In this document: positions 1-64,000 of the stretch, in pieces
Position numbering within the stretch: the first letter of the stretch is position 1
Layout: each line of letters starts with the position of its first letter
Source of the DNA: Moniliella sp. 'wahieum'
Taxonomy: Eukaryota
Direction of reading: 5' to 3'
Length of the DNA stretch: 64,000 nucleotides
Assembly: GCA_003971905.1 (NCBI GenBank)
Contig: RSEE01000145.1
Coordinates: forward strand, 62,001 to 126,000
Position numbers and translations under genes: made by a program
The notes under the pieces: generated by a model
Told to the model about the DNA's origin: nothing
Database searches by the model: none
What the model saw: the letters and a program-made list of their open reading frames with translations, nothing else

Positions 1-110
1 CCGCGGCGGAACCAGCCCATTCCGCCCCGCGCCCCACCGGCCTACCCGTTTAACAACCCCCCGGCAGGACAGCCACCTACCCCCCACGCCTGCACCCCGA
101 GCCACTAGCC

Positions 111-2965
<2,855 letters not shown>

Positions 2966-5259
2966 CAAGCTACGGAGCTACGAGCTACGAGTTAGGAGCT
3001 ACGAGCTGCCCACTGCCACCTGCGAGTTGCCCACGGTAGAACATCCGGCCCCTGTTGTGGATACCAGTCTGCCCGCACCATCGACCATCGACCATCGACC
3101 ATCTCTTTCCCCCTGGGCCGACCTATTGCATGCGCTGTGTGGATGGAGGAATGGAGCATACATACATCAGTGAGCGCGGCAAGGGACTAGCGACTAGGGA
3201 CTAGAGACTCGTGGATGGTGAGCGCTGAGCGATGAGCGTTGAGCGTTGAACGTTAAGCGTTGAGCTAGCACAGAGCTTCTCGCCCTCGTCCTCGCCCGCG
3301 CCCCTGAAGTCAGGCCAGACGTCTGACGCCTGATGTCTGACGCCCACGTACGTGCCAGAACAGAAATAGGGGGGTGGGCAGCGGCTTGGACAGGTCGGCT
3401 TGGGTGGGGCAAAGCCAGCTAACTGCCAGGGATCGTCACCACCTCAATCCGACAGTACCTTGAACCAGTCAGTGCCTTGAGTCTCTCAGGGCCAAGCTGT
3501 AAGCTTCAAGCTTCCAAGCTTCGAGATTCAAGTGTTGCTTGCATTCGGCGCCTGTCGCTCCACGGGGCTACGTGGCACGTCACGTGTGCCACGTGACGTG
3601 GGACATGGGACCTGGGACATGGGACGTGGCGCGTGGGACGTGGGACGGTCGTGCGTCAGTAATACTCAGTGAAGCCTGTCGGAGGACAGCGGTAGATTAG
3701 TAGGCGCCTACACCTGCCCCCCCGCCGCCGGCGCATCGATCCGCGGGGGCAGAGAACAGTCGAGAGAACATCGCGGGTTTTAGGAGCACAAGTACACCTT
3801 TGTGTCCGCACTGTCAGCGCTTCGGTCGCATAGTGTATCAGTACTCAATAGTCCCCCGACATGGCGAAACAAAACAAAAAAAGTATATCCGTTCCTCTCA
3901 TCGAATCGATCTCTCATTTTCAGGTAAGAGGACCGGGAACCTGCCGCCCTCGAGGTAACTCTCTTTCAGGTGATATATGATACCGGTGATGCAATGGAAG
4001 GTGCATGGTGCATGGTGCAGAGGCTCGGTTCCGAAAGGGCGCGAAACCTGGCTTGGCCTTAGGTAGTACCAACCCGAGATGGCGATAGGGATGAACGATG
4101 ATCGATGATCGATGAGGTCGGAGAGAAAAGCAGTGGCCTGCGAAGGCTGTTGGACGTTGGGCAACGGTCAGCCGGTCAGAGGGTCAGCCGGTCAGAGGGT
4201 CAGCCGGTCAGAGTGTCAGAGGGTCAGAGTCAGAGGGTCAGTAACATGTAACCTGCACAAGTAGCCCGTACCACCGTGCCAGGATGCCCTTCCTCTGTGA
4301 TCACACATATGTGACTGCTCCAAGAGCCTCGCTGGGGAACGAAGAGAGGAACGTGGATCCTTCAGATCATGCATCATCCAGCTTTCCGTCCTTCCAACCT
4401 TTCTACCCTCTCGACCCCGTTCCCCGCATGTGCCCACAGTAACTATAGTGACTAGTAACTTTCGGGCATGGAATAGAGGTATCCGGTGTCCGTCAGGTAC
4501 CCCTCCCCCCCACAACGAGTGCGAGCTGGGGTGGTATGCAAGCTCGCGTGATGATTATCTCCGGTGTCTACAAGCGGGAGTACTACGAACATCACGTGGC
4601 GAGGGATGATGGATGAAAGGACGTTATGCACGTTATGCACGTTATGAGCGTTGAAGCTGTTGAAGGTTGAAGACGTTGAAGGTTGAACGGTATGAGACCC
4701 AAGGGCGCGCACGCTCGCTAACACGGAGACGAAACAGTTCTCAACTTTAGAAGTCCGGTACAGGAGAGGGAAAAAAACGTCGAGGAAAATGTAATGTTCA
4801 TGAGCGCGGGGGGTAGGGGGCGAGGGGGGGACGATACGGAGGGTAAAACGATACTCGTTAAACCGTAACCGCGTAACCCCAGAAGAGGGGCAGGTAAAGG
4901 GGACAAGGAAGGAAGCAGTCCACGATCATCGATCATTCACCATCACGCTCTCCAGAAAATAGGCAGGTTACTACAAGGAGTTGGGAGGGAAGGAGCCACG
5001 AACATGTTCATGTCCATGTCCGCAACTGAGTACTGAGTACTGAGTACTGACATGCGACATGTGACAGGAGGATGGTACGTGGTACTCCCACTCCCATGTC
5101 AAACAAGACTAAGACCAAGCTCAAGCTTGAATGACTAGTGACGAGAAGAATACGATGCCGTCACACACACGTAGGTTGGGAACAGAACAGCCGAGCATAC
5201 CGCACGACGGGTACCCGGTACGGGTAGAGGGGTACCGGGTACCGGTTACCGGTTAGAGC

Positions 5260-6132
5260 TTAGAGCAGAAGCCCCGCAGCGGCCACTGCAGCGACAGCCA
5301 TGGCAGTCCCGACCGAAGCTACCCGTTGGGCAACCCCGCTGGTGGAGCTGGATGAAGGCTTAGCCGCGCCCGAGGCCGAGGAGGCAGATGCGTCCAGCTG
5401 CGACGCCTGCGATGCAAAGCTGTTGGCCAACGACGACAGGGATGGGTTGGCAGATGCCTTGGCTGCGGAATAAGTGACGAAGCAAAGCCTTGTCTTGCGA
5501 CGCTTTGGACTCCAACGTCGACCACGCACCCACAGCATCCGACGTGACCGTGCTAAATGCGCCCGCAGTCGGACGTGATGGTCGTCAACGCACCCCCAGC
5601 ACCCGACGTGACAATCGTAAACACGCTCTCGGCACCGGACTTGGCTGTGCTATACGCCCCCGCGGCATCGGACGTGATGGTCGTCAAGGCACCACCTGCA
5701 CCCGACGTGACAATCGTAAATACACTTTCGGCACCAGACTTGGCGGTGCTAAATGCGCCGGCGGCATCGGACGTGAGCGTGGTCAACGCCCCGCCAGCTC
5801 CCGACGTCACAATGGTAAACACACTTTCGGCACCGGAAACGATACCACCACCAGCGGAGGTAACGTCGCTCCCAATGGAACCAATGACCGAGAGGGGATT
5901 GTCTGGTACATGGCACAGCAGGCGCATGGGTATGGGTCAGCGTTTCCCACCTCTCAGACGCATTCGGACGTGGAGCCGCGGGGCCGGGGCGAAGCGGCAA
6001 GGGGGAGAGTAACTAGGAACGCAACGTACCGCGCTTGACCAACCGAGGGGCCGCTGTGACCTGGGGCAGAACGGCAGCGTTGGCGAAGCCAGCGAGGGCG
6101 GCGAGGGAGACGAGGGTAGCAGTGGTGCGCAT
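5260..6132 (-). CDS. Secreted, probably GPI-anchored Ser/Thr/Ala/Gly-rich cell-wall protein with 33-aa repeats
   Basis: Signal peptide MRTTATLVSLAALAGFANA, then ..LVKR (Kex2-like site), intron 6029-5903, about 3 copies of AESVFTIVTSGAGGALTT(I/L)TSDAAGA(F/Y)STAKSG, and a hydrophobic C-terminus ..AMAVAAVAAAGLLL*. Two apparent frameshifts. Confidence 0.8.
5557..5850. repeat. 99-bp coding tandem repeat (about 3 copies)
   Basis: Repeated CCGACGTGACAATCGTAAACAC..TCGGCACC..ACTTGGC.GTGCTA unit. Confidence 0.9.
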
Positions 6133-7939
6133 TGCGAGTGGCGAAGTGAGGTGGTGGGGGAGAAAGATGGCGGAGAGGGGCTGAGGCGCTGAGGCTGGGG
6201 GGGGATGGTGGATGTTGAGCCAGTCTAATAAAGAGGGTAAAGTGAAGGGTGAAGCTGAAGGGGGGCTGTGGCTGTGCTGGTGCTTGAGCGGCTGAGGCGC
6301 CAAGGCGCGAAGGCGTGACGCGACGCATGGCATGTGGCATGCCTAAGTCACTAGTCACTGGGACGTGGGAGGCGGCCATGCGAATGCGGCGGCAGGGGGC
6401 AAGTGTGGGGGCGCCGGCTACGCTGCGCAGGATGCAGGACGCGCGGCGGGCGGCCGTGGCGGCGGCGCTTGCTCGTGCTCGTACGGCGCCGTGTGGCTGA
6501 TGGCGTCAGGGGGCTGGTGCCGGTTGGACGTTGGGTACGTTGGACGTTGGCGGGACACTGGGCCGGCGCGGCTGGGATCCCCAAACGCCCAAATTCGGGC
6601 CAGCGCCCAACAGAGCTGTGGAGAGGCGGTGGCGCAGCCACGGATCGACTGGACAGCTGGCCCCACGCCTCACGCCTCACGCCCCGCGCTGCCCCAGCGA
6701 TGGTCGATGACTCTGACTCTGACTCTGAGATCTGACTATATGACTAGTAACTCGCTGATCAATGACCAATGCACGGTTACTGTGCCATGTGGCATGTGGC
6801 ATGTGGCATGTGACGAGGATGCATGCTCGGCGTCGCAGCGGTGTTCGGCCGCTTGGCGTGCGGCTGCGAGAAGCTGCGAGAAGCTGCGAGAAGCTGCGAA
6901 AGGGACGCTGCGGATGCGCGCCTCGCCCGCTTCTGTCGGTCTGCCCAGGATGCGCAGACACTAGGGTTGGACAGTGGGCATACAATGAATATGAAATTGA
7001 ACATTGAACGTTCAAGTGGATCGTTGTGGACCCGGAACCCGCCGCGTCCCTCACCCGTTCGCACCGCCCTAGGCCAGGCGGCATGCATCACAACGAGGGT
7101 TATCGAGGATCGATGACGCAATGCCCGTGTCCCGCATTGCCACTTGGATGCGGCTTGAAATTGGAATCTGAAGGCTTGACTTGTCAGAAGGCCGAGAGCG
7201 GTACACGCGAGAATACACGCCAGCGCGCACACGATGGCCATCCAAATCCAACATCGGCCATCCTTGGTCAGTGTGATCCAGCTGCGACGTGTCTAGCACA
7301 CCAGACTGCGGCCGCATCCCCTTGTCGCGCCCCCCCGCCCGCGCCAACCCCAAGACCAACCAACCAGATATCCCGCACAAGCACACCCACTACCGCATGT
7401 TGTATGCCAGGCAGACGCAGACGAGACGGACGCACCACTTCTCAATCCGCCACGCCATCCCCCCATGGCCCAATGCTATGGCTATTCGCCGGTACAGCAC
7501 ACTAAGGTAGTCATCATCGCTCCTTCATCAACACAAACACAACACACACATTCAACGACCAAGTTCATCCGAGAGAAAAATGTATGCAAGGAAAGTGTAC
7601 ACAGATAGGATGCGAGAAACGCAGACGAGGGTATTCCAGCTTGGCGCGCCAAGCAAAGCAGACACGGACGCACAGCACGTGAACAAGCACCTTTGCGCCA
7701 ATGGACATGCAAATGCGTCGAGGAAGAAATGAGAGGGGGGCGGAAACAAGTCGTCGTCATCCTGCCAAGGGCAACGCGAAGTAGGTAGGCAAGTTCGCTC
7801 CCTGAAGTGTGGGGCGCCAACAAAGTCTCCAGCGCGGGTATGGGCCACAAGTGCAACCGCAACCGCAACCGCAATCACAAGAGCAAGGGTAATAGGTCAT
7901 TCAAAGCAAACGAAGGAAAAGAAGTGGCAGTGGCCGACG

Positions 7940-10004
7940 CTAAGCCGACCCCACCTGGTCCGTTGACTCGTCCAAAGAGTGGGAGGGGGAACTGATCCTT
8001 ACCTGCGGTCGGTGGTGGAACAGTTCCTGAGCCGCAGCACGCGTCGTAGCGCGATCCAAGTCTTCCGCAATAGGTTCCGGAGTATCTTCCTCTGGTGTCA
8101 AGTCACCAGCCAGCCGCTTGGCACGCATCTGGTGCACGTGCGCGACCACTTCCCGTCCGAGCGTAGCCACCTCAGCCTCGTGCCGCCGCATAATCTCCGC
8201 GTGCAGCGGTGGCTCCGAACTAAGTCGCTGTTTGGCCAGGAGCGCGTACCCCCACGCTCCACTGACAGGAACAGAGTCTGCCTCTGGATCGGTCACCCTC
8301 CGAGCGGGAATCCGCGTGCCATCAAGTAATGTCACCATCCCTGTCCCGCCAGGTCGAGCGGCAAGAACTAAGTCCCGTCGGCGCTGACGCTCAACCGGGT
8401 CGAGCTCCCGACGCCGCGGCGTATCGCTCAGACTTCGTCGTGAGCCCAGAGGCGCAGGTCGCTTAGGCGCCGACTGACGCACCGTCTCCACTGCCCCCAT
8501 CGTCTCCGTTCGTCGTAGTCCAAGTCGCGTAGGGGGGAGCATAGAGGTGTCAGAGTGGTACCGCCGTAACTTGATCGCGTGTTTGATGCGCCTGCAAACC
8601 AATGTGGTAAACAATGTGGCAGTGGTAGTGGTAGTGGTAGTGTTAGTATCCCAGTAAGGAATATGGAGAAAAAGTATACGTACCAAGCCGACCCTCGGGA
8701 CCGGTGCGCCGGGTTGCCTGGCTCATGCACCGACTGGGAATCAGTCTTATCGAAGGCAGGGGTATCGTCCTGCGTGTCCAAGGACGGTTGGGACGCAGAA
8801 GAGGGAAGCGCATCCGCGCCATCTTCCCGGTCAAATTAACGTCCAGAAGACCGAGCTAAAGTAGCCCCGTTCCTCTTCCACCCACGGCACCGGAAGGGGC
8901 GCAAAGTGAATTTTACCGTGCGAGCCATCGGGGCCTGAAGCAGCCGAGACAGCCTGGGTAGAACGCGCACGACAAGGTACAACAAGTCCATCGGACAAAG
9001 CTTGGGCCGCAGTCATCGAACGTCGGGTATTGATAATGGCATTGATTGCCGCCAGCTCCTCAGCATTGAGCCAGCCATCGTTATCCTCTGGCTCTTCCTC
9101 CGACTCGTCGTCAACGGGCGCGGGAGCGGACCTGCGGCGAAACAGCCTGTGTCGTCCAGAGGGCGAAGTGGAGGGTGTACGTGCACGGTCGAGAATCATC
9201 TGCCTACGCTCGGCTAGCGCAGTTTTCCGCACTTGTCTCTCGGCCTCACGTTTCTTCTCCAACGATGGAATGTACGTCGTAGATCCACTGCCTGTACTCC
9301 ACCCGCCCAGAATGGCCATCTGCGCATTAAAGTTGATATCGGCCATACCGAGTAACATGGCAACCTTTCCCATACCCAGAGCCTTTGCGCTTCCTTCTCC
9401 CGTAACCGAGCCTCGGCCTTTTGGCGCGCACGCGCTCGGTCCCGCTCACGCTGCTGCGCTTGTTCTTTCCGTAACGCCGTCTCGGGATCCGGCTCGGACG
9501 TCACGGCCCGGATCCGCGTACGCACACGCCCGTTCTCATCCACGTTCGAAAATGATACGGGAACGTACGGCTCACGTGGAGAGGGTTGCGCAGGATCCCG
9601 CTCGAGGGCGGGGGGGAGAGCGAGTGGGAGCGCGACTGGGAGCGCGACTGGGAGCGCGACTGGGAACGGGAACGGGAAGGGGAGGGGGAACGAGAGTGGG
9701 AACGGACAAAAGTAGAAGGCGAGGGACGGGAAGAAGAAGTGGAACCGGTGGGAGTGGGAGTGGGACCATGCTCAGTGGGGGGGGCGGTAAGAAAAGGTGT
9801 ATGGTCAGGACTGGAACAACGTGGCAGTGGCAATGGTAGCGCAAGCTCCTCGTCGCTGGATGTGAGATCGAGAGTGGAGGGGCGAGGGAGGCGAGGGAGG
9901 AAGAGCGGGACAGGGTGGGAAGAGCGAGCGCGTCGAGCAACGGTTTAGGCTCGTCGAGGGAGCGTGGGCTGGGCGGCAGGCGGAGGCGGTGGAACGGCGG
10001 CCAT
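7940..10004 (-). CDS. Hypothetical protein (Ser/Arg-rich N-terminus, charged helix, possible hydrophobic segment), multiply frameshifted
   Basis: Consecutive coding-like minus-strand ORF pieces 9501-9833, 9214-9543, 8831-9373 (..GKIHFAPLP..), 8428-8781 and 7940-8686; candidate ATG at 10004. Confidence 0.55.
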
Positions 10005-13000
10005 GGAATGGCAGAAGTTGGCAAGTGAGGAAAATGAGGAAAATGAGGAAAATGAGGAAAAGGAGGAAAGTAGCGGTGAGGGTGGTGGAGGGAAGACGAA
10101 AGGGGGGCAAGCGGGCAACGGCACCAGGGCGGTCGCTTTTCGTTTTTGGCAAAGGGGGCCGATGGGCGGTAGGCGGTAGGCGTTGGGCGTTGGGGGGGGG
10201 GTTGGGCAACAAATCTGGAACGGCAAATGGACGCGGACGTTGCCCAAGACCTAAGGCCTGGCCGTTCTTTGGCCAGCGACCAGCGACGATGAATCATGCA
10301 TCATGCATGCATCAGCCAAAGCACGTGGGCACCTGCTACTTTGGGGGGCAGATCCATTGAGCGCCTGGCGCGTTCTACGTCTGCGGTCTGCGCTCCTGGC
10401 CTGGTACAATGTTGCATGGCCGGCACTTGGCTGGCGCGTCATCGAGTCATCGATCTAGTCATCGACCATCTGTCCGGACTCACCCGTCGTCACGCGTCAC
10501 GCATCACGTGCCTCCCCACCCCTGGACGGCCCACAGCTACTGTGCGGCGCACGACGCGGGCCAAATGCGCCGACCTGTTCGGCCTCGTGGACTGAAACAC
10601 GTGGCATGTGACCGCAATGTCACGTGTCACACTCACACTCACATGTCACATGTCACAGTCCCTAGTCCCTAGTCACTGCACTTGTTCTCTCGCTCCCGCT
10701 CTGGCTCGCGGCACTCGCGCACCACAGCTGCCTCAGATCTTGGGATCTTGGAATAGAAGCCGAGCCAGGTTCCGAGAATGCGAGGCGCAAGGTCCATGCG
10801 GGGTATGGTGTAGCAGGTTATATACCCCAGTGGCCAGTGGTACGCGCCCAAGGCCTTACGCCTTACGCCTTACGCGTCAAGCTGCTTAAAGCTTAAAGGA
10901 CCAGAGCACTGTCCCAACTGTCACACTCAGACTCAGCAGCAGGCAACCAGTATGCAGCCCCCCCCCCCCCCAAAGCGTCTTTTTTTACACGGGCCCCATG
11001 CCTGCCATCTTTCGCCATTTTTCCCAAGGGCTTAAAGTCTACTTTTTATTAAGGAGCCTCCGGCTCAAGCTTCAGCTGAAGTGCTTTCAGCCATTCACAT
11101 TCAGCGTAGCGCCTCAGCTTCCCCGGATTCCCCGCTTCCCCAGTTCCCCTTTTCCCCAGTTCCCCTTTTCCCCAGTTCCCCTTTTCCCCAGTTCCCCTTT
11201 TCCACTACCGGGTACTGGAACCTCCGGATTGGTTGGTCTACGTAGAGCCGGATGCCTTTATGGCGCCCCTTTAACGTTTAACGTTACGCGTTACCCCTTC
11301 CCCCCTCGGTGTAACATGCAACCGGTAACTTCCGAAGCCCCTGTGCCTGTGCATAATCGATTCGATGAACCCCTTTTTCTCCTGCCCAACTGTGGTCCAA
11401 GTGCCTCGACGTACGTTCAACGTTGAAGTTCAACGTTCAATGTACACGTTCATCATTCAACCACCCATTTTCGTCACTACATTGCCTGCTACTCTACTCC
11501 GCCAGAGGCTCCCAACCCAATGCTTGAATCCTTAGTCCTCCCTCTTGAACCTTTTCGACCGTTTTAGTGCCAACTACCAAGGCCTAAGGCAAAAGCACAG
11601 AGAGTCCACCACTGTAGATTCTTCTTTTAATCAGCAAACGTCCCACCACACCATCTCTCTTCAAGCTTCACTACGAATACTAGTTGACGGTCCATTGCTC
11701 TGTGCAGGAAGCATAAAAGTAGAAGTTTGGCGATGGAAGGCACCACAGGGGAACGATCTCGGGCTCGGTCATAGGAGTGGATTAAGAGCGAGTGTGGAGG
11801 AAGGGGAGGATCATGCATTACGCAGGGGTTGAAGTAATCCACGGTATATAGAGAAGAAGTCGATGCTGCTGGTGGAGCCGCTAATGGGCCCACATATGCT
11901 ATGGAGGCTAGAATAGTATGGGGGAAGCAGGTGGCCAAAGTGGGAAGAGGGAGGGGAAGCAAAGTGGTAACCCGGTGTGGAGGACAGCGTATCAAAAGAG
12001 AAAAGTGAGAGCAAACGCGGTGGCGGTAACATACAAGGTTTGTACCTCCGGTGTAACTCAGGTGTGATGTAGTGGCCGTTTGGGGAGAGAGGGATGAAGG
12101 AAGGAGAGAAGGGGACATCGATGGCTGTACCACCACATCCAGGGGCAGGGGGGTTCATTGGTGGAATAGACGCCCACCGGCGCACTGGTAGCGACCAATC
12201 ATGTCAGACCTTTGGACGCGAGATGGAGAAGCACGCGATGGTGGAGACTGAGTATGCGGGACAGTCAAGGTGAGGTGCTTAGTTACGGTCTACCAGCCAC
12301 CAGTCGGAGGATAAACTTGAGGAGCTCACTGCCCTCGGTGCCCATCCCTGCTACCGGGGTCGCTGGTCGCTATGACGGTCACGATCTTGGCTGCTACAGT
12401 ATCATTCTCACAGGCTACTGTTACTGTGTTTTCTAACTCGCACGGGACTTCCAAGTGGGTCCCATCCATCCCCGGGCATGGCTCCCCACCAAACGACGAA
12501 ACGCACGCGCTCGGAATCGACCTTTACCGGTTACCACTGGCACATGATGCATGATGCATGGCCAAGTTTGGGAACCTTGCCCTACGTCTACCCATCCCTG
12601 TCCATGCATCCACGCACCTTTTCCCAACCCGAGTAGTCTAGCGCAACATCCATCCAGCAAGCTTCAAGGCAGCCTGCGAAGCCGCAGCTCTTCAACGCGG
12701 ACATGTACATCTGTACATCTGTACATCTGTACATCATCTCAACGTTCAACCCCTCCGCACCTCATCCCAGGACCAGCGCCTCACCTTCCCCGGCGGCATC
12801 TCTGTCATGCACATCTGGTCCTGGTGCGGGCGTAAGGGCAGGCAGGGTCAGTGCATCGGCCGGTGCCTCGCCCTGCACTGCGCTCACCGCCCCAGGAAGC
12901 AGGTACGAGATGGCCCCACCATCGATCGGGGGGGGTGGACTGGTACCCCAGCGTCAACTTGCAGCGGACACATTGCACGCGGTACTGTCGCTCCAACTTT

Positions 13001-13867
13001 TCAGCCCTGCAATCGTTACTCACCAAAGGGGGAGGGGGGAGGCGTGTGTCAGACGTCAGATGTCAGTACTCAGTGGTTTTCTCTTCTCTGCCCGTAGCGT
13101 GGCAAGCTCAAGGAGGGTAAGTACTAAGTACTCTAAGTACGCACCGTCGTACATATACCGCCGGTCCGGGCTCAGCATTCCACTGAAACGTCCTTCCCTT
13201 TGCGCGCGACAAGACGTACGCCCCGTCGGCTGGACGGCGCGGACACTGTTCCACCGACCCGTTCATCACCAGCGCAAATTCGCCACATAAGCAGTAATAC
13301 ACACGTGCGTCCTGTGCTCAGCCGATGTCAGTCCCTCACTTCTCACTCCTCACTTCCCCCGCCATGTAAAGGGTCACGCACAGTTGCCGGCATTGTGAAC
13401 ACGGGAAGGGGGGAGACACAAAGCCTCACAGCCTCACAAGGTCTTCGGATGGTCGAGGTGGGAACGGCCCCGATGGTGACGATGAGCGAGCGGACGCGTT
13501 CACGAGCCGGGATGATCGATGATCGATGATCACGCGTCAGGGTCAAAAGGAAGAAGAAAGATTGAAACCAAGTTATTTACCCCACCATAGCCCAATCCCA
13601 GTCGTCTGATGCGCTGCTCACAATTTACCAGAGATGGCCCCCAGTCCAACAATCCTGATACACTACGGATGCTTCCTCGGTCGTTCTAACCTACTGGTAC
13701 TTACCCCAACGTTCAACTCCAGGACATCCATTGGACCGCACAGCCATATGCCCACATTGGTAGTGATCAGATGGGGGGGGACAGAAGGATCATCGATCAG
13801 ACAGGACAAAAAAACCAGGGGGGGGAGAGAAAGGCCCCACCCCACAGTAGAAAAGAAAAAGAAAAAC

Positions 13868-14281
13868 TTAATTAAGCCCGTAATGGTTGAAGGCCTCGTC
13901 CTCCGCATGCTTCTTGGCCCGCTCACGGTCGACGAAGTCCAGTCCCTTCGTCTCCACTAGACGGTCAAGACCAGCACCCACAAAGCCGGCAAGAACCTCC
14001 TTGGCCTTGGCGTGGTCGTCAGGCTCGCCGTTCTTGGCCTTGTGCTCCTCGTACGCTGTACATACACCCTTTGTTAGTCATATAGATCATCAACAAATAG
14101 CGCTAGTAGGATGTATATGGTGATTGGCTGGAAGAGAATTAGACGAAAATCTGAACGCACACTTAGCTGCTTCGTAGGCAATCCCGCCACCAATCAGCTC
14201 GTGGGAGAGCTTGGCCTTGTGCTCCTCCGAACCGTCATACGCATTGACCTGGTTGTAGCTGTCCTCGCTGAAGAACCCCAT
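13868..14281 (-). CDS. CipC-like (DUF3759) small protein
   Basis: MGFFSEDSYNQVNAYDGSEEHKAKLSHELIGGGIAYEAAK, intron 14160-14056, then SYEEHKAKNGEPDDHAKAKEVLAGFVGAGLDRLVETKGLDFVDRERAKKHAEDEAFNHYGLN*. SHELIGG and ETKGLD are typical CipC motifs. Confidence 0.92.
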
Positions 14282-15515
14282 GTTGGATAAGTAGACTTTT
14301 GTGACAGGTGCGGTGAGAGGCGAGGGTGTGGTAAAAAAGGACGAGGGACGAGGGATGGTGGGTATGGCGGTGTTCAGCCCCAGGACAGAGGCTCTTTTAT
14401 ATTTTTGTTTGGTATCCGGTGGGGAGAGAAAAAGTGTAGTGCGAGTGCGCACAGACGCATTGCATTGTTACATGTTACATCTTTGGATGGTACACACCAC
14501 CGGAAACTCCTTATGCCTTTGCATCCATCCTTTTGTGGGGCCAGTTGGCATCTACATATAGCCCCTTCCCCCAAACTGGCAGCGAGTGCCTAGTTACTAT
14601 AGTTACTAGTTATCGATTATCGAAGGGCATTTTATGCATAACTGATGGATAGCCCCTGGCCTTCATAGGGTCTATTCTATCCGCTCCGATGGCTTGCTCC
14701 ACACAACCATGATCGAGCAGCGACCATGTACCCACAGAGCATATACGTCCCGAGCGTATATACATACGTTACCTCTATACTCCGTACTGCAACCGTAACA
14801 TGCATAACATTCAATATTCACAGTAGAGCGTAAGGCTGGGACACAGAAACGCTACGCCTAAACAGACCCGTTCATCCGGCGTGGGTTGCATGTTACCGTC
14901 AACCCCGTTTAAGGAACCAGGGGAATCATTAATCGCAGGAGATCAGGGTCCTCTGCTGCCCGCCATCTGCATCCGTTCCCATACCGAGGAAGCGCGTGTG
15001 GATACGGATCGATGAACATTCAGTTGAACGTTGAAGGTTGAACGTGTACGCTAGTATATTTCTTGAGCGTCTCACTCAGTGATGGTACGCACCGTCCTCG
15101 CTTGATCACAACAATGAACTTGAGAGGGGAGTCATTGGTCGCTGTCGATCCATGAGATGGATTCATCAGCATCCCCGACATTGGCCACACTCCCTGTCGC
15201 AAGAGAGGACGGGGGTAGATTGAGAGAGATTTCGGATCCCGGGTTTTCCACTCTGAGGACTTCAACTTTCGGGTACAGCTTGTGCTGTGATCAAATCAAC
15301 ACGCTCATGCACAGAAGCGCAACCGCAGACCCAGCCGCCTCTCTCCCCATTGCACATTACATTGGACGATGGGGTAGACATCGATGTCGATGTTTATATC
15401 AAGAGTACGTGTCTGTGGGCTTGGCTCAAGGGCGTCGGTTTGGCCCCCTGGGAATCTATTCTATGCCACAATAGGATAAATGAAGGAGTGTCATGACTAT
15501 TAGTAGTTTGACTCC

Positions 15516-17303
15516 TTAGGCTTGGGGACTGGCCCCCAGGCCGTGGAGATAAAGGAAATTCCTCAGGTCACGGAGACCTTCTGTTTTCCCCTGGACCAGG
15601 ACCGTAGCCTGACCCGATCCGAGACCCGAGTTGAGGTCTTTGCGGATGACGGGGTTGTCGCCACAGAGGACGCGGGTCGCGACGCGGTGGAGGGTGGGCA
15701 GGTCGACCTGATCGATCTGGGCACACATTTCCTCCACACTGGTTCGTTTGTTGTCTGCGAGTAGCTGGCGCCCCAGATCCTCCACCTGAACCAATCGGCT
15801 TTCCAGCGACATGACCAAACTGCTCTTGAGTTGGTTCCGAGCGCGTGCCAGCTCAATCTCTGTCACGCCCCCTTGGTATTCCATGGGCGCAGTGCACTTG
15901 ATTAGCTCCTGCGCGATCACGTAGCCAATGCTGCCCACAAAACTCGGGTGCACACTGGCTGCAATGCCAAACAGACCCGAATCATTGTAACAATGGTGGA
16001 AAGCACTGCAGTGCTCCACTGCGTGGAATCGGTTGAGCACATTCGTGTACAGACGCGAGTACATCCCCTTGCCCGGACCTCCGGCGCTGAAGGAACCACC
16101 CCCACCAAGGAGAACTTGGAGGGTAGCCAACGCATACAGATCCGGATCATGCACATTGACCCCCTCAAACCCAACGTAGACATGAGTGAACTCCGAAGCC
16201 GCATCCTCGACAAGAGCTCCCCACCGGTATAGCGCGCTTTTTCCGTTGCGATAGCACTCCAGTCTGACGGCGAGCCCGAGGGTGCATCAAAGATCGTGTC
16301 GGGAGCATAGGATGACGTGCTGGCAAGCGAAGACGCGGAAGAAATCGACCCAGTGTCCGATACGGGGCGCGCAGGCATACCACCGAACAGTTTTTCCACT
16401 TCTTCAACCAGGACCTGGTGGTCCATCCCCGCCCCGGCTACTACCATCCGCTCGGGAGAGTACCACAGTTTGCGGAACTCGCGCAAGTTGTCGGCCGTCA
16501 TTTGGGCCACACTCTCAGGGGGGGCAAGGAGAGGGTTGCCAAGCGTGTTTCCCTTGTAGGCTACAGCATGCAAGACCTCAGGCAGGTTGAGCTCAGGCTT
16601 GCTCGTGCACTCTGACACTTCCCAAGTCACGGCATCCTTCATCAGTGCCAGCTCCTCATCATCAAGCAGAGGGCGCAGGAGCGTGTCGGCAAAGATGGAA
16701 AGTACGGGGCGGAGATCCTCGCTAAAGAAGGAAGCTTGGTACAGGATTGACTCGCGGGCCGACGTACACATCACGTTGCTGCCCACTGCATCAATGGCCT
16801 TGACCATCTCCTCGGCTGAGCGGTGGTGGCCTGCACGCAGCGTCAGTATTGTGTGAGCCAGCAACCATCAGAACACACACCTTAAATGCCATGCGGTCTG
16901 TCATGTGTGACACCCCGCTCTCTCCAGGCACCCACACCCGCTCGTAGCGCGATCCAGCATCAACATAAACTCCCGCAGCAGAAAAGTGGCCCGGGGTTGC
17001 GTCAGACGCAACGCGGAGACCATTGGGGAGGGTAGTGACTTGCGTCAGAACTTCGGAAGAGAAGGGCGGATTGGACACCACATTCTGCCTCATCGAAGGG
17101 GAGAGGGCGAGGTGGGATCGGGCAGAGGAGGAGAGGTGAGAGCGAGCGGGCAGTGGGCTTTGGGCGGCGGCCGACAAGGTACGCGCTACACCCTGGGGGC
17201 TGAGCTGTACTCGTGGCGGGCATATCGTGGATAGGGAGCGAGTGATCATCCCGAGCATCTTCCCCGGCATCGCGGGGCGCACGGGCGTTACCGGCAGTCG
17301 CAT
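15516..17303 (-). CDS. MAS2: Mitochondrial processing peptidase alpha subunit (M16 family)
   Basis: Arg/Ser-rich presequence; QVTTLPNGLRVAS..GVYVDAGSRYE..GVSHMTDRMAFK; glycine loop LLGGGGSFSAGGPGKGMYSRLYTNVLN; ARNQLKSSLVMSLESR. Intron 16880-16831; frameshifts near 16825 and 16200. Confidence 0.96.
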
Positions 17304-17796
17304 GGTGTGCTGAGCGCTGCGGAAAGGGAGAAGGTGGTGTGTGTGGGGGGGGGACTACCTTCGCCACCCACGTCTTCGCATTGGGAAGCTGTGGCCCTGA
17401 CGCCTCCGACTGCTACTTGAAGCTGAAGCTGAAGCTCTGAAGCCTGACGCACCGACGCCGCTTTGCAATATTTCACGTTCATCCCACTCAACAACGCTGA
17501 CACGCCGTCCTTCGGCGTTCCGGCCATCTCGGTTCCGCGTAGACGCCGTGGCGGAACTAGGGATGCACCGACCGCCCTCCACTTGCCTCCGTTTTCTTCT
17601 TGGCCTGCGGGCTCCGCTTCCATCGCATCGTCCACCACCTACTCACTCGCTCATCCCTTCCCACCTGGCCCGACACGCCACCAGCAATGCATGCTGGCTT
17701 TTCTCATATCCACTCTGTTTTTTCTTTCTCTTTCGCAGGTCCCCAATCAACTGCCCATTGTGCTGGCAAGATACGGCGTGCGCCCGCGCAGCCGAG

Positions 17797-17897
17797 GACG
17801 AGATGATGATCCATTAACAATTAGAGTCAAGCACGGATCCAGCCGCTTCGCAACGGTTGATGCCGATACGCTTTAAGCATTCTATCTGATTCTCGTC
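17797..17897 (+). ncRNA. Box C/D snoRNA, apparently dual-guide (25S and 18S rRNA)
   Basis: 7-bp terminal stem GACGAGA/TCTCGTC, C box ATGATGA (17803-17809) and D box CTGA (17886-17889). TAGAGTCAAGC before a D'-like CGGA is complementary to the LSU rRNA segment GCUUGACUCUA. GCTTTAAGCATTCTA before box D is complementary (with G-U pairs) to the SSU segment UAGAGUGYUYAAAGC. Confidence 0.88.
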
Positions 17898-18443
17898 TTC
17901 CCTGACCGGGCGTTGGCTGTCTTTGCTGGCACACAGCCTTCTGCAACCTGCCCATGGCTGGGAGCTATGTGTTAATGCATCATTTTCCTACCGGAATCCT
18001 ACCCTGTAGTCGTCTTTCGCATCTGAGTTGGCTGTTGTGTAGGGCCATATTTTTTGCACCATCGACTGAGGTCGACTGACCGCCCTGTCTGGGCAGAAAC
18101 GTATCATTGGGCCTCCAACGGCGCTGGGTGGGCTTTGACACTGATCTATGTGACATCATTTTCCAATTTCCATCCTCCGCGCCCCCACCACTATGAGGCC
18201 CTTTTGGCGAGTAAGCACCCCCCGCTGGAAAGGCTAGGTGCCCGTTTGTCCTTATCCTCTACAGGGAGGGGCGTTCCCACGGCCATTCGTACCACTATCG
18301 CTCCAACGCCGCGTTCGCGGGCCTCGGCCATCGTACCCCCGGCTTTGATTTCCCGCTTGGAGCTTCCACGACTTGCAAGGGTGGCAGCGACACGGTGTAC
18401 CGACTCTGATCTACGCCTCCAAGCACATTCGGGCACACGGCTC

Positions 18444-19070
18444 ATGAGCACCCACCGTTCCCCATCTTGGCTCACCCAGGTGCGAGCGCGCGTGGACGCG
18501 CTGGCGGAACGGACTGGAACCAACAAGACAAGCCTGTTCTTGTCGTTCTTGGTGCTGCATGAGCTCACCGCAGGTGTGCCATGGGCTGTGCTGTTCTACG
18601 CGTTCACCTACTTTGGCGCGGGCGTGTATGTGCTGCAAGCCATCGTGCCCACCCAAACATGGGACTCACTTACCTCTCCGGATGGGGAGCGGGGATGGAT
18701 GGCGAGTTGGGTGGAGGAAGTTGTCAGTCGAGCTCGACGCAAGGGCAAGTACGGATACCATGCCGAGATTGTCGCTGGGGAAAAGGACGATGCGGCAGCG
18801 GCGTACAATGATACCATTCCTATGGAGGAAATCATGGTCGGCGCTCTGGCCGATGCGGTGGCTGCATACGTTGTGGTCAAGGTATGTGTTTTTCCGTCTC
18901 CGAACGCGGTGGGACTCAGCTGACCTGCCTGCTAACTGCTCGTCATGCGGCAGATGCTACTTCCACTTCGAATCGCTCTCTCCCTGGCCTGGGCCCCGGC
19001 TATGGCTCGCACCATTGTCAGTCCCATCCGGAAATGGAGGGCAGCGCGGACACGACCAAACATGAAGTAA
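18444..19070 (+). CDS. MRX11: FLILHELTA-family mitochondrial membrane protein (true start may be upstream)
   Basis: SFLVLHELTAGVPW motif; ..DAVAAYVVVK, intron GTATGT 18882..CAG 18953, then MLLPLRIALSLAWAPAMAR..MK*. Confidence 0.85.
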
Positions 19071-19737
19071 CGCACGCCATTCGGCTTGTTGCATGAGGCA
19101 CGTTTTTTGAACGCAAAGAACCGGGCAAGAGATGTCCACAAGGAACTCGACAAGACTTTTGAGACATGAATGGGCTGGAAGCCTGTTGGCAAAGTGACTA
19201 GTGATGGACAGCAGCTCAATATGATAGCCACAGGTTTTAGCGCCAACTGTAGCGACATGAACGTGACCAAAAGGGGGAAAGCAAGGGACATAGCCGCGTA
19301 GAAAGCGTGGCTGACGGTGATTGGTGGTGGCCCGGTGGCTGCCGGCAGCAGCTGTCTATCGGCCGGACGAGGCTGGCAGACGGACGTGGGCGGGAGATTG
19401 TGCAAACTGCGCGGCGACAGGGGGAGGGGAGGCGGTGTGGCCAGAACAGGCCAGAGCAAGTCATCAATCACTGGTAGCAGCGCGCCATCATCCATCCGAT
19501 CCTGTGTGCCCCCTGGTGCCAGGGTGCTAGTGCGGGGACGACAGGCGCACCAGCGCAGTGTCGGCTGGGCGCGTGCCTGCTGGTGCCGTGCCTGGATTGG
19601 CGTTGAAATCGAGGTGTGGATGCGGCGGCCACGGAGTACTGAGTACTGAATACTAGCCACGGCCTGGCGCTCCGTTGCTGTTTGCTCCATCCATCCTGCG
19701 CCTCCCTCCCGCGCTCCCACCACCTCCTCTTCCGCCC

Positions 19738-20944
19738 ATGCCGACACAAACCAATGTCCGGACGGTGCCGTGCGCATACAAGACTGGTCGCACCTTGGGC
19801 AGTGGCACATATGCCGTCGTCAAGGAGGCCCAGCGCATCGCCGATGGCGAACGCTTTGCCTGCAAGATCATTAGCAAGAACCTGCTGCGCGGACGGGAGC
19901 ACATGATCCGCAACGAGATCTTGGCAATGAAAAAAGTATCCCAAGGCCACCCCAACTGCGTCACCCTTGTTGACTACTTCGAGACGCTTAACAACCTCTA
20001 TGTCGTAACTGAGCTCTGCACCGGTGGGGAGCTGTTTGATCGGATCTGCGAACGCGGATCCTACTATGAAAAGTAGTTGATCCCGCCCCTTCTCCCTCTT
20101 GCACGACCTAATCTGGCATGGTTCTAACCTGTTACTCCACACTAGGGACGCTGCCCACCTCGTTCGAACTATCACAGGTGCAGTCAAATATTTGCACGAT
20201 AACGGTGTCATTCATCGGGGTATGTCCTCCCCTCCCCCCCCCGCCAACTCTCCCCTAGCTCAGACTGCGCTGACATGTTCCCCTATAGATCTTAAACCAG
20301 AGAACTTGCTCTTCAAAGACAAAAGTGAAGAGGCGGATCTGGTGATTGCAGATTTCGGGTTGTCGCGCATCGTGGACGATGATAAGATGGTGCTGCTCAA
20401 CACGACGTGCGGCACGCCGGGCTACATGGCACCTGAAATCTTCAACAAAACAGGACACTATAAACCAGTGGATCTTTGGGCAGTGGGCGTGATTACCTAC
20501 TTTTTGTTGTCGGGCTACACACCTTTTGACCGTCAGTCCATGGCGGAGGAAGTCAAGGCAATCACCTCGGCTGACTATGCGTTTGAACCAAGCGTGTACT
20601 GGGAACGTGTCTCTCCAGCCGCCAAAGACTTCATTACCAAGCTCCTGGTGATTGACCCCAACAAGCGCATGACGGCAGACCAGGCGTTAGTGCACCCTTG
20701 GCTGGCTGGGGCTGAGGCTCAAGACGCAGACCTGCTGCCCGATATGAAGCGGGCGTTCGACGGCAAGCTCACGTTCCGCAGGGCCGTCAATGGCATCCGC
20801 TTGATCAACCGCTTGCGCACCGAGGTCCATTCCGTCGATTCTCACCCGGTCCAACCTGCCGAGGTGCAGGAGATTCAACGCTCGATCGAGATGGCCAAGT
20901 ATGAAGCACCACCTGACCAAGTTTTGGCACCCGACGAAGCCTAA
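19738..20944 (+). CDS. CMK1: Ca2+/calmodulin-dependent protein kinase
   Basis: YKTGRTLGSGTYAVVKE, FACKII, GGELFDRICERGSYYE, HR/DLKPENLL, IADFGLS, TCGTPGYMAPE, CaM-binding-like FRRAVNGIRLINRL. Two short introns (~20072-20145, ~20220-20288). Confidence 0.93.
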
Positions 20945-21126
20945 GAAGTGTTCATACCTTGGTTTGCTCTGTACTTCTACTGTGCAACATCCATCAACCA
21001 TCAATCTTTTCATCCGCTTGTCAGCCGTTGGCTCGCCCGTTTTACATATAGGGCCAAAAACGATCAGGACAGAGAGCCACAGAATGCAAAATCCAGGGGA
21101 GTACATGAGGAGAGGAGGAATACCGG

Positions 21127-22940
21127 TTACCCACGCAGGCTCTGACCCGTCGAAGGACCGGTATAGCTAAAGCCGGCAAACTGGGCCTGGACTGTAGCCG
21201 AGAGGAGGTGCGAGTCGTCCACTAGGGAATCGGTGGGAACTTCGTTGGTGAATTCGGGGTCAAAATTGGACGTGTCGATGGCCGAGGCCACACTAGGCTT
21301 AAACGGTGGCCGCACCTTTTTCTGCCAGAGCAGGTCCCAATCAATATGCTTGGCAAAGAACGGATGGGACTTGATTGCCTGGGCCCCCGCTGCGCCCGAG
21401 CCCAAGCGCTGCGCCGGGTCCCGCTGCAAAAGGAGCGTAAGGAGCGAGCGAGCATCCGGGTGCATGTCGTCAGGGAACCGAAGAGGATCCTGTAGAATCT
21501 TGCGGTACATTTCGTTGACGTCCTCCGAGTAAAACGGTGGCAATCCCGTCAGCATCTCATACAGAAGCACCCCCAGCGTCCACCAGTCCACCGCCTTGGA
21601 ATAGCCCTGTCCCAAAAGGATCTCGGGAGAAAGGTACTCTGGTGTGCCACAGAATGTGTTGGTCGTCGTCTCGGCGTCCATGTTGAGTTTACACAGGCCA
21701 AAATCACATAATGCAATGTGGCCCGTGTAGTCGAGCAGAATGTTCTCGGGTTTGAGGTCACGATAGATTACCTGGAAGCCATGTAGGTGCTCCAAGGCCA
21801 GCAACAATTCGCAGCAGAATAGAAGCGAGAGCGTTCCTCGCTGAACCTGCCCTCTTGCTGCAGATGATGGAATAGTTCTCCACCATTGACAAAGGCAAGG
21901 ACGAGATACAACTTGTCGGTTGATTGGAAAGACAGTTTCAATGGGACGATAAATGGGCAGTTGACTTGAGCGAGTACTGTACGTTCAGCCAGGGTATGCG
22001 TAACCTCACTCCTGCTAACAATGTGGGCCTTGCGCAGGGTCTTCATCGCGTAGATCCGGCTAGTGTCCCGCTTGCGCACTTGCATCACCTTACCAAACGA
22101 GCCCTTACCAATGACCTTGAGCAGCTCAAAGCTACTCATGTCAATCTTCTCAGACGGCCCTGTGGGACGGTAGGCGACTTGCAAACGCACCTGTCCGGTT
22201 CCACCCGAAACGGCAAACCACTCGTCCGTACCCTGTCCGCGAGGAGAGACGGTTGACGCGCTACCGTCAAAGTCCGGCACAAACTTGACGGATCCGAGAA
22301 AGACATCGGCCACACCCATCGCTTCGTCGCCCCCACCCTCATTTCCATTTGGAGGCATCTCTTGCGCACGAAGGTAAATCGACAACGATAGCTCCGAGTT
22401 GCGACTGACGTCAAAGTTGGCCTTGTAGAGCCAACACGGATTGCTCAGATCGCCGGCAACCGAGTCGAGCAGGACCTCGTTCTTGTCAAACTCGAGCACG
22501 GCATAGGGGAGCCACCAAACATCCCGCTTGTGCCCAGGTGTAAATGGAACGGCGGGAGCTTGGGCCACGTTGTGGCCAAGGGATGAACCATAGAGACTAC
22601 CGACCCCAACAGGGTGGCCCATCTCCAAGTCCCGCTGGGCAGCACGGGCAACGGCGTCTGGTACGGGTGTGCCAGCCGGCATGCTCAGGCCGCGTGCTTG
22701 CACAACGGCAATGGTGAGCACGCCAGTGCGTGCAATGGGGGCCCCAGTAGCCGAGGCAAGGGGCGGCGGCATGGCGCCATTGCTGGGGGGGTCGGGGGGG
22801 GGATTGGGCTTGCTCAGCCAAGTTGCTTGAGCTGGCGCGCGCGGACAAGGCGCCGTCCTTGAGTTCTGGGGCGAAGTCAGTGCCTGGCCGCGAGGGATGC
22901 CCTGCGCACACGTACTTTTTCCGAGCTTCCACGAAGCCAT
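21127..22940 (-). CDS. YPK1: AGC kinase Ypk1/Gad8 (C2-like domain + kinase + hydrophobic motif)
   Basis: MASWKLGK exon, intron 22915-22866; WWLPYAVLEFDKNE; FELLKVIGKGSFGKVMQVRKRDTSRIYAMK; YRDLKPENILLDYTGHIALCDFGLCK; TFCGTPEYL; C-terminal FAGFSY. Frameshifts near 22800 and 21808. Confidence 0.96.
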
Positions 22941-24185
22941 GGAGAAGGTGGGGAAGGCTGAACGGGCGAGCGGTGAATATGAATGATGGTGGCGGGGGCG
23001 GCTGTGACATGTGACGAGGTGACCGGTGACTAGTGACTGTCACCACACTAGTCCTAGTCAGCAGAGCCAGCCTGCCGTCGCTGCTAGTTGCTCTGCGCCG
23101 GCTATCCGGCCGAGCGGAGCGTCTTCTGCTGCTCCGGGGCGCGCGGGCGGGCGGCTTGAAATTGCCAAAATCCATTGGCGGCGCCGAGGGGGGCTGACAC
23201 TGGTGCTGTGCCACGACGCTGCGTCCTTTAGCCGGCGGGGTAATACCGGTGTATTCAGACAACCAGGAACGGTGTTAAGGCTCCTGCTGGCGATATCTCC
23301 AGTCGCTAGGGAACTGCCCATCCACCGGCCACCATTCATATGCGGGACCGATGAGGATGAGGATGCCCACGCGGATAGCCGACGAGGATAACCTGTCTAT
23401 GGATAGTAAGCGCAAGAGGCCCCAATCGGCCGTTCCCCAATGACTGAAGCGGGCCCCATTGCTACAATGTGCGGCGCTGCGGTATTTGAGGGCTGTAGGC
23501 TTTGAGAGCACCAAAAAGACCAATCTCTTCCATGGCAGTTCTACCCGTATATCGTCGAGGCACTCAATGTACCCGATGATACCATCCGAAGAGGGCAACG
23601 CACTCGTCTGCATTGGCGAAAGCTCAAAGCTACGACAACCCCGTTGCCATGTGCCTGTGGCGCGCTTTGTGTGGAACTATCAATCCCAAGGCGCGGGACT
23701 AGCCTTGGCCTGTTGTGGCTCTAAGCTGGCTCCGTAGCTTATACGTCGTTGGGCCTCGGTGAGACTTTGAGCAATGTTAGGGATTTGGCTTGCCGGGTCT
23801 AATCGGCTTAGACCACCGCCACTATACCGCTATACTGCTGTTGCATCAATATGTTGGTGTAGCATCGGGAAACTCACGATCTCATCCTTGTCAACCTATT
23901 GCAGGAGGAGGCAACAGAGCTAGATTATATGGCTATATGAATGGGGGTTGGCAGATACGGGAGGGTCCGGATGATGTCTTGAACTACGAAAATAAGACCC
24001 GCCAAGCAAGAGGCGGAGGGTGTAAGAAAGAACCACCGTCAGATGTTACTAGTGGGAACAATGATGGAAGAATAGGGGAGTGGGGAAGGGATATGGACGG
24101 GAGGATGCAGTGCGGACACCCGCTGTAGGCTTAATTGACCGATTGAAAGTGGGTTCAGGTGTACTGCCGTCTCATACGCGCGGGG

Positions 24186-24321
24186 AGAAAGTGTGGCCTC
24201 GCATCTCACCTCCCCTTCCTTCACCGGCTCCGTCCTCATCGGTACACGGAATGGAGAGATTGAGGATACTGCGGTCACCCTTACTCAAACAAGTGAGATG
24301 GATTTTCTCGACCGTGTCACT
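24186..24321 (+). pseudogene. Degenerate ~135-bp copy of an internal VPS18 segment
   Basis: AGAAAGTGTGGCCT..TCCTCATCGGTACACGGAATGGAGAGATT..CACCCT..GAGATGGA.TTTCTCGACCGT.TCACT aligns by eye to 27716-27850. Confidence 0.85.
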
Positions 24322-24738
24322 CTAATCACACTCCCTCCTGTCAACAAACTGGACCTTTTTTTCCCCCTTTTTTTGTGGAGGTGAAAATCCCTCTCAAAAC
24401 GTGTGCTTCATCTCCGTTCCTGATCCTCCGAAAACGCCCCTTGCCCTATCATTTAGCAGTCCGTACCCATGTACTTCCTCTCCCGCCATGTCGCCTCCTC
24501 TTATCCACAGCCGGCCATTGAGAGAGCATGGATGTCCCGGATGGAGCCGAGGGAGTTTCAGCATAAAAGCAGGCGAAGCAGGCGAAGGGCAAGTAGTTCA
24601 TCTCAAACAGCAATTTGCCCCAGAAAATAGAATTCCGCCTGGCGGAATGGCATTGCGCGGCCTAGCCACCCACTTGATATGAGCGCTTTTACTCTTCCCA
24701 AGTGTCACCGGCACCACCACACGACTACATTAACGACG

Positions 24739-25422
24739 ATGGAGTGTTCGTTCGGGATTACTGGAAAAGGCTTCACCCTCATTGCTTCCGATACAACGGC
24801 GGCACGTTCCATTGTCAAGATGAAGGGAGACCAGGACAAGCAGAAGGTTCTCTCGCCACACCTTATCCTGGCCTGCTCTGGCGAGTCGGGCGATACACTG
24901 CAGTTTGCCGAATTTGTCGAGAAGAACATCAAGCTGTACGGCATCCGGTATGTTGGCATTTCCCTTGATGTAATGGTATGGTCGTATGCTCATGTTGGGC
25001 GCAAACTGACACGGTGAAGGAACCACGTCGAGCTCCGGCCGCAGGCGGCAGCTGCCTGGACACGCAAGACGATTGCCGAATCGTTGCGATCGCGCAACCC
25101 ATATCAAGTCAATATGCTCTTGGGCGGGTACGACACACCCACCCAGACGCCCAAGTTGTTCTGGCTGGACTACCTTGGTACCCTGGCTGAGGTGCCATTT
25201 GCCGCGCACGGATACGGCGCTCACTTCACCATGGGGACTATGGACCGCTGGCACTCCCCCGACATGGATCTGGAAAGCGCACTGAACCTGCTGCGCAAGT
25301 GCATCTCAGAACTGCGGAAACGATTCTTGGTCGATCTGGGCGACTGGACGGTGCGCGTGATTGACGCTGAAGGTGCGAGGCTGATCCCCTTGGGGAAGGT
25401 GGATGTGCCGGCACACACCTAG
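24739..25422 (+). CDS. PRE1: 20S proteasome beta-4 (beta type-2) subunit
   Basis: MECSFGITGKGFTLIASDTTAARSIVKMK..GESGDTLQFAEFVEKNIKLY, intron ~24948-25019, then SLRSRNPYQVNMLLGGYD..LFWLDYLGTLAEVPFAAHGYGA..ELRKRF. Confidence 0.96.
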
Positions 25423-27213
25423 GTCAATTCATCATGATGAAGAAAAGACGCACAGGGGGGTATCTACCAGCTTTTGGGCTGTATCCTGTGAGCGGAAAAT
25501 GGCTTCAGGTAGTCGTTTAGATCAAAATGGTGCGAACATGTGGGCAGGAGCTATATAATAGCTTCGACCTTCACAGCAAACTTGCACACCCTGTTGATGC
25601 ATGTTAGTCCCAATGTGATCAAAACTCTGATAGCACCCTTGAAGCTTCATGAGGCTTTGCTCATTCATAAAGAAGATGGACGCCCCATGAATCATGATCG
25701 TGGGCTCCCCAGCAAGCCTTTAAATCTAAACTTGGTTTGGAGCTTCTGGGGTTTATCCTATGCTTTGCAGGCGCATAGTGGGCAAATGCGATTCCATATA
25801 TACACGGCGAGGAGAGGACCGCACTTCAGCGTTTAAAAAGAGGGGAGATATGCCAGATGGTCGGATCTATTTCAACGGAAGATTCAGGCGATGACAGAGT
25901 CGAAGCACAACAGCGATGCGTCGGCCCCATGCACACTGACATTCATGTAGCATGTGACACACTATCCTTGGCCTTGACAGTCTCATCACCCCCCAGATAT
26001 TGGTTGCAGTTCGGAGAATCGGAGGTGGTTACTTTTGGTCAGGCCAACTCGGGTTTGTAGTCAAACTGCTGGAGTCGAAGCTAAGGGGCTGCTCTTTGTC
26101 TCGAATGTCATTGGCGTTAACATCTTTGTCCATGGCTTGCACAAAGGGAAGGGAAGCAGATATATATGTGCTCATCGCTTCCGCTTATCCGTATCGACTT
26201 GAGTTCTACAGCATCTGTTTTGGCTCGGCGCACGGGCCCTGCAATATGAATACTGCCATTTGGTCAGCGACGAGCGGAAGGGACACGAAATTCCGCCCTC
26301 CACAGTTGTTGCATTTTAATCCTCGGCCTGTCGTCGCGCGTCTTGCTTCTTTTCTTCGAACAAAATATCCAAAGGAGGTGTGTAGCATACTATGCCTATC
26401 CTCACCTCTATTTTTGCGTTACTGACATGAGGTTTAACAACAGACTTAAAAGTTCGGTGCTGGTCATTTCCTCCGTCCCAGTATCGCGTTCCCGTCTCCA
26501 AGAGTAATGGTGCCAGCTTGGGCCAGGCCTCCTGCCGCTTCGTCTGTGAGCTTGAGCCTCGCGCTCCTAGGGGGTTAGTCTGCCCCTCTCTGAGGTGCGG
26601 CGGGCCATGATCCTCCTGGTCCAGGCGAGCCGTGGGAGGCCCACATGTGTATCCGCGACTATTTATGGGTTTTGCTGGCTATCTCTACTAGATGATGACT
26701 AGAGTAACCGCCGCCGAGGCATGTCTACGGTAAAGGGTAGCACGATGAGCACTAAAGTCCTCTTTTCATTAGTCAGAAACAGATGTGCATGTGGCTGGCG
26801 CTCTGCCCTGCCTTGTGGATTCTTAGTGCCCTTCTCGAATCGATCTTCAAGCTTCAAGCTTCAGGCCGCATCATGAATGTGTACGATCTTTTCGGGAAGG
26901 GGGGTGTGGAGGGCCGTCGCGGATCAGGGTCACATCAGTGGATAGAGGGTGTGGTTCAATCGTACACTCAATCGCCGTGGAGGGGAGGGTTCCTTCGTGG
27001 TCCCAATCCCTCCTCGAATCGGATCGCTACAGAGAGTGCCAACGATGGGATTGATGTGAGGCAAGTGGCAGTGTGGACCACCCGGCGGGCCGGGCGGAAT
27101 GGACGGATGAAAGTTTCATGGATGCTGCCCAGCGCATGGGCGTCGTGTTCCCAGCCGCGCCGACAAGCCCCTCGGAGCAGCTTGAAGCTTGAAGCCTGAT
27201 ACCCCAACCACCA

Positions 27214-30200
27214 ATGGAGCTGGATCAGCCCCACGGAGCCCCCACCCGCTTCGCCCCGCCCGGCAACGAGCGCCTGCTCACCGATGCCGTCCTTGCCGTC
27301 GAAGCCGGCGTGTACGGGTTCGGGCTCGGTGAGCTGCCCGACGGGTCGGGCCAGGGGCAGGAAGCCGTCGCCGATGCACCCGACCCTCAGACCAACAGCG
27401 ATGCGCTCTTCACGCTCGGGCGCGTGCAGTACGCCTTTCCGGCGCCCCTCCAGTCCCTACAGGTCGCCAACAACGTGATGGTCATGTGTCTTCTATCGTC
27501 CAAGGGCGCACGCCTGAACCGCATTGATCTCGACAATCCCGGCACAGTGGAGGAGGTCCCCCTGCCCCCCATCCGGGAGGCTACCGACTGTTTCTTGACC
27601 ACACCGGCACCCACGCCCTACTTTCCCATCCTTCCTCTGCGCAGATGTACTGGTGGAAGAGTGGATGGAAGCGAGCGCGCGCGCTTCCCCGTGCCCACGC
27701 TCTTGGCCTACAGGTAGAAAGTGTGGCCTGGCTTCGCCCCTCCCTTCCTCCACCGGCCCCATCCTCATCGGTACACGGAATGGAGAGATTTGGGAGACTG
27801 CGCTCACCCTCACCCAACGAGGAGAGATGGACTTTCTCGACCGTCTCACTGGCCGCACTCCAACGGCAGATGAAGTGGAAGCTCATTGGACACGGATGTT
27901 CTACCTGCCTCTACCGGAGCGTGTCCGGGGGTTGCACACTGCACTGATCAAGGGCGACAAGGCATACGTTATTGCAACCACAGCAAGTCGTATATACGAG
28001 TTTGAGGGTCCCATCGGACCCCGGAGGAAAGGGGTTGGCTTTGATCCTCATTCGTTAACCGCGCAGGTGACTGATGGTGGGCTTCCCCCCCCCAGGAGAC
28101 GGGTGAATTTGAACGCCTTTTCGCTCTGTACCGCGATCGTTCCGGTGAATGGGACTCGACCAAGTGTCTTCGTTCTGAGGTTCCTCCATTGGCCAAGCCC
28201 GACTCTTCCGTATTAAGAGTATGGACACCTCATTCTCTTCCGAAGACAGAACCACGTCGGCTGTCGCTTCAGCTCGTTCCCGATCCGCAACCGGCACCGG
28301 CAGTCGGGACCAGCACTCAGATCGCGTGGTTGGTGGCACCAGGGGTGTATCATGCTTCTCTCGGCGACAAGGTGTTGGAGGAAGCGTCACTCCTCCCGTT
28401 CCCGTCTCAGGAGGAACCATTAAGCATGGCCCTCACTCGCTTCCATACTGTCTTGCTCTACGCCTCCCCCGCACGAGTGGAGTGTATTAGGAACGTGGAT
28501 GATGCCCATGTGTTCAGTGCATCTCTAACGTCCTTGTTGATGGAGGGAGAGGAGGTGCGCGGCGTCTCCTCCGACCCGCTGAAGCACACTGTATGGATTT
28601 ATACCTCTGCCAGCATCTTTGAGCTGGTCATCCAAAGGGAAGAACGGCACATATGGAAAGCCTTGTTGCGGCGGAACCGGTTCGCTCAAGCTCTTGAACT
28701 CGCCCCTTCTCCTGCAGCGAGGGAAGCGGTAGTCGCCTCCCAGGGCGACCGGCTCATTCTCCATGCTCTGGGCTTATCGAGGGAGCGTGCGCGGAACAAC
28801 TTGAGCGTGGACGAGAAGCGTCAATTGGTTTCAGGCTGCCGGGCTGTATGCACAAACAACCATCCGACCATTTGAGAAGATGGTTTTGGCCCTGTCGGAG
28901 GCGGATGCGACGCTCGGCGAGCCCGATGGCGGCGGGGGCTTGCGCACTTACCTAGCCACCAAACTGCAGCGCACCCCAAAGAAGAACAAGCTGGCGCGGA
29001 TGATGATGGGAACGTGGCTGCTGGAAGCTCTGTTGGCGCGGTGGGACGAGTTGGAGGATACGGGTGCGGCACAAGGAGCTGGTGAGGAAGTGGAATGGTT
29101 TACCCGGCGCGCAAAAGAGGTGCAGGATGAGGTCCAGACGCTTCTGGACGTGCAGAAAGATGTGCTGCCCCCTTCAAGCGTGTACCGTCTAGCCCGTCTG
29201 CATGCACGTGAACAAGTTCTTCTTCATTTCGCCACCGTCACGAGAGATCACAAGACCAGGCTGCAATGGTACCTTGACCACGGAGATTATTCTCAAGCCC
29301 TGCGCACACTCGCTCAGCAGGACGATATGGAGTTATACTATTCCACGGCTACCCTTCTCCTTCGGCACGAGGGCAAAGAGACAGTCGACGCTTGGATCAA
29401 GGAGCCGCGGTTGGAGGTACGTCGGCTACTACCATCGCTCCTCCTGTACCCAAAGGAGGCGGTGCGATTCTTGCTTCATCTCGTCGAGGGTGGCGCAACG
29501 GACGTGGCGATTCATAATACTCTGGTTGCACTCCTGGCCAAGGATGGGGAGTTGCTCCCTTTTATCGACAATCATGAGGCGCACTACGATCTGGCCTATG
29601 CTCTGCGGGTGAGTCTCGCACATGGCCAGAGGGCAGCGGCAGTGCGTGTCTACACTCTTATGGGTCGTGCAGGCGACGCGGTCGATCTAGCTTTGGAGGG
29701 TAAAGACGTCGAATCGGCTTGCCGGGCAGCACGGGGCGGCGAAAAGGCGCTTTGGCTCAAGATTGCACGGTATGTGGTGGAGGAGCAGGACGTGGGACGA
29801 GCAATGGAGCTGGTGCAACAAAGTGGGGTGTGTCCATCGAGGATGTGCTGCCCTATTTCCCAGACTTTGTGGTGATGGATGCGTTCAAGGCCCAGGTAAC
29901 CAGTGCACTGGAGAGTTACGCATCTCAAATCACGCATTTAAGTCATGCACTGGACGAAGCCGCGTCGAGCGCCCAGAGGGCCCAGGGTCAAACGCTTGCG
30001 CTCCAATCCACCCGTTTCGTCACACTCCACCCCGAACAAGTCTGCATCGGATGCGCGCTTCCCCTGTTGCCCCCTTCCACTCCGTTTTACACGTTTATCT
30101 GTGGCCATGCGTTCCACCTCGCCTGTCTTGTGGAGGCAGTTGCGACGCGGGCGCCCCGCCGCACCCTCCGTGCCTGGGTTGCGTCACACAATCGTCTCGC

Positions 30201-30464
30201 CTCCCTCGCAAGGGTTCCTACGTTGACGACTATCGACGACCCCCCGTCAAAGAGGACGGTGCAAGTGCTGGTTCAGGCCCTGTCGCGCCCCCCCACAGAC
30301 AGGGATGTGCCCCCGAAGACGAGGCACGCATGGCAGTGCTTCGGCAGGAGCTGGATGGAATCGTCGCAGCTGCATGCCCCAAGTGTGCTGCAGCCGTGGT
30401 CGATGTGGATGCGCCGCTCGAGGGGGAAGGCGAGGGCGACGCATGGCAGGGCGACTTTGATTAG
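27214..30464 (+). CDS. PEP3: HOPS/CORVET subunit Vps18/Pep3
   Basis: FTLGRVQYAFP..LQVANNVMVM..RIDLDNP; ILIGTRNGEIWE; SMALTRFH; IFELVIQREERHIWK; LRTYLATKL..MMMGTWLLE; IEDVLPYFPDFVVMDAFK; C-terminal RING CIGC..CGHAFHLAC..CPKC. Several frameshifts. Confidence 0.93.
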
Positions 30465-30773
30465 CATGGAAGGAGGTGGGCAATGGAGATTGCAGACCAT
30501 CCATCGGACGCAGGTTTAACGTTTACCCCGCGTAGTTTGACAGCAGCAGACACAGGAGGCTGGAAGGCCAGCACGGGGGGCAGCGACTAGGGTTGCGCAA
30601 TTAAATCCGAGAAAACTGCGGAACCCTAATCCAACCCTACTGTACGCCCCCCCTCCACCATTCTCAGCTTCGCCCGTCGGCATCGTCCACGCCCACCGCC
30701 CCAAGCCTAGTAAGTCCTCCTTGCCCCGCTCACTCTCCCGAGGCTGAGTGCTGACTGTGCGCAGTTGCCCGCC

Positions 30774-31368
30774 ATGTCCCTCGTTCCCATGGACGCGTCG
30801 CAGAGCTTTGCGCACATTCTGCGTTTGCTCAACACCAACGTTGACGGCAGGGTCAAGATCATGTACGCCCTGACCCAGATCAAGGGTGTTGGTCGCCGCT
30901 TCGCCAACATGGTGTGCAAGAAAGCCGACATTGACCTGAACAAGCGGTACGTTTCTCCTCTTGGCTGGACGACGTAGTAGGCGATGCGTGTTCCGCCTCC
31001 GTCCCACGGCCTTGCTCTCCACCCCCTCGGGCCTTGAGTAGAGCGTGAGGATACTGACCGCTACTCATTATGACAGTGCCGGCGAGCTCAACTCGGACGA
31101 GCTGGAGCGTGTGGTCAACATTCTGCAGAACCCTCAAGAGTTCAAGATCCCTGACTGGTTCCTCAACCGGCAGCGGGACGTGACGACGGGCAAGTCGTCG
31201 CAGCTTGTCTCGAACAACATTGACTCGGCTCTGCGTGAGGACATTGAGCGCCTCAAGAAGATCCGCGCTCACCGTGGTATCCGCCACTACCTCCAGCTGC
31301 GCGTTCGTGGCCAGCACACCAAGACTACTGGTCGCCGCGGCCGTGCCATCGCCGGCAAGAAGAAGTAA
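30774..31368 (+). CDS. RPS18: 40S ribosomal protein S18 (uS13)
   Basis: [34 protein letters not shown], intron 30947-31075, then [37 protein letters not shown]. Probable 5'-UTR intron GTAAGT(30709)..CAG(30764). Confidence 0.98.
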
Positions 31369-32441
31369 ACGCCCACTGGTCTATTTCTTTTTTGCTCCTC
31401 ATCTCAACGTCTCCGCTTGCAGGCGGGGCCTCGTTTGGCTTGACCAGGAGCGGAACACTATGCCCCTAGGCATTCCCGCAGCGTAGTTTCGCTGTACAAA
31501 ATGGCACGGTCTTGATGCTAACCCAAGACGGGCTGCCTATATGATGTTCCATGGGACCGAATTGGGAAAGAGGAGAGACAAGAGTGGCCGTCTCAATGTT
31601 GCAGTCATAGCATGTGCAAATCTTATTAGACAGGGACAAGGAAACGCTGCGTTTACACTAGGCTGGCTCATTAATCATTTGGCGTGCGCTGCTCCCCATC
31701 CGCAGGAAATGAAGACAGCGACTGGCTGGAGGAGCGTTTCGGAGCGATCCGAGTCGCTGGGTGGTAACCGGTAAATCACTTATGCCTATGTAAGGCAACG
31801 CTGGCGGGGGGGGGCATTGCGAGTGTCTGATGCTTGATGGATCATCGAACGTCCAGGCGTTTCGAACATATTGGCGCTCAGCGCCCCAGCGCCCATCATC
31901 AAAGCAACTCGCCTTCCTCCCACTGCCCACCCACTCATCACTGCTACTCGTCTCCACTAACCTTGCCTTTTGTCTGCATTCAGCCCCTGACTATGCTGGG
32001 CACCTCTGACAGCGAGTCTAATGGTTGCGCACGTTTCGATGAGAGGACTACATACTAGTATGGGACTCTGTGTATGTATCTTTAGCTACGCGTTTACCGT
32101 TTACCACGTTTCCAGGCCGGTTACCGTGATCCCCTCCGTCTTTCAATATGGTAACAAGAAATCCGTTGTGACGATAACATGGTGGAACAAAAACATGGTG
32201 GGACAAAAACACGACAGGGAGAAAGAAGCTATTCTTGTATCCAGGCTTGCGAATAAGGAGTTGCATCAAGGCATCTCATACAAAAGCAATGCACAGTGTA
32301 AGCTCAGAAATTGCGAAGAGAGCTGCAGGAAAACGTGGCCACGGCGTTAAAACGTAATAATCGCAACACGACAGAGAACATGTCAACAAAACAGTAAGTT
32401 CCCAGGTCGCATTTGCGATGCGGTCCTTGGAGAAATCAAGA

Positions 32442-33548
32442 TTAGTTTCCCACTTTGACCATACGAGAATCCACGATCCGATCGACCCAGTCGGAAGGGA
32501 GCGCCTCCTGCTCGACATGGAGTTTGCGGTAGTGCCGCTGCGCATCGTACTTGCGCGCAAACGCTTTGTGGCACCCATCGACCGGACAGGTAAAAGGACG
32601 AGGCTGCTCGGGGTTGTGCGTAAGGTTATGAGCGGTCAAGTTGTAGTTGCGCACAAATACACGCCCACAGTGGTCGCAAGGAAAATGTCCTGTCAACCGT
32701 CGCCGACGCCTGGCTTGTTTCGGCTTTCCGTGAGGATTCAGGCTGCCGTCGGATTGGGTGCGACGATGCTGCTTCGACGTAGTGGACAGTCCTACTTTCA
32801 CCGACTCGCTACGTCGGCCGCGTGGGAGCGGGGGAGAGAGCGGAACTTCTTGGCCGCTGATGGGGTCCAGGGAGGACACGGCAGGCTGCGGGAAGGAAGA
32901 AGAATCGGCTTGGGGCGGCGTGATAGCTGGCCAGGAGAGAAGCTCCTCTTTCGATGGAACAACAGTCGAAAACATGTTGGGCCACAACTAGAATGGAGAG
33001 GCGAGTTAGCACGGACCCACAGCAGGCTGGATTGACACGACGAGGGGGGGGAAACGTACACCAAGTAGGTTATTTTGCACCGGTGCAGCAGGCCAGCAAG
33101 CCGAAGTGTCGATTGGGGGAACTTGCACCCCAGACGCACACGAGCCCGGAGACAAAAAGGATGGTTTGAGCGCACTAATGTACGGGAAGGCCGGGGACGA
33201 GGTGAGTGGCGGGGCGGTCGCTGCTGGGGATGGTGGGAAGCTATGGTTGTCCGGTTGGAGTGATGGGAAATCAACAGGGCCAACCGACGTGAACGCTGTG
33301 TTAGCGTCGGTCATTAACGGTGGCAGCTCGGGAAGCAGCTGCCGGGGAAGTATGCTGAAGGGCGACTGGGAAAAAGTGGGTTCGCAGCGCTGCGGCACGT
33401 GCTCTTGTCCAACGCACGGTAGCTCCGCGGAGATGTTGGGGGAAAGCCCAAGAACGGGGTCATCGCCCGCAGCAAGGAAGCCGCTGGACTCGCTGGAAGG
33501 CGACATGGCCAGAAGCATGTCGAAGGGGGGCGGGGTGGTGGTGGCCAT
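32442..33548 (-). CDS. C2H2 zinc-finger transcription factor (two Crz1/Swi5-like fingers)
   Basis: FPCDHCGRVFVRNYNLTAHNLTH-NPEQPRP-FTCPVDGCHKAFARKYDAQRHYRKLH at ~32690-32515, with a Pro/Ser-rich N-terminus from ATG 33548. One frameshift near 33000; a terminal intron is possible. Confidence 0.85.
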
Positions 33549-34779
33549 TGGGGAGGCGGGGATGGGGATGAGGATGGTGGTGGGGAAAGTGGCAGCGAGG
33601 GGCGTCGAGCAGCTGCGGAAGGACGGTGCGGTAAAAGGATGGATGGAGCTAGGCAAATATAACACGACTTGTGGCATCATACACATCATGCTTCGATTCC
33701 AGATTAGCACTCCCTGTTGCACGGGTTCAGCACCAGATTGCATCATTCCAGTCTTTGCAGTCGGCTCGGAACCTTGGCCAGCCACCCTACCCAGCCACCC
33801 AGCGCCTCCCGCACCCCGCGTCCAGCGCCCAGCGGGGACCCGTGGGGTCCAGCGTCGAGCGCCAAGTGGGGACCAGGGCCGTGTTCCGGCTGTGGGCGGG
33901 GGTGCCTGGCACCAGGTATGCGAGCGCAGGCAGGAAGAATACGACACTGATACAGGGTGATGGGTTTTGCCGGGCAGGGCAGTTACGCGTTACGAGGCAC
34001 ATGCGGGCACTGATCGAACTGATCCCCGGTCAGCGCGGTCAGCGCTGAGCTGGTCTCAGGCTTCAGAGCTTCAGCTGAGCTTCCTGAGCTTCACGCTTCA
34101 GAACGTTGAACCGTTGAACGTTTCCTAGTTACTAGTTACTAAATCACTCGCCCACTAGCTACTACAGCCTACTAAACCTAGAAGAACTAGAAGAAAGCTT
34201 CACGCTTGACACTTGACTTGAAGAGACTAAGTGATACCTGAGGAGGGTTACGAACGTGACATTATAGTCACTCCATCTCCCATTTCGTCTACAGCACGTC
34301 TCTAAGTTTTCGTGTGCCAAGATCTACCTCTGACGCGCCAAGGCTATAGCTCTATAGCCGCTTGTGCGGATACAACTCCGACAGAATGGCGAAGAGCGGT
34401 GAAGCTGGTGAAGCATGAAGACAGATGGTTGGAGAGAGAAAATGGTGGACCCCGCCGGCCCAAACGAGGGCCTGTGAGGCCTCTGAGGTTAGGCCTGAGG
34501 CATGCAGAAGGGTGGTCATATCAGCCGGACTGAACTGGGTCTATTAACCCAGGTTTCCACCGCACCGAAGGCTTACTATATACTAACGTTGAAGCTTGAA
34601 GCTTGAAGGTTCAAGTACCGGTTGAACCCGGTAGCTCAGGCTGAGCGCTTGATATATGCGATCAGCTAGGAGGCTGTACGATATGTGATCGATCCGTGAT
34701 CCCGGGGGGATCGGGTGCCGTGGCATGATGCGTATGGCGCATGATGCACACGGGGGAAGTCGACCGATGTTTATATCGA

Positions 34780-34870
34780 CTAGAGGACCACCAGGCCTAC
34801 GGCCCCGCTTGCTTGCCACCGTTCCACCCTTCCATCATCGCCACCGTAGCCGCCGTTACCGCGTTACCCT
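34780..34870 (-). mobile_element. Helitron-like 3' terminus remnant (degenerate)
   Basis: A|CTAGAGGACCACCAGGCCTACGGCCC..GCCACCGTTCC..GCCACCGTAGCC, homologous to 47047-47200. Confidence 0.55.
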
Positions 34871-36639
34871 GTTGTTCAACGTTCACCGGCACCACGGTCA
34901 GGATGGTTTAATGTTTATCACCCACGGTTGGATCTGGCTGCGGGTGGCTGTGAGCAGCTTAGCGCTTATGCAGCTTATGTCAGAACTGTAAGGTTACGAT
35001 TTCGACCGGGACGCTTTCTTGTTGACGTCGACATGCATGACATGCGACAAACAACACACGCCCCATGGACGGGTCGGTGTCGGCGCAGCGTTTCTTTGTC
35101 CCATCGTCAATATCAATGAGATGTGACATGGTTACAACATAGGGATGATCGATGCTGTGGCCAAAACTGGGGCGAGTTGTTAAAGTTACTGCAGCCCCAC
35201 AGGTGCGGTGATTCTGGGGGTCGGGTACACTCAGTCTGAGTACGCACCTCGGTGACCGGTGAGATTCTGAGATCTGTAATCGATAATCGATGATCTAAGA
35301 CCCTCGATCCGGGAAGCGATGGTGTCGATGGTGAGATCAGAGATCGATCTCGCTATGTATCAAGAGACAAGAGAGGCCCCGTTCGCCTCGTAGTGACCTA
35401 GTGACCTAGTGGCCCTGGGGCAGTGACTAGTGGTGACTAGGTGACTAGGATGCATGACAGTGTCGCACCCGTGGACAGGGTGATATGCATGTGGCAAAAA
35501 CCGCCGCTCCCATTAATTCAAAGACCACTGCTGCGCCGGCTCTACTAACAAAGCACGATTCAGAGTACGCGCACGGTGAGGGCCTTTTGGGGCTCCAACG
35601 AGGCAACGTCCAACGCCCAACAGGCTCGAACGCCAGCGAGTTTGGGATTTGTGATGGCAGCGGTGGCAGCTGTCAGACTGACATGTCCGGCCTTAGTACG
35701 TTATCGCGTTATAGATCCTAGATCCCAGAAGTGGGGGGATCCGAGGGCACATTGGCGCGTAAAGCGTAACGTTAGGCGTTATCGTTAACGTTTAACCCTG
35801 TTGACCCAAAGGGTCTGAATCTGGGGGCCATCACCTCCGAGATCATCGATCACTCTGACCTTCTTACATAGGCGAGTACCATGCCAGTATCCCTATCCTC
35901 TGGCCTAGTGCCACTCCAACTTCTTCTTATTTTCCTGTCTTCCCTTGCACTGAGGTTGCCGCTGGGGGACCAGGATCGTTAAACGTTAAACCCTTCCTTT
36001 GCCACAGGCCACGATCATTATCGACATAATCAGGCCTCAGGGCGTGATCGATGATCGATGTCGATTATCGATGAACGCAGATCTCAGACCACAATTTACT
36101 AGTACTCGTTTAAACGTGTCATCGATCGACTGTAATCAATATCCTTGACATCGATCAAACCAAATGGAATGATGCATGGTGTATGATGCAATGATGCTAT
36201 GACCAGCATGAGCGGTCCGAGGGCGTGAGGGCCTGACCTGACCGAGAACACGTGTCATGCATGCCATGCAGCACATGTGACATGCGGCATGTGAGCCTAT
36301 GGCGCCTATGAGCGCTGAGCCTGTGACCGGGTGACCATGTAACCTCTTCCCCCTCCCTCCATCGACCATCGACCATGAAACGATTAACGTTTGACGTTTT
36401 ACACTAACGTGTACCGGTTCCGGATTTTTGAAAACGAATGCCTGTTGAGAGAGACAAGAGAAAGTTACCGAGAAATTCCCAATTGATTAATGAGATCTCT
36501 GAGATTTGAGATATCTCAGAATCGAATCTTCGCTTCTTCATTGACTTCATTACGAAAGCAATCTTGTGTCTCGCCATTGAATATGGACCGAGCATGGCGC
36601 CCATCTGTTAGACTGTGATCCTGCAGCTGCTCTCATCCC

Positions 36640-36711
36640 GGCTCGATAGCGTAGTGGTAACGCATCCCTGGCCAATAGGCGATGACATGGGTTCGAATCC
36701 CATTCGAGTCT
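36640..36711 (+). tRNA. tRNA-like Pol III gene with aberrant anticodon arm (nominal anticodon CCA; possibly pseudo-tRNA)
   Basis: Acceptor GGCTCGA/TCGAGTC, D arm GCGT-AGTGGTA-ACGC, T arm ATGGG-TTCGAAT-CCCAT, 72 nt, TTTT shortly downstream. The anticodon arm TCCCT-GGCCAAT-AGGCG lacks U33 and has a C-C mismatch. Confidence 0.8.
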
Positions 36712-37472
36712 CTTCTTTTCCTCACTATTTCCCCCGGGCTGTGCACTCTCACACCATCGGTTCATGAACAGGTCTGAGCATACGCAGTACTCGGTACTCA
36801 TCGGCTCATCGCTCATCGCTACAGCTCAGCGAACGCACAGCCTGAGTAGGCCTGATGCACAGGTCGAGCTGAGCGCCTGAGCTCGTTAAGCTATAGTTGA
36901 TGCTGACCCTCTCAGGCTGAGAGTTGATGATGCACTACTATGGCTGGTGTCGATGGTGGGCTCGTCTGATGCAGCTACGAAGCTGAAGAGCGAGTACGGT
37001 TGACGCGTTGACTCGTGACGTCATATAGGGTACTGTATATCATGTAACATTCTGCTGCTATCCCCGCACTGCCTATATAGAGATCTACCTTGTGCCAAGG
37101 GTACAGTTGTGCCCTGCCCCGTTCGCTTATAGCCCGCATCGTGTTTTACACAACGCACAGTGTGGGCCAATTAGTAAAAGTTGAACGTTAAAGCCGGTCT
37201 TCCAGCAAATAAGGCTCAAAACCCCTCCCCGATGTCTGCAACCTTCCTACGCCTGTTTCTTCCTCCCCGCCTCGACTGAGTACTAACTGAGTACTGATGC
37301 CATCGTATGCATCATGCATCATGCATCACGCAGGCGCCATTCGAGGGCCAAGACAAGGGTATGACCTGATGGAGATGGATCAGGCCCTCAGGTCGATCAA
37401 ATGAGCCTGTCAATTCTACATTCTCAACGGTCAACGATTATCGACTACTAACGACTACTGCTAATCCCTGAT

Positions 37473-37732
37473 TGCTTGAATGAGACTTGGGAGCACTCGC
37501 GATCCTATGAATCAACTGCAAACCAGCCTTGAGACAAGGCATGAAGGGAAAGTGGTCAGCCACAAGTATTCAAGCAACGTGCGAAGGTAAGGAGACATGA
37601 TAGAGGGCGGGGATATGGAGCGCGCAGGGGTGCTCAACCTGGGAGCGGAACTCTTCCGCCCGCGGCGAGGCGAGCGTCACCGATCAACTGATCCGAGGGC
37701 CGTGCGGGGGGACCCTAGCATACCCTCCAACT
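37473..37732 (-). mobile_element. Old diverged solo LTR of the same family as 37875-41985
   Basis: TGCTTGAATGAGACTTGGGAGCACTCGCGATCCTATG...ACCCTAGCATACCCTCCAAC aligns to the intact LTRs; flanks CTGAT/CTGGT look like a decayed 5-bp TSD. Confidence 0.85.
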
Positions 37733-38295
37733 CTGGTTTCTTCTCGAGTGTTTCGGGCAAGAAGCTGAGAAGTTGAAGACGTTGAAGACGTTGGAAATCC
37801 ATACGAAAAAGGGACGGGGGGGAGAGGAAGCGTACACCTTTCCCCGAAACTGGAAAATAATTCGGCCCACTTTTTGCTAGAGTGCGACTTGAGAGCACTC
37901 GCGATCCTATGGATCAGCTGCAAAGCAGCCTTCAGACAAGGCGTGAAGGCAAAGTGGTGAGCCACAAGTCTTCAAGCAACGTCTCATTGTGAGGAGCAAC
38001 AGGTCAAGAAAGGGAGATGGAGCGAGCAGGGCGTGCGCGGCCTGCGAGCGGAACGCTTCCGCTCGGCTAGGCGAGCGGAACGCTTCCGCTCGGCTAGGCG
38101 AGCGTCACCGATCCATTGAGGGCCGCGCAGGAGAACCCTAGCAGTACCCTCTAACAGCCCCCCTCGGTGAGCTCGCCAGACCACAGGTGGTGGTGGTCCT
38201 CGGCCAAGGGCCAAGGCATGGGTGAAAGAAGAAAGGATGTCTCCAACGCCTCTGGTCAAAAAGTGAAATGAAAAACATAATTGGCAAGCGATGTT

Positions 38296-38592
38296 GCCAA
38301 GTCAAGGGAAGAGAAACAGTATATTCAACGCATGGAGGTAAGGAGGAAGCGTAGAAAGTCACAGAGGTCAATTCAACTTGGAAGTATAAACAACATGTTC
38401 CAAGTCGAAACAGGATGTTCAACGTATGAGGGAGGAAGCGTAGGAAGTCATAGAGGTCGATTCAACTTGGAGGTAGAAACAACATGTTCCAAGTCGAAAG
38501 AGTATGTTGAACGTGTGCAGGTAAGGAAAAAGCTTTGAAAGTCATAGAGGTCGATTCAACTTGGAGATATAGACAACATATGCCAAGTCGAA
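38296..38592. repeat. ~90-100-bp tandem repeat x3 in the element's 3' untranslated part
   Basis: Recurrent AAGTCATAGAGGTCGATTCAACTTGGA..AACAACATGTTCCAAGTCGAA. Confidence 0.85.
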
Positions 38593-38857
38593 CCGAAGCC
38601 AAAGTCGAACAGTAAAAACGTAGAGTTGGAGGTCGAGTAGAGCCATAGAAGGCAATGCAACTTGAAAAGAAACCAACAGGTCAAATTTGGCACAGCCATG
38701 AAAAGGAGAAAAGGACCAAATTCAGGACAGAAAAAGGATGACGACTGGTCCAAACGTCACGCGGACCAGCGTCAACGATGGTTCGAAAGTACCGTGTAGG
38801 TGATCAGTACACTTAGCAAGCAGCAACGCTGGCCAGGGCACGACCAAAATCGTCCGG

Positions 38858-39412
38858 GCCCGGGTCAGGGATGAAAGTGCAACGGCTGCCCATGTAGCGT
38901 AGAGACAGTGCCTCCCGTCTTGAGACAGCCAAAGAAACTCCCACTTGGGCCAGAAAGGAAACCATAGCCGCCCATGCAGCCCACACAGTTAACAGCACCG
39001 CCAATCTTGGAACGGTCAAGGTACCCCGCGCCCGGGTCAGGCAGGAAACGGCCACAACCATTAGTGTAGCCTAAACCGTCAACAGCACCCCTGCTCTTGA
39101 GACGGTCAAAGTACCCCCCGCCCGGGTCAAGTAGGAAACTACCACAACGTGTAACCGAAACTGTCAACAGCAGCACTTGTCTTGGGACGATCAAAGTACC
39201 CCCCGCCCAGGTCAGATAGGAAAGTGCCACCGCTGCCCGTGTAGCCCAAAACAAACGGTGCCCCCCATCGTGGATCGGTCAAAGTACCACTGGTCCGAGT
39301 CATGTAAGAAACTGCCACAGCCGCCCGTGTAGCCCCAATCGTAAACGGTGCCTGTGGTCTTGGAACGATCAAAATACCACCCGCCCGGGTCAGATAGGAA
39401 GCCGTCAGAACC
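38858..39412. repeat. ~90-bp tandem repeat x6-7
   Basis: Recurrent CTTG.GACG.TCAAAGTACCCCC.GCCCGGGTCAG..AGGAAA. Confidence 0.88.
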
Positions 39413-41727
39413 GCCCATCATGTTGGGTGCAATGGGAGAGCGAGACGTTAAAGCAGAGCACACAAGAGGGCCAACGAGTCCGCACATTACCTCCCTAGCT
39501 AACCAAGTAAGAAGGGCAGCTAGGGTGGCTTGCGTCGGTGGGCCCCGGCCTTGGGACCTCAGGTCAGTATCGATATTCTCTCCCGACATGACAATGTGTG
39601 CCTGAGGATCGGTACCGTGCCCATACGCAATGTGGAACAGGCAGGCCTGCCAACACATGGTGAGTATCGCTGAAAAGGGTGGGTGGGAGGGAACAGTAAG
39701 GCAAGGTGGTCCGGGCGCGTAAATGCATGTGCGGAAGGACGGGGGCAGCCCCCCTTTTTTCCGCATCCCGTCGATGGCCGCAAGCTCTGACACAGCGGCA
39801 ATCGCCTTCCCTGCGTATGGTGCTAGGCCGACCGTGAAAAGCTTGTCCGCAAGCTCGGCGACCGCTAATTCTCCATGTCCAGCCGCCAGGTCGACACCGC
39901 CACACGCCATCGGCCCCCCTTGATCGGACGCTCGGCCAATAGCAGCGCGCGACATCGGTCCCCCTTGGTCAGGCACCAGGCCGACACGTCCACACGCCAT
40001 CGGCCCCCCTTTGTCAGGCGCCTGGCCAATAGCACCACACGCTATCGGCCCCCCTTTGTCAGGCGCTTGGCCAATGGCACCACACGCGGTCGGCCCCCCT
40101 TTGTCGGGCGCCTGGCCAATAGCACCACACGCTATCGGCCCCCTTGGTCGGGTGCCTGATGGACGTCAATGGGAACCGGGCCACCAAGCGCCTGGTCGGA
40201 CGCCATGCCATCCACCGGCCCCCCTTTGTCAGACGCTAGGCCAACCACCGGCCCCCCTTGATAGGGTGCCAAGTCAGCCATTGTTTCCCCTTCATCGGGT
40301 GCAAAGGCACCGAGCGTAATCAGCCCCCCTTTACCAGGCGCCGGGACTGCAACGGGTACCGGGCCACCAAGCGCCTGATCGGGCGCCTGATCCTGAGCCA
40401 CGATAGCAACTGACATGGACCTGGGGGAATGCACCTCCCGTGACGCATAGTCACCACCCGCTGGGGGTAAGCCCGGGCCGACAGATGCCATCGCAGCCAC
40501 AGGATCCGGTTCGGCGATAGCAGCTGGCGTGGACCTGGGGGAATGCACCCCCAGTGACGCATGGTCACCACCCGCTGGGGGTAAATCCGGACCAACAGAT
40601 GCCATCGCAACTGCTGGAACCTGAGCAGCAACAGCAACTGACCCCTCCTGGAGCGAATGCGCCTCCGACGTCGTATGGACTTGATCCGCCGGTCGTGAAT
40701 CAGGGTCGACGGATTCCATCGGAGCCACAAGGTCATGAACCACGACAGCAGGTGACATGAACTCGGAGGAATGTGCTTCCGACGGCATACAGGCACCATG
40801 TTCTGTGAGTAAGTACGGGCCAACAGACGGCATTGCTGCAACAGGGTCATACCCAACAGCAGCTAACTCAGCCCCGGACTTGGGACTAGCGGAATGCATC
40901 GTCAGTAAATCAGGACCAACGCGTGGCATCTTGCCCAGAGGCTCATGGGCGACAGCAACTGGCTCACACGCGGGCGAAGCAAGGTGTTCCGCTGGCTCGC
41001 TGGCACCACGAGCCGGGAAAGGCTCGTCAACGAGTGGTGCTGCAACCAGAGGTTTACCCTCTCCACCAATGCAATCACGAGAGCAATCCACATCCTTGGG
41101 GCCAGACACGACCACACCTTGGGGCGCTCTGATACAGTCCGCTGGGTCGAGGAGCATGTCACGCATGGCACGACGCTTCAGATCGACACGGTGTTTGGAA
41201 GCCTGATTGTCCTCGTACAGTTTCCAAGCATTACGCACTGCCTTGAGATGGCGAAAGATTGCCTTCTGCAAGTCCTCAAAGGTGGAGAAGCGATGAGACT
41301 TGGTATAAAAGACGTAGGCAACATAGAAGTCGGTCGGTGTGAGCAAGAAGTTTTCGCCACCATGGCCCTTATTGTAGTCGGTAATGATATCAGCCACAAT
41401 AGAGTCCTTGTCTGCCACTGCAGAACCAGGGGCCGGGGAGGCTATGCCCTTCCCCGGGATACCCCAGCGGCGAAGGGTAGGAATGACGTCCTGGATGAAA
41501 TCGGCAGCGACATCCACGTCAACGTCCCACAGGATGTTGTTCAGTCCAGACCAAGCACCAATCGTGTGCTTGATTCGAAAAACCGGCCACTTCGCTGTCT
41601 TGCCAGGGGCCATCCCGTCTTGGGAGTTGGGGTTAAACTCGCCACGACGAACATCCGCTTCCACAATGTCATCAGGCGAGGAAACCGGGTGCGCAGAATG
41701 CGCAGAGGCAGAAGATAAGGGCGACAT
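38865..41727 (-). CDS. Element-encoded ~950-aa repeat-rich protein (possible divergent Gag N-terminus), broken by a few 1-nt shifts
   Basis: The ATG lies inside the PBS (MSPLSS..). The 531-aa ORF 41727-40132 continues via 40000-39212 and 39254-38865 with 15-aa (APDKGGPIACGAIGQ) and 30-aa (FLxDPGGGYFDRSKxxGxVxxxGYTGGCGS) repeats. Confidence 0.6.
39899..40275. repeat. 45-bp tandem repeat array
   Basis: CCACACGCTATCGGCCCCCCTTTGTCAGGCGCCTGGCCAATAGCA units. Confidence 0.9.
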
Positions 41728-42374
41728 AACCTGCTAGAGTGCGACTTGAGAGCACTCGCGATCCTATGGATCAGCTGCAAAGCAGCCTTCAGACAAGGCG
41801 TGAAGGCAAAGTGGTGAGCCACAAGTCTTCAGCAACGTCTGAAGGGAAGGAGAAAGGAGAGAGAGAAGGGAGATGGAGCGAGCAGGGCGTGCGCGGCCTG
41901 CGAGCGGAACGCTTCCGCTCGGCTAGGCGAGCGTCACCGATCCATTGAGGGCCGCGCAGGAGAACCCTAGCAGTACCCTCTAACACTTTTGACTACAAGA
42001 CTTTTGGTTTCGTCAGAGCATATATAGGTGCAGATGATCGATGTGTTTACTTGCGGCGCAATCACGGATCTAGTGCGCAAGCCTCCGGAATGAGGGGGAT
42101 GTGGAAGAAGATCGTCTTGCTCACCATCCCGCTCGATTTGGTATAGGGGTACAAGCATGCACGACTCAATTCCCGTCCCCTCTCTGGCCTTAATTTCACG
42201 GGAATCATTCTGGGCAGAGATGATGTGCATTGCTTGGCTCGCGCGCCCAAAACAGTAGATAGAGGCTGGCCAACCAGCTCTTGCTGAAGTGATACTCATG
42301 CACCTCCCCCTCAATCTCAAAGCCATGTCAAACGTCTGCTCGTTCTTAGTGAGTAGAGACCTAAACGGCGCAGC

Positions 42375-42685
42375 GGCCTTGTCATAGTTTGGCTGATCTC
42401 GCCCATTTCCAATTTCTTCGTCTCGAGCGTCTCGCTCCTTCCCTGTTCCTTCCACTTCGCACCATGTCCTCTGTTCTTGCTTCTTCCCCACGAACGATTG
42501 CTACACCCCTTGGCCTAGTCCGATCCTGGTCTCCCTCGCCTTAGCCCCGACTGTGACATTATCGTTCGTGGGGAAGAAGCAAGAACAGAGGACATGGTGC
42601 GAAGTGGAAGGAACAGGGAAGGAGCGAGACGCTCGAGACGAAGAAATTGGAAATGGGAGCGAGATCAGCCAAACTATGACAGGCC
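42375..42685. repeat. Long near-perfect inverted repeat (arms ~124 bp, 62-bp spacer)
   Basis: 42375-42498 is the reverse complement of 42561-42685 apart from two small indels. Confidence 0.95.
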
Positions 42686-45600
42686 TGACCTCCTAGTATC
42701 CATGTACAAAGAAACGTCCCTCCTCGGTGGCGAGAGCATTACGGATCCGACCAAGCTCGCCCCAGCCTACAACGGCATAAATTTCCTGGACGCCCCCATG
42801 TATCAACCCGTTTGCCTGGGAGAGGAGAAATCATTTACCCGAGAGGAGAGACCATTTGCCCGAGAGGAGAAACCATTTGCCTGCCGTTGGGCTAATGAAA
42901 GATGATCCTGGGGAGATGGCACTCTTGTGAAATCTGCCTTCCAGGAGGTCACGTCCTCCACCCCGGCTTATGTGCACATGCGGAGAATGTCCCATCGTCA
43001 GAACAGCTCAAGCGTCCCATTACTCGAACTGGTTCCTTATCTACTGACTTCAGGTCAGTTCAAAGCCGGGGATTGAAGTCTGCTGGCGCCTTGATTTCCC
43101 AATAGGGTGACATGCATATGGACATACCGCAAGAAGTGTTAGCCAGTGGTCCCAAGACGGCCTTTTGCGAGCTGGGAAGCGTATGACAACCCTTGGTAAA
43201 CAATGAGTTGGATCACCTCGAGCCACTTGATATCAAGAGCCAAAAGATACCACCTCGGACAGGACATGTATGGTTTGTACGGTGGAGCAATTCCCTTCCG
43301 GCAATACGTGCCTCAGTGTGCGGATGAAGTGGTAACCCGTGAATTCCGGATAAACCCGTAAGGGGAAACGCAGCGTGTAACGGATAAGCAGTGCTTATAT
43401 ACACGCCCAAAAAAACGACGAAAATAAAGACAAAGTGCGAGCATCCTGCTCCCCTTCCGTTTCCATTGCGTCTACCGTGCCCGCCTCATTTCCCATTATT
43501 CCCGACCATAGTGCATCTGGATTCGGCATAGATACAATCCACACTGTGAACGGTGCTTCTGCATGTGGCTTTTCCCTGGTTCATGGGGGGGGGTGTTCGG
43601 TTCACACATGTATTCCGATATATGTCTTTCTCCATCAGCGCTTTCTCGTTATAAGCAAACCATTTTGTCTATGTGTCATGTGCGCTCTGCGTCAGCGTTC
43701 TGAGCTCAAGGCGAAATCCATCAACGATGTTGTCCTAATTCTATATTCATGACATAGGAACATTTTCCCCTTTCTGCTGTTTACATTGCCTTTTCTTCTT
43801 TCCCTTCCTCTATTCTATACAATTGGGATGAATCCCTTTTATGGTCCGAGCTTAGACTTCCCGCACGGTTCAGTTCCGCATCCCATCAATGTTTTGTTCT
43901 CTCCTATCCCCCAAGCAGTGACGGGGTGCGCGATTAGTACGTTGGTCCACGTGATGCGCTTTACTCTTCACCTCTTCTGGTTGGTATAAAAGACAGCCGT
44001 TTCCTTGAGCGTGAGGACACACCTTGCTATAAATAGATGCTTTTGATGTCTGGGCTGAATAAGGGCCAGCAAGCTTGATTGAGCCTATACGCTCTTCCTT
44101 CGCTTTCTCACCCCGATAAGATCAGCTCCCAGGCGGGCAAGAGGATTTTGGCTCGTGTATTAAGCCGGGCATAGGTCCCTGTTTCCATGCGGGCCAGCCG
44201 ACCCAACGGGGATGCTGTTTCCTACCCCATGGAGTCGAGATGAGATGACGTCCAGTATAAGGCATGAGACGGGCAAAAGCCATACAAAGGGGAGTGTGAT
44301 GTTACTGGTCTTTGGGGATCCTATCAGATGTAAGGCCCGAGCTTTGTTCATGTGCGCCCCAGAACTCGCTCCCAACCCCAGCCAAATGAGCTAGGGACTT
44401 GGGTTGTATACCGTGTCCCTATAGTGGCAATCAACCCTAAGCATTCGTAGCGATGATAGTCCCTCCTTTCCTAGTCATATTTGTGGTTCTTCCCCACGTT
44501 TGGTCCCTGTCGGATGGCGCACAACTGGTCCATTTTTCATCGTTACTTGCCTGGAAATGTTTGCTTTGTGGTGACTGTGCTCCCCAGTTTAGCCCTCTTG
44601 ATGATCTCAGCCTCGTCAACAGCCGAGTTCGGTCGGAGCATCTCAAAGCGGACTGCTCCAACCATTGAAAACGTTGTCCCAATTGTAGCAACGTGGCCGT
44701 TTTGGATTCGTACATTCGCGGTGCGGTAGTAGGTATTCGAGGCCGGTCCACGGCACTTCTATACTTGAGACATTGCAAAGAGAGACAACGAAGGACGCAG
44801 AGGCATCTCGAAAGCTTTTTGGTCTCATAAACCGTGGGAGGGAGCGCATAGTCCCCCACAGAGGAAATTTGGCCGACGTCTGGTGAAATTGGGCATCACT
44901 GATGTGGGAACATCCCGCCTGGACCCGTGGTCCACACCCAGTTATCCACCTCCAAAAGGATTGAAGCATCAGACGCGATCAGAACGTGCAGGTGAAGACG
45001 TGAGCCTGCGTAAGCCGGTGCCGTGCTCCCCTTCGAACTCGTTGAGTTTTCTGATAGGCCATGGGATGTCAAATAATTCTTCCAGAGCGGAACGGACGGA
45101 CGGAGACACATATTCACCGCAGAACTGTGGGATGCCTGGACATCAAATGAATTAGGCGGGATGATGAGCTGGACTCGCCTTTAAATACTACAGTGTCATC
45201 ACACGGGCGGCAGTGGGTTCAGACAAGGAGATGAGACTGAACCGACTCCCACAAGAACCACATTGATCTCACCCTGGAATTATTGTTTATGCTGAGACCT
45301 AATGGCTAGTAAGTGCCGAAAGTTTTGACACCGTGGACCTCATAAAATAAAGGATCTGATATTGGCGAGTTTAGGGGCAACATGCCGGTCGTTCAAATCT
45401 CAGAGCTCAAAAATGGATCCGTATGCAACCTTATCACACAAGCCGCCCCCTTTGATGGTACACTCAGTCAGTAGCATTCCCGTCCACCTTTATCAACAAG
45501 CTCAAGCAAGAAACTGGGGTATCGACCTTGATTCTGATCTCCATGGTGTACCTCTTAAACCCAAATGGGGGCATCCAGATTGGTGTTCGCCCATCACGGA

Positions 45601-47047
45601 ATGATTTTTCCGCAGAAATGAGCCCAACTTTGTCTTGGCCTTCCACCTTGTGATTGCTACAGTGCCATTGTTTGAGGTATGGGGGGGAGGGGGGTTGACG
45701 GTTCCCCAACATGCTCGGCCTAAACATAAATGCTAGCAAGAGATGGAAAAAGGCTTGAGGTACCCATATCTATGTCTCCTCTTTTTTGTCTCCTCTTTTT
45801 TGTTGTCGGCACCATCAAACCAGCGGAAGAGAGAAATTGTTTGAGTGTCGAAAGCTGAGTGGGAATGAGAAACCAATTTATCAAACACACAGGCAGCACT
45901 CAATATCCAGCAATCCCTGATATATTAGAAATGTCATAGGTCAGACTTTGGCTATTCACTATGATTCCGGCATGGCGTGCTATAAGAGGGGCTATCGTAC
46001 CAGGAACAGCGAAAACACTCGAGAGAACCAGTCCAATTAATGCCGGTTTTGAGGTATGCATATCAAAAAGGAAGCGTGAAAGGAAGCCTTAATTAAGGCC
46101 GCAAGGCTTCACAGGCTTTGCCTGTTTTGTCATCGTTTCTCGTGAGCCGCAGTATTAGAACTATCAGCTGTTTTGTTCAACGTTTATGAATAGTGGGAAT
46201 GCTATTACCCCGTTCACGAAGAACAAAATGAAAACAACAGAGACTGTAAGAGCAATGTCCTTCAATATTCCCATATGCGCAACTTCTTCCACGTACTCAA
46301 TCGCGAATGTGGTGCAGTTGCTGCTCATAAGTCCTCTCACGAACGTCATGCATGTACATTTACTCCAGGTGGACATGTTAGTAATCGCGGGGGGCATTAA
46401 TGGAATTGCGGCGAGGGCAGAGGAATCACAACACGTCGATACAAATGTTGATGTCTTCCCAAGGATCTGAGACTTTGAGTCACGCTAACGCCCTGTTTTC
46501 AGCTCCATTGCATTTTCGCATCTGCCTTCTGGACCTTCACTGGAGGGCAACTCGTAAGCGAACGATAGTTCCTAATCATACCCAAAAATAATAAGATCCT
46601 CATCTCTGTTTATCCCTCAAAGGAGTTCAGTGCCCAGTTCATCCATCGGGGGTACACATTTACGAGACATGATGATAATATTAGGTTACATTAAGGTCCC
46701 CTTCATGGTAGCCGCTCTTGCACAGCGTCTGCTATGTGTAGCCATTTACCACCTGTCAACATCTGTCCACAGAAAATCAATAAGGCGCTACACTCATTAT
46801 GCTTCAACACCAGGTAACCAGTCTTGAGATGCAACCGTTTACTGCTCGATTCGAAGAGACGCATACCCATAGCACATTTTAACCAATTGGACTTGGATTT
46901 GTCAAACATGAAAAGAATAAAGTAGCGAGTAACTTGTGTCATGGATGCCTAATCGAGTTGAAAGCATTTGGGTTTTTCTATTTATCTTCAAAGTGACACC
47001 AGACACCGCACTTGTAGGTCACTAATGACTCGCTTGTTTTTGTTTAA

Positions 47048-47200
47048 CTAGAGGACCACCGGGCCTACGGCCCGGTCAGCTGGGGCTTCGCCCCAGCTTG
47101 GTGCTTGGTGCACCGTCGCCACCTTAGCCACCGTTCCCCCTTCGCCACCTTAGCCAGCGGTCCACCTCCGGTCCACCTTCGCCACCGTAGCCACCGTTCC
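47048..47200 (-). mobile_element. Helitron-like 3' terminus
   Basis: Minus strand reads CAGCTGGGGC-GAA-GCCCCAGCTG, ACCGGGCC-GTA-GGCCCGGT, GGTCCT-CTAG|T: GC hairpins just before a terminal CTAG followed by host T. Confidence 0.7.
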
Positions 47201-47361
47201 ACGCTGGAGGGGCGAATTTTGTCACCCATGTGCATCGGCCTGGCTGCGCCGGCCAGGAACGTGACGGGTGGCATGCTGATGGACAAATTTACGAACGGGG
47301 AAAGAAACACACGTTCCAATTTTATTAAGAGTGAAATGTGATGAAGTTGTTTGCCCATTCG

Positions 47362-47603
47362 TGCTAGAGTCCGGCTAGGAACGCTACGGGCAGCACGAAA
47401 TGAGCTTCAAGGCGTACGAGAAGCAGGGCAGTCAGCCACAAGTCCTTCAAGCAAGCTGAAGGGAAGAAGACAAGAGCCAAGCAAGTAAGTCGGAACAGAC
47501 AAAGGTGTGGCGCAGACCGCGCAAGGGAAGAACCCGAACCAGCGAGCATCACCATACGATACATGGAGAGAGTGTAGGTGAACCCTAGCACTACCCTCTA
47601 GCA
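47362..47603 (-). mobile_element. Solo LTR, related subfamily
   Basis: Terminal inverted repeat TGCTAGAG...CTCTAGCA; AGCCACAAGTC.TTCAAGCAA and AACCCTAGCA.TACCCTCTA blocks shared with the other LTRs; perfect 5-bp TSD ATTCG (47357-47361 / 47604-47608). Confidence 0.92.
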
Positions 47604-50600
47604 ATTCGGTGCGTTTGTGCATTTTCCACTGCAAACACCAAATCATAGTCATGTGAGCACATGGTACTGAATACTTTACCCAATAATAATACTCCAAGGT
47701 CACGGGAGCCCCCCGGTCGGTTGAAGTCATGGAGCACTTTTCATTCTCCCTATGCGCCACGGATAAAGGCGGATTTTGATTGATCTTTTATTCATTGTTG
47801 TCGCAGTGTCAGCGGTGCTGCAAGAAGATTAAGTCAACACTTGCAAACGTGATCTCCTTTCAATATTAGTTGGACTGCGCAGCCAGCTGAGATTGGGGGT
47901 GGCAAAATAACATCACATTTCCTACAATGATCCTGAGGATCTACACCCAGAAGAAGATAGATGATACCCATTGCCGCTGCAGTGGTAATGGTCACATACG
48001 CATTGAATTCATCTGTCCATAATATGAGCACTGTAGGTTGTGCACCATCTCTCGCTGTTCATTTCTTGACGCCATCCCCCGCCTTCTCCCGGTAAGCTGT
48101 GTCAGGTCATCCCATCGGAACAGTGAACCTTCTTAGCACCCGAGCCCCGATGGAAGAGGGAATCACCACAGGCCCAAGTGAGACAGACAATCAAGCGGAT
48201 TGCCTAATTGGAGCGCATTTGTGAAAACATAAATGAGTATGGTTATTTTTGGTCGTCAAATACATGTCACTCTCTCCTGCAAGTGAGCACCTAACTGATC
48301 GCATGCCGCCAGTGTAGTACGCAATTTATGGGCACAACAACAGTTGTCTTGTCCACCCCGCATTGCATAGACACTTTGCTCCGCATATGGTGACTAAATG
48401 CTCTGCGCCTCAACTAAAAGCGGGAGTAAAAGGCCCAAACTAAATGTAATGATCAAGGGCCTGCACCTAGACCCATTTCGATACATTCACACTGGTCTCG
48501 ATTATCGATGTGACTCTTTTGATCTTATCCTACTTCAGCATTTCGCTCATTGAACCATCCTATCTAGAAGACCGAAGCATCGATAATCAATTGCCATCGT
48601 CAACATGCGTCCTGAGTACGGTAATCAACCCCACCTATTTCACCCCGTTTATCGAAATTGGTAAACCATCGATCAACTTCTGTTGTCAATCTGCCTCTAG
48701 ACCACCCAATTAGCCTTTGCAGCCTTTCGTTATTCACGAGATTGTATTGCTCGGTGCTCGAGTCCCCTACAGTTTGGGGTTACTCATTGCAACTCATTTT
48801 AACGTCATGGCTTTATGAGAACCTATTTCGTCTCAAACGTCCAACACCTGGCTCAAGGTCAAGCACTGAGCCCAGAAACTCCTATTGCATTTCTTTTCAA
48901 AGAACACAACCCGAAAGTGATGCAACATTCGTGTGACAACTTGGCACCAACTTGGCATCTGCGCTTATAGCTGTTACCTATAACCTGGCCATACAACTAG
49001 GTCAGGCCTGACCTTGCAGTCAGGTATGCCCGTCGCTACCGTAGTGCCTGGGCACGGAGGTATTGCTGGTGACCCCAGGTTCAGTGATTATGCCACTGTT
49101 GGCAAGGCGATGCGATGACCATATCTAGACTGGTAGCAGCACTGATAATACGGGGCTATCGCGGCTTCAGTTCATGCTGTGGATAGCACCGTGTTCATAA
49201 ACATCCATTGTAGAGGGACGGAGAGAGGCAGGACAAGAGAGAGCCCAATATGTCTTGGGTTCCTGGGGTCCCAGCGACAAGGATCACATCCGACGCTTTT
49301 CATTGCAACTAATAACTACACTGAGGTGCAACAATTGCAGGGATAGGGTAGCCCCCCACAAGGTGCATGAAGCCGGAGTTGAGGATGTGGGCCAGCAGTG
49401 GAAGAAGCAAAGAGGCGGAGACCAGAGGAGGCCCTCAACTAAGATGATGTTTTGGCTCTACACTGTGCATAGTTGACGTAGGTGGAGAACCAAAGGATCG
49501 TTGTTTTTGGCCTATATACACAGGCGGAGGACTGAAGGGGAAAACCCGCAGTAGAGGGAGAAAAGCGGGGGGATAGACACGAGCTGCGGAGCTGTCACCA
49601 TAGGCAACCTAGGCCCTCCCCAATACGGACGATAAGTGTGTAAGAACAGGAAATGTACACAGGCAAGAGCCAGCTGTCGTCGCAAAAGGATATTCAGTTG
49701 ATGGCCGTTCGCAGCCCCGCACACGGTACCACGGCACTCCACGATTGTGTGACTATAGGTTGGGAGTGGGAGCGAAGAGCTCGGCAAACTATAAACATAG
49801 TCTAACCTGATCTGAGAGCTGGATTCCCGAAAGCCACTGAAGACTGCAGGGAGGGGACGGTGATTCCCATGGCACTGAGGGCGGACGCTGTGCACAAAAA
49901 TTGGAGGCAGCTTCAAAATGTAACAGGGGCCGGGTGGTATGCCAGGTGGTATCAAGACTGAATGAACGCATCATATCGACCGAGATTCCCATGAGACGTA
50001 CTACCATCATGTCTGTCCGCAGTGCCAGTATCCGCAGCGTTGCCGCTGACCGCCTCTCGCTTTGAGTCCCAATGGTCTGCCATGTGTTTGGAAGAGGTGT
50101 TTGAAAGAGGTGTGTCTCTGCAGCTTGCGAGGGTCTGCCTCGAGAGATAACCGGACAACCCGTACCAATTGAAGGTCTTTGCACCTACATACTAACGAGC
50201 CTCAATTGAGAGAGGTTATAGGCTGGCGATGGATCACTTAAATTGTCTAATCTCGAATTACGAAACCTTCTCGAGGTATCAAAATATCGATGGAGGACCC
50301 TTTCGCTCCGGCAATATAACCGTGCTCGAATGCGACTGGAGAGAGCAGTTGGAGATCCTGCGGCACGAGAGCCACCGAAGAGCCTTCCGACACGGGGGTG
50401 GGGCATGAATCACACTATGCGAGGATTTGATGATAGTACGCCCACTAAATAGTAGACTTGTGGCAGTGGCAGGCGAACAAGGCAGGAGAGATGGGGGGAG
50501 GCAGCCCGGAGGCGCAAAAACAGGAGGAGGAGTGGAACAGAGACGGAACGGGGCCACCTCGCACAGACTATTCAAGTAAAGTATGCATTGGGGTGGGTCT

Positions 50601-53118
50601 CTCACCTCAGGGGACTCGCCTCTCCGCGACAGAGTTCGATGGAGAGCGCATAGGTGTTGGGCGAGAGAAAGAAGAAGTGTTCGGGGTTCGGGCAGGTAAG
50701 TTGCGACACAGAAAGGCCCATCATATCCACATCCACACTCCTTTGACACTCCTCCTGCAGCTGTGCACAACAACCGGATGGATCCAGCTAAGCCGCGTTG
50801 TATATATAGTCCCAACGGCCGTCTCGTCTCATAATGATTCCGTCTCGGCAGCGTCGTATCCGATAAGTCGAGTGAGATGCTCCAGCTCTTGGTTGTACAC
50901 GGCGGGAGGGGTGCATTGGCCGTGTCGATGAGTATGCCGCGCGTGCCATCGACGAACAGCCATGTCACGCTGGGCGTTCGCACTAGTGGGGTCGAGCACG
51001 TACCGCTGCCAGGCAAATTGCATCTCGCCGCGTTGGACATACGCCTTCGACGATTTCGTCAGGCTGGAAGAACTGTAAGCGATTGCGATCGCGTCCCGAG
51101 AGGAGCAAGACGATGAGATGGGACATTAGGTTCTGATCGTCGCGTGCGAGCAAGAGATGAAAGCTTGTGCGTGAGCCGCGAGAGCGATGACGGGGTTGAC
51201 GACGTGCGAATGCGCAGCGAAAGTGGTGAGGTGAATACTACGACCGTCAAACTGCTAGCCCGCGGCGAGAAAGGGGATAGTCAAGCCCAACGATTGCAGT
51301 TGAACGCCGAGGCCCGCATATATATCTCGATGATCGCATTCCACCACATCCGCGCGGCTCGCCTCGTGAGAGGCACAGATGGCGGGCAAAGGTATCCCTG
51401 CTGTGTACGTCCGCCACAGCCAGCCAAGGTCGGATTGTAGCGCCGCGTGAAGGCTCTGACCTGGAGACACCTAGTCTCTAAACCACAGACGATCAGCGAG
51501 TAGTAATCAAGTAACGAGGTGAGCGAGAAAAAGGGGAAGGGGGAAGGAAGGTGGTGGCGAAGAGGACAGAGCAAGCAGTGGGACAGGAATGTACACGTGG
51601 CCTGCTGGCCTGCGCGCGGCAACTCTAGGGTCTAGCTTTCACATCTACGAATCAGGCAAGGCACCGGTGGGTGACGTGGCAACAGTATCAGAGGCCGCTC
51701 ATCGATGAGTGTTAGATGATCCGTATACCCATGTAGGGGCTACTATATTAGCCCCTTGCCAAAAATCCCAGCTTCATTTTTGAACTGATGACGTCCTCCA
51801 GCGTGTTGTTGCTCGTTTTCGCCCAACCCATATAGGAAACCAGAGCAGTCGCGAGCAAACCAGAACCCTCTACTGGTGCCTGGCACATCGGTTTCCAAAC
51901 GCCGAGTAACGCGCGTGGGTACGAATCACTGCGTGGTAGACATCCGAGTGGTGAACCATTTCCCCTGTTGAGACAGTCATTAGTGAATTCTGTGACCCAC
52001 AGCTGAGTCCATTCCTGATCTTCCAAAGGCTGCAGGCCTGGCACCACTCTCGGTAGTAGTCAGTCCGCATCGTCTTGCACGCACGCCTCGTCCCATCCGC
52101 GTCCTCCGTTGAGGTAGTGGGTGTAATAGCACGCTGATATATGCATGCCAAAGTGACCGTCCTTCGTACCTCGGTCGCCTTGGATCCGTCTGACCTTTCT
52201 GTGCAGATGAACGGGTCAGCCTCTTTGGCCAGCAGGTCGTCCAGCTTGCCCACCATCTGCATGGTGCGCAGCAGGTGGCGCAGCTTGTTCTGAGTAGTAT
52301 GCACGCACCTATTAACGAAACCAAGCCAAAGACAACAGCGGTGGCAAGCCAATAGCGACGATTGCGGAACGAGAAATGAATCAACAAGCGGAGAAACGAG
52401 GAGAGATGAAGGCGACCGAGGGAGACGCGAGATTGGAAGTGTGGGCGCGTGATCAGCCACTGATGCATGGGTTATCCGTTCCTACTGAACGTCTAACCAT
52501 CGATCCCACAGCATTCCGCAGAAACGGGAAAGACGGAGCAGAATCCCCCTCTCCCTGGGTACGTCTGATCCTGACACCGGGCCCACGTCAATTACCGAAA
52601 GCCTTCCCTCAAAAGCACAGCCATTAAGAGGTTCTACCGGCTAATACCCGAAACATACATCGTACCACTCCTACTGCCGCCATAGGCCTCTTCCCTCGAG
52701 GCCCGTACCACACCCCGTGTTGCGATATACCCCCTTACCATCTTTCAATACCGCTACGACTCCAGTCCGGGCCGTTCTCTGTCCCACGCCCTACCTCTCC
52801 ACGTTGCGTCCGGGCGCAATGACCACCCCATTCCGAACGAAAAAAGTAGATGAGTCCACCACTGTGCACGGGGCGGAGTAAGAGGTTTGCGAGACCATTG
52901 ACCCCTGCAGAGGGCAGACTAATAGCTGAGAGCCGTGAGCCGAGAGGTGCGGTTCAAACTGAGGAGTTAGGAGGGCAGTGTGCATGGAGTGGCCCGGAAA
53001 GGCATGGAGCCGGCGGGGGGGGGGAGGGACATGGAAGTGTAGTAACTGTGTGTAGATGTAGTGCCGCAATTGAGGGAAGATGTGAACGGGAAGATAACCC
53101 CATCTGCTGTTTTCCCAG

Positions 53119-53826
53119 TTTCCTTTCCTTTCCTTTCCTTTCCTTTCCTTTCCTTTCCTTTCCTTCCTTTCCTTTCCTTTCCTTTCCTTTCCTTTCCTTT
53201 CCTTTCCTTTCCTTTCCTTTTCCTTTCCTTTCCTTTTCCTTTCCTTTCCTTTCCTTTCCTTTCCTTCCTTCCTTTCCTTTCTTCCTTTCTTTTTCCTTTC
53301 CTTTCCTTTCCTTTCCTTTCCTTTCCTTTCCTTTCCTTTCCTTTTTTCCTTTCCTTTTTTCCTTTCCTTTTTCCTTTCCTTTTTCCTTTCCTTTCCTTTC
53401 CTTTTCCTTTCCTTTCCTTTCCTTTCCACCCACCCCATCCACCACCTCCAACGAAGCGAAGCGAAACGAAACAAAACGAAACCAACCAAACCAAACCAAA
53501 CGAAACCAAGTGAAACCGGACCAAAACCAATCCACAACCGAGCAAAGTCGGACCAAGACCAAGACCAAGACCAAGACCAGACCAAGACCAAGACCAAGAC
53601 CAAGACCAAGACCAAGACCAAGACCAAGACCAAACCAAGACCAAGACCAAGACCAAGACCAAGACCAAGACCAAGACCAAGACCAAGGCGGCCCACCCAC
53701 CGCGCTTCCCTGCGCTCCGCTCTGCGCTCCCTTGACCTGGTACCAAGCCACTCCACTTCAAGCAAGCTGGCCCAAGCCAAGCCACTCCAAGCCCAGCCAA
53801 GCTGACCCAAGCCAAGCTGACCCAAG
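53119..53826. repeat. Compound microsatellite: (TTTCC)n, (CGAAA/CCAAA)n, (CCAAGA)n, (CCAAG)n
   Basis: TTTCC run 53119-53427; CCAAGA run ~53552-53686. Confidence 0.95.
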
Positions 53827-53865
53827 GACGCAAGCCACCCCAAGCACAGCACACCAAGGGGGGGC

Positions 53866-56800
53866 TTAAGACGACCCAGGCCTACGCGCGGAGACAGGGG
53901 ACACATGCACCCCCCCCGCACTCCCCCCCTCCGCCGCACCACTCCCACCCTCTGCCGTACGAGCGGACGCCTCTTGCCCGCACCCGCCCCGGCGTTCCAG
54001 CTAGGCACGCTACCTGCTGCGCCGGTCCAAAAAGGCGGGAGGAAGGGAGGTTGTGTCCCATGCGCAGCATGTGCGTGCGGCGTAGCGTGCGCGGGTACGC
54101 CCCCCGCCCCACCGAAGAGGAAGGTGTAGTGAGCCAAGCAGGTCCGGGTCCCGCTTGGTGCGGCCCCTGTGGGCAGAGGCCGAGGCCGACGTAGACGTAG
54201 ATGGGCCAGGAACGTTCGAAGGAGTTGAGCCCGTACCCGTACCTGTGCCCGTTCCCGAGCCTGTGCCGGGCCGGGACGATTAGGTCCACTAGGGCCGGCG
54301 GTAGGTGTGGGTGTAGATGTGCGGTTGGCGTTGGCGGCGGTGGACGTGGAGGCGGGTTGGGGTTAGATGTGGGTGTAGGTGTAGGTGTGGAGGTAGGTGG
54401 CGGATGGGGGGTGGACGCTGATGCTGCCCCAGGAAGGGGCGGGGGTGGGAGTGGCATGAGCATGGGCCGGATGCGGGTTAGGGCTCGGGTGGGTGGTGAT
54501 CCCCGGTGCATCCAGGGGGACTGGACGTGAGCGTAACCTGTTGGGGTGGAGTTGTCCCCGGAGCCGATCCTGAGCCTGGGACGCCCACGCCGACCCCTAT
54601 GCCCGGTACAGGTGCGCCTGCTCCGGCGCCGCGGGCTAGAGCTGCGGGCCCAGCGAACGGCGCGATGGACGGTCCCAATGCGCCCATACCAGCCCCTGCA
54701 CCCGCACCAGCGGCATACCTGGCCCATACCTCCCATGCCCATACCGCCCATACCTGCTCCCATACCCATACCGCCCATACCGCCCATACCTCCCATGCCC
54801 ATACCGCCCATGCCCATCCCCATGCCCATACCTGGTGCGCCCGGAAAGCCTAGGGGCGGGGGCAAGTTGCTATGGGGCAACGGCATGACGGACCAAGGGT
54901 ACGCAGGATCGTACAGCGCCGCCAAGACCGAGACGGAATTGAACACGTCCCCTGGTGATCCGGCAGGGGGCATGTGCGGTGCCGTGGCGTCCAGGTAAGG
55001 GTGCGGGCGCCGCTCCAGAGCCCGAACGTCCAGGCAGGATGCTAGGTGCGGCAGCTGGGGCTGAGGGAGGGTAGGATCAGGTCGTTGGACCGAAGGCGAT
55101 TGGGTCGTCGCGTGGTGCGCAGCTTGACCCTGACCTGGAGCTTGACCCTGACCCTGACCCTGACCCTGAGCCTGAGCTTGACCCTGGGCCTGGGCCTGAG
55201 CGTGGACGTGCGAAGGCGAGGTTGTTGTTGTCCACTAGCGCGGAGGAATTGCATCAACAAGTCCATCCCGCTACCCGATGGTGCCAGTCCGTCCCCGCCG
55301 GCGGTCGCGACGGGGGGAAAGAAGACGCCGAGGAAGTCGAGGAGGGCAAGCCGCCCGGGCCAGCCAAGTTGATGGGAGGGTAAGACGTGGGTGCGGCTCC
55401 AGCACCCGCTCCAGCACCGGAACCAGTACCTGTACCACTCCCGCTCCCGTTCGTGCCACCTGGGAACCCGCCTGGGAAGAAGATGATGAAGATGAGGGAC
55501 CTCGAGCGCCGGAGGCTGTGGTGCCCATGCCGCCTCCGGTCGATCCAAAGGACATTTCCGACTCGTACCTGCCGGAGGGGCGGATCGGAGCGGGGCACTA
55601 TTAGCCTGGCCCGTACCTGACCCATCCTGATTGGCCATCGTAGTATCGATAGTAGCCAACGTCGAGCTGCGGGACAAACCTGAAGTGGGTGCGCCCATAC
55701 CGAGGCCCGTGCGGCCCTGCGATCGCGGTCGTGGTCGCGGAGGCGAATGCGATAGCGCACGAGTCTGCACCGTAGCTCCGCTGGTGCTACTGCCGCGCTC
55801 GTGGGTGGCACTGGAGGAGCTATGCACGTCGGTTGTACGAGCGCGTTTGGGACGGGGCGAGGTACGCTCCGTGTCGTAGTCAGTTGCTTTGCGCGTGGTG
55901 CTGGTGGAGGTGTGGTGGGAGCGCCAGTGCGCGGTTTGGACGATGGTGCGACGGAGCCAGAGACCGAGCCGGATACTGAACCGGTCCCGGACCCCGCTGA
56001 CGGAGAGTGGTCCGGTGCAGTGTTGGTGGTATTGTTGGCAGATGCGGAGGCAGGTGCCGCAGTGGCCGAGGAGGCCGATGCGCCCGGATCGGGATTGTAC
56101 CGTGCAATGAGTCGGTCGGCACTTTCGGGCAAGCCTTCGGGGGCAAGTCGGACTGGGCACGCAGTTGCTGCAACAGTTCCGAAGGGGTTTTGCCTGGCCA
56201 AGTGTGCCATGCGCGGGTCACGGTACGTTCCGAAGTGGAGGCCAACAAGACTTCAATATCGTTCATCTCAGCTTCGCTAAATCCATGGCCCAAGACGTTG
56301 GTCACGCCCCCGGCAAAGGTGCCGAGGGTAGCGACCACGTCACGGATCTGGTTGTTTTCCAACATGAGTTGGTGGAGCATGTAACGCAAGTGCATCACTT
56401 CGTTCATTGTTCCACCGCCAATTGCTCTACTACCGAAGTTTCGAGCGCTTTGATGTACTCTTGTTTGCGCTGACGGAATTCGCGTTGGGCAATACGGTTT
56501 TGGGCTTTGCGGCCGCCGCCAGTGGCCGTTCCGGGCGCGGAATCGAGATCGGGCGTGTCCAGGTCGTCCAGCTCGTCGTCGCCGAGCGACGGGCGGGAGA
56601 GGGCGACTTGGGATGGGACTTTTTCGTGCGCGCCGTACTGGCTTTCTTGGCGGCCGAGCTGGCGGCCGCGGGGCTTGGGGTGGACTTGCCAGGCGCAGCT
56701 GCCGGAGCGGGGCGGACGCAGAAGCGAAGCGGGGGCAGCAGGAGCAGGAGCAGTGGCCGGGGCAGAGGTGGAGGGGAGGCAGAGGTGGTGGGGGTATCGT

Positions 56801-56900
56801 CGGCGTCGCTGGTGGGGCTGACGGCGGGTGGACTGGGTGGCCGGTGGCCTGCTGGAGGGCAGCGAGCCAGGGGGTGCCGGGGGCAGGGGGCGCTGGCCAT
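53866..56900 (-). CDS. bZIP (Yap/AP-1-like basic region) transcription factor with long low-complexity C-terminus, multiply frameshifted
   Basis: DDELDDLDT..GGGRKAQNRIAQREFRQRKQEYIKALE at ~56580-56440, then LRYMLHQLMLENNQIRDVV; Gln-, Gly/Met- and Pro-rich tracts downstream. Boundaries are approximate. Confidence 0.8.
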
Positions 56901-57192
56901 GGCTACGCGAGGGAAGGGGGGTGGGGCGATGGGGATGCTGGTGATGGTGGTGGGGATGGGGATGGGGGTGGGGACGGTGGTGTGGTGGGGTGGTGTGGTG
57001 GATGGGAGTGTGGTGGTGATGGCGGCGCTGATGGCGGGGCGGAGGAGGAGGAAGGCTGAATGCAGCGTGCTGAGCCTCAGCTCAGCGGGCCGAGCTGAGT
57101 CCTCATCGATCGTCTGCCAGGGGGGGGACGGGTGACGGGCGACGGGTGAGGGGCGGAATGGCAGCGCATGGGTTCCGCCCTGCCGCTGGGGC

Positions 57193-59622
57193 TTGCAGTG
57201 CGGGGTTGTACTTGTGCCACTGGCCATCGAGCGCTTCCGGTCCTGGATCCGCCTCGACGACCGGGTTCGCTTTGAGGTGGACAGCGTCGCGTTGGTGGCA
57301 ATTGTGCGGCACCCCAGCGACGACCACTTGGCTCGTATCGGGATGAAGGTGGGCGAGATGGGCGTGAAAGATGGGCAAATTGTGCATGTGCCTGGCGTGG
57401 ATACTGCGGTTGCCGACTGGGGCAGCCGGTGTCCCGCTCCGGATCCCACCGAGTCCCTCGACTCGGAGGGTTCCGAGCCGCCACCGCCGCGCCTGCGACC
57501 GCCCGCCCGCCTTGGTCTCTTCTGCGCCTCCACTGGGATCGCGTGCATCGCGGCAACCAGCGTCGCTTTCCTTGTCCTCCTCGCCCGCCCGCCGCCATGG
57601 CCCCTGCAATTGAAATTCCGTCCGCACCTGAAATTGAAACTCCGTCCGTACCCGTTGAATGCGCGCCCCGCGGCGCTGAGTCCTCCTCCCTTTCCACTCC
57701 CCCCTATCCGTTCGCCGGCGTCATTGAGTCCTCGGGCCCCCTTCCGGGGCGGTTGCGCGACCTGCCTGTCGTCACCCTCGATGAGCAGCGCCGCGACCCG
57801 GTTTTGGCCCTGCATATTGACGTGCTGGCGCGCCTTGCGCAGCATGGCGAGCTGGACGGCTCCGTTTACCCCAAAGGGTATGATCGTTCACAGCCGCCGC
57901 GCGGTACCAACTTCTCGATGACCTCCTCTGGTGGCGCGACTATGCTGTCGGTGGCAAGGATGATCGATCGTCTACTCGCATCCCGGTGCACTTGGTCCTG
58001 GCGATCCCGTCCCACCTGGAGAACGCGTACATGCGTTTCTACCACGAGGCATTCTTCCATCCGCGTGGAGCTCGTTTCGATCACCTGTTGCGCAGTCGCT
58101 GCCACTTTGAGCACATGTTTACGAAAGCTCGCGAGTTTGTTCGATGCTGCGAGGTGTGCCTCCATCGCCCGCCGCGTCGCTCCGTCGCTGGTCTCGGCCA
58201 CAGGAGTGGGCCGATGTTGGCTGCCACCTGTATCTCGATTTCGGACATCTTGGTGACCTCGTCCCTGACGGGCCCGATCGGAATTTCCTGGTCATCAGGG
58301 ACCAAGCTTCTGGTTCATTGCTGCGGCTCTCGTTCCGGACATGAAGTCTGGATCGGTCATCGAGGCCTTGTACTACACCTGGATCAAGCCGTTCGGCCCT
58401 CCTCGGAAGATCACAATGGACAACGCCACCAGCTTCACCACCCCCCCCGAGTTGCAGCGTTTCTTCCAGTCGTGCGGCATTACCCCGGTCTATTCCACGC
58501 CATACAATCCTGGCGCCAATATGGCTGAAACTGCGGTGAAGAAGGTAAAGGACGGCATGCCGCTGCGATCTTGTCCCAGATGTTGGACACGTCCTCCCCG
58601 CACCCCCGGGTGGGTATCGACTTGCTTCTCGCCGGCGTTTGCTCCGCCTGGAACGGCTCCTTTTCTGCCCATTCCCATGGTGTGCCGGAGGAGATCTTCT
58701 TTGGCCGTCGCCTTGTGCACCCCGCTGACCCACTCCAGCCCATGCCGCCCCGCACGAGTGTGACGCGCGGCGAAGGTGACCCGCCTGACCCCGAAGCGCA
58801 GCCTTTCTTTGACGAGTCGTCGCGCTATCCAGTCTTCCCACCTCACACACTGGTTCGCGTGGTCGCCCCCAAGGCTAGTCCGGCTGGCAAGAACCTCTTC
58901 ACTGTCTCTGGCCCGTACCGCGTGGTGGCTCGTCTTAGCGAGGCCAATTACTGTCTGGCTCACTTGAATGGCCATCCACTTGAGCGGCCTGTTCACTGCC
59001 GATCCATGTTCGCGTATTATGGTCCCATGCCGTCTGCCTTCGAAAGTTCCGCCTGTCGCGATCCCATCTTCACGTGGGCCCTTCCCGCGGTGGCTCCACG
59101 CCATGGCCCGGCTCTCCCCACGCTGCCCCTGCAGAAGATGACCTGGACGATGAATCGCCTCCTCCGTCGCTCCCGGGTTCTTGGCCATCTTAACTCTTTC
59201 TCCCTATCTGACTGCCTGGAATGTTTTGACTCTGTTTCTCTCTCTTCTTTGCTTGACCTGCCGTTCTCGCTCGTTGGCGGGGTGTTGTCACCGGGATCAC
59301 CGGCCGGCGGGGTTGGGGAGTTGCGTTTGTGTTGGGGCGGCCGATTGTTCTCCGGTGTTCTGGTTGGCGGGGCTTGAGGCTTGAGGTTGATGGGATATAA
59401 CGAGCTCAACGGCATCCGTTGCTTGTCTCCTTTCCCCCACCTTTTGGCTTCAATTGCCCCCTGACTCCTACCCGGCTTCGTGCCATCTCGACTCCTCACC
59501 TAACTCGCTGCTTCCCTCTCTGCCCCTCGCCTTGATCCCCGGTGCTTCTCTCTGCCACAGACCGTAGTTTGTCGCCAGTCCGATTGCTCGGCCAACGCAA
59601 CACCACGTTGGAAGGGGGGGGG
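57193..59622 (+). mobile_element. 5'-truncated Ty3/Gypsy retrotransposon (RNase H C-terminus, integrase, PPT)
   Basis: LAIERFRSWI..FEVDSVAL..IVHVPGVDTAVADWGSR (RH); HEAFFH..CEVC (HHCC); LYLDF..FGPPRKITMDNATSF..STPYNPGANMAETAVKKVK (DDE core); GPYRVV (GPY/F); purine tract GGAAGGGGGGGGG at 59610-59622. Confidence 0.9.
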
Positions 59623-59877
59623 TTATGCAGGTTATGCTACGTGTAAGAGTGTTGCAGTGTCAGAGGGTTACACTATGAGTCTGAATGGGTGAGGCTGAGG
59701 CTGTGAGACTGAGGCTGGGAAGAAGCATCCGGTGGGCTGTGCGAAGGAATGGAATGGAATCGAGTTATCTGCTGAGCCTAAGCTGCTCGCTCAGACGAGC
59801 GCACGCGAGTTGTCCGTCGCATTGTCGGGGCGCAGCAGTTCTCTGTGGGAGTAACAAAAGCAGGTATCCGTCAGTCA

Positions 59878-62342
59878 CTAGTCCAACCCCACATCACATC
59901 CCCCCCCCACATTCACACATACTGCAACAAAACAAACAAAGTCGAGCCCGACGTCACGCAGCTGGAGCGCAGCCTGGGTGGACATTTTGATCGCGTGCTT
60001 TGCGGCGGACCGATCAGCGGCTCCACCGGCATACACTTGACGGCGCACGGTTTCCGCATACTCGGGCCACCTGGGCCGCGGCCCACTTGACGAACCCCGA
60101 GGCCATGCGCGCCTCGCGGAACGCATGGAAGTAGTACTCTGCGCCGTGCCGGAGCGCGGTGAACGTAACCAAGGCCAACTCGGCCACGTACGCTGCGGCG
60201 TCGCCGTCGGGCCGGATGAGGCGCGTGCGTTTGCGCAGTGTGCTCGTGCGGCCATGGAGGAACGCACAGCGTGCCGCTTCGGCATGCTCGGCTCCAAGTG
60301 CCGTAAGGTGTTTGACCAGACCTGCCATTTCGCTTCGCTTCGACCCGGCCGACGCGATCCGCAGCGCAGCTACCAGCGCTTGCGATACCGCTCGGCCCTG
60401 CACACCCACCCGACGCCGAAGGTCGAGCGAAACGAGCGTCGGCTTGCCTGACGCTGCACTTTCCAAGCGCGCCACCGCCGTCCGACCACGCTGCACAAGT
60501 CCCACCGCCTCGTCCCACGAGCGCAGTGCGATCGCCACGATCAGCTGGTCCGACCAGTCGGTGATCAGGTCGTGCGCCGTCAGCGCCTTGCGGCCAGTCG
60601 ACCCAGCAGGCGTAGTAGTAGTCGTCGTAGTGGTGGTAGTGGATCCCGTGGCAGCAGCAGGGGAGCACGTCGCGCAATACAGCAACAACATCACCGCTTC
60701 CGTTTGCGCCGGCGGCACGAGGGTCAGAGGGTCGAAAGGGTGCGGGTGCTGGTGCTGGTGTCGTGCAGTCGAGGCGATACGTTGAGCGACCTGACGAAAC
60801 GCATTCAACAAAGTCTTTTTGGCTGCTGCCGATCGTGCCGCATACACATACGTTTCTTTTCGCCTGCGAATCCGGATGGCATGTGCCACCTCTGGTCCGT
60901 CCCGTAGGTCAATCACGACAATGTCCGCCAGGGCAAAGCACCGATCCGCACGAAGCACAGCCTGTGTCGTCCCACCCAGAGTGGTTGCGCCTCCTGCGCC
61001 TACACCTGCTGCTGCGCCTGCGGACCCTGGAGTTGCGGTGCTAGATCCCGCCGGGGTGGGGCAACATGCTCATCCGTTGACTTCGTCTGCGATCTTCCTC
61101 TTCCCCCCCCCCCCGACGAGCGGGGTGGCAATCAACAAGCGGTCGTCAAGCAGGACGAGGTGAACAGGCTGGATAGGACGGTAGGTAGCAATGTTAAGTT
61201 GGACCCACCCTGGCGCATCGGCCCACCACATGACGATCTTCCCCGAGTGGGACTAACTTTTCCGCGCCCGAGACGGACGCCCACAGAGCGCGGATCTGCG
61301 CCTCCCACAACGAAGCCAAGTCCGACACGCCGGCTCCAGCGCCAGGTGCTGCTGCTCGCCACCTGCGGCGCCAGGGAGCAAGCTGATGCGGCGCGAGGCG
61401 CGTCGGGCGGCCGTCGTGCGCGGCGCGTCCAACGCCCCTGTTACAGCGAGGTAGGCCAGATCGTCATCGGCAAACGCGAGTGAGGTCAGACAGAGCGGGA
61501 GAGCGCGAGAAGTGGCAGAAGCGGAAGCTGCTTCGGCAGCGGCAGCAGCAGCGGACGCACTGGCATGTTTTGTGCGTGTTTGAGCGTGGCTGGGATGGAA
61601 GCCCATTCGCGAAGGGTATGTTTCAGTTCGATCATATCGTTTTCCAACTGCGCCACTTCTTTCGAGATCCAAATAAAGTCTTGGTAGTTGGCACACACTT
61701 CTTTCTTGAGTTCCTCGCCTGCGCGCGCTTTGACCCCAACCAAGGTCTCCTTTGCTCGGTTGGACCGGAGGCCGCCACCCCTACGCCCGACACCGCTCGC
61801 AAGTACGCTTGCGGCTCAAACTTGTCTGATGAAAAGTACGCCCACTCGGCGTCGGCCGCCACAGCTTCCTCCTCTGCACTTGTCAGCCGTCCCCTGACCG
61901 CGCAGCGACAAACGCCAAGGCATCATCGCGTTCGTGCGCCTCGCCCAAGCCCAACCCCACTGCGGCTGCACCCATTCCCGCGGCTGCTCCTGCGGCAGAT
62001 GCTGGCCCACCGCCCATACCCATACCCATACCCATACCATACCCATGCCCGCCGCGGCTGCAGCTCCAGCATCCGCTGCGGAGCGTGGGCCAAGGACGAC
62101 GGTAACGTGGGCACGGGCGGTGCAGGTGCAACACAGCTGCGCCAGGGGGTAGCGCTTAGACAAGCGTTTCTTGACATTGGATGAGCTGGCGGAGCTGGCG
62201 GCGGTGTGTGGGGGTGGGCGCGGGACGGGTGGGCAGAGGGGTGGGAAGAGGAGTGGGCGGACGCGTAGGCTGAGGAGCCAGGGATGGAGGGGGGTCTTGG
62301 TGGTACACGTCTCTGGGGCCGCGTGCGCAGGGAGCGCGTCAT
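59878..62342 (-). CDS. EXO84: Exocyst subunit Exo84 (Vps51-like N-domain, PH domain, Exo84_C)
   Basis: MTRSLRTR start; FSSDKFEPQAYL..ELKKEVCANYQDFIWISKEVAQLENDMIELKHTLREW; HLVLLDDRLLIA..LRADRCFALADIVVIDLRD; DWSDQLIVAIALRSWDEAV; GDAAAYVAELALVTFTALRH..SGFVKWA. Several frameshifts. Confidence 0.9.
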
Positions 62343-62644
62343 GCGTTTGCCTGCCGCTCGTCGGCCATGCTTCTGATGGGTGGTGTGGTGGATGTGGATG
62401 TGTGGTGGTGGAGATGGAGGTGGGGGTGGGGGTGGAGATGGAGGTGGAGACGGAGGTGGAGACGGAGGTGGAGATGGAGGCGGAGATGGAGGCGGAGATG
62501 GTGGAGGTGGTGGGGTGGAGGCGGCGGGCGCCACGTGGCGCGGGGCAGGCAGGAGCCAGCGCAGCGGGTTGGGTTGCGGATGCGGATGCCGTGCTGACGT
62601 ACGTGCGTTTCCAATGTTCAAGTAATCCAACGCTCAGTGGGCCC

Positions 62645-62654
62645 GTCACGTGAC
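62645..62654. promoter_or_regulatory. GTCACGTGAC palindromic E-box (Cbf1/bHLH-type) in the EXO84/cyclin L divergent promoter
   Basis: Perfect 10-bp palindrome 70 bp upstream of the cyclin ATG; a second CCACGTGG at 62531. Confidence 0.5.
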
Positions 62655-62723
62655 ACGACGGTACATCTGACGGCGACCGACCCACCCACTCCGCCCAGTC
62701 CGTGCCTCCCGGCGACGGTGCGG

Positions 62724-64000
62724 ATGCTGCTGAGCCCGCTGGCGCCGGCGCCGGCGTACGCGCACACGCCCTCGGGGTTGGACGGCATCCCCCCGGCGCT
62801 CGAGGCAGAGGTACGTGTGTACGCTTGCCGTCTGATCCAAGCGGCAGCCATGGCGCTGCACCAGTCGCAGCGCGCGGCAGCACTGGCCCAGATCCTATTC
62901 CAGCGCTTCTTTGCCGTCTCGTCGCTGCGCAGCTTCAGCGTTGCCCCCACGGCGGCGGCTGCGCTCCTGCTCGCATCCAAGCTCGACGAGGCTCCAGTGC
63001 GCACACGTGACCTCCTCCATGTGTTCCACTTTGCCCTCCCGCGCGATGCGCATCGCGCCCGCCTCACCCCGGGCCCACGCGATCGGCACCTCGCTTCGCT
63101 CCGTACGCGTGCGCGTGGGGGTGCGCGTGATGCTGGTGTCCACCACGCCACGCGTCCCACACGTCCCACACGCTCCCCTGTCCGCCCGCCCCAGGCCCAG
63201 TCCACCGACTCGGACACCGCTTTCATCTGGTCCCCACCGCGGTGCGCCGAGGGCGCGTACGTGGCGCAACAGGAAGAGGTGGTGGTGGCGGAGATGCAGT
63301 TGCTCAAGCGGCTTGGGTTCCGGACGGACGTCACGTTGCCCTACAACACGCTGGCTACGTACCTCCAACTCTTGGGGCTTACCGATGCCCAACGCTTCCC
63401 CGGCGCAGCGCAGATGGCTTGGGCCGTGGTGAATGATGCGTATGTCGCCTCCCTTTTTCTTCTCTTCTGTTTTGTTCTTTGGTTTTAAGTAACCCTTTCT
63501 CCTACCTTGCCTCTCTCCTCGCTTTGCTTCGCCTCACTTTGCATTGCTTTGCTTGGCCTCACTCGCCTGGGTACACCTTTCCTTCCTTTCCTTTCCTTTC
63601 CTTTCCTTTCCTTTCCTTTCCTTTCCTTTCCTTTCCTTTCCTTTCCTTTCCTTTCCTTTCCTTCCTTTCCTTTCCTTTCCTTTCCTTTTCCTTTCCTTTC
63701 CTTTCCTTTCCTTTCCTTTCCTTTCCTTTCCTTTTTTCCTTTTTCCTTTCCTTTCCTTTCCTTTCCTTTCCTTTCCTTTCCTTTTCCTTTCCTTTCCTTT
63801 CCTTTCCTTTCCTTTCCTTTTCCTTTTTTCCTTTCCTTTCCTTTCCTTTTTGTCCTTTCCTTTCCTTTCCTTTCCTTTCCTTTCCTTTTTTCCTTTCCTT
63901 TCCTTCCTTTCCTTTCCTTTCCTTCGCGGCTCCCTGACGCAGATTACAACCCCCGTTTACTGCCTCTTCCGCGCCCACGCCATCGCCTGTGCTGCCATCT
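62724..64000 (+). CDS. Cyclin L-type transcriptional cyclin (runs off window end)
   Basis: EVRVYACRLIQAAA..AQILFQRFF..LLASKLDEAPVRTRDLLHVF..AEMQLLKRLGF..LPY..YLQLLGL..AWAVVNDA, intron 63440-63942, then PVYCLFRAHAIACAAI. Confidence 0.9.
63576..63925. repeat. (TTTCC)n microsatellite inside the cyclin L intron
   Basis: About 350 bp of TTTCC units between the GTATGT donor and CTGAC..CAG. Confidence 0.95.

Follow-up and report, generated by a model that had tools for sequence, protein, structure and literature searches.

Excesses of heptamers are known from bacteria, and we know of no mechanism that gives a sharp preference for a period of 7 over periods of 6 and 8. Our search of the fungal literature found nothing like the combination of TGA with a palindrome described below, and among the papers listed on heptanucleotides in Ustilago, whose heptamers a preceding sequence-only reading of this DNA had named as a possible parallel, none proved relevant from its title or abstract. 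The heptamer arrays present in our window, the single 64-kb stretch to which all counts refer, are a real and unusual class of microsatellites in the intergenic DNA of a fungus. Their TGA-palindrome grammar is specific to the DNA of this window when set against 97 arrays of the same period found at 120 unrelated metagenome loci, of which 9 carry a 6-bp palindrome and 18 carry TGA.

Non-redundant arrays, taken as those detected by TRF with a score of 30 or more, show a sharp mode at period 7 (51 arrays, vs 21, 16 and 19 at periods 6, 8 and 9), and 46 of the period-7 arrays fall within 1-37.9 kb, where each of the neighbouring periods 6, 8 and 9 is represented by 12-14. Perfect self-match runs of at least 8 in the same interval number 40 at lag 7, compared with 11 at lag 6, 12 at lag 8 and 16 at lag 9, while dinucleotide shuffles yield about 0.4 such runs. 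The lag-7 excess over lags 6 and 8 expected by the sequence-only reading is borne out by the autocorrelation of TRR/YYA triplets: the noncoding-like (gene-poor) zones, 2950-15400 plus 33990-37900, hold 244 at lag 7 vs 97 expected (z 16.9) and 129 at each of lags 6 and 8, and lag 7 is still top after masking of the TRF arrays (127). At lag 7, z is 1.0 in the genic zone, -0.3 in the TE-like zone and -1.7 in the right-hand zone, 52.6-64 kb, none of which shows this excess. The scarcity of arrays in genic and TE-like DNA, previously judged by eye, is also evident from their density, which amounts to 2.44 per kb in the noncoding-like zones vs 0.22, 0.20 and 0.18 per kb in the genic zone, the TE-like zone and 52.6-64 kb, respectively. 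These counts show that the arrays are confined to non-TE intergenic DNA (Table 1). They are small, with a median of 3.0 copies, and comprise at least 30 different units on both strands. All arrays quoted in the earlier reading (3219-3267, 3188-3208, 3599-3647, 4092-4119, 5027-5047, 6790-6813, 34590-34613 and 37308-37328) lie where it had placed them; the further sites that it listed by approximate position are present as well, but the one at 14590 has a period of 9, not 7.

Table 1. Array-rich zones, period-7 arrays and associated features, in window coordinates.
Feature	Position	Strand	Remark
Array-rich, gene-poor zone, 33/51 period-7 arrays	2950..15400	.	clusters 2.95-5.3, 6.5-6.9, 10.1-11.5, 12.5-15.1 kb
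Probable lineage-specific gene, array-free	about 7.9-9.5 kb	minus	
Second array-rich spacer, 10 period-7 arrays	33990..37900	.	around tRNA-Trp gene
(GCATTCA)x4.3	1703..1732	.	TGA+ATGC
(GATCATC)x2.7	1846..1864	.	odd palindrome GAT-C-ATC; contains ATCGAT
(AGCTACG)x5.6	2968..3007	.	AGCT + 3
(ACCATCG)x3.9	3077..3103	.	TGG+TCGA, minus strand
TAGCGAC TAGGGAC TAGAGAC	3185..3209	+	three different bases in one column
(TGAGCGT)x6.7	3219..3265	+	imperfect
(GYCWGAC)x4.4	3314..3344	.	degenerate odd palindrome GTC-W-GAC
(CAAGCTT)x5.6	3493..3532	.	TGA+AGCT, minus strand
(TGGGACN)x7.6	3595..3647	+	
(GGTGCAT)x2.9	4000..4019	.	TGG+TGCA
(GATGATC)x3.7	4090..4115	+	TGA+TCGA
(ACTGAGT)x3.7	5025..5050	+	TGA+GTAC; start in odd-palindrome frame
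(CGGGTAC)x6.4	5208..5252	.	contains GGTACC
(GTTGGAC)x3.7	6523..6550	.	TGG+ACGT
(GCCTCAC)x3.4	6660..6683	.	
(TGTGGCA)x4.6	6781..6812	+	TGG+CATG
(TGGGCGG/TAGGCGG)x4.6	10163..10194	+	
(CCAGCGA)x2.1 then (ATGCATC)x2.9	10273..10308	.	TGA+TGCA, minus strand (second array)
(CGTCACG)x3.0	10488..10508	.	contains ACGCGT
(ATGTCAC)x6.1 then (AGTCCCT)x2.6	10617..10674	.	ACATGT in first array
(GCCTTAC)x3.3 then (GCTTAAA)x2.1	10853..10898	.	TAA+AGCT (second array)
(TTTAACG)x2.3	11270..11285	.	TAA+ACGT
(CATGATG)x2.6	12543..12560	+	TGA+TGCA
(GGGGGAG)x2.1, (GTCAGAC)x2.7, (TAAGTAC)x2.1	13028..13132	.	GACGTC in second array
(CTCACTT)x3.1	13335..13356	.	
(GATGATC)x3.0	13511..13531	+	exactly three copies, odd-palindrome frame
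(GGACGAG)x2.4	14339..14355	.	
(TGTTACA)x2.1	14466..14480	.	TAA+CATG
(GTTGAAC)x3.3	15023..15045	+	TGA+ACGT
(GAGTACT)x3.0	19634..19654	+	spacer separating FLILHELTA-domain gene and kinase gene
(CTTCAAG)x2.7	26845..26863	.	TGA+AGCT, minus strand
(AGCTTGA)x3.0	27179..27199	+	TGA+AGCT
(CGTTTAC)x2.1	32091..32105	.	
(GAACGTT)x3.0 then (CTAGTTA)x2.4	34101..34141	.	
(TTGAAGC)x2.9	34589..34608	+	TGA+AGCT
(TAATCGA)x2.7	35277..35295	+	
(CGTTAAA)x2.1	35977..35991	.	TAA+ACGT
(TGATCGA)x4.4	36045..36074	+	
(CCATCGA)x2.6	36359..36376	.	TGG+TCGA, minus strand
(CTCATCG)x3.3	36797..36820	.	
(ATGCATC)x3.7	37307..37332	.	TGA+TGCA, minus strand
Sole five period-7 arrays beyond the two rich zones and genic spacers	38202-38216, 47096-47111, 51533-51547, 52924-52946, 59371-59390 (span 38202..59390)	.	

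The grammar of the units is sharper than the TRR-N4 pattern originally proposed. A TRR triplet can be found in some rotation or strand of 46/51 units (P = 1e-6), but 59% of random heptamers from the same DNA already carry TRR in this way; the real signal is TGA/TCA, the sole enriched trinucleotide (25/51 units vs 11.8 expected; P = 5e-5). The suggestion that the spacers are often 4-bp palindromes holds: 35 of the 51 units consist of a triplet plus such a palindrome, the triplet being TGA in 17, TAA in 7, TGG in 5 and another in 6. A 6-bp palindrome is contained in 26/51 units against a background of 10-13% (P = 2e-13), 24 of these 26 have the form A....T, and odd palindromes centred on TNA make up half of all units. 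None of the five outlying arrays between 38202 and 59390 contains a 6-bp palindrome. Palindromes are likewise enriched in units of periods 8 and 9 (z 2.9 each) and not in those of period 6, which fits the need for a stem closed by a loop of 3 nt or more.

Our preferred, if tentative, reading is that the arrays are neutral heptanucleotide microsatellites that arose independently from a lineage-specific mutational bias, with TNA-palindrome seeds being followed by slippage and decay. Short insertions of 7 bp would be seeded preferentially at tiny self-complementary sites with 2-3-bp arms around a T-N-A triplet (xyTNAy'x'), the smallest unit able to fold into a stem plus triloop. Seeds of 1.7-2 copies would then grow and shrink via replication slippage, and the arrays would decay by point mutation evenly over all seven columns; TRR, mostly TGA/TCA, would be part of the sequence preference of the seeds rather than a maintained protein-binding register. 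Our counts show the excess of period 7 and its restriction to one DNA class, the TGA-palindrome grammar, the separate origin of the loci, their even decay and a bias already at the seed stage; from these we infer growth by slippage, self-pairing as a factor in seed formation, and neutrality. The flanks of the array loci share no similarity, and the loci therefore arose separately. The palindrome bias exists already at the birth of the arrays, as it is seen in two-copy and sub-two-copy repeats, the latter having the form D-S-D (see below) and a length peak at 12 nt (18 regions), and as copy number is independent of palindromy. An excess of TNA-centred palindromes outside the arrays, given at the end, also supports this reading. 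Variants within arrays disrupt the palindromes, with no compensating changes. Collectively, the origin looks mutational, not protein-binding, and the hairpin or template-switch process offered as one option by the sequence-only reading fits better than its binding-site option with respect to TNA-centred units, the bias in two-copy and sub-two-copy repeats and a P-nucleotide type of junction (see below).

Several observations sit uneasily with our preferred explanation. The hairpins predicted for the DNA units have little stability (-1 to -7 kcal/mol, with z averaging about -2.8), and palindromic units do not reach higher copy numbers than others (3.2 vs 3.3; P = 0.77). Stem strength leaves the choice of T-N-A over a C-N-G or G-N-C centre unexplained, and 16/51 units keep period 7 though they have no 4-bp palindrome. 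Moreover, the TE-like zone, though noncoding, has 12 times fewer arrays, so that a purely replication-based bias must invoke age or chromatin state.

Alternatively, the seeds may be footprints of break repair, an explanation that we regard as unlikely. TNA-containing sites in open intergenic DNA would be cut with a short stagger, either by a nuclease or by a DDE transposase that forms hairpins (hAT- or Transib-like chemistry); fill-in would duplicate 4-7 bp (mostly 5), hairpin opening would add 2-3 palindromic "P" nucleotides, and slippage would extend the seeds to arrays. Each event would consequently insert about 7 bp in the form D-P-D. DNA transposons prefer open chromatin, and the limitation of the arrays to non-TE intergenic DNA may be analogous. 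In a test of maximal sub-two-copy direct repeats (D-S-D), which was devised after the data had been seen and is thus post hoc, 22/52 of the 2-nt spacers at lag 7 are reverse complements of the end of D next to them (6.5 expected; P = 8e-8). Spacers of 3 nt match in this way in 10/61 cases (1.9 expected), and lags 8 (7/22) and 9 (6/11) show the pattern as well, whereas the mirror, complement and same-sequence matches counted as controls number 2-5 each vs 3.2 by chance. The junction is palindromic, of the P-nucleotide type. The genic zone, the TE-like zone and the right-hand zone show no such enrichment. Furthermore, 15 of the 18 12-nt seeds share one structure, TNAxy-y'x'-TNAxy (vs 2/5 by random offset), and the odd-palindrome frame is that in which 6/11 two-copy regions begin (2.4 expected; P = 0.017). 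However, overall just 8/27 arrays have a start phase that agrees with the palindrome frame, D varies from 4 to 7 in length, unlike the product of a single transposon family, and about 15 palindromes form at the xy end of TNAxy vs 1-2 at the TN end, an asymmetry that a two-fold symmetric enzyme would not produce. Searching flanking direct repeats of 7-10 bp, we found no terminal-inverted-repeat element with 7-bp target duplications in the window; no transposase domain was detected in the 81 ORFs scanned, and 2.4 arrays per kb would demand very many events.

The other option of the sequence-only reading, which we consider quite improbable, is that of polymerised binding sites: an abundant DNA-binding or nucleosome-excluding factor would read TGA/TRR every 7 bp, and selection would keep the arrays in promoters and spacers. 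TGA/TCA as the single enriched trinucleotide and the absence of arrays from TE-like noncoding DNA are compatible with it, as are the 21 separate loci of ATCGAT (3.6 expected). Under this option the triplet should be conserved and the spacers free to vary; equal divergence of the two had been named by the sequence-only reading itself as evidence against its proposal. A strict array set agrees (3 triplet vs 13 spacer mismatches; P = 0.04), but in the larger set of 27 imperfect arrays with 65 mismatches, 27 fall in the triplet and 38 in the spacer, vs 27.9 and 37.1 expected (P = 0.47). Divergence in the larger set is thus even, contrary to the proposed contrast of a constant triplet with a variable spacer, which weakens the binding-site reading; we found no positive support for it in the window. 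In addition, TGA lies on either strand (10 plus, 7 minus), the units are highly diverse and the arrays short, head-to-tail binding predicts neither palindromic spacers nor D-S-D seeds, and the placement of the arrays follows no visible rule with respect to the few genes present here.

Selection at the level of transcripts is very improbable. Here the arrays would act in untranslated or intergenic RNA, either as barriers with stops in three frames or through self-complementarity (UGA plus palindrome). A stop triplet is present on one strand of 36/51 units (34% background; P = 1.5e-7), and a period of 7 does place it in all three frames, an arithmetical point on which the earlier reading was right; yet there is no sign of selection for stops. 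The stop excess is strand-neutral and a consequence of the TGA/TAA grammar, the arrays decay evenly, and the five TGG units and the palindromic spacers would be left unexplained.

An assembly or base-calling artefact, for which we found no evidence, is hardly credible given the diversity of the units (30 or more, with many imperfect), their limitation to one DNA class while long microsatellites of ordinary kinds were assembled in other parts of the window, and the same grammar in single-copy motifs. Outside arrays, TNA-centred 7-mer palindromes occur 78 times (42 +/- 7 expected) and A..T hexamer palindromes 87 times (40 +/- 5.5 expected), with palindromes of other centres at expectation. The same base flanks isolated A..T hexamers on both sides in 47/84 cases (P = 6e-9).

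All arrays quoted by the sequence-only reading were recovered from the sequence, and the pattern that they form is real and strongly non-random. Following removal of overlapping rows, Tandem Repeats Finder reports 51 non-redundant arrays with a period of 7 in the window, as compared with 21, 16 and 19 arrays for periods of 6, 8 and 9, respectively; in the first 37.9 kb, 46 arrays of period 7 stand against 12-14 at each of the periods 6, 8 and 9. With 2.1-7.6 copies per array (n = 51), they are short tandem repeats in the sense of head-to-tail units of less than about 10 bp. A period-neutral count of perfect self-match runs of at least eight bases (1-37.9 kb) yields 40 runs at lag 7 and 11, 12 and 16 at lags 6, 8 and 9, while dinucleotide shuffles contain approximately 0.4. 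Every statistic derives from one 64-kb window.

The recurrence of TRR and YYA triplets, a measure suggested by the sequence-only reading, was counted zone by zone at lags 3-14. Its lag-7 excess was borne out in the two gene-poor, array-rich zones (2950-15400 and 33990-37900), where 244 recurrences were observed vs 97 expected (z 16.9) and lags 6 and 8 reached 129 each; an echo is present at lag 14, and lag 7 remains the top lag (127) when the arrays are masked. No such excess was found in the genic zone (z 1.0), in the TE-like zone at 37.9-52.6 kb (z -0.3; the "TE debris" of the sequence-only reading, which is repeat-rich and of lower GC) or at 52.6-64 kb (z -1.7). The density of period-7 arrays follows suit, with 2.44 per kb in the gene-poor zones vs 0.22, 0.20 and 0.18 in the other three zones, and the four arrays of the genic zone are all situated between ORFs with Pfam matches. 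Arrays occupy 996 of 16,360 bases of intergenic DNA, or about 6%.

The unit had been described as a fixed TRR register, and 46 of the 51 units do indeed contain TRR (P 1e-6). As a criterion, this discriminates poorly; TRR is present on one strand or the other in 59% of random heptamers drawn from the window DNA, and the register is really one of TGA plus a palindrome, with no protection against mutation. When every trinucleotide was scanned without bias, TGA/TCA proved to be the sole enriched one (25 of 51 units vs 11.8 expected, P 5e-5); TAA/TTA (9 vs 5.6 expected) is not individually significant, and TGG/CCA falls outside the ten most enriched trinucleotides. Self-complementarity is a stronger regularity than TRR. 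A triplet followed by a 4-bp palindrome makes up 35 of the 51 units (TGA in 17, TAA in 7, TGG in 5, others in 6), and a 6-bp palindrome is present in 26 of 51 vs 10-13% of background heptamers (P 2e-13), 24 of these 26 being of the form A....T. A unit with a 6-bp palindrome corresponds in tandem to the 7-bp odd palindrome xyTNAy'x', where x' and y' are the complements of x and y, so that the array becomes nearly identical to its own reverse complement. The excess of 4-bp palindromes extends to the units of periods 8 and 9 (z 2.9 each) and was not found in the period-6 units of the window. There are at least 30 distinct units, and the commonest core, ATCGAT, is shared by 5 of the 51 arrays; dominance of one unit or a handful of units per genome, often G-rich, is consequently not what these arrays present. 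The flanks of the array loci lack similarity to each other; each array therefore arose independently, and the arrays are not passengers of a dispersed element.

According to the sequence-only reading, the triplet is kept while the spacer varies. In our permissive set of 27 imperfect arrays, the 65 mismatches are distributed as 27 in the triplet and 38 in the spacer, with 27.9 and 37.1 expected (P 0.47), and only the small strict set (triplet-plus-palindrome register, no indels) leans in the proposed direction, with 3 mismatches in the triplet vs 13 in the spacer (P 0.04). Apart from this weak opposite hint, the arrays decay evenly across the unit, as neutral decay would have it, rather than with the conserved core and free spacer of a binding-site array. 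Even decay argues against a maintained binding register by the measure that the sequence-only reading had itself put forward. Variants within the arrays disrupt the palindromes without compensating changes, and this breakage, taken together with the even decay, speaks against selection for a hairpin. A "single hypervariable column" in the arrays at 3219, 3188, 3599 and 4092 was discarded, as these arrays had been chosen by eye and a rough estimate made the pattern not improbable enough.

Hairpin-prone expansion is a familiar route to repeat growth, with triplet-repeat and flap-hairpin models to draw on and with polymerases that elongate palindromic repeats in vitro. The arrays resemble such systems in that their units are self-complementary and in that 7 nt is the smallest stem plus triloop. 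Unlike them, palindromic units are no longer than others (mean copy number of 3.2 vs 3.3 for non-palindromic units, P 0.77), and the predicted DNA hairpins are weak (-1 to -7 kcal/mol). Palindromy is therefore not the driver of expansion but a bias present from the start, and we reject hairpin-assisted expansion as the only cause of the arrays.

The same bias is visible outside the arrays. TNA-centred 7-mer palindromes occur there 78 times vs 42 +/- 7 in shuffles and A....T hexamer palindromes 87 times vs 40 +/- 5.5, the remaining three centre or outer-pair classes being at expectation; ATCGAT is found at 21 separate loci and AACGTT at 14, with 3.6 expected for each. Among isolated A....T hexamers, 47 of 84 carry the same base on both flanks (P 6e-9), a property detected neither for other palindrome classes nor in other zones of the window, and these hexamers are therefore sub-threshold heptamer repeats. 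Such sub-threshold repeats are most often 12 nt long (18 regions), and TNAxy-y'x'-TNAxy or its mirror image accounts for 15 of these 18 regions.

We also examined all maximal direct repeats of fewer than two copies, unconditioned on palindromes, as units composed of a direct repeat D, a spacer S and D again (D-S-D). Among 52 cases at lag 7 with a 2-nt spacer (D = 5), the spacer is reverse-complementary to the end of D next to it in 22 vs 6.5 expected (P 8e-8), and a 3-nt spacer (D = 4) is so in 10 of 61 vs 1.9 expected; lags 8 and 9 show the same junction (7 of 22 and 6 of 11, respectively), and the mirror, complement and same-sequence controls give 2-5 cases each vs 3.2 by chance. A D of 5 is commonest, with the junction seen at D = 4, 6 and 7 as well, and the enrichment is absent from the genic, TE-like and right-hand zones. 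As this analysis was devised post hoc, after the data had been seen, it calls for confirmation on independent sequence. Of 27 perfect regions, 8 begin in the odd-palindrome frame (P 0.03), and 6 of 11 two-copy regions vs 2.4 expected duplicate that frame exactly, to within one base (P 0.017); this preference for a start frame is suggestive, not strong.

We favour, with moderate confidence, a structural or mutational origin of the arrays. Of the two readings offered from the sequence alone, the hairpin or mutational one is thus retained, and the binding-site one is left unsupported by the even decay. The most economical account would be a mutational bias particular to this lineage, by which 7-bp insertions would be seeded at tiny self-complementary sites with a T-N-A centre; the seeds would subsequently behave as ordinary microsatellites, with slippage growing and shrinking the arrays and decay proceeding evenly. 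Seven bases would represent the smallest self-pairing unit, a 2-3-bp stem with a 3-base loop, which would account for the rank of period 7 above 8 and 9, for the uninvolved period 6, and for palindromes that mark periods 7-9 only. The mutational-bias account leaves unexplained the near-exclusivity of the T-N-A centre, the 16 palindrome-free units, and the 12-fold array deficit of the TE-like noncoding zone.

The principal competing account is break repair, in which a short staggered cut together with hairpin-type P nucleotides would have made the seeds. Excision of hairpin-forming cut-and-paste transposons and V(D)J coding joints both leave a target-site duplication plus P nucleotides, and the seeds, with D, 2-3 nt of the reverse complement of its end, and D again, present just such a duplication split by nucleotides palindromic to the adjoining flank. 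Break repair would account for this junction, for the fixed increment, and for the restriction of the arrays to presumably open chromatin. Unlike excision footprints, which are single events, the arrays run to 3-7 copies, D appears to vary in length, and the palindrome lies almost always on one side of TNAxy, a one-sidedness that a symmetric enzyme would not yield. Moreover, the window holds no matching transposon or transposase: neither an element with inverted repeats and, at its flanks, direct repeats of 7-10 bp nor, among the 81 ORFs scanned, a transposase domain was found. A strict 7-bp target-duplication model fails on this lack of matching elements and on the small share of perfect regions that start in the palindrome frame. 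In its most specific form, the break-repair reading has the arrays record an undescribed sequence-directed process of this fungal lineage, in which an enzyme acting at T-N-A sites in open intergenic chromatin would produce a 5-bp duplication and two hairpin-derived palindromic nucleotides, and hence a gain of 7 bp; the 12-nt TNAxy-y'x'-TNAxy seeds would then be footprints left directly by this process, and slippage would have amplified them into the arrays. We consider this unlikely; were it true, about 6% of the intergenic DNA would have been written by that process. Polymerised binding sites, for which the strict set of mismatches gives a hint, are less likely, as are maintenance of the arrays by transcript-level selection and an artefact. 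The pattern points to the smallest self-pairing unit or to the product of a staggered break and hairpin repair, and since the structure of the seeds is legible in the sequence, the mechanism, and with it the question of why the period is 7, is testable.

As control DNA, we used metagenome loci matching (AAGCTTS)x3 (at least 121 loci, heterogeneous in GC); none among the loci listed has an array density as high as that of the window. In the period-7 arrays of 120 unrelated metagenome loci listed, with seed-type arrays excluded, a 6-bp palindrome is present in 9 of 97 and TGA/TCA in 18 of 97, and the grammar of TGA plus a 4-bp palindrome is specific to the window DNA when compared with these control arrays. 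The apparent excess of 4-bp palindromes in the control period-7 units (z 4.2-4.8) permits no general conclusion, because it is confounded by the AGCT-type selection seed; AGCT is carried by 19 of 62 control arrays located more than 300 bp from the seed.

Standard microsatellite surveys usually end at hexamers, and such surveys would overlook heptamer arrays. In Rehm et al. (2015), a 2007 survey (their ref. 33) is cited for an excess of heptameric repeats in the intergenic DNA of many bacteria, and GGGAATC in Xanthomonas, GGGGAYT in Nostoc and the heptanucleotide repeats of Calothrix are described as over-represented and intergenic (PMC4692102); TAACTGA repeats are likewise described in a report on Beggiatoaceae (PMC4679880). 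The bacterial heptamers share with our arrays a marked surplus of period 7 relative to adjacent periods, an intergenic location, the shortness of the arrays and an unexplained function. They differ in their prokaryotic host and in that one unit or a small number of units dominates each genome, often rich in G and prone to quadruplexes or placed as inverted pairs, whereas the window, from a eukaryote, has at least 30 units under a common TGA-plus-palindrome grammar, each array being its own near-palindrome. The heptamer microsatellite excess is already known in bacteria, where it has been an unexplained curiosity since 2007 (PMC4692102), and here the same preference for period 7 occurs in a eukaryotic host, with dozens of units under a clear common grammar. 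Full-text literature searches retrieved no description of fungal heptamer arrays or of the TGA-plus-palindrome grammar. With ordinary eukaryotic slippage microsatellites, the arrays share short head-to-tail units, a noncoding location, even decay and an independent origin per locus; unlike these, their period spectrum is non-monotonic (7 above both 6 and 8) and their units are compositionally constrained. Forming a sizeable share of the intergenic DNA, they would serve as highly polymorphic markers.

Judged by its gene content, the window is eukaryotic and fungal. For the MPP-alpha exon, the named matches that score best come from Rhodotorula and Rhodosporidiobolus (42-48% identity) and from a mucoralean (43%), and Exo84 reaches 34% identity to a microbotryomycete; the host is therefore a poorly sampled fungus. 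One further match to the MPP-alpha exon is 80% identical over 67% of the query exon. A search of metagenome contigs for relatives with this exon gave 553 pattern matches, none of them confirmed, and a 533-aa ORF in the repeat zone had no meaningful match in a protein atlas search. An array-free gap within the first array-rich zone is explained by a probable lineage-specific gene, judged to be one solely by the protein-like, non-repetitive look of its ORF translations.

Genes and gene-like features of the window
Feature	Position	Strand	Remarks
Rab6/Ypt6-type GTPase	~2.2-2.9 kb	+	
Probable lineage-specific gene	7940-9445 (~7.9-9.5 kb)	-	two adjacent ORFs (260 and 204 aa) without Pfam match
M16 peptidase, MPP-alpha	15.5-16.9 kb	-	
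FLILHELTA-domain protein	18.0-18.9 kb	+	
Two kinases	20-23 kb		
Clathrin/VPS-repeat protein	27-31 kb	+	
tRNA-Trp (CCA)	36640-36712	+	inside the second array-rich spacer; sole Rfam match at gathering score in the window
Exo84	60-61 kb	-	

Upstream of the Ypt6 GTPase domain, a proline-rich, low-complexity frame of about 630 codons is free of stops (304-2200, plus strand) and contains (CCCAAT)x12 at 1593-1661; rather than extending the GTPase at its N-terminus, this frame probably constitutes a gene of its own or a spurious, GC-rich ORF. The long classical microsatellites of the window do not follow the heptamer grammar. Two of them, (TTTCC)x62 at 53119-53427 and (CCTTT)x71 at 63576-63924, have the same pentanucleotide unit and orientation, are about 91% alike and flank a 10-kb GC-rich segment holding Exo84; the third is (GACCAA)x23 at 53551-53687. 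Direct repeats at 37473-38156 and 41732-41985 (82-100% identity, up to about 260 bp) flank approximately 4 kb with many 45-114-bp tandem repeats and long ORFs without Pfam match, and may represent an LTR-like pair belonging to a degraded element on the border of the TE-like zone. At 42422-42637, a perfect inverted repeat of 18 bp (CTCGAG and 12 further bases) surrounds some 180 bp, perhaps as a small element of the foldback or MITE-like type. At 5550-5837, a 99-bp unit is repeated in tandem (2.9 copies, 84% matches) with open frames on both strands, and the genic zone holds a 139-bp direct repeat of 85% identity whose copies, at 24183-24321 and 27713-27850, are 3.5 kb apart. Finally, the units TGAGCGA/TGAGCGT (3219-3265) and CTCATCG (36797-36820) can be read as tandem GCGATGAG, which may resemble the PAC ribosome-biogenesis promoter motif of yeast.
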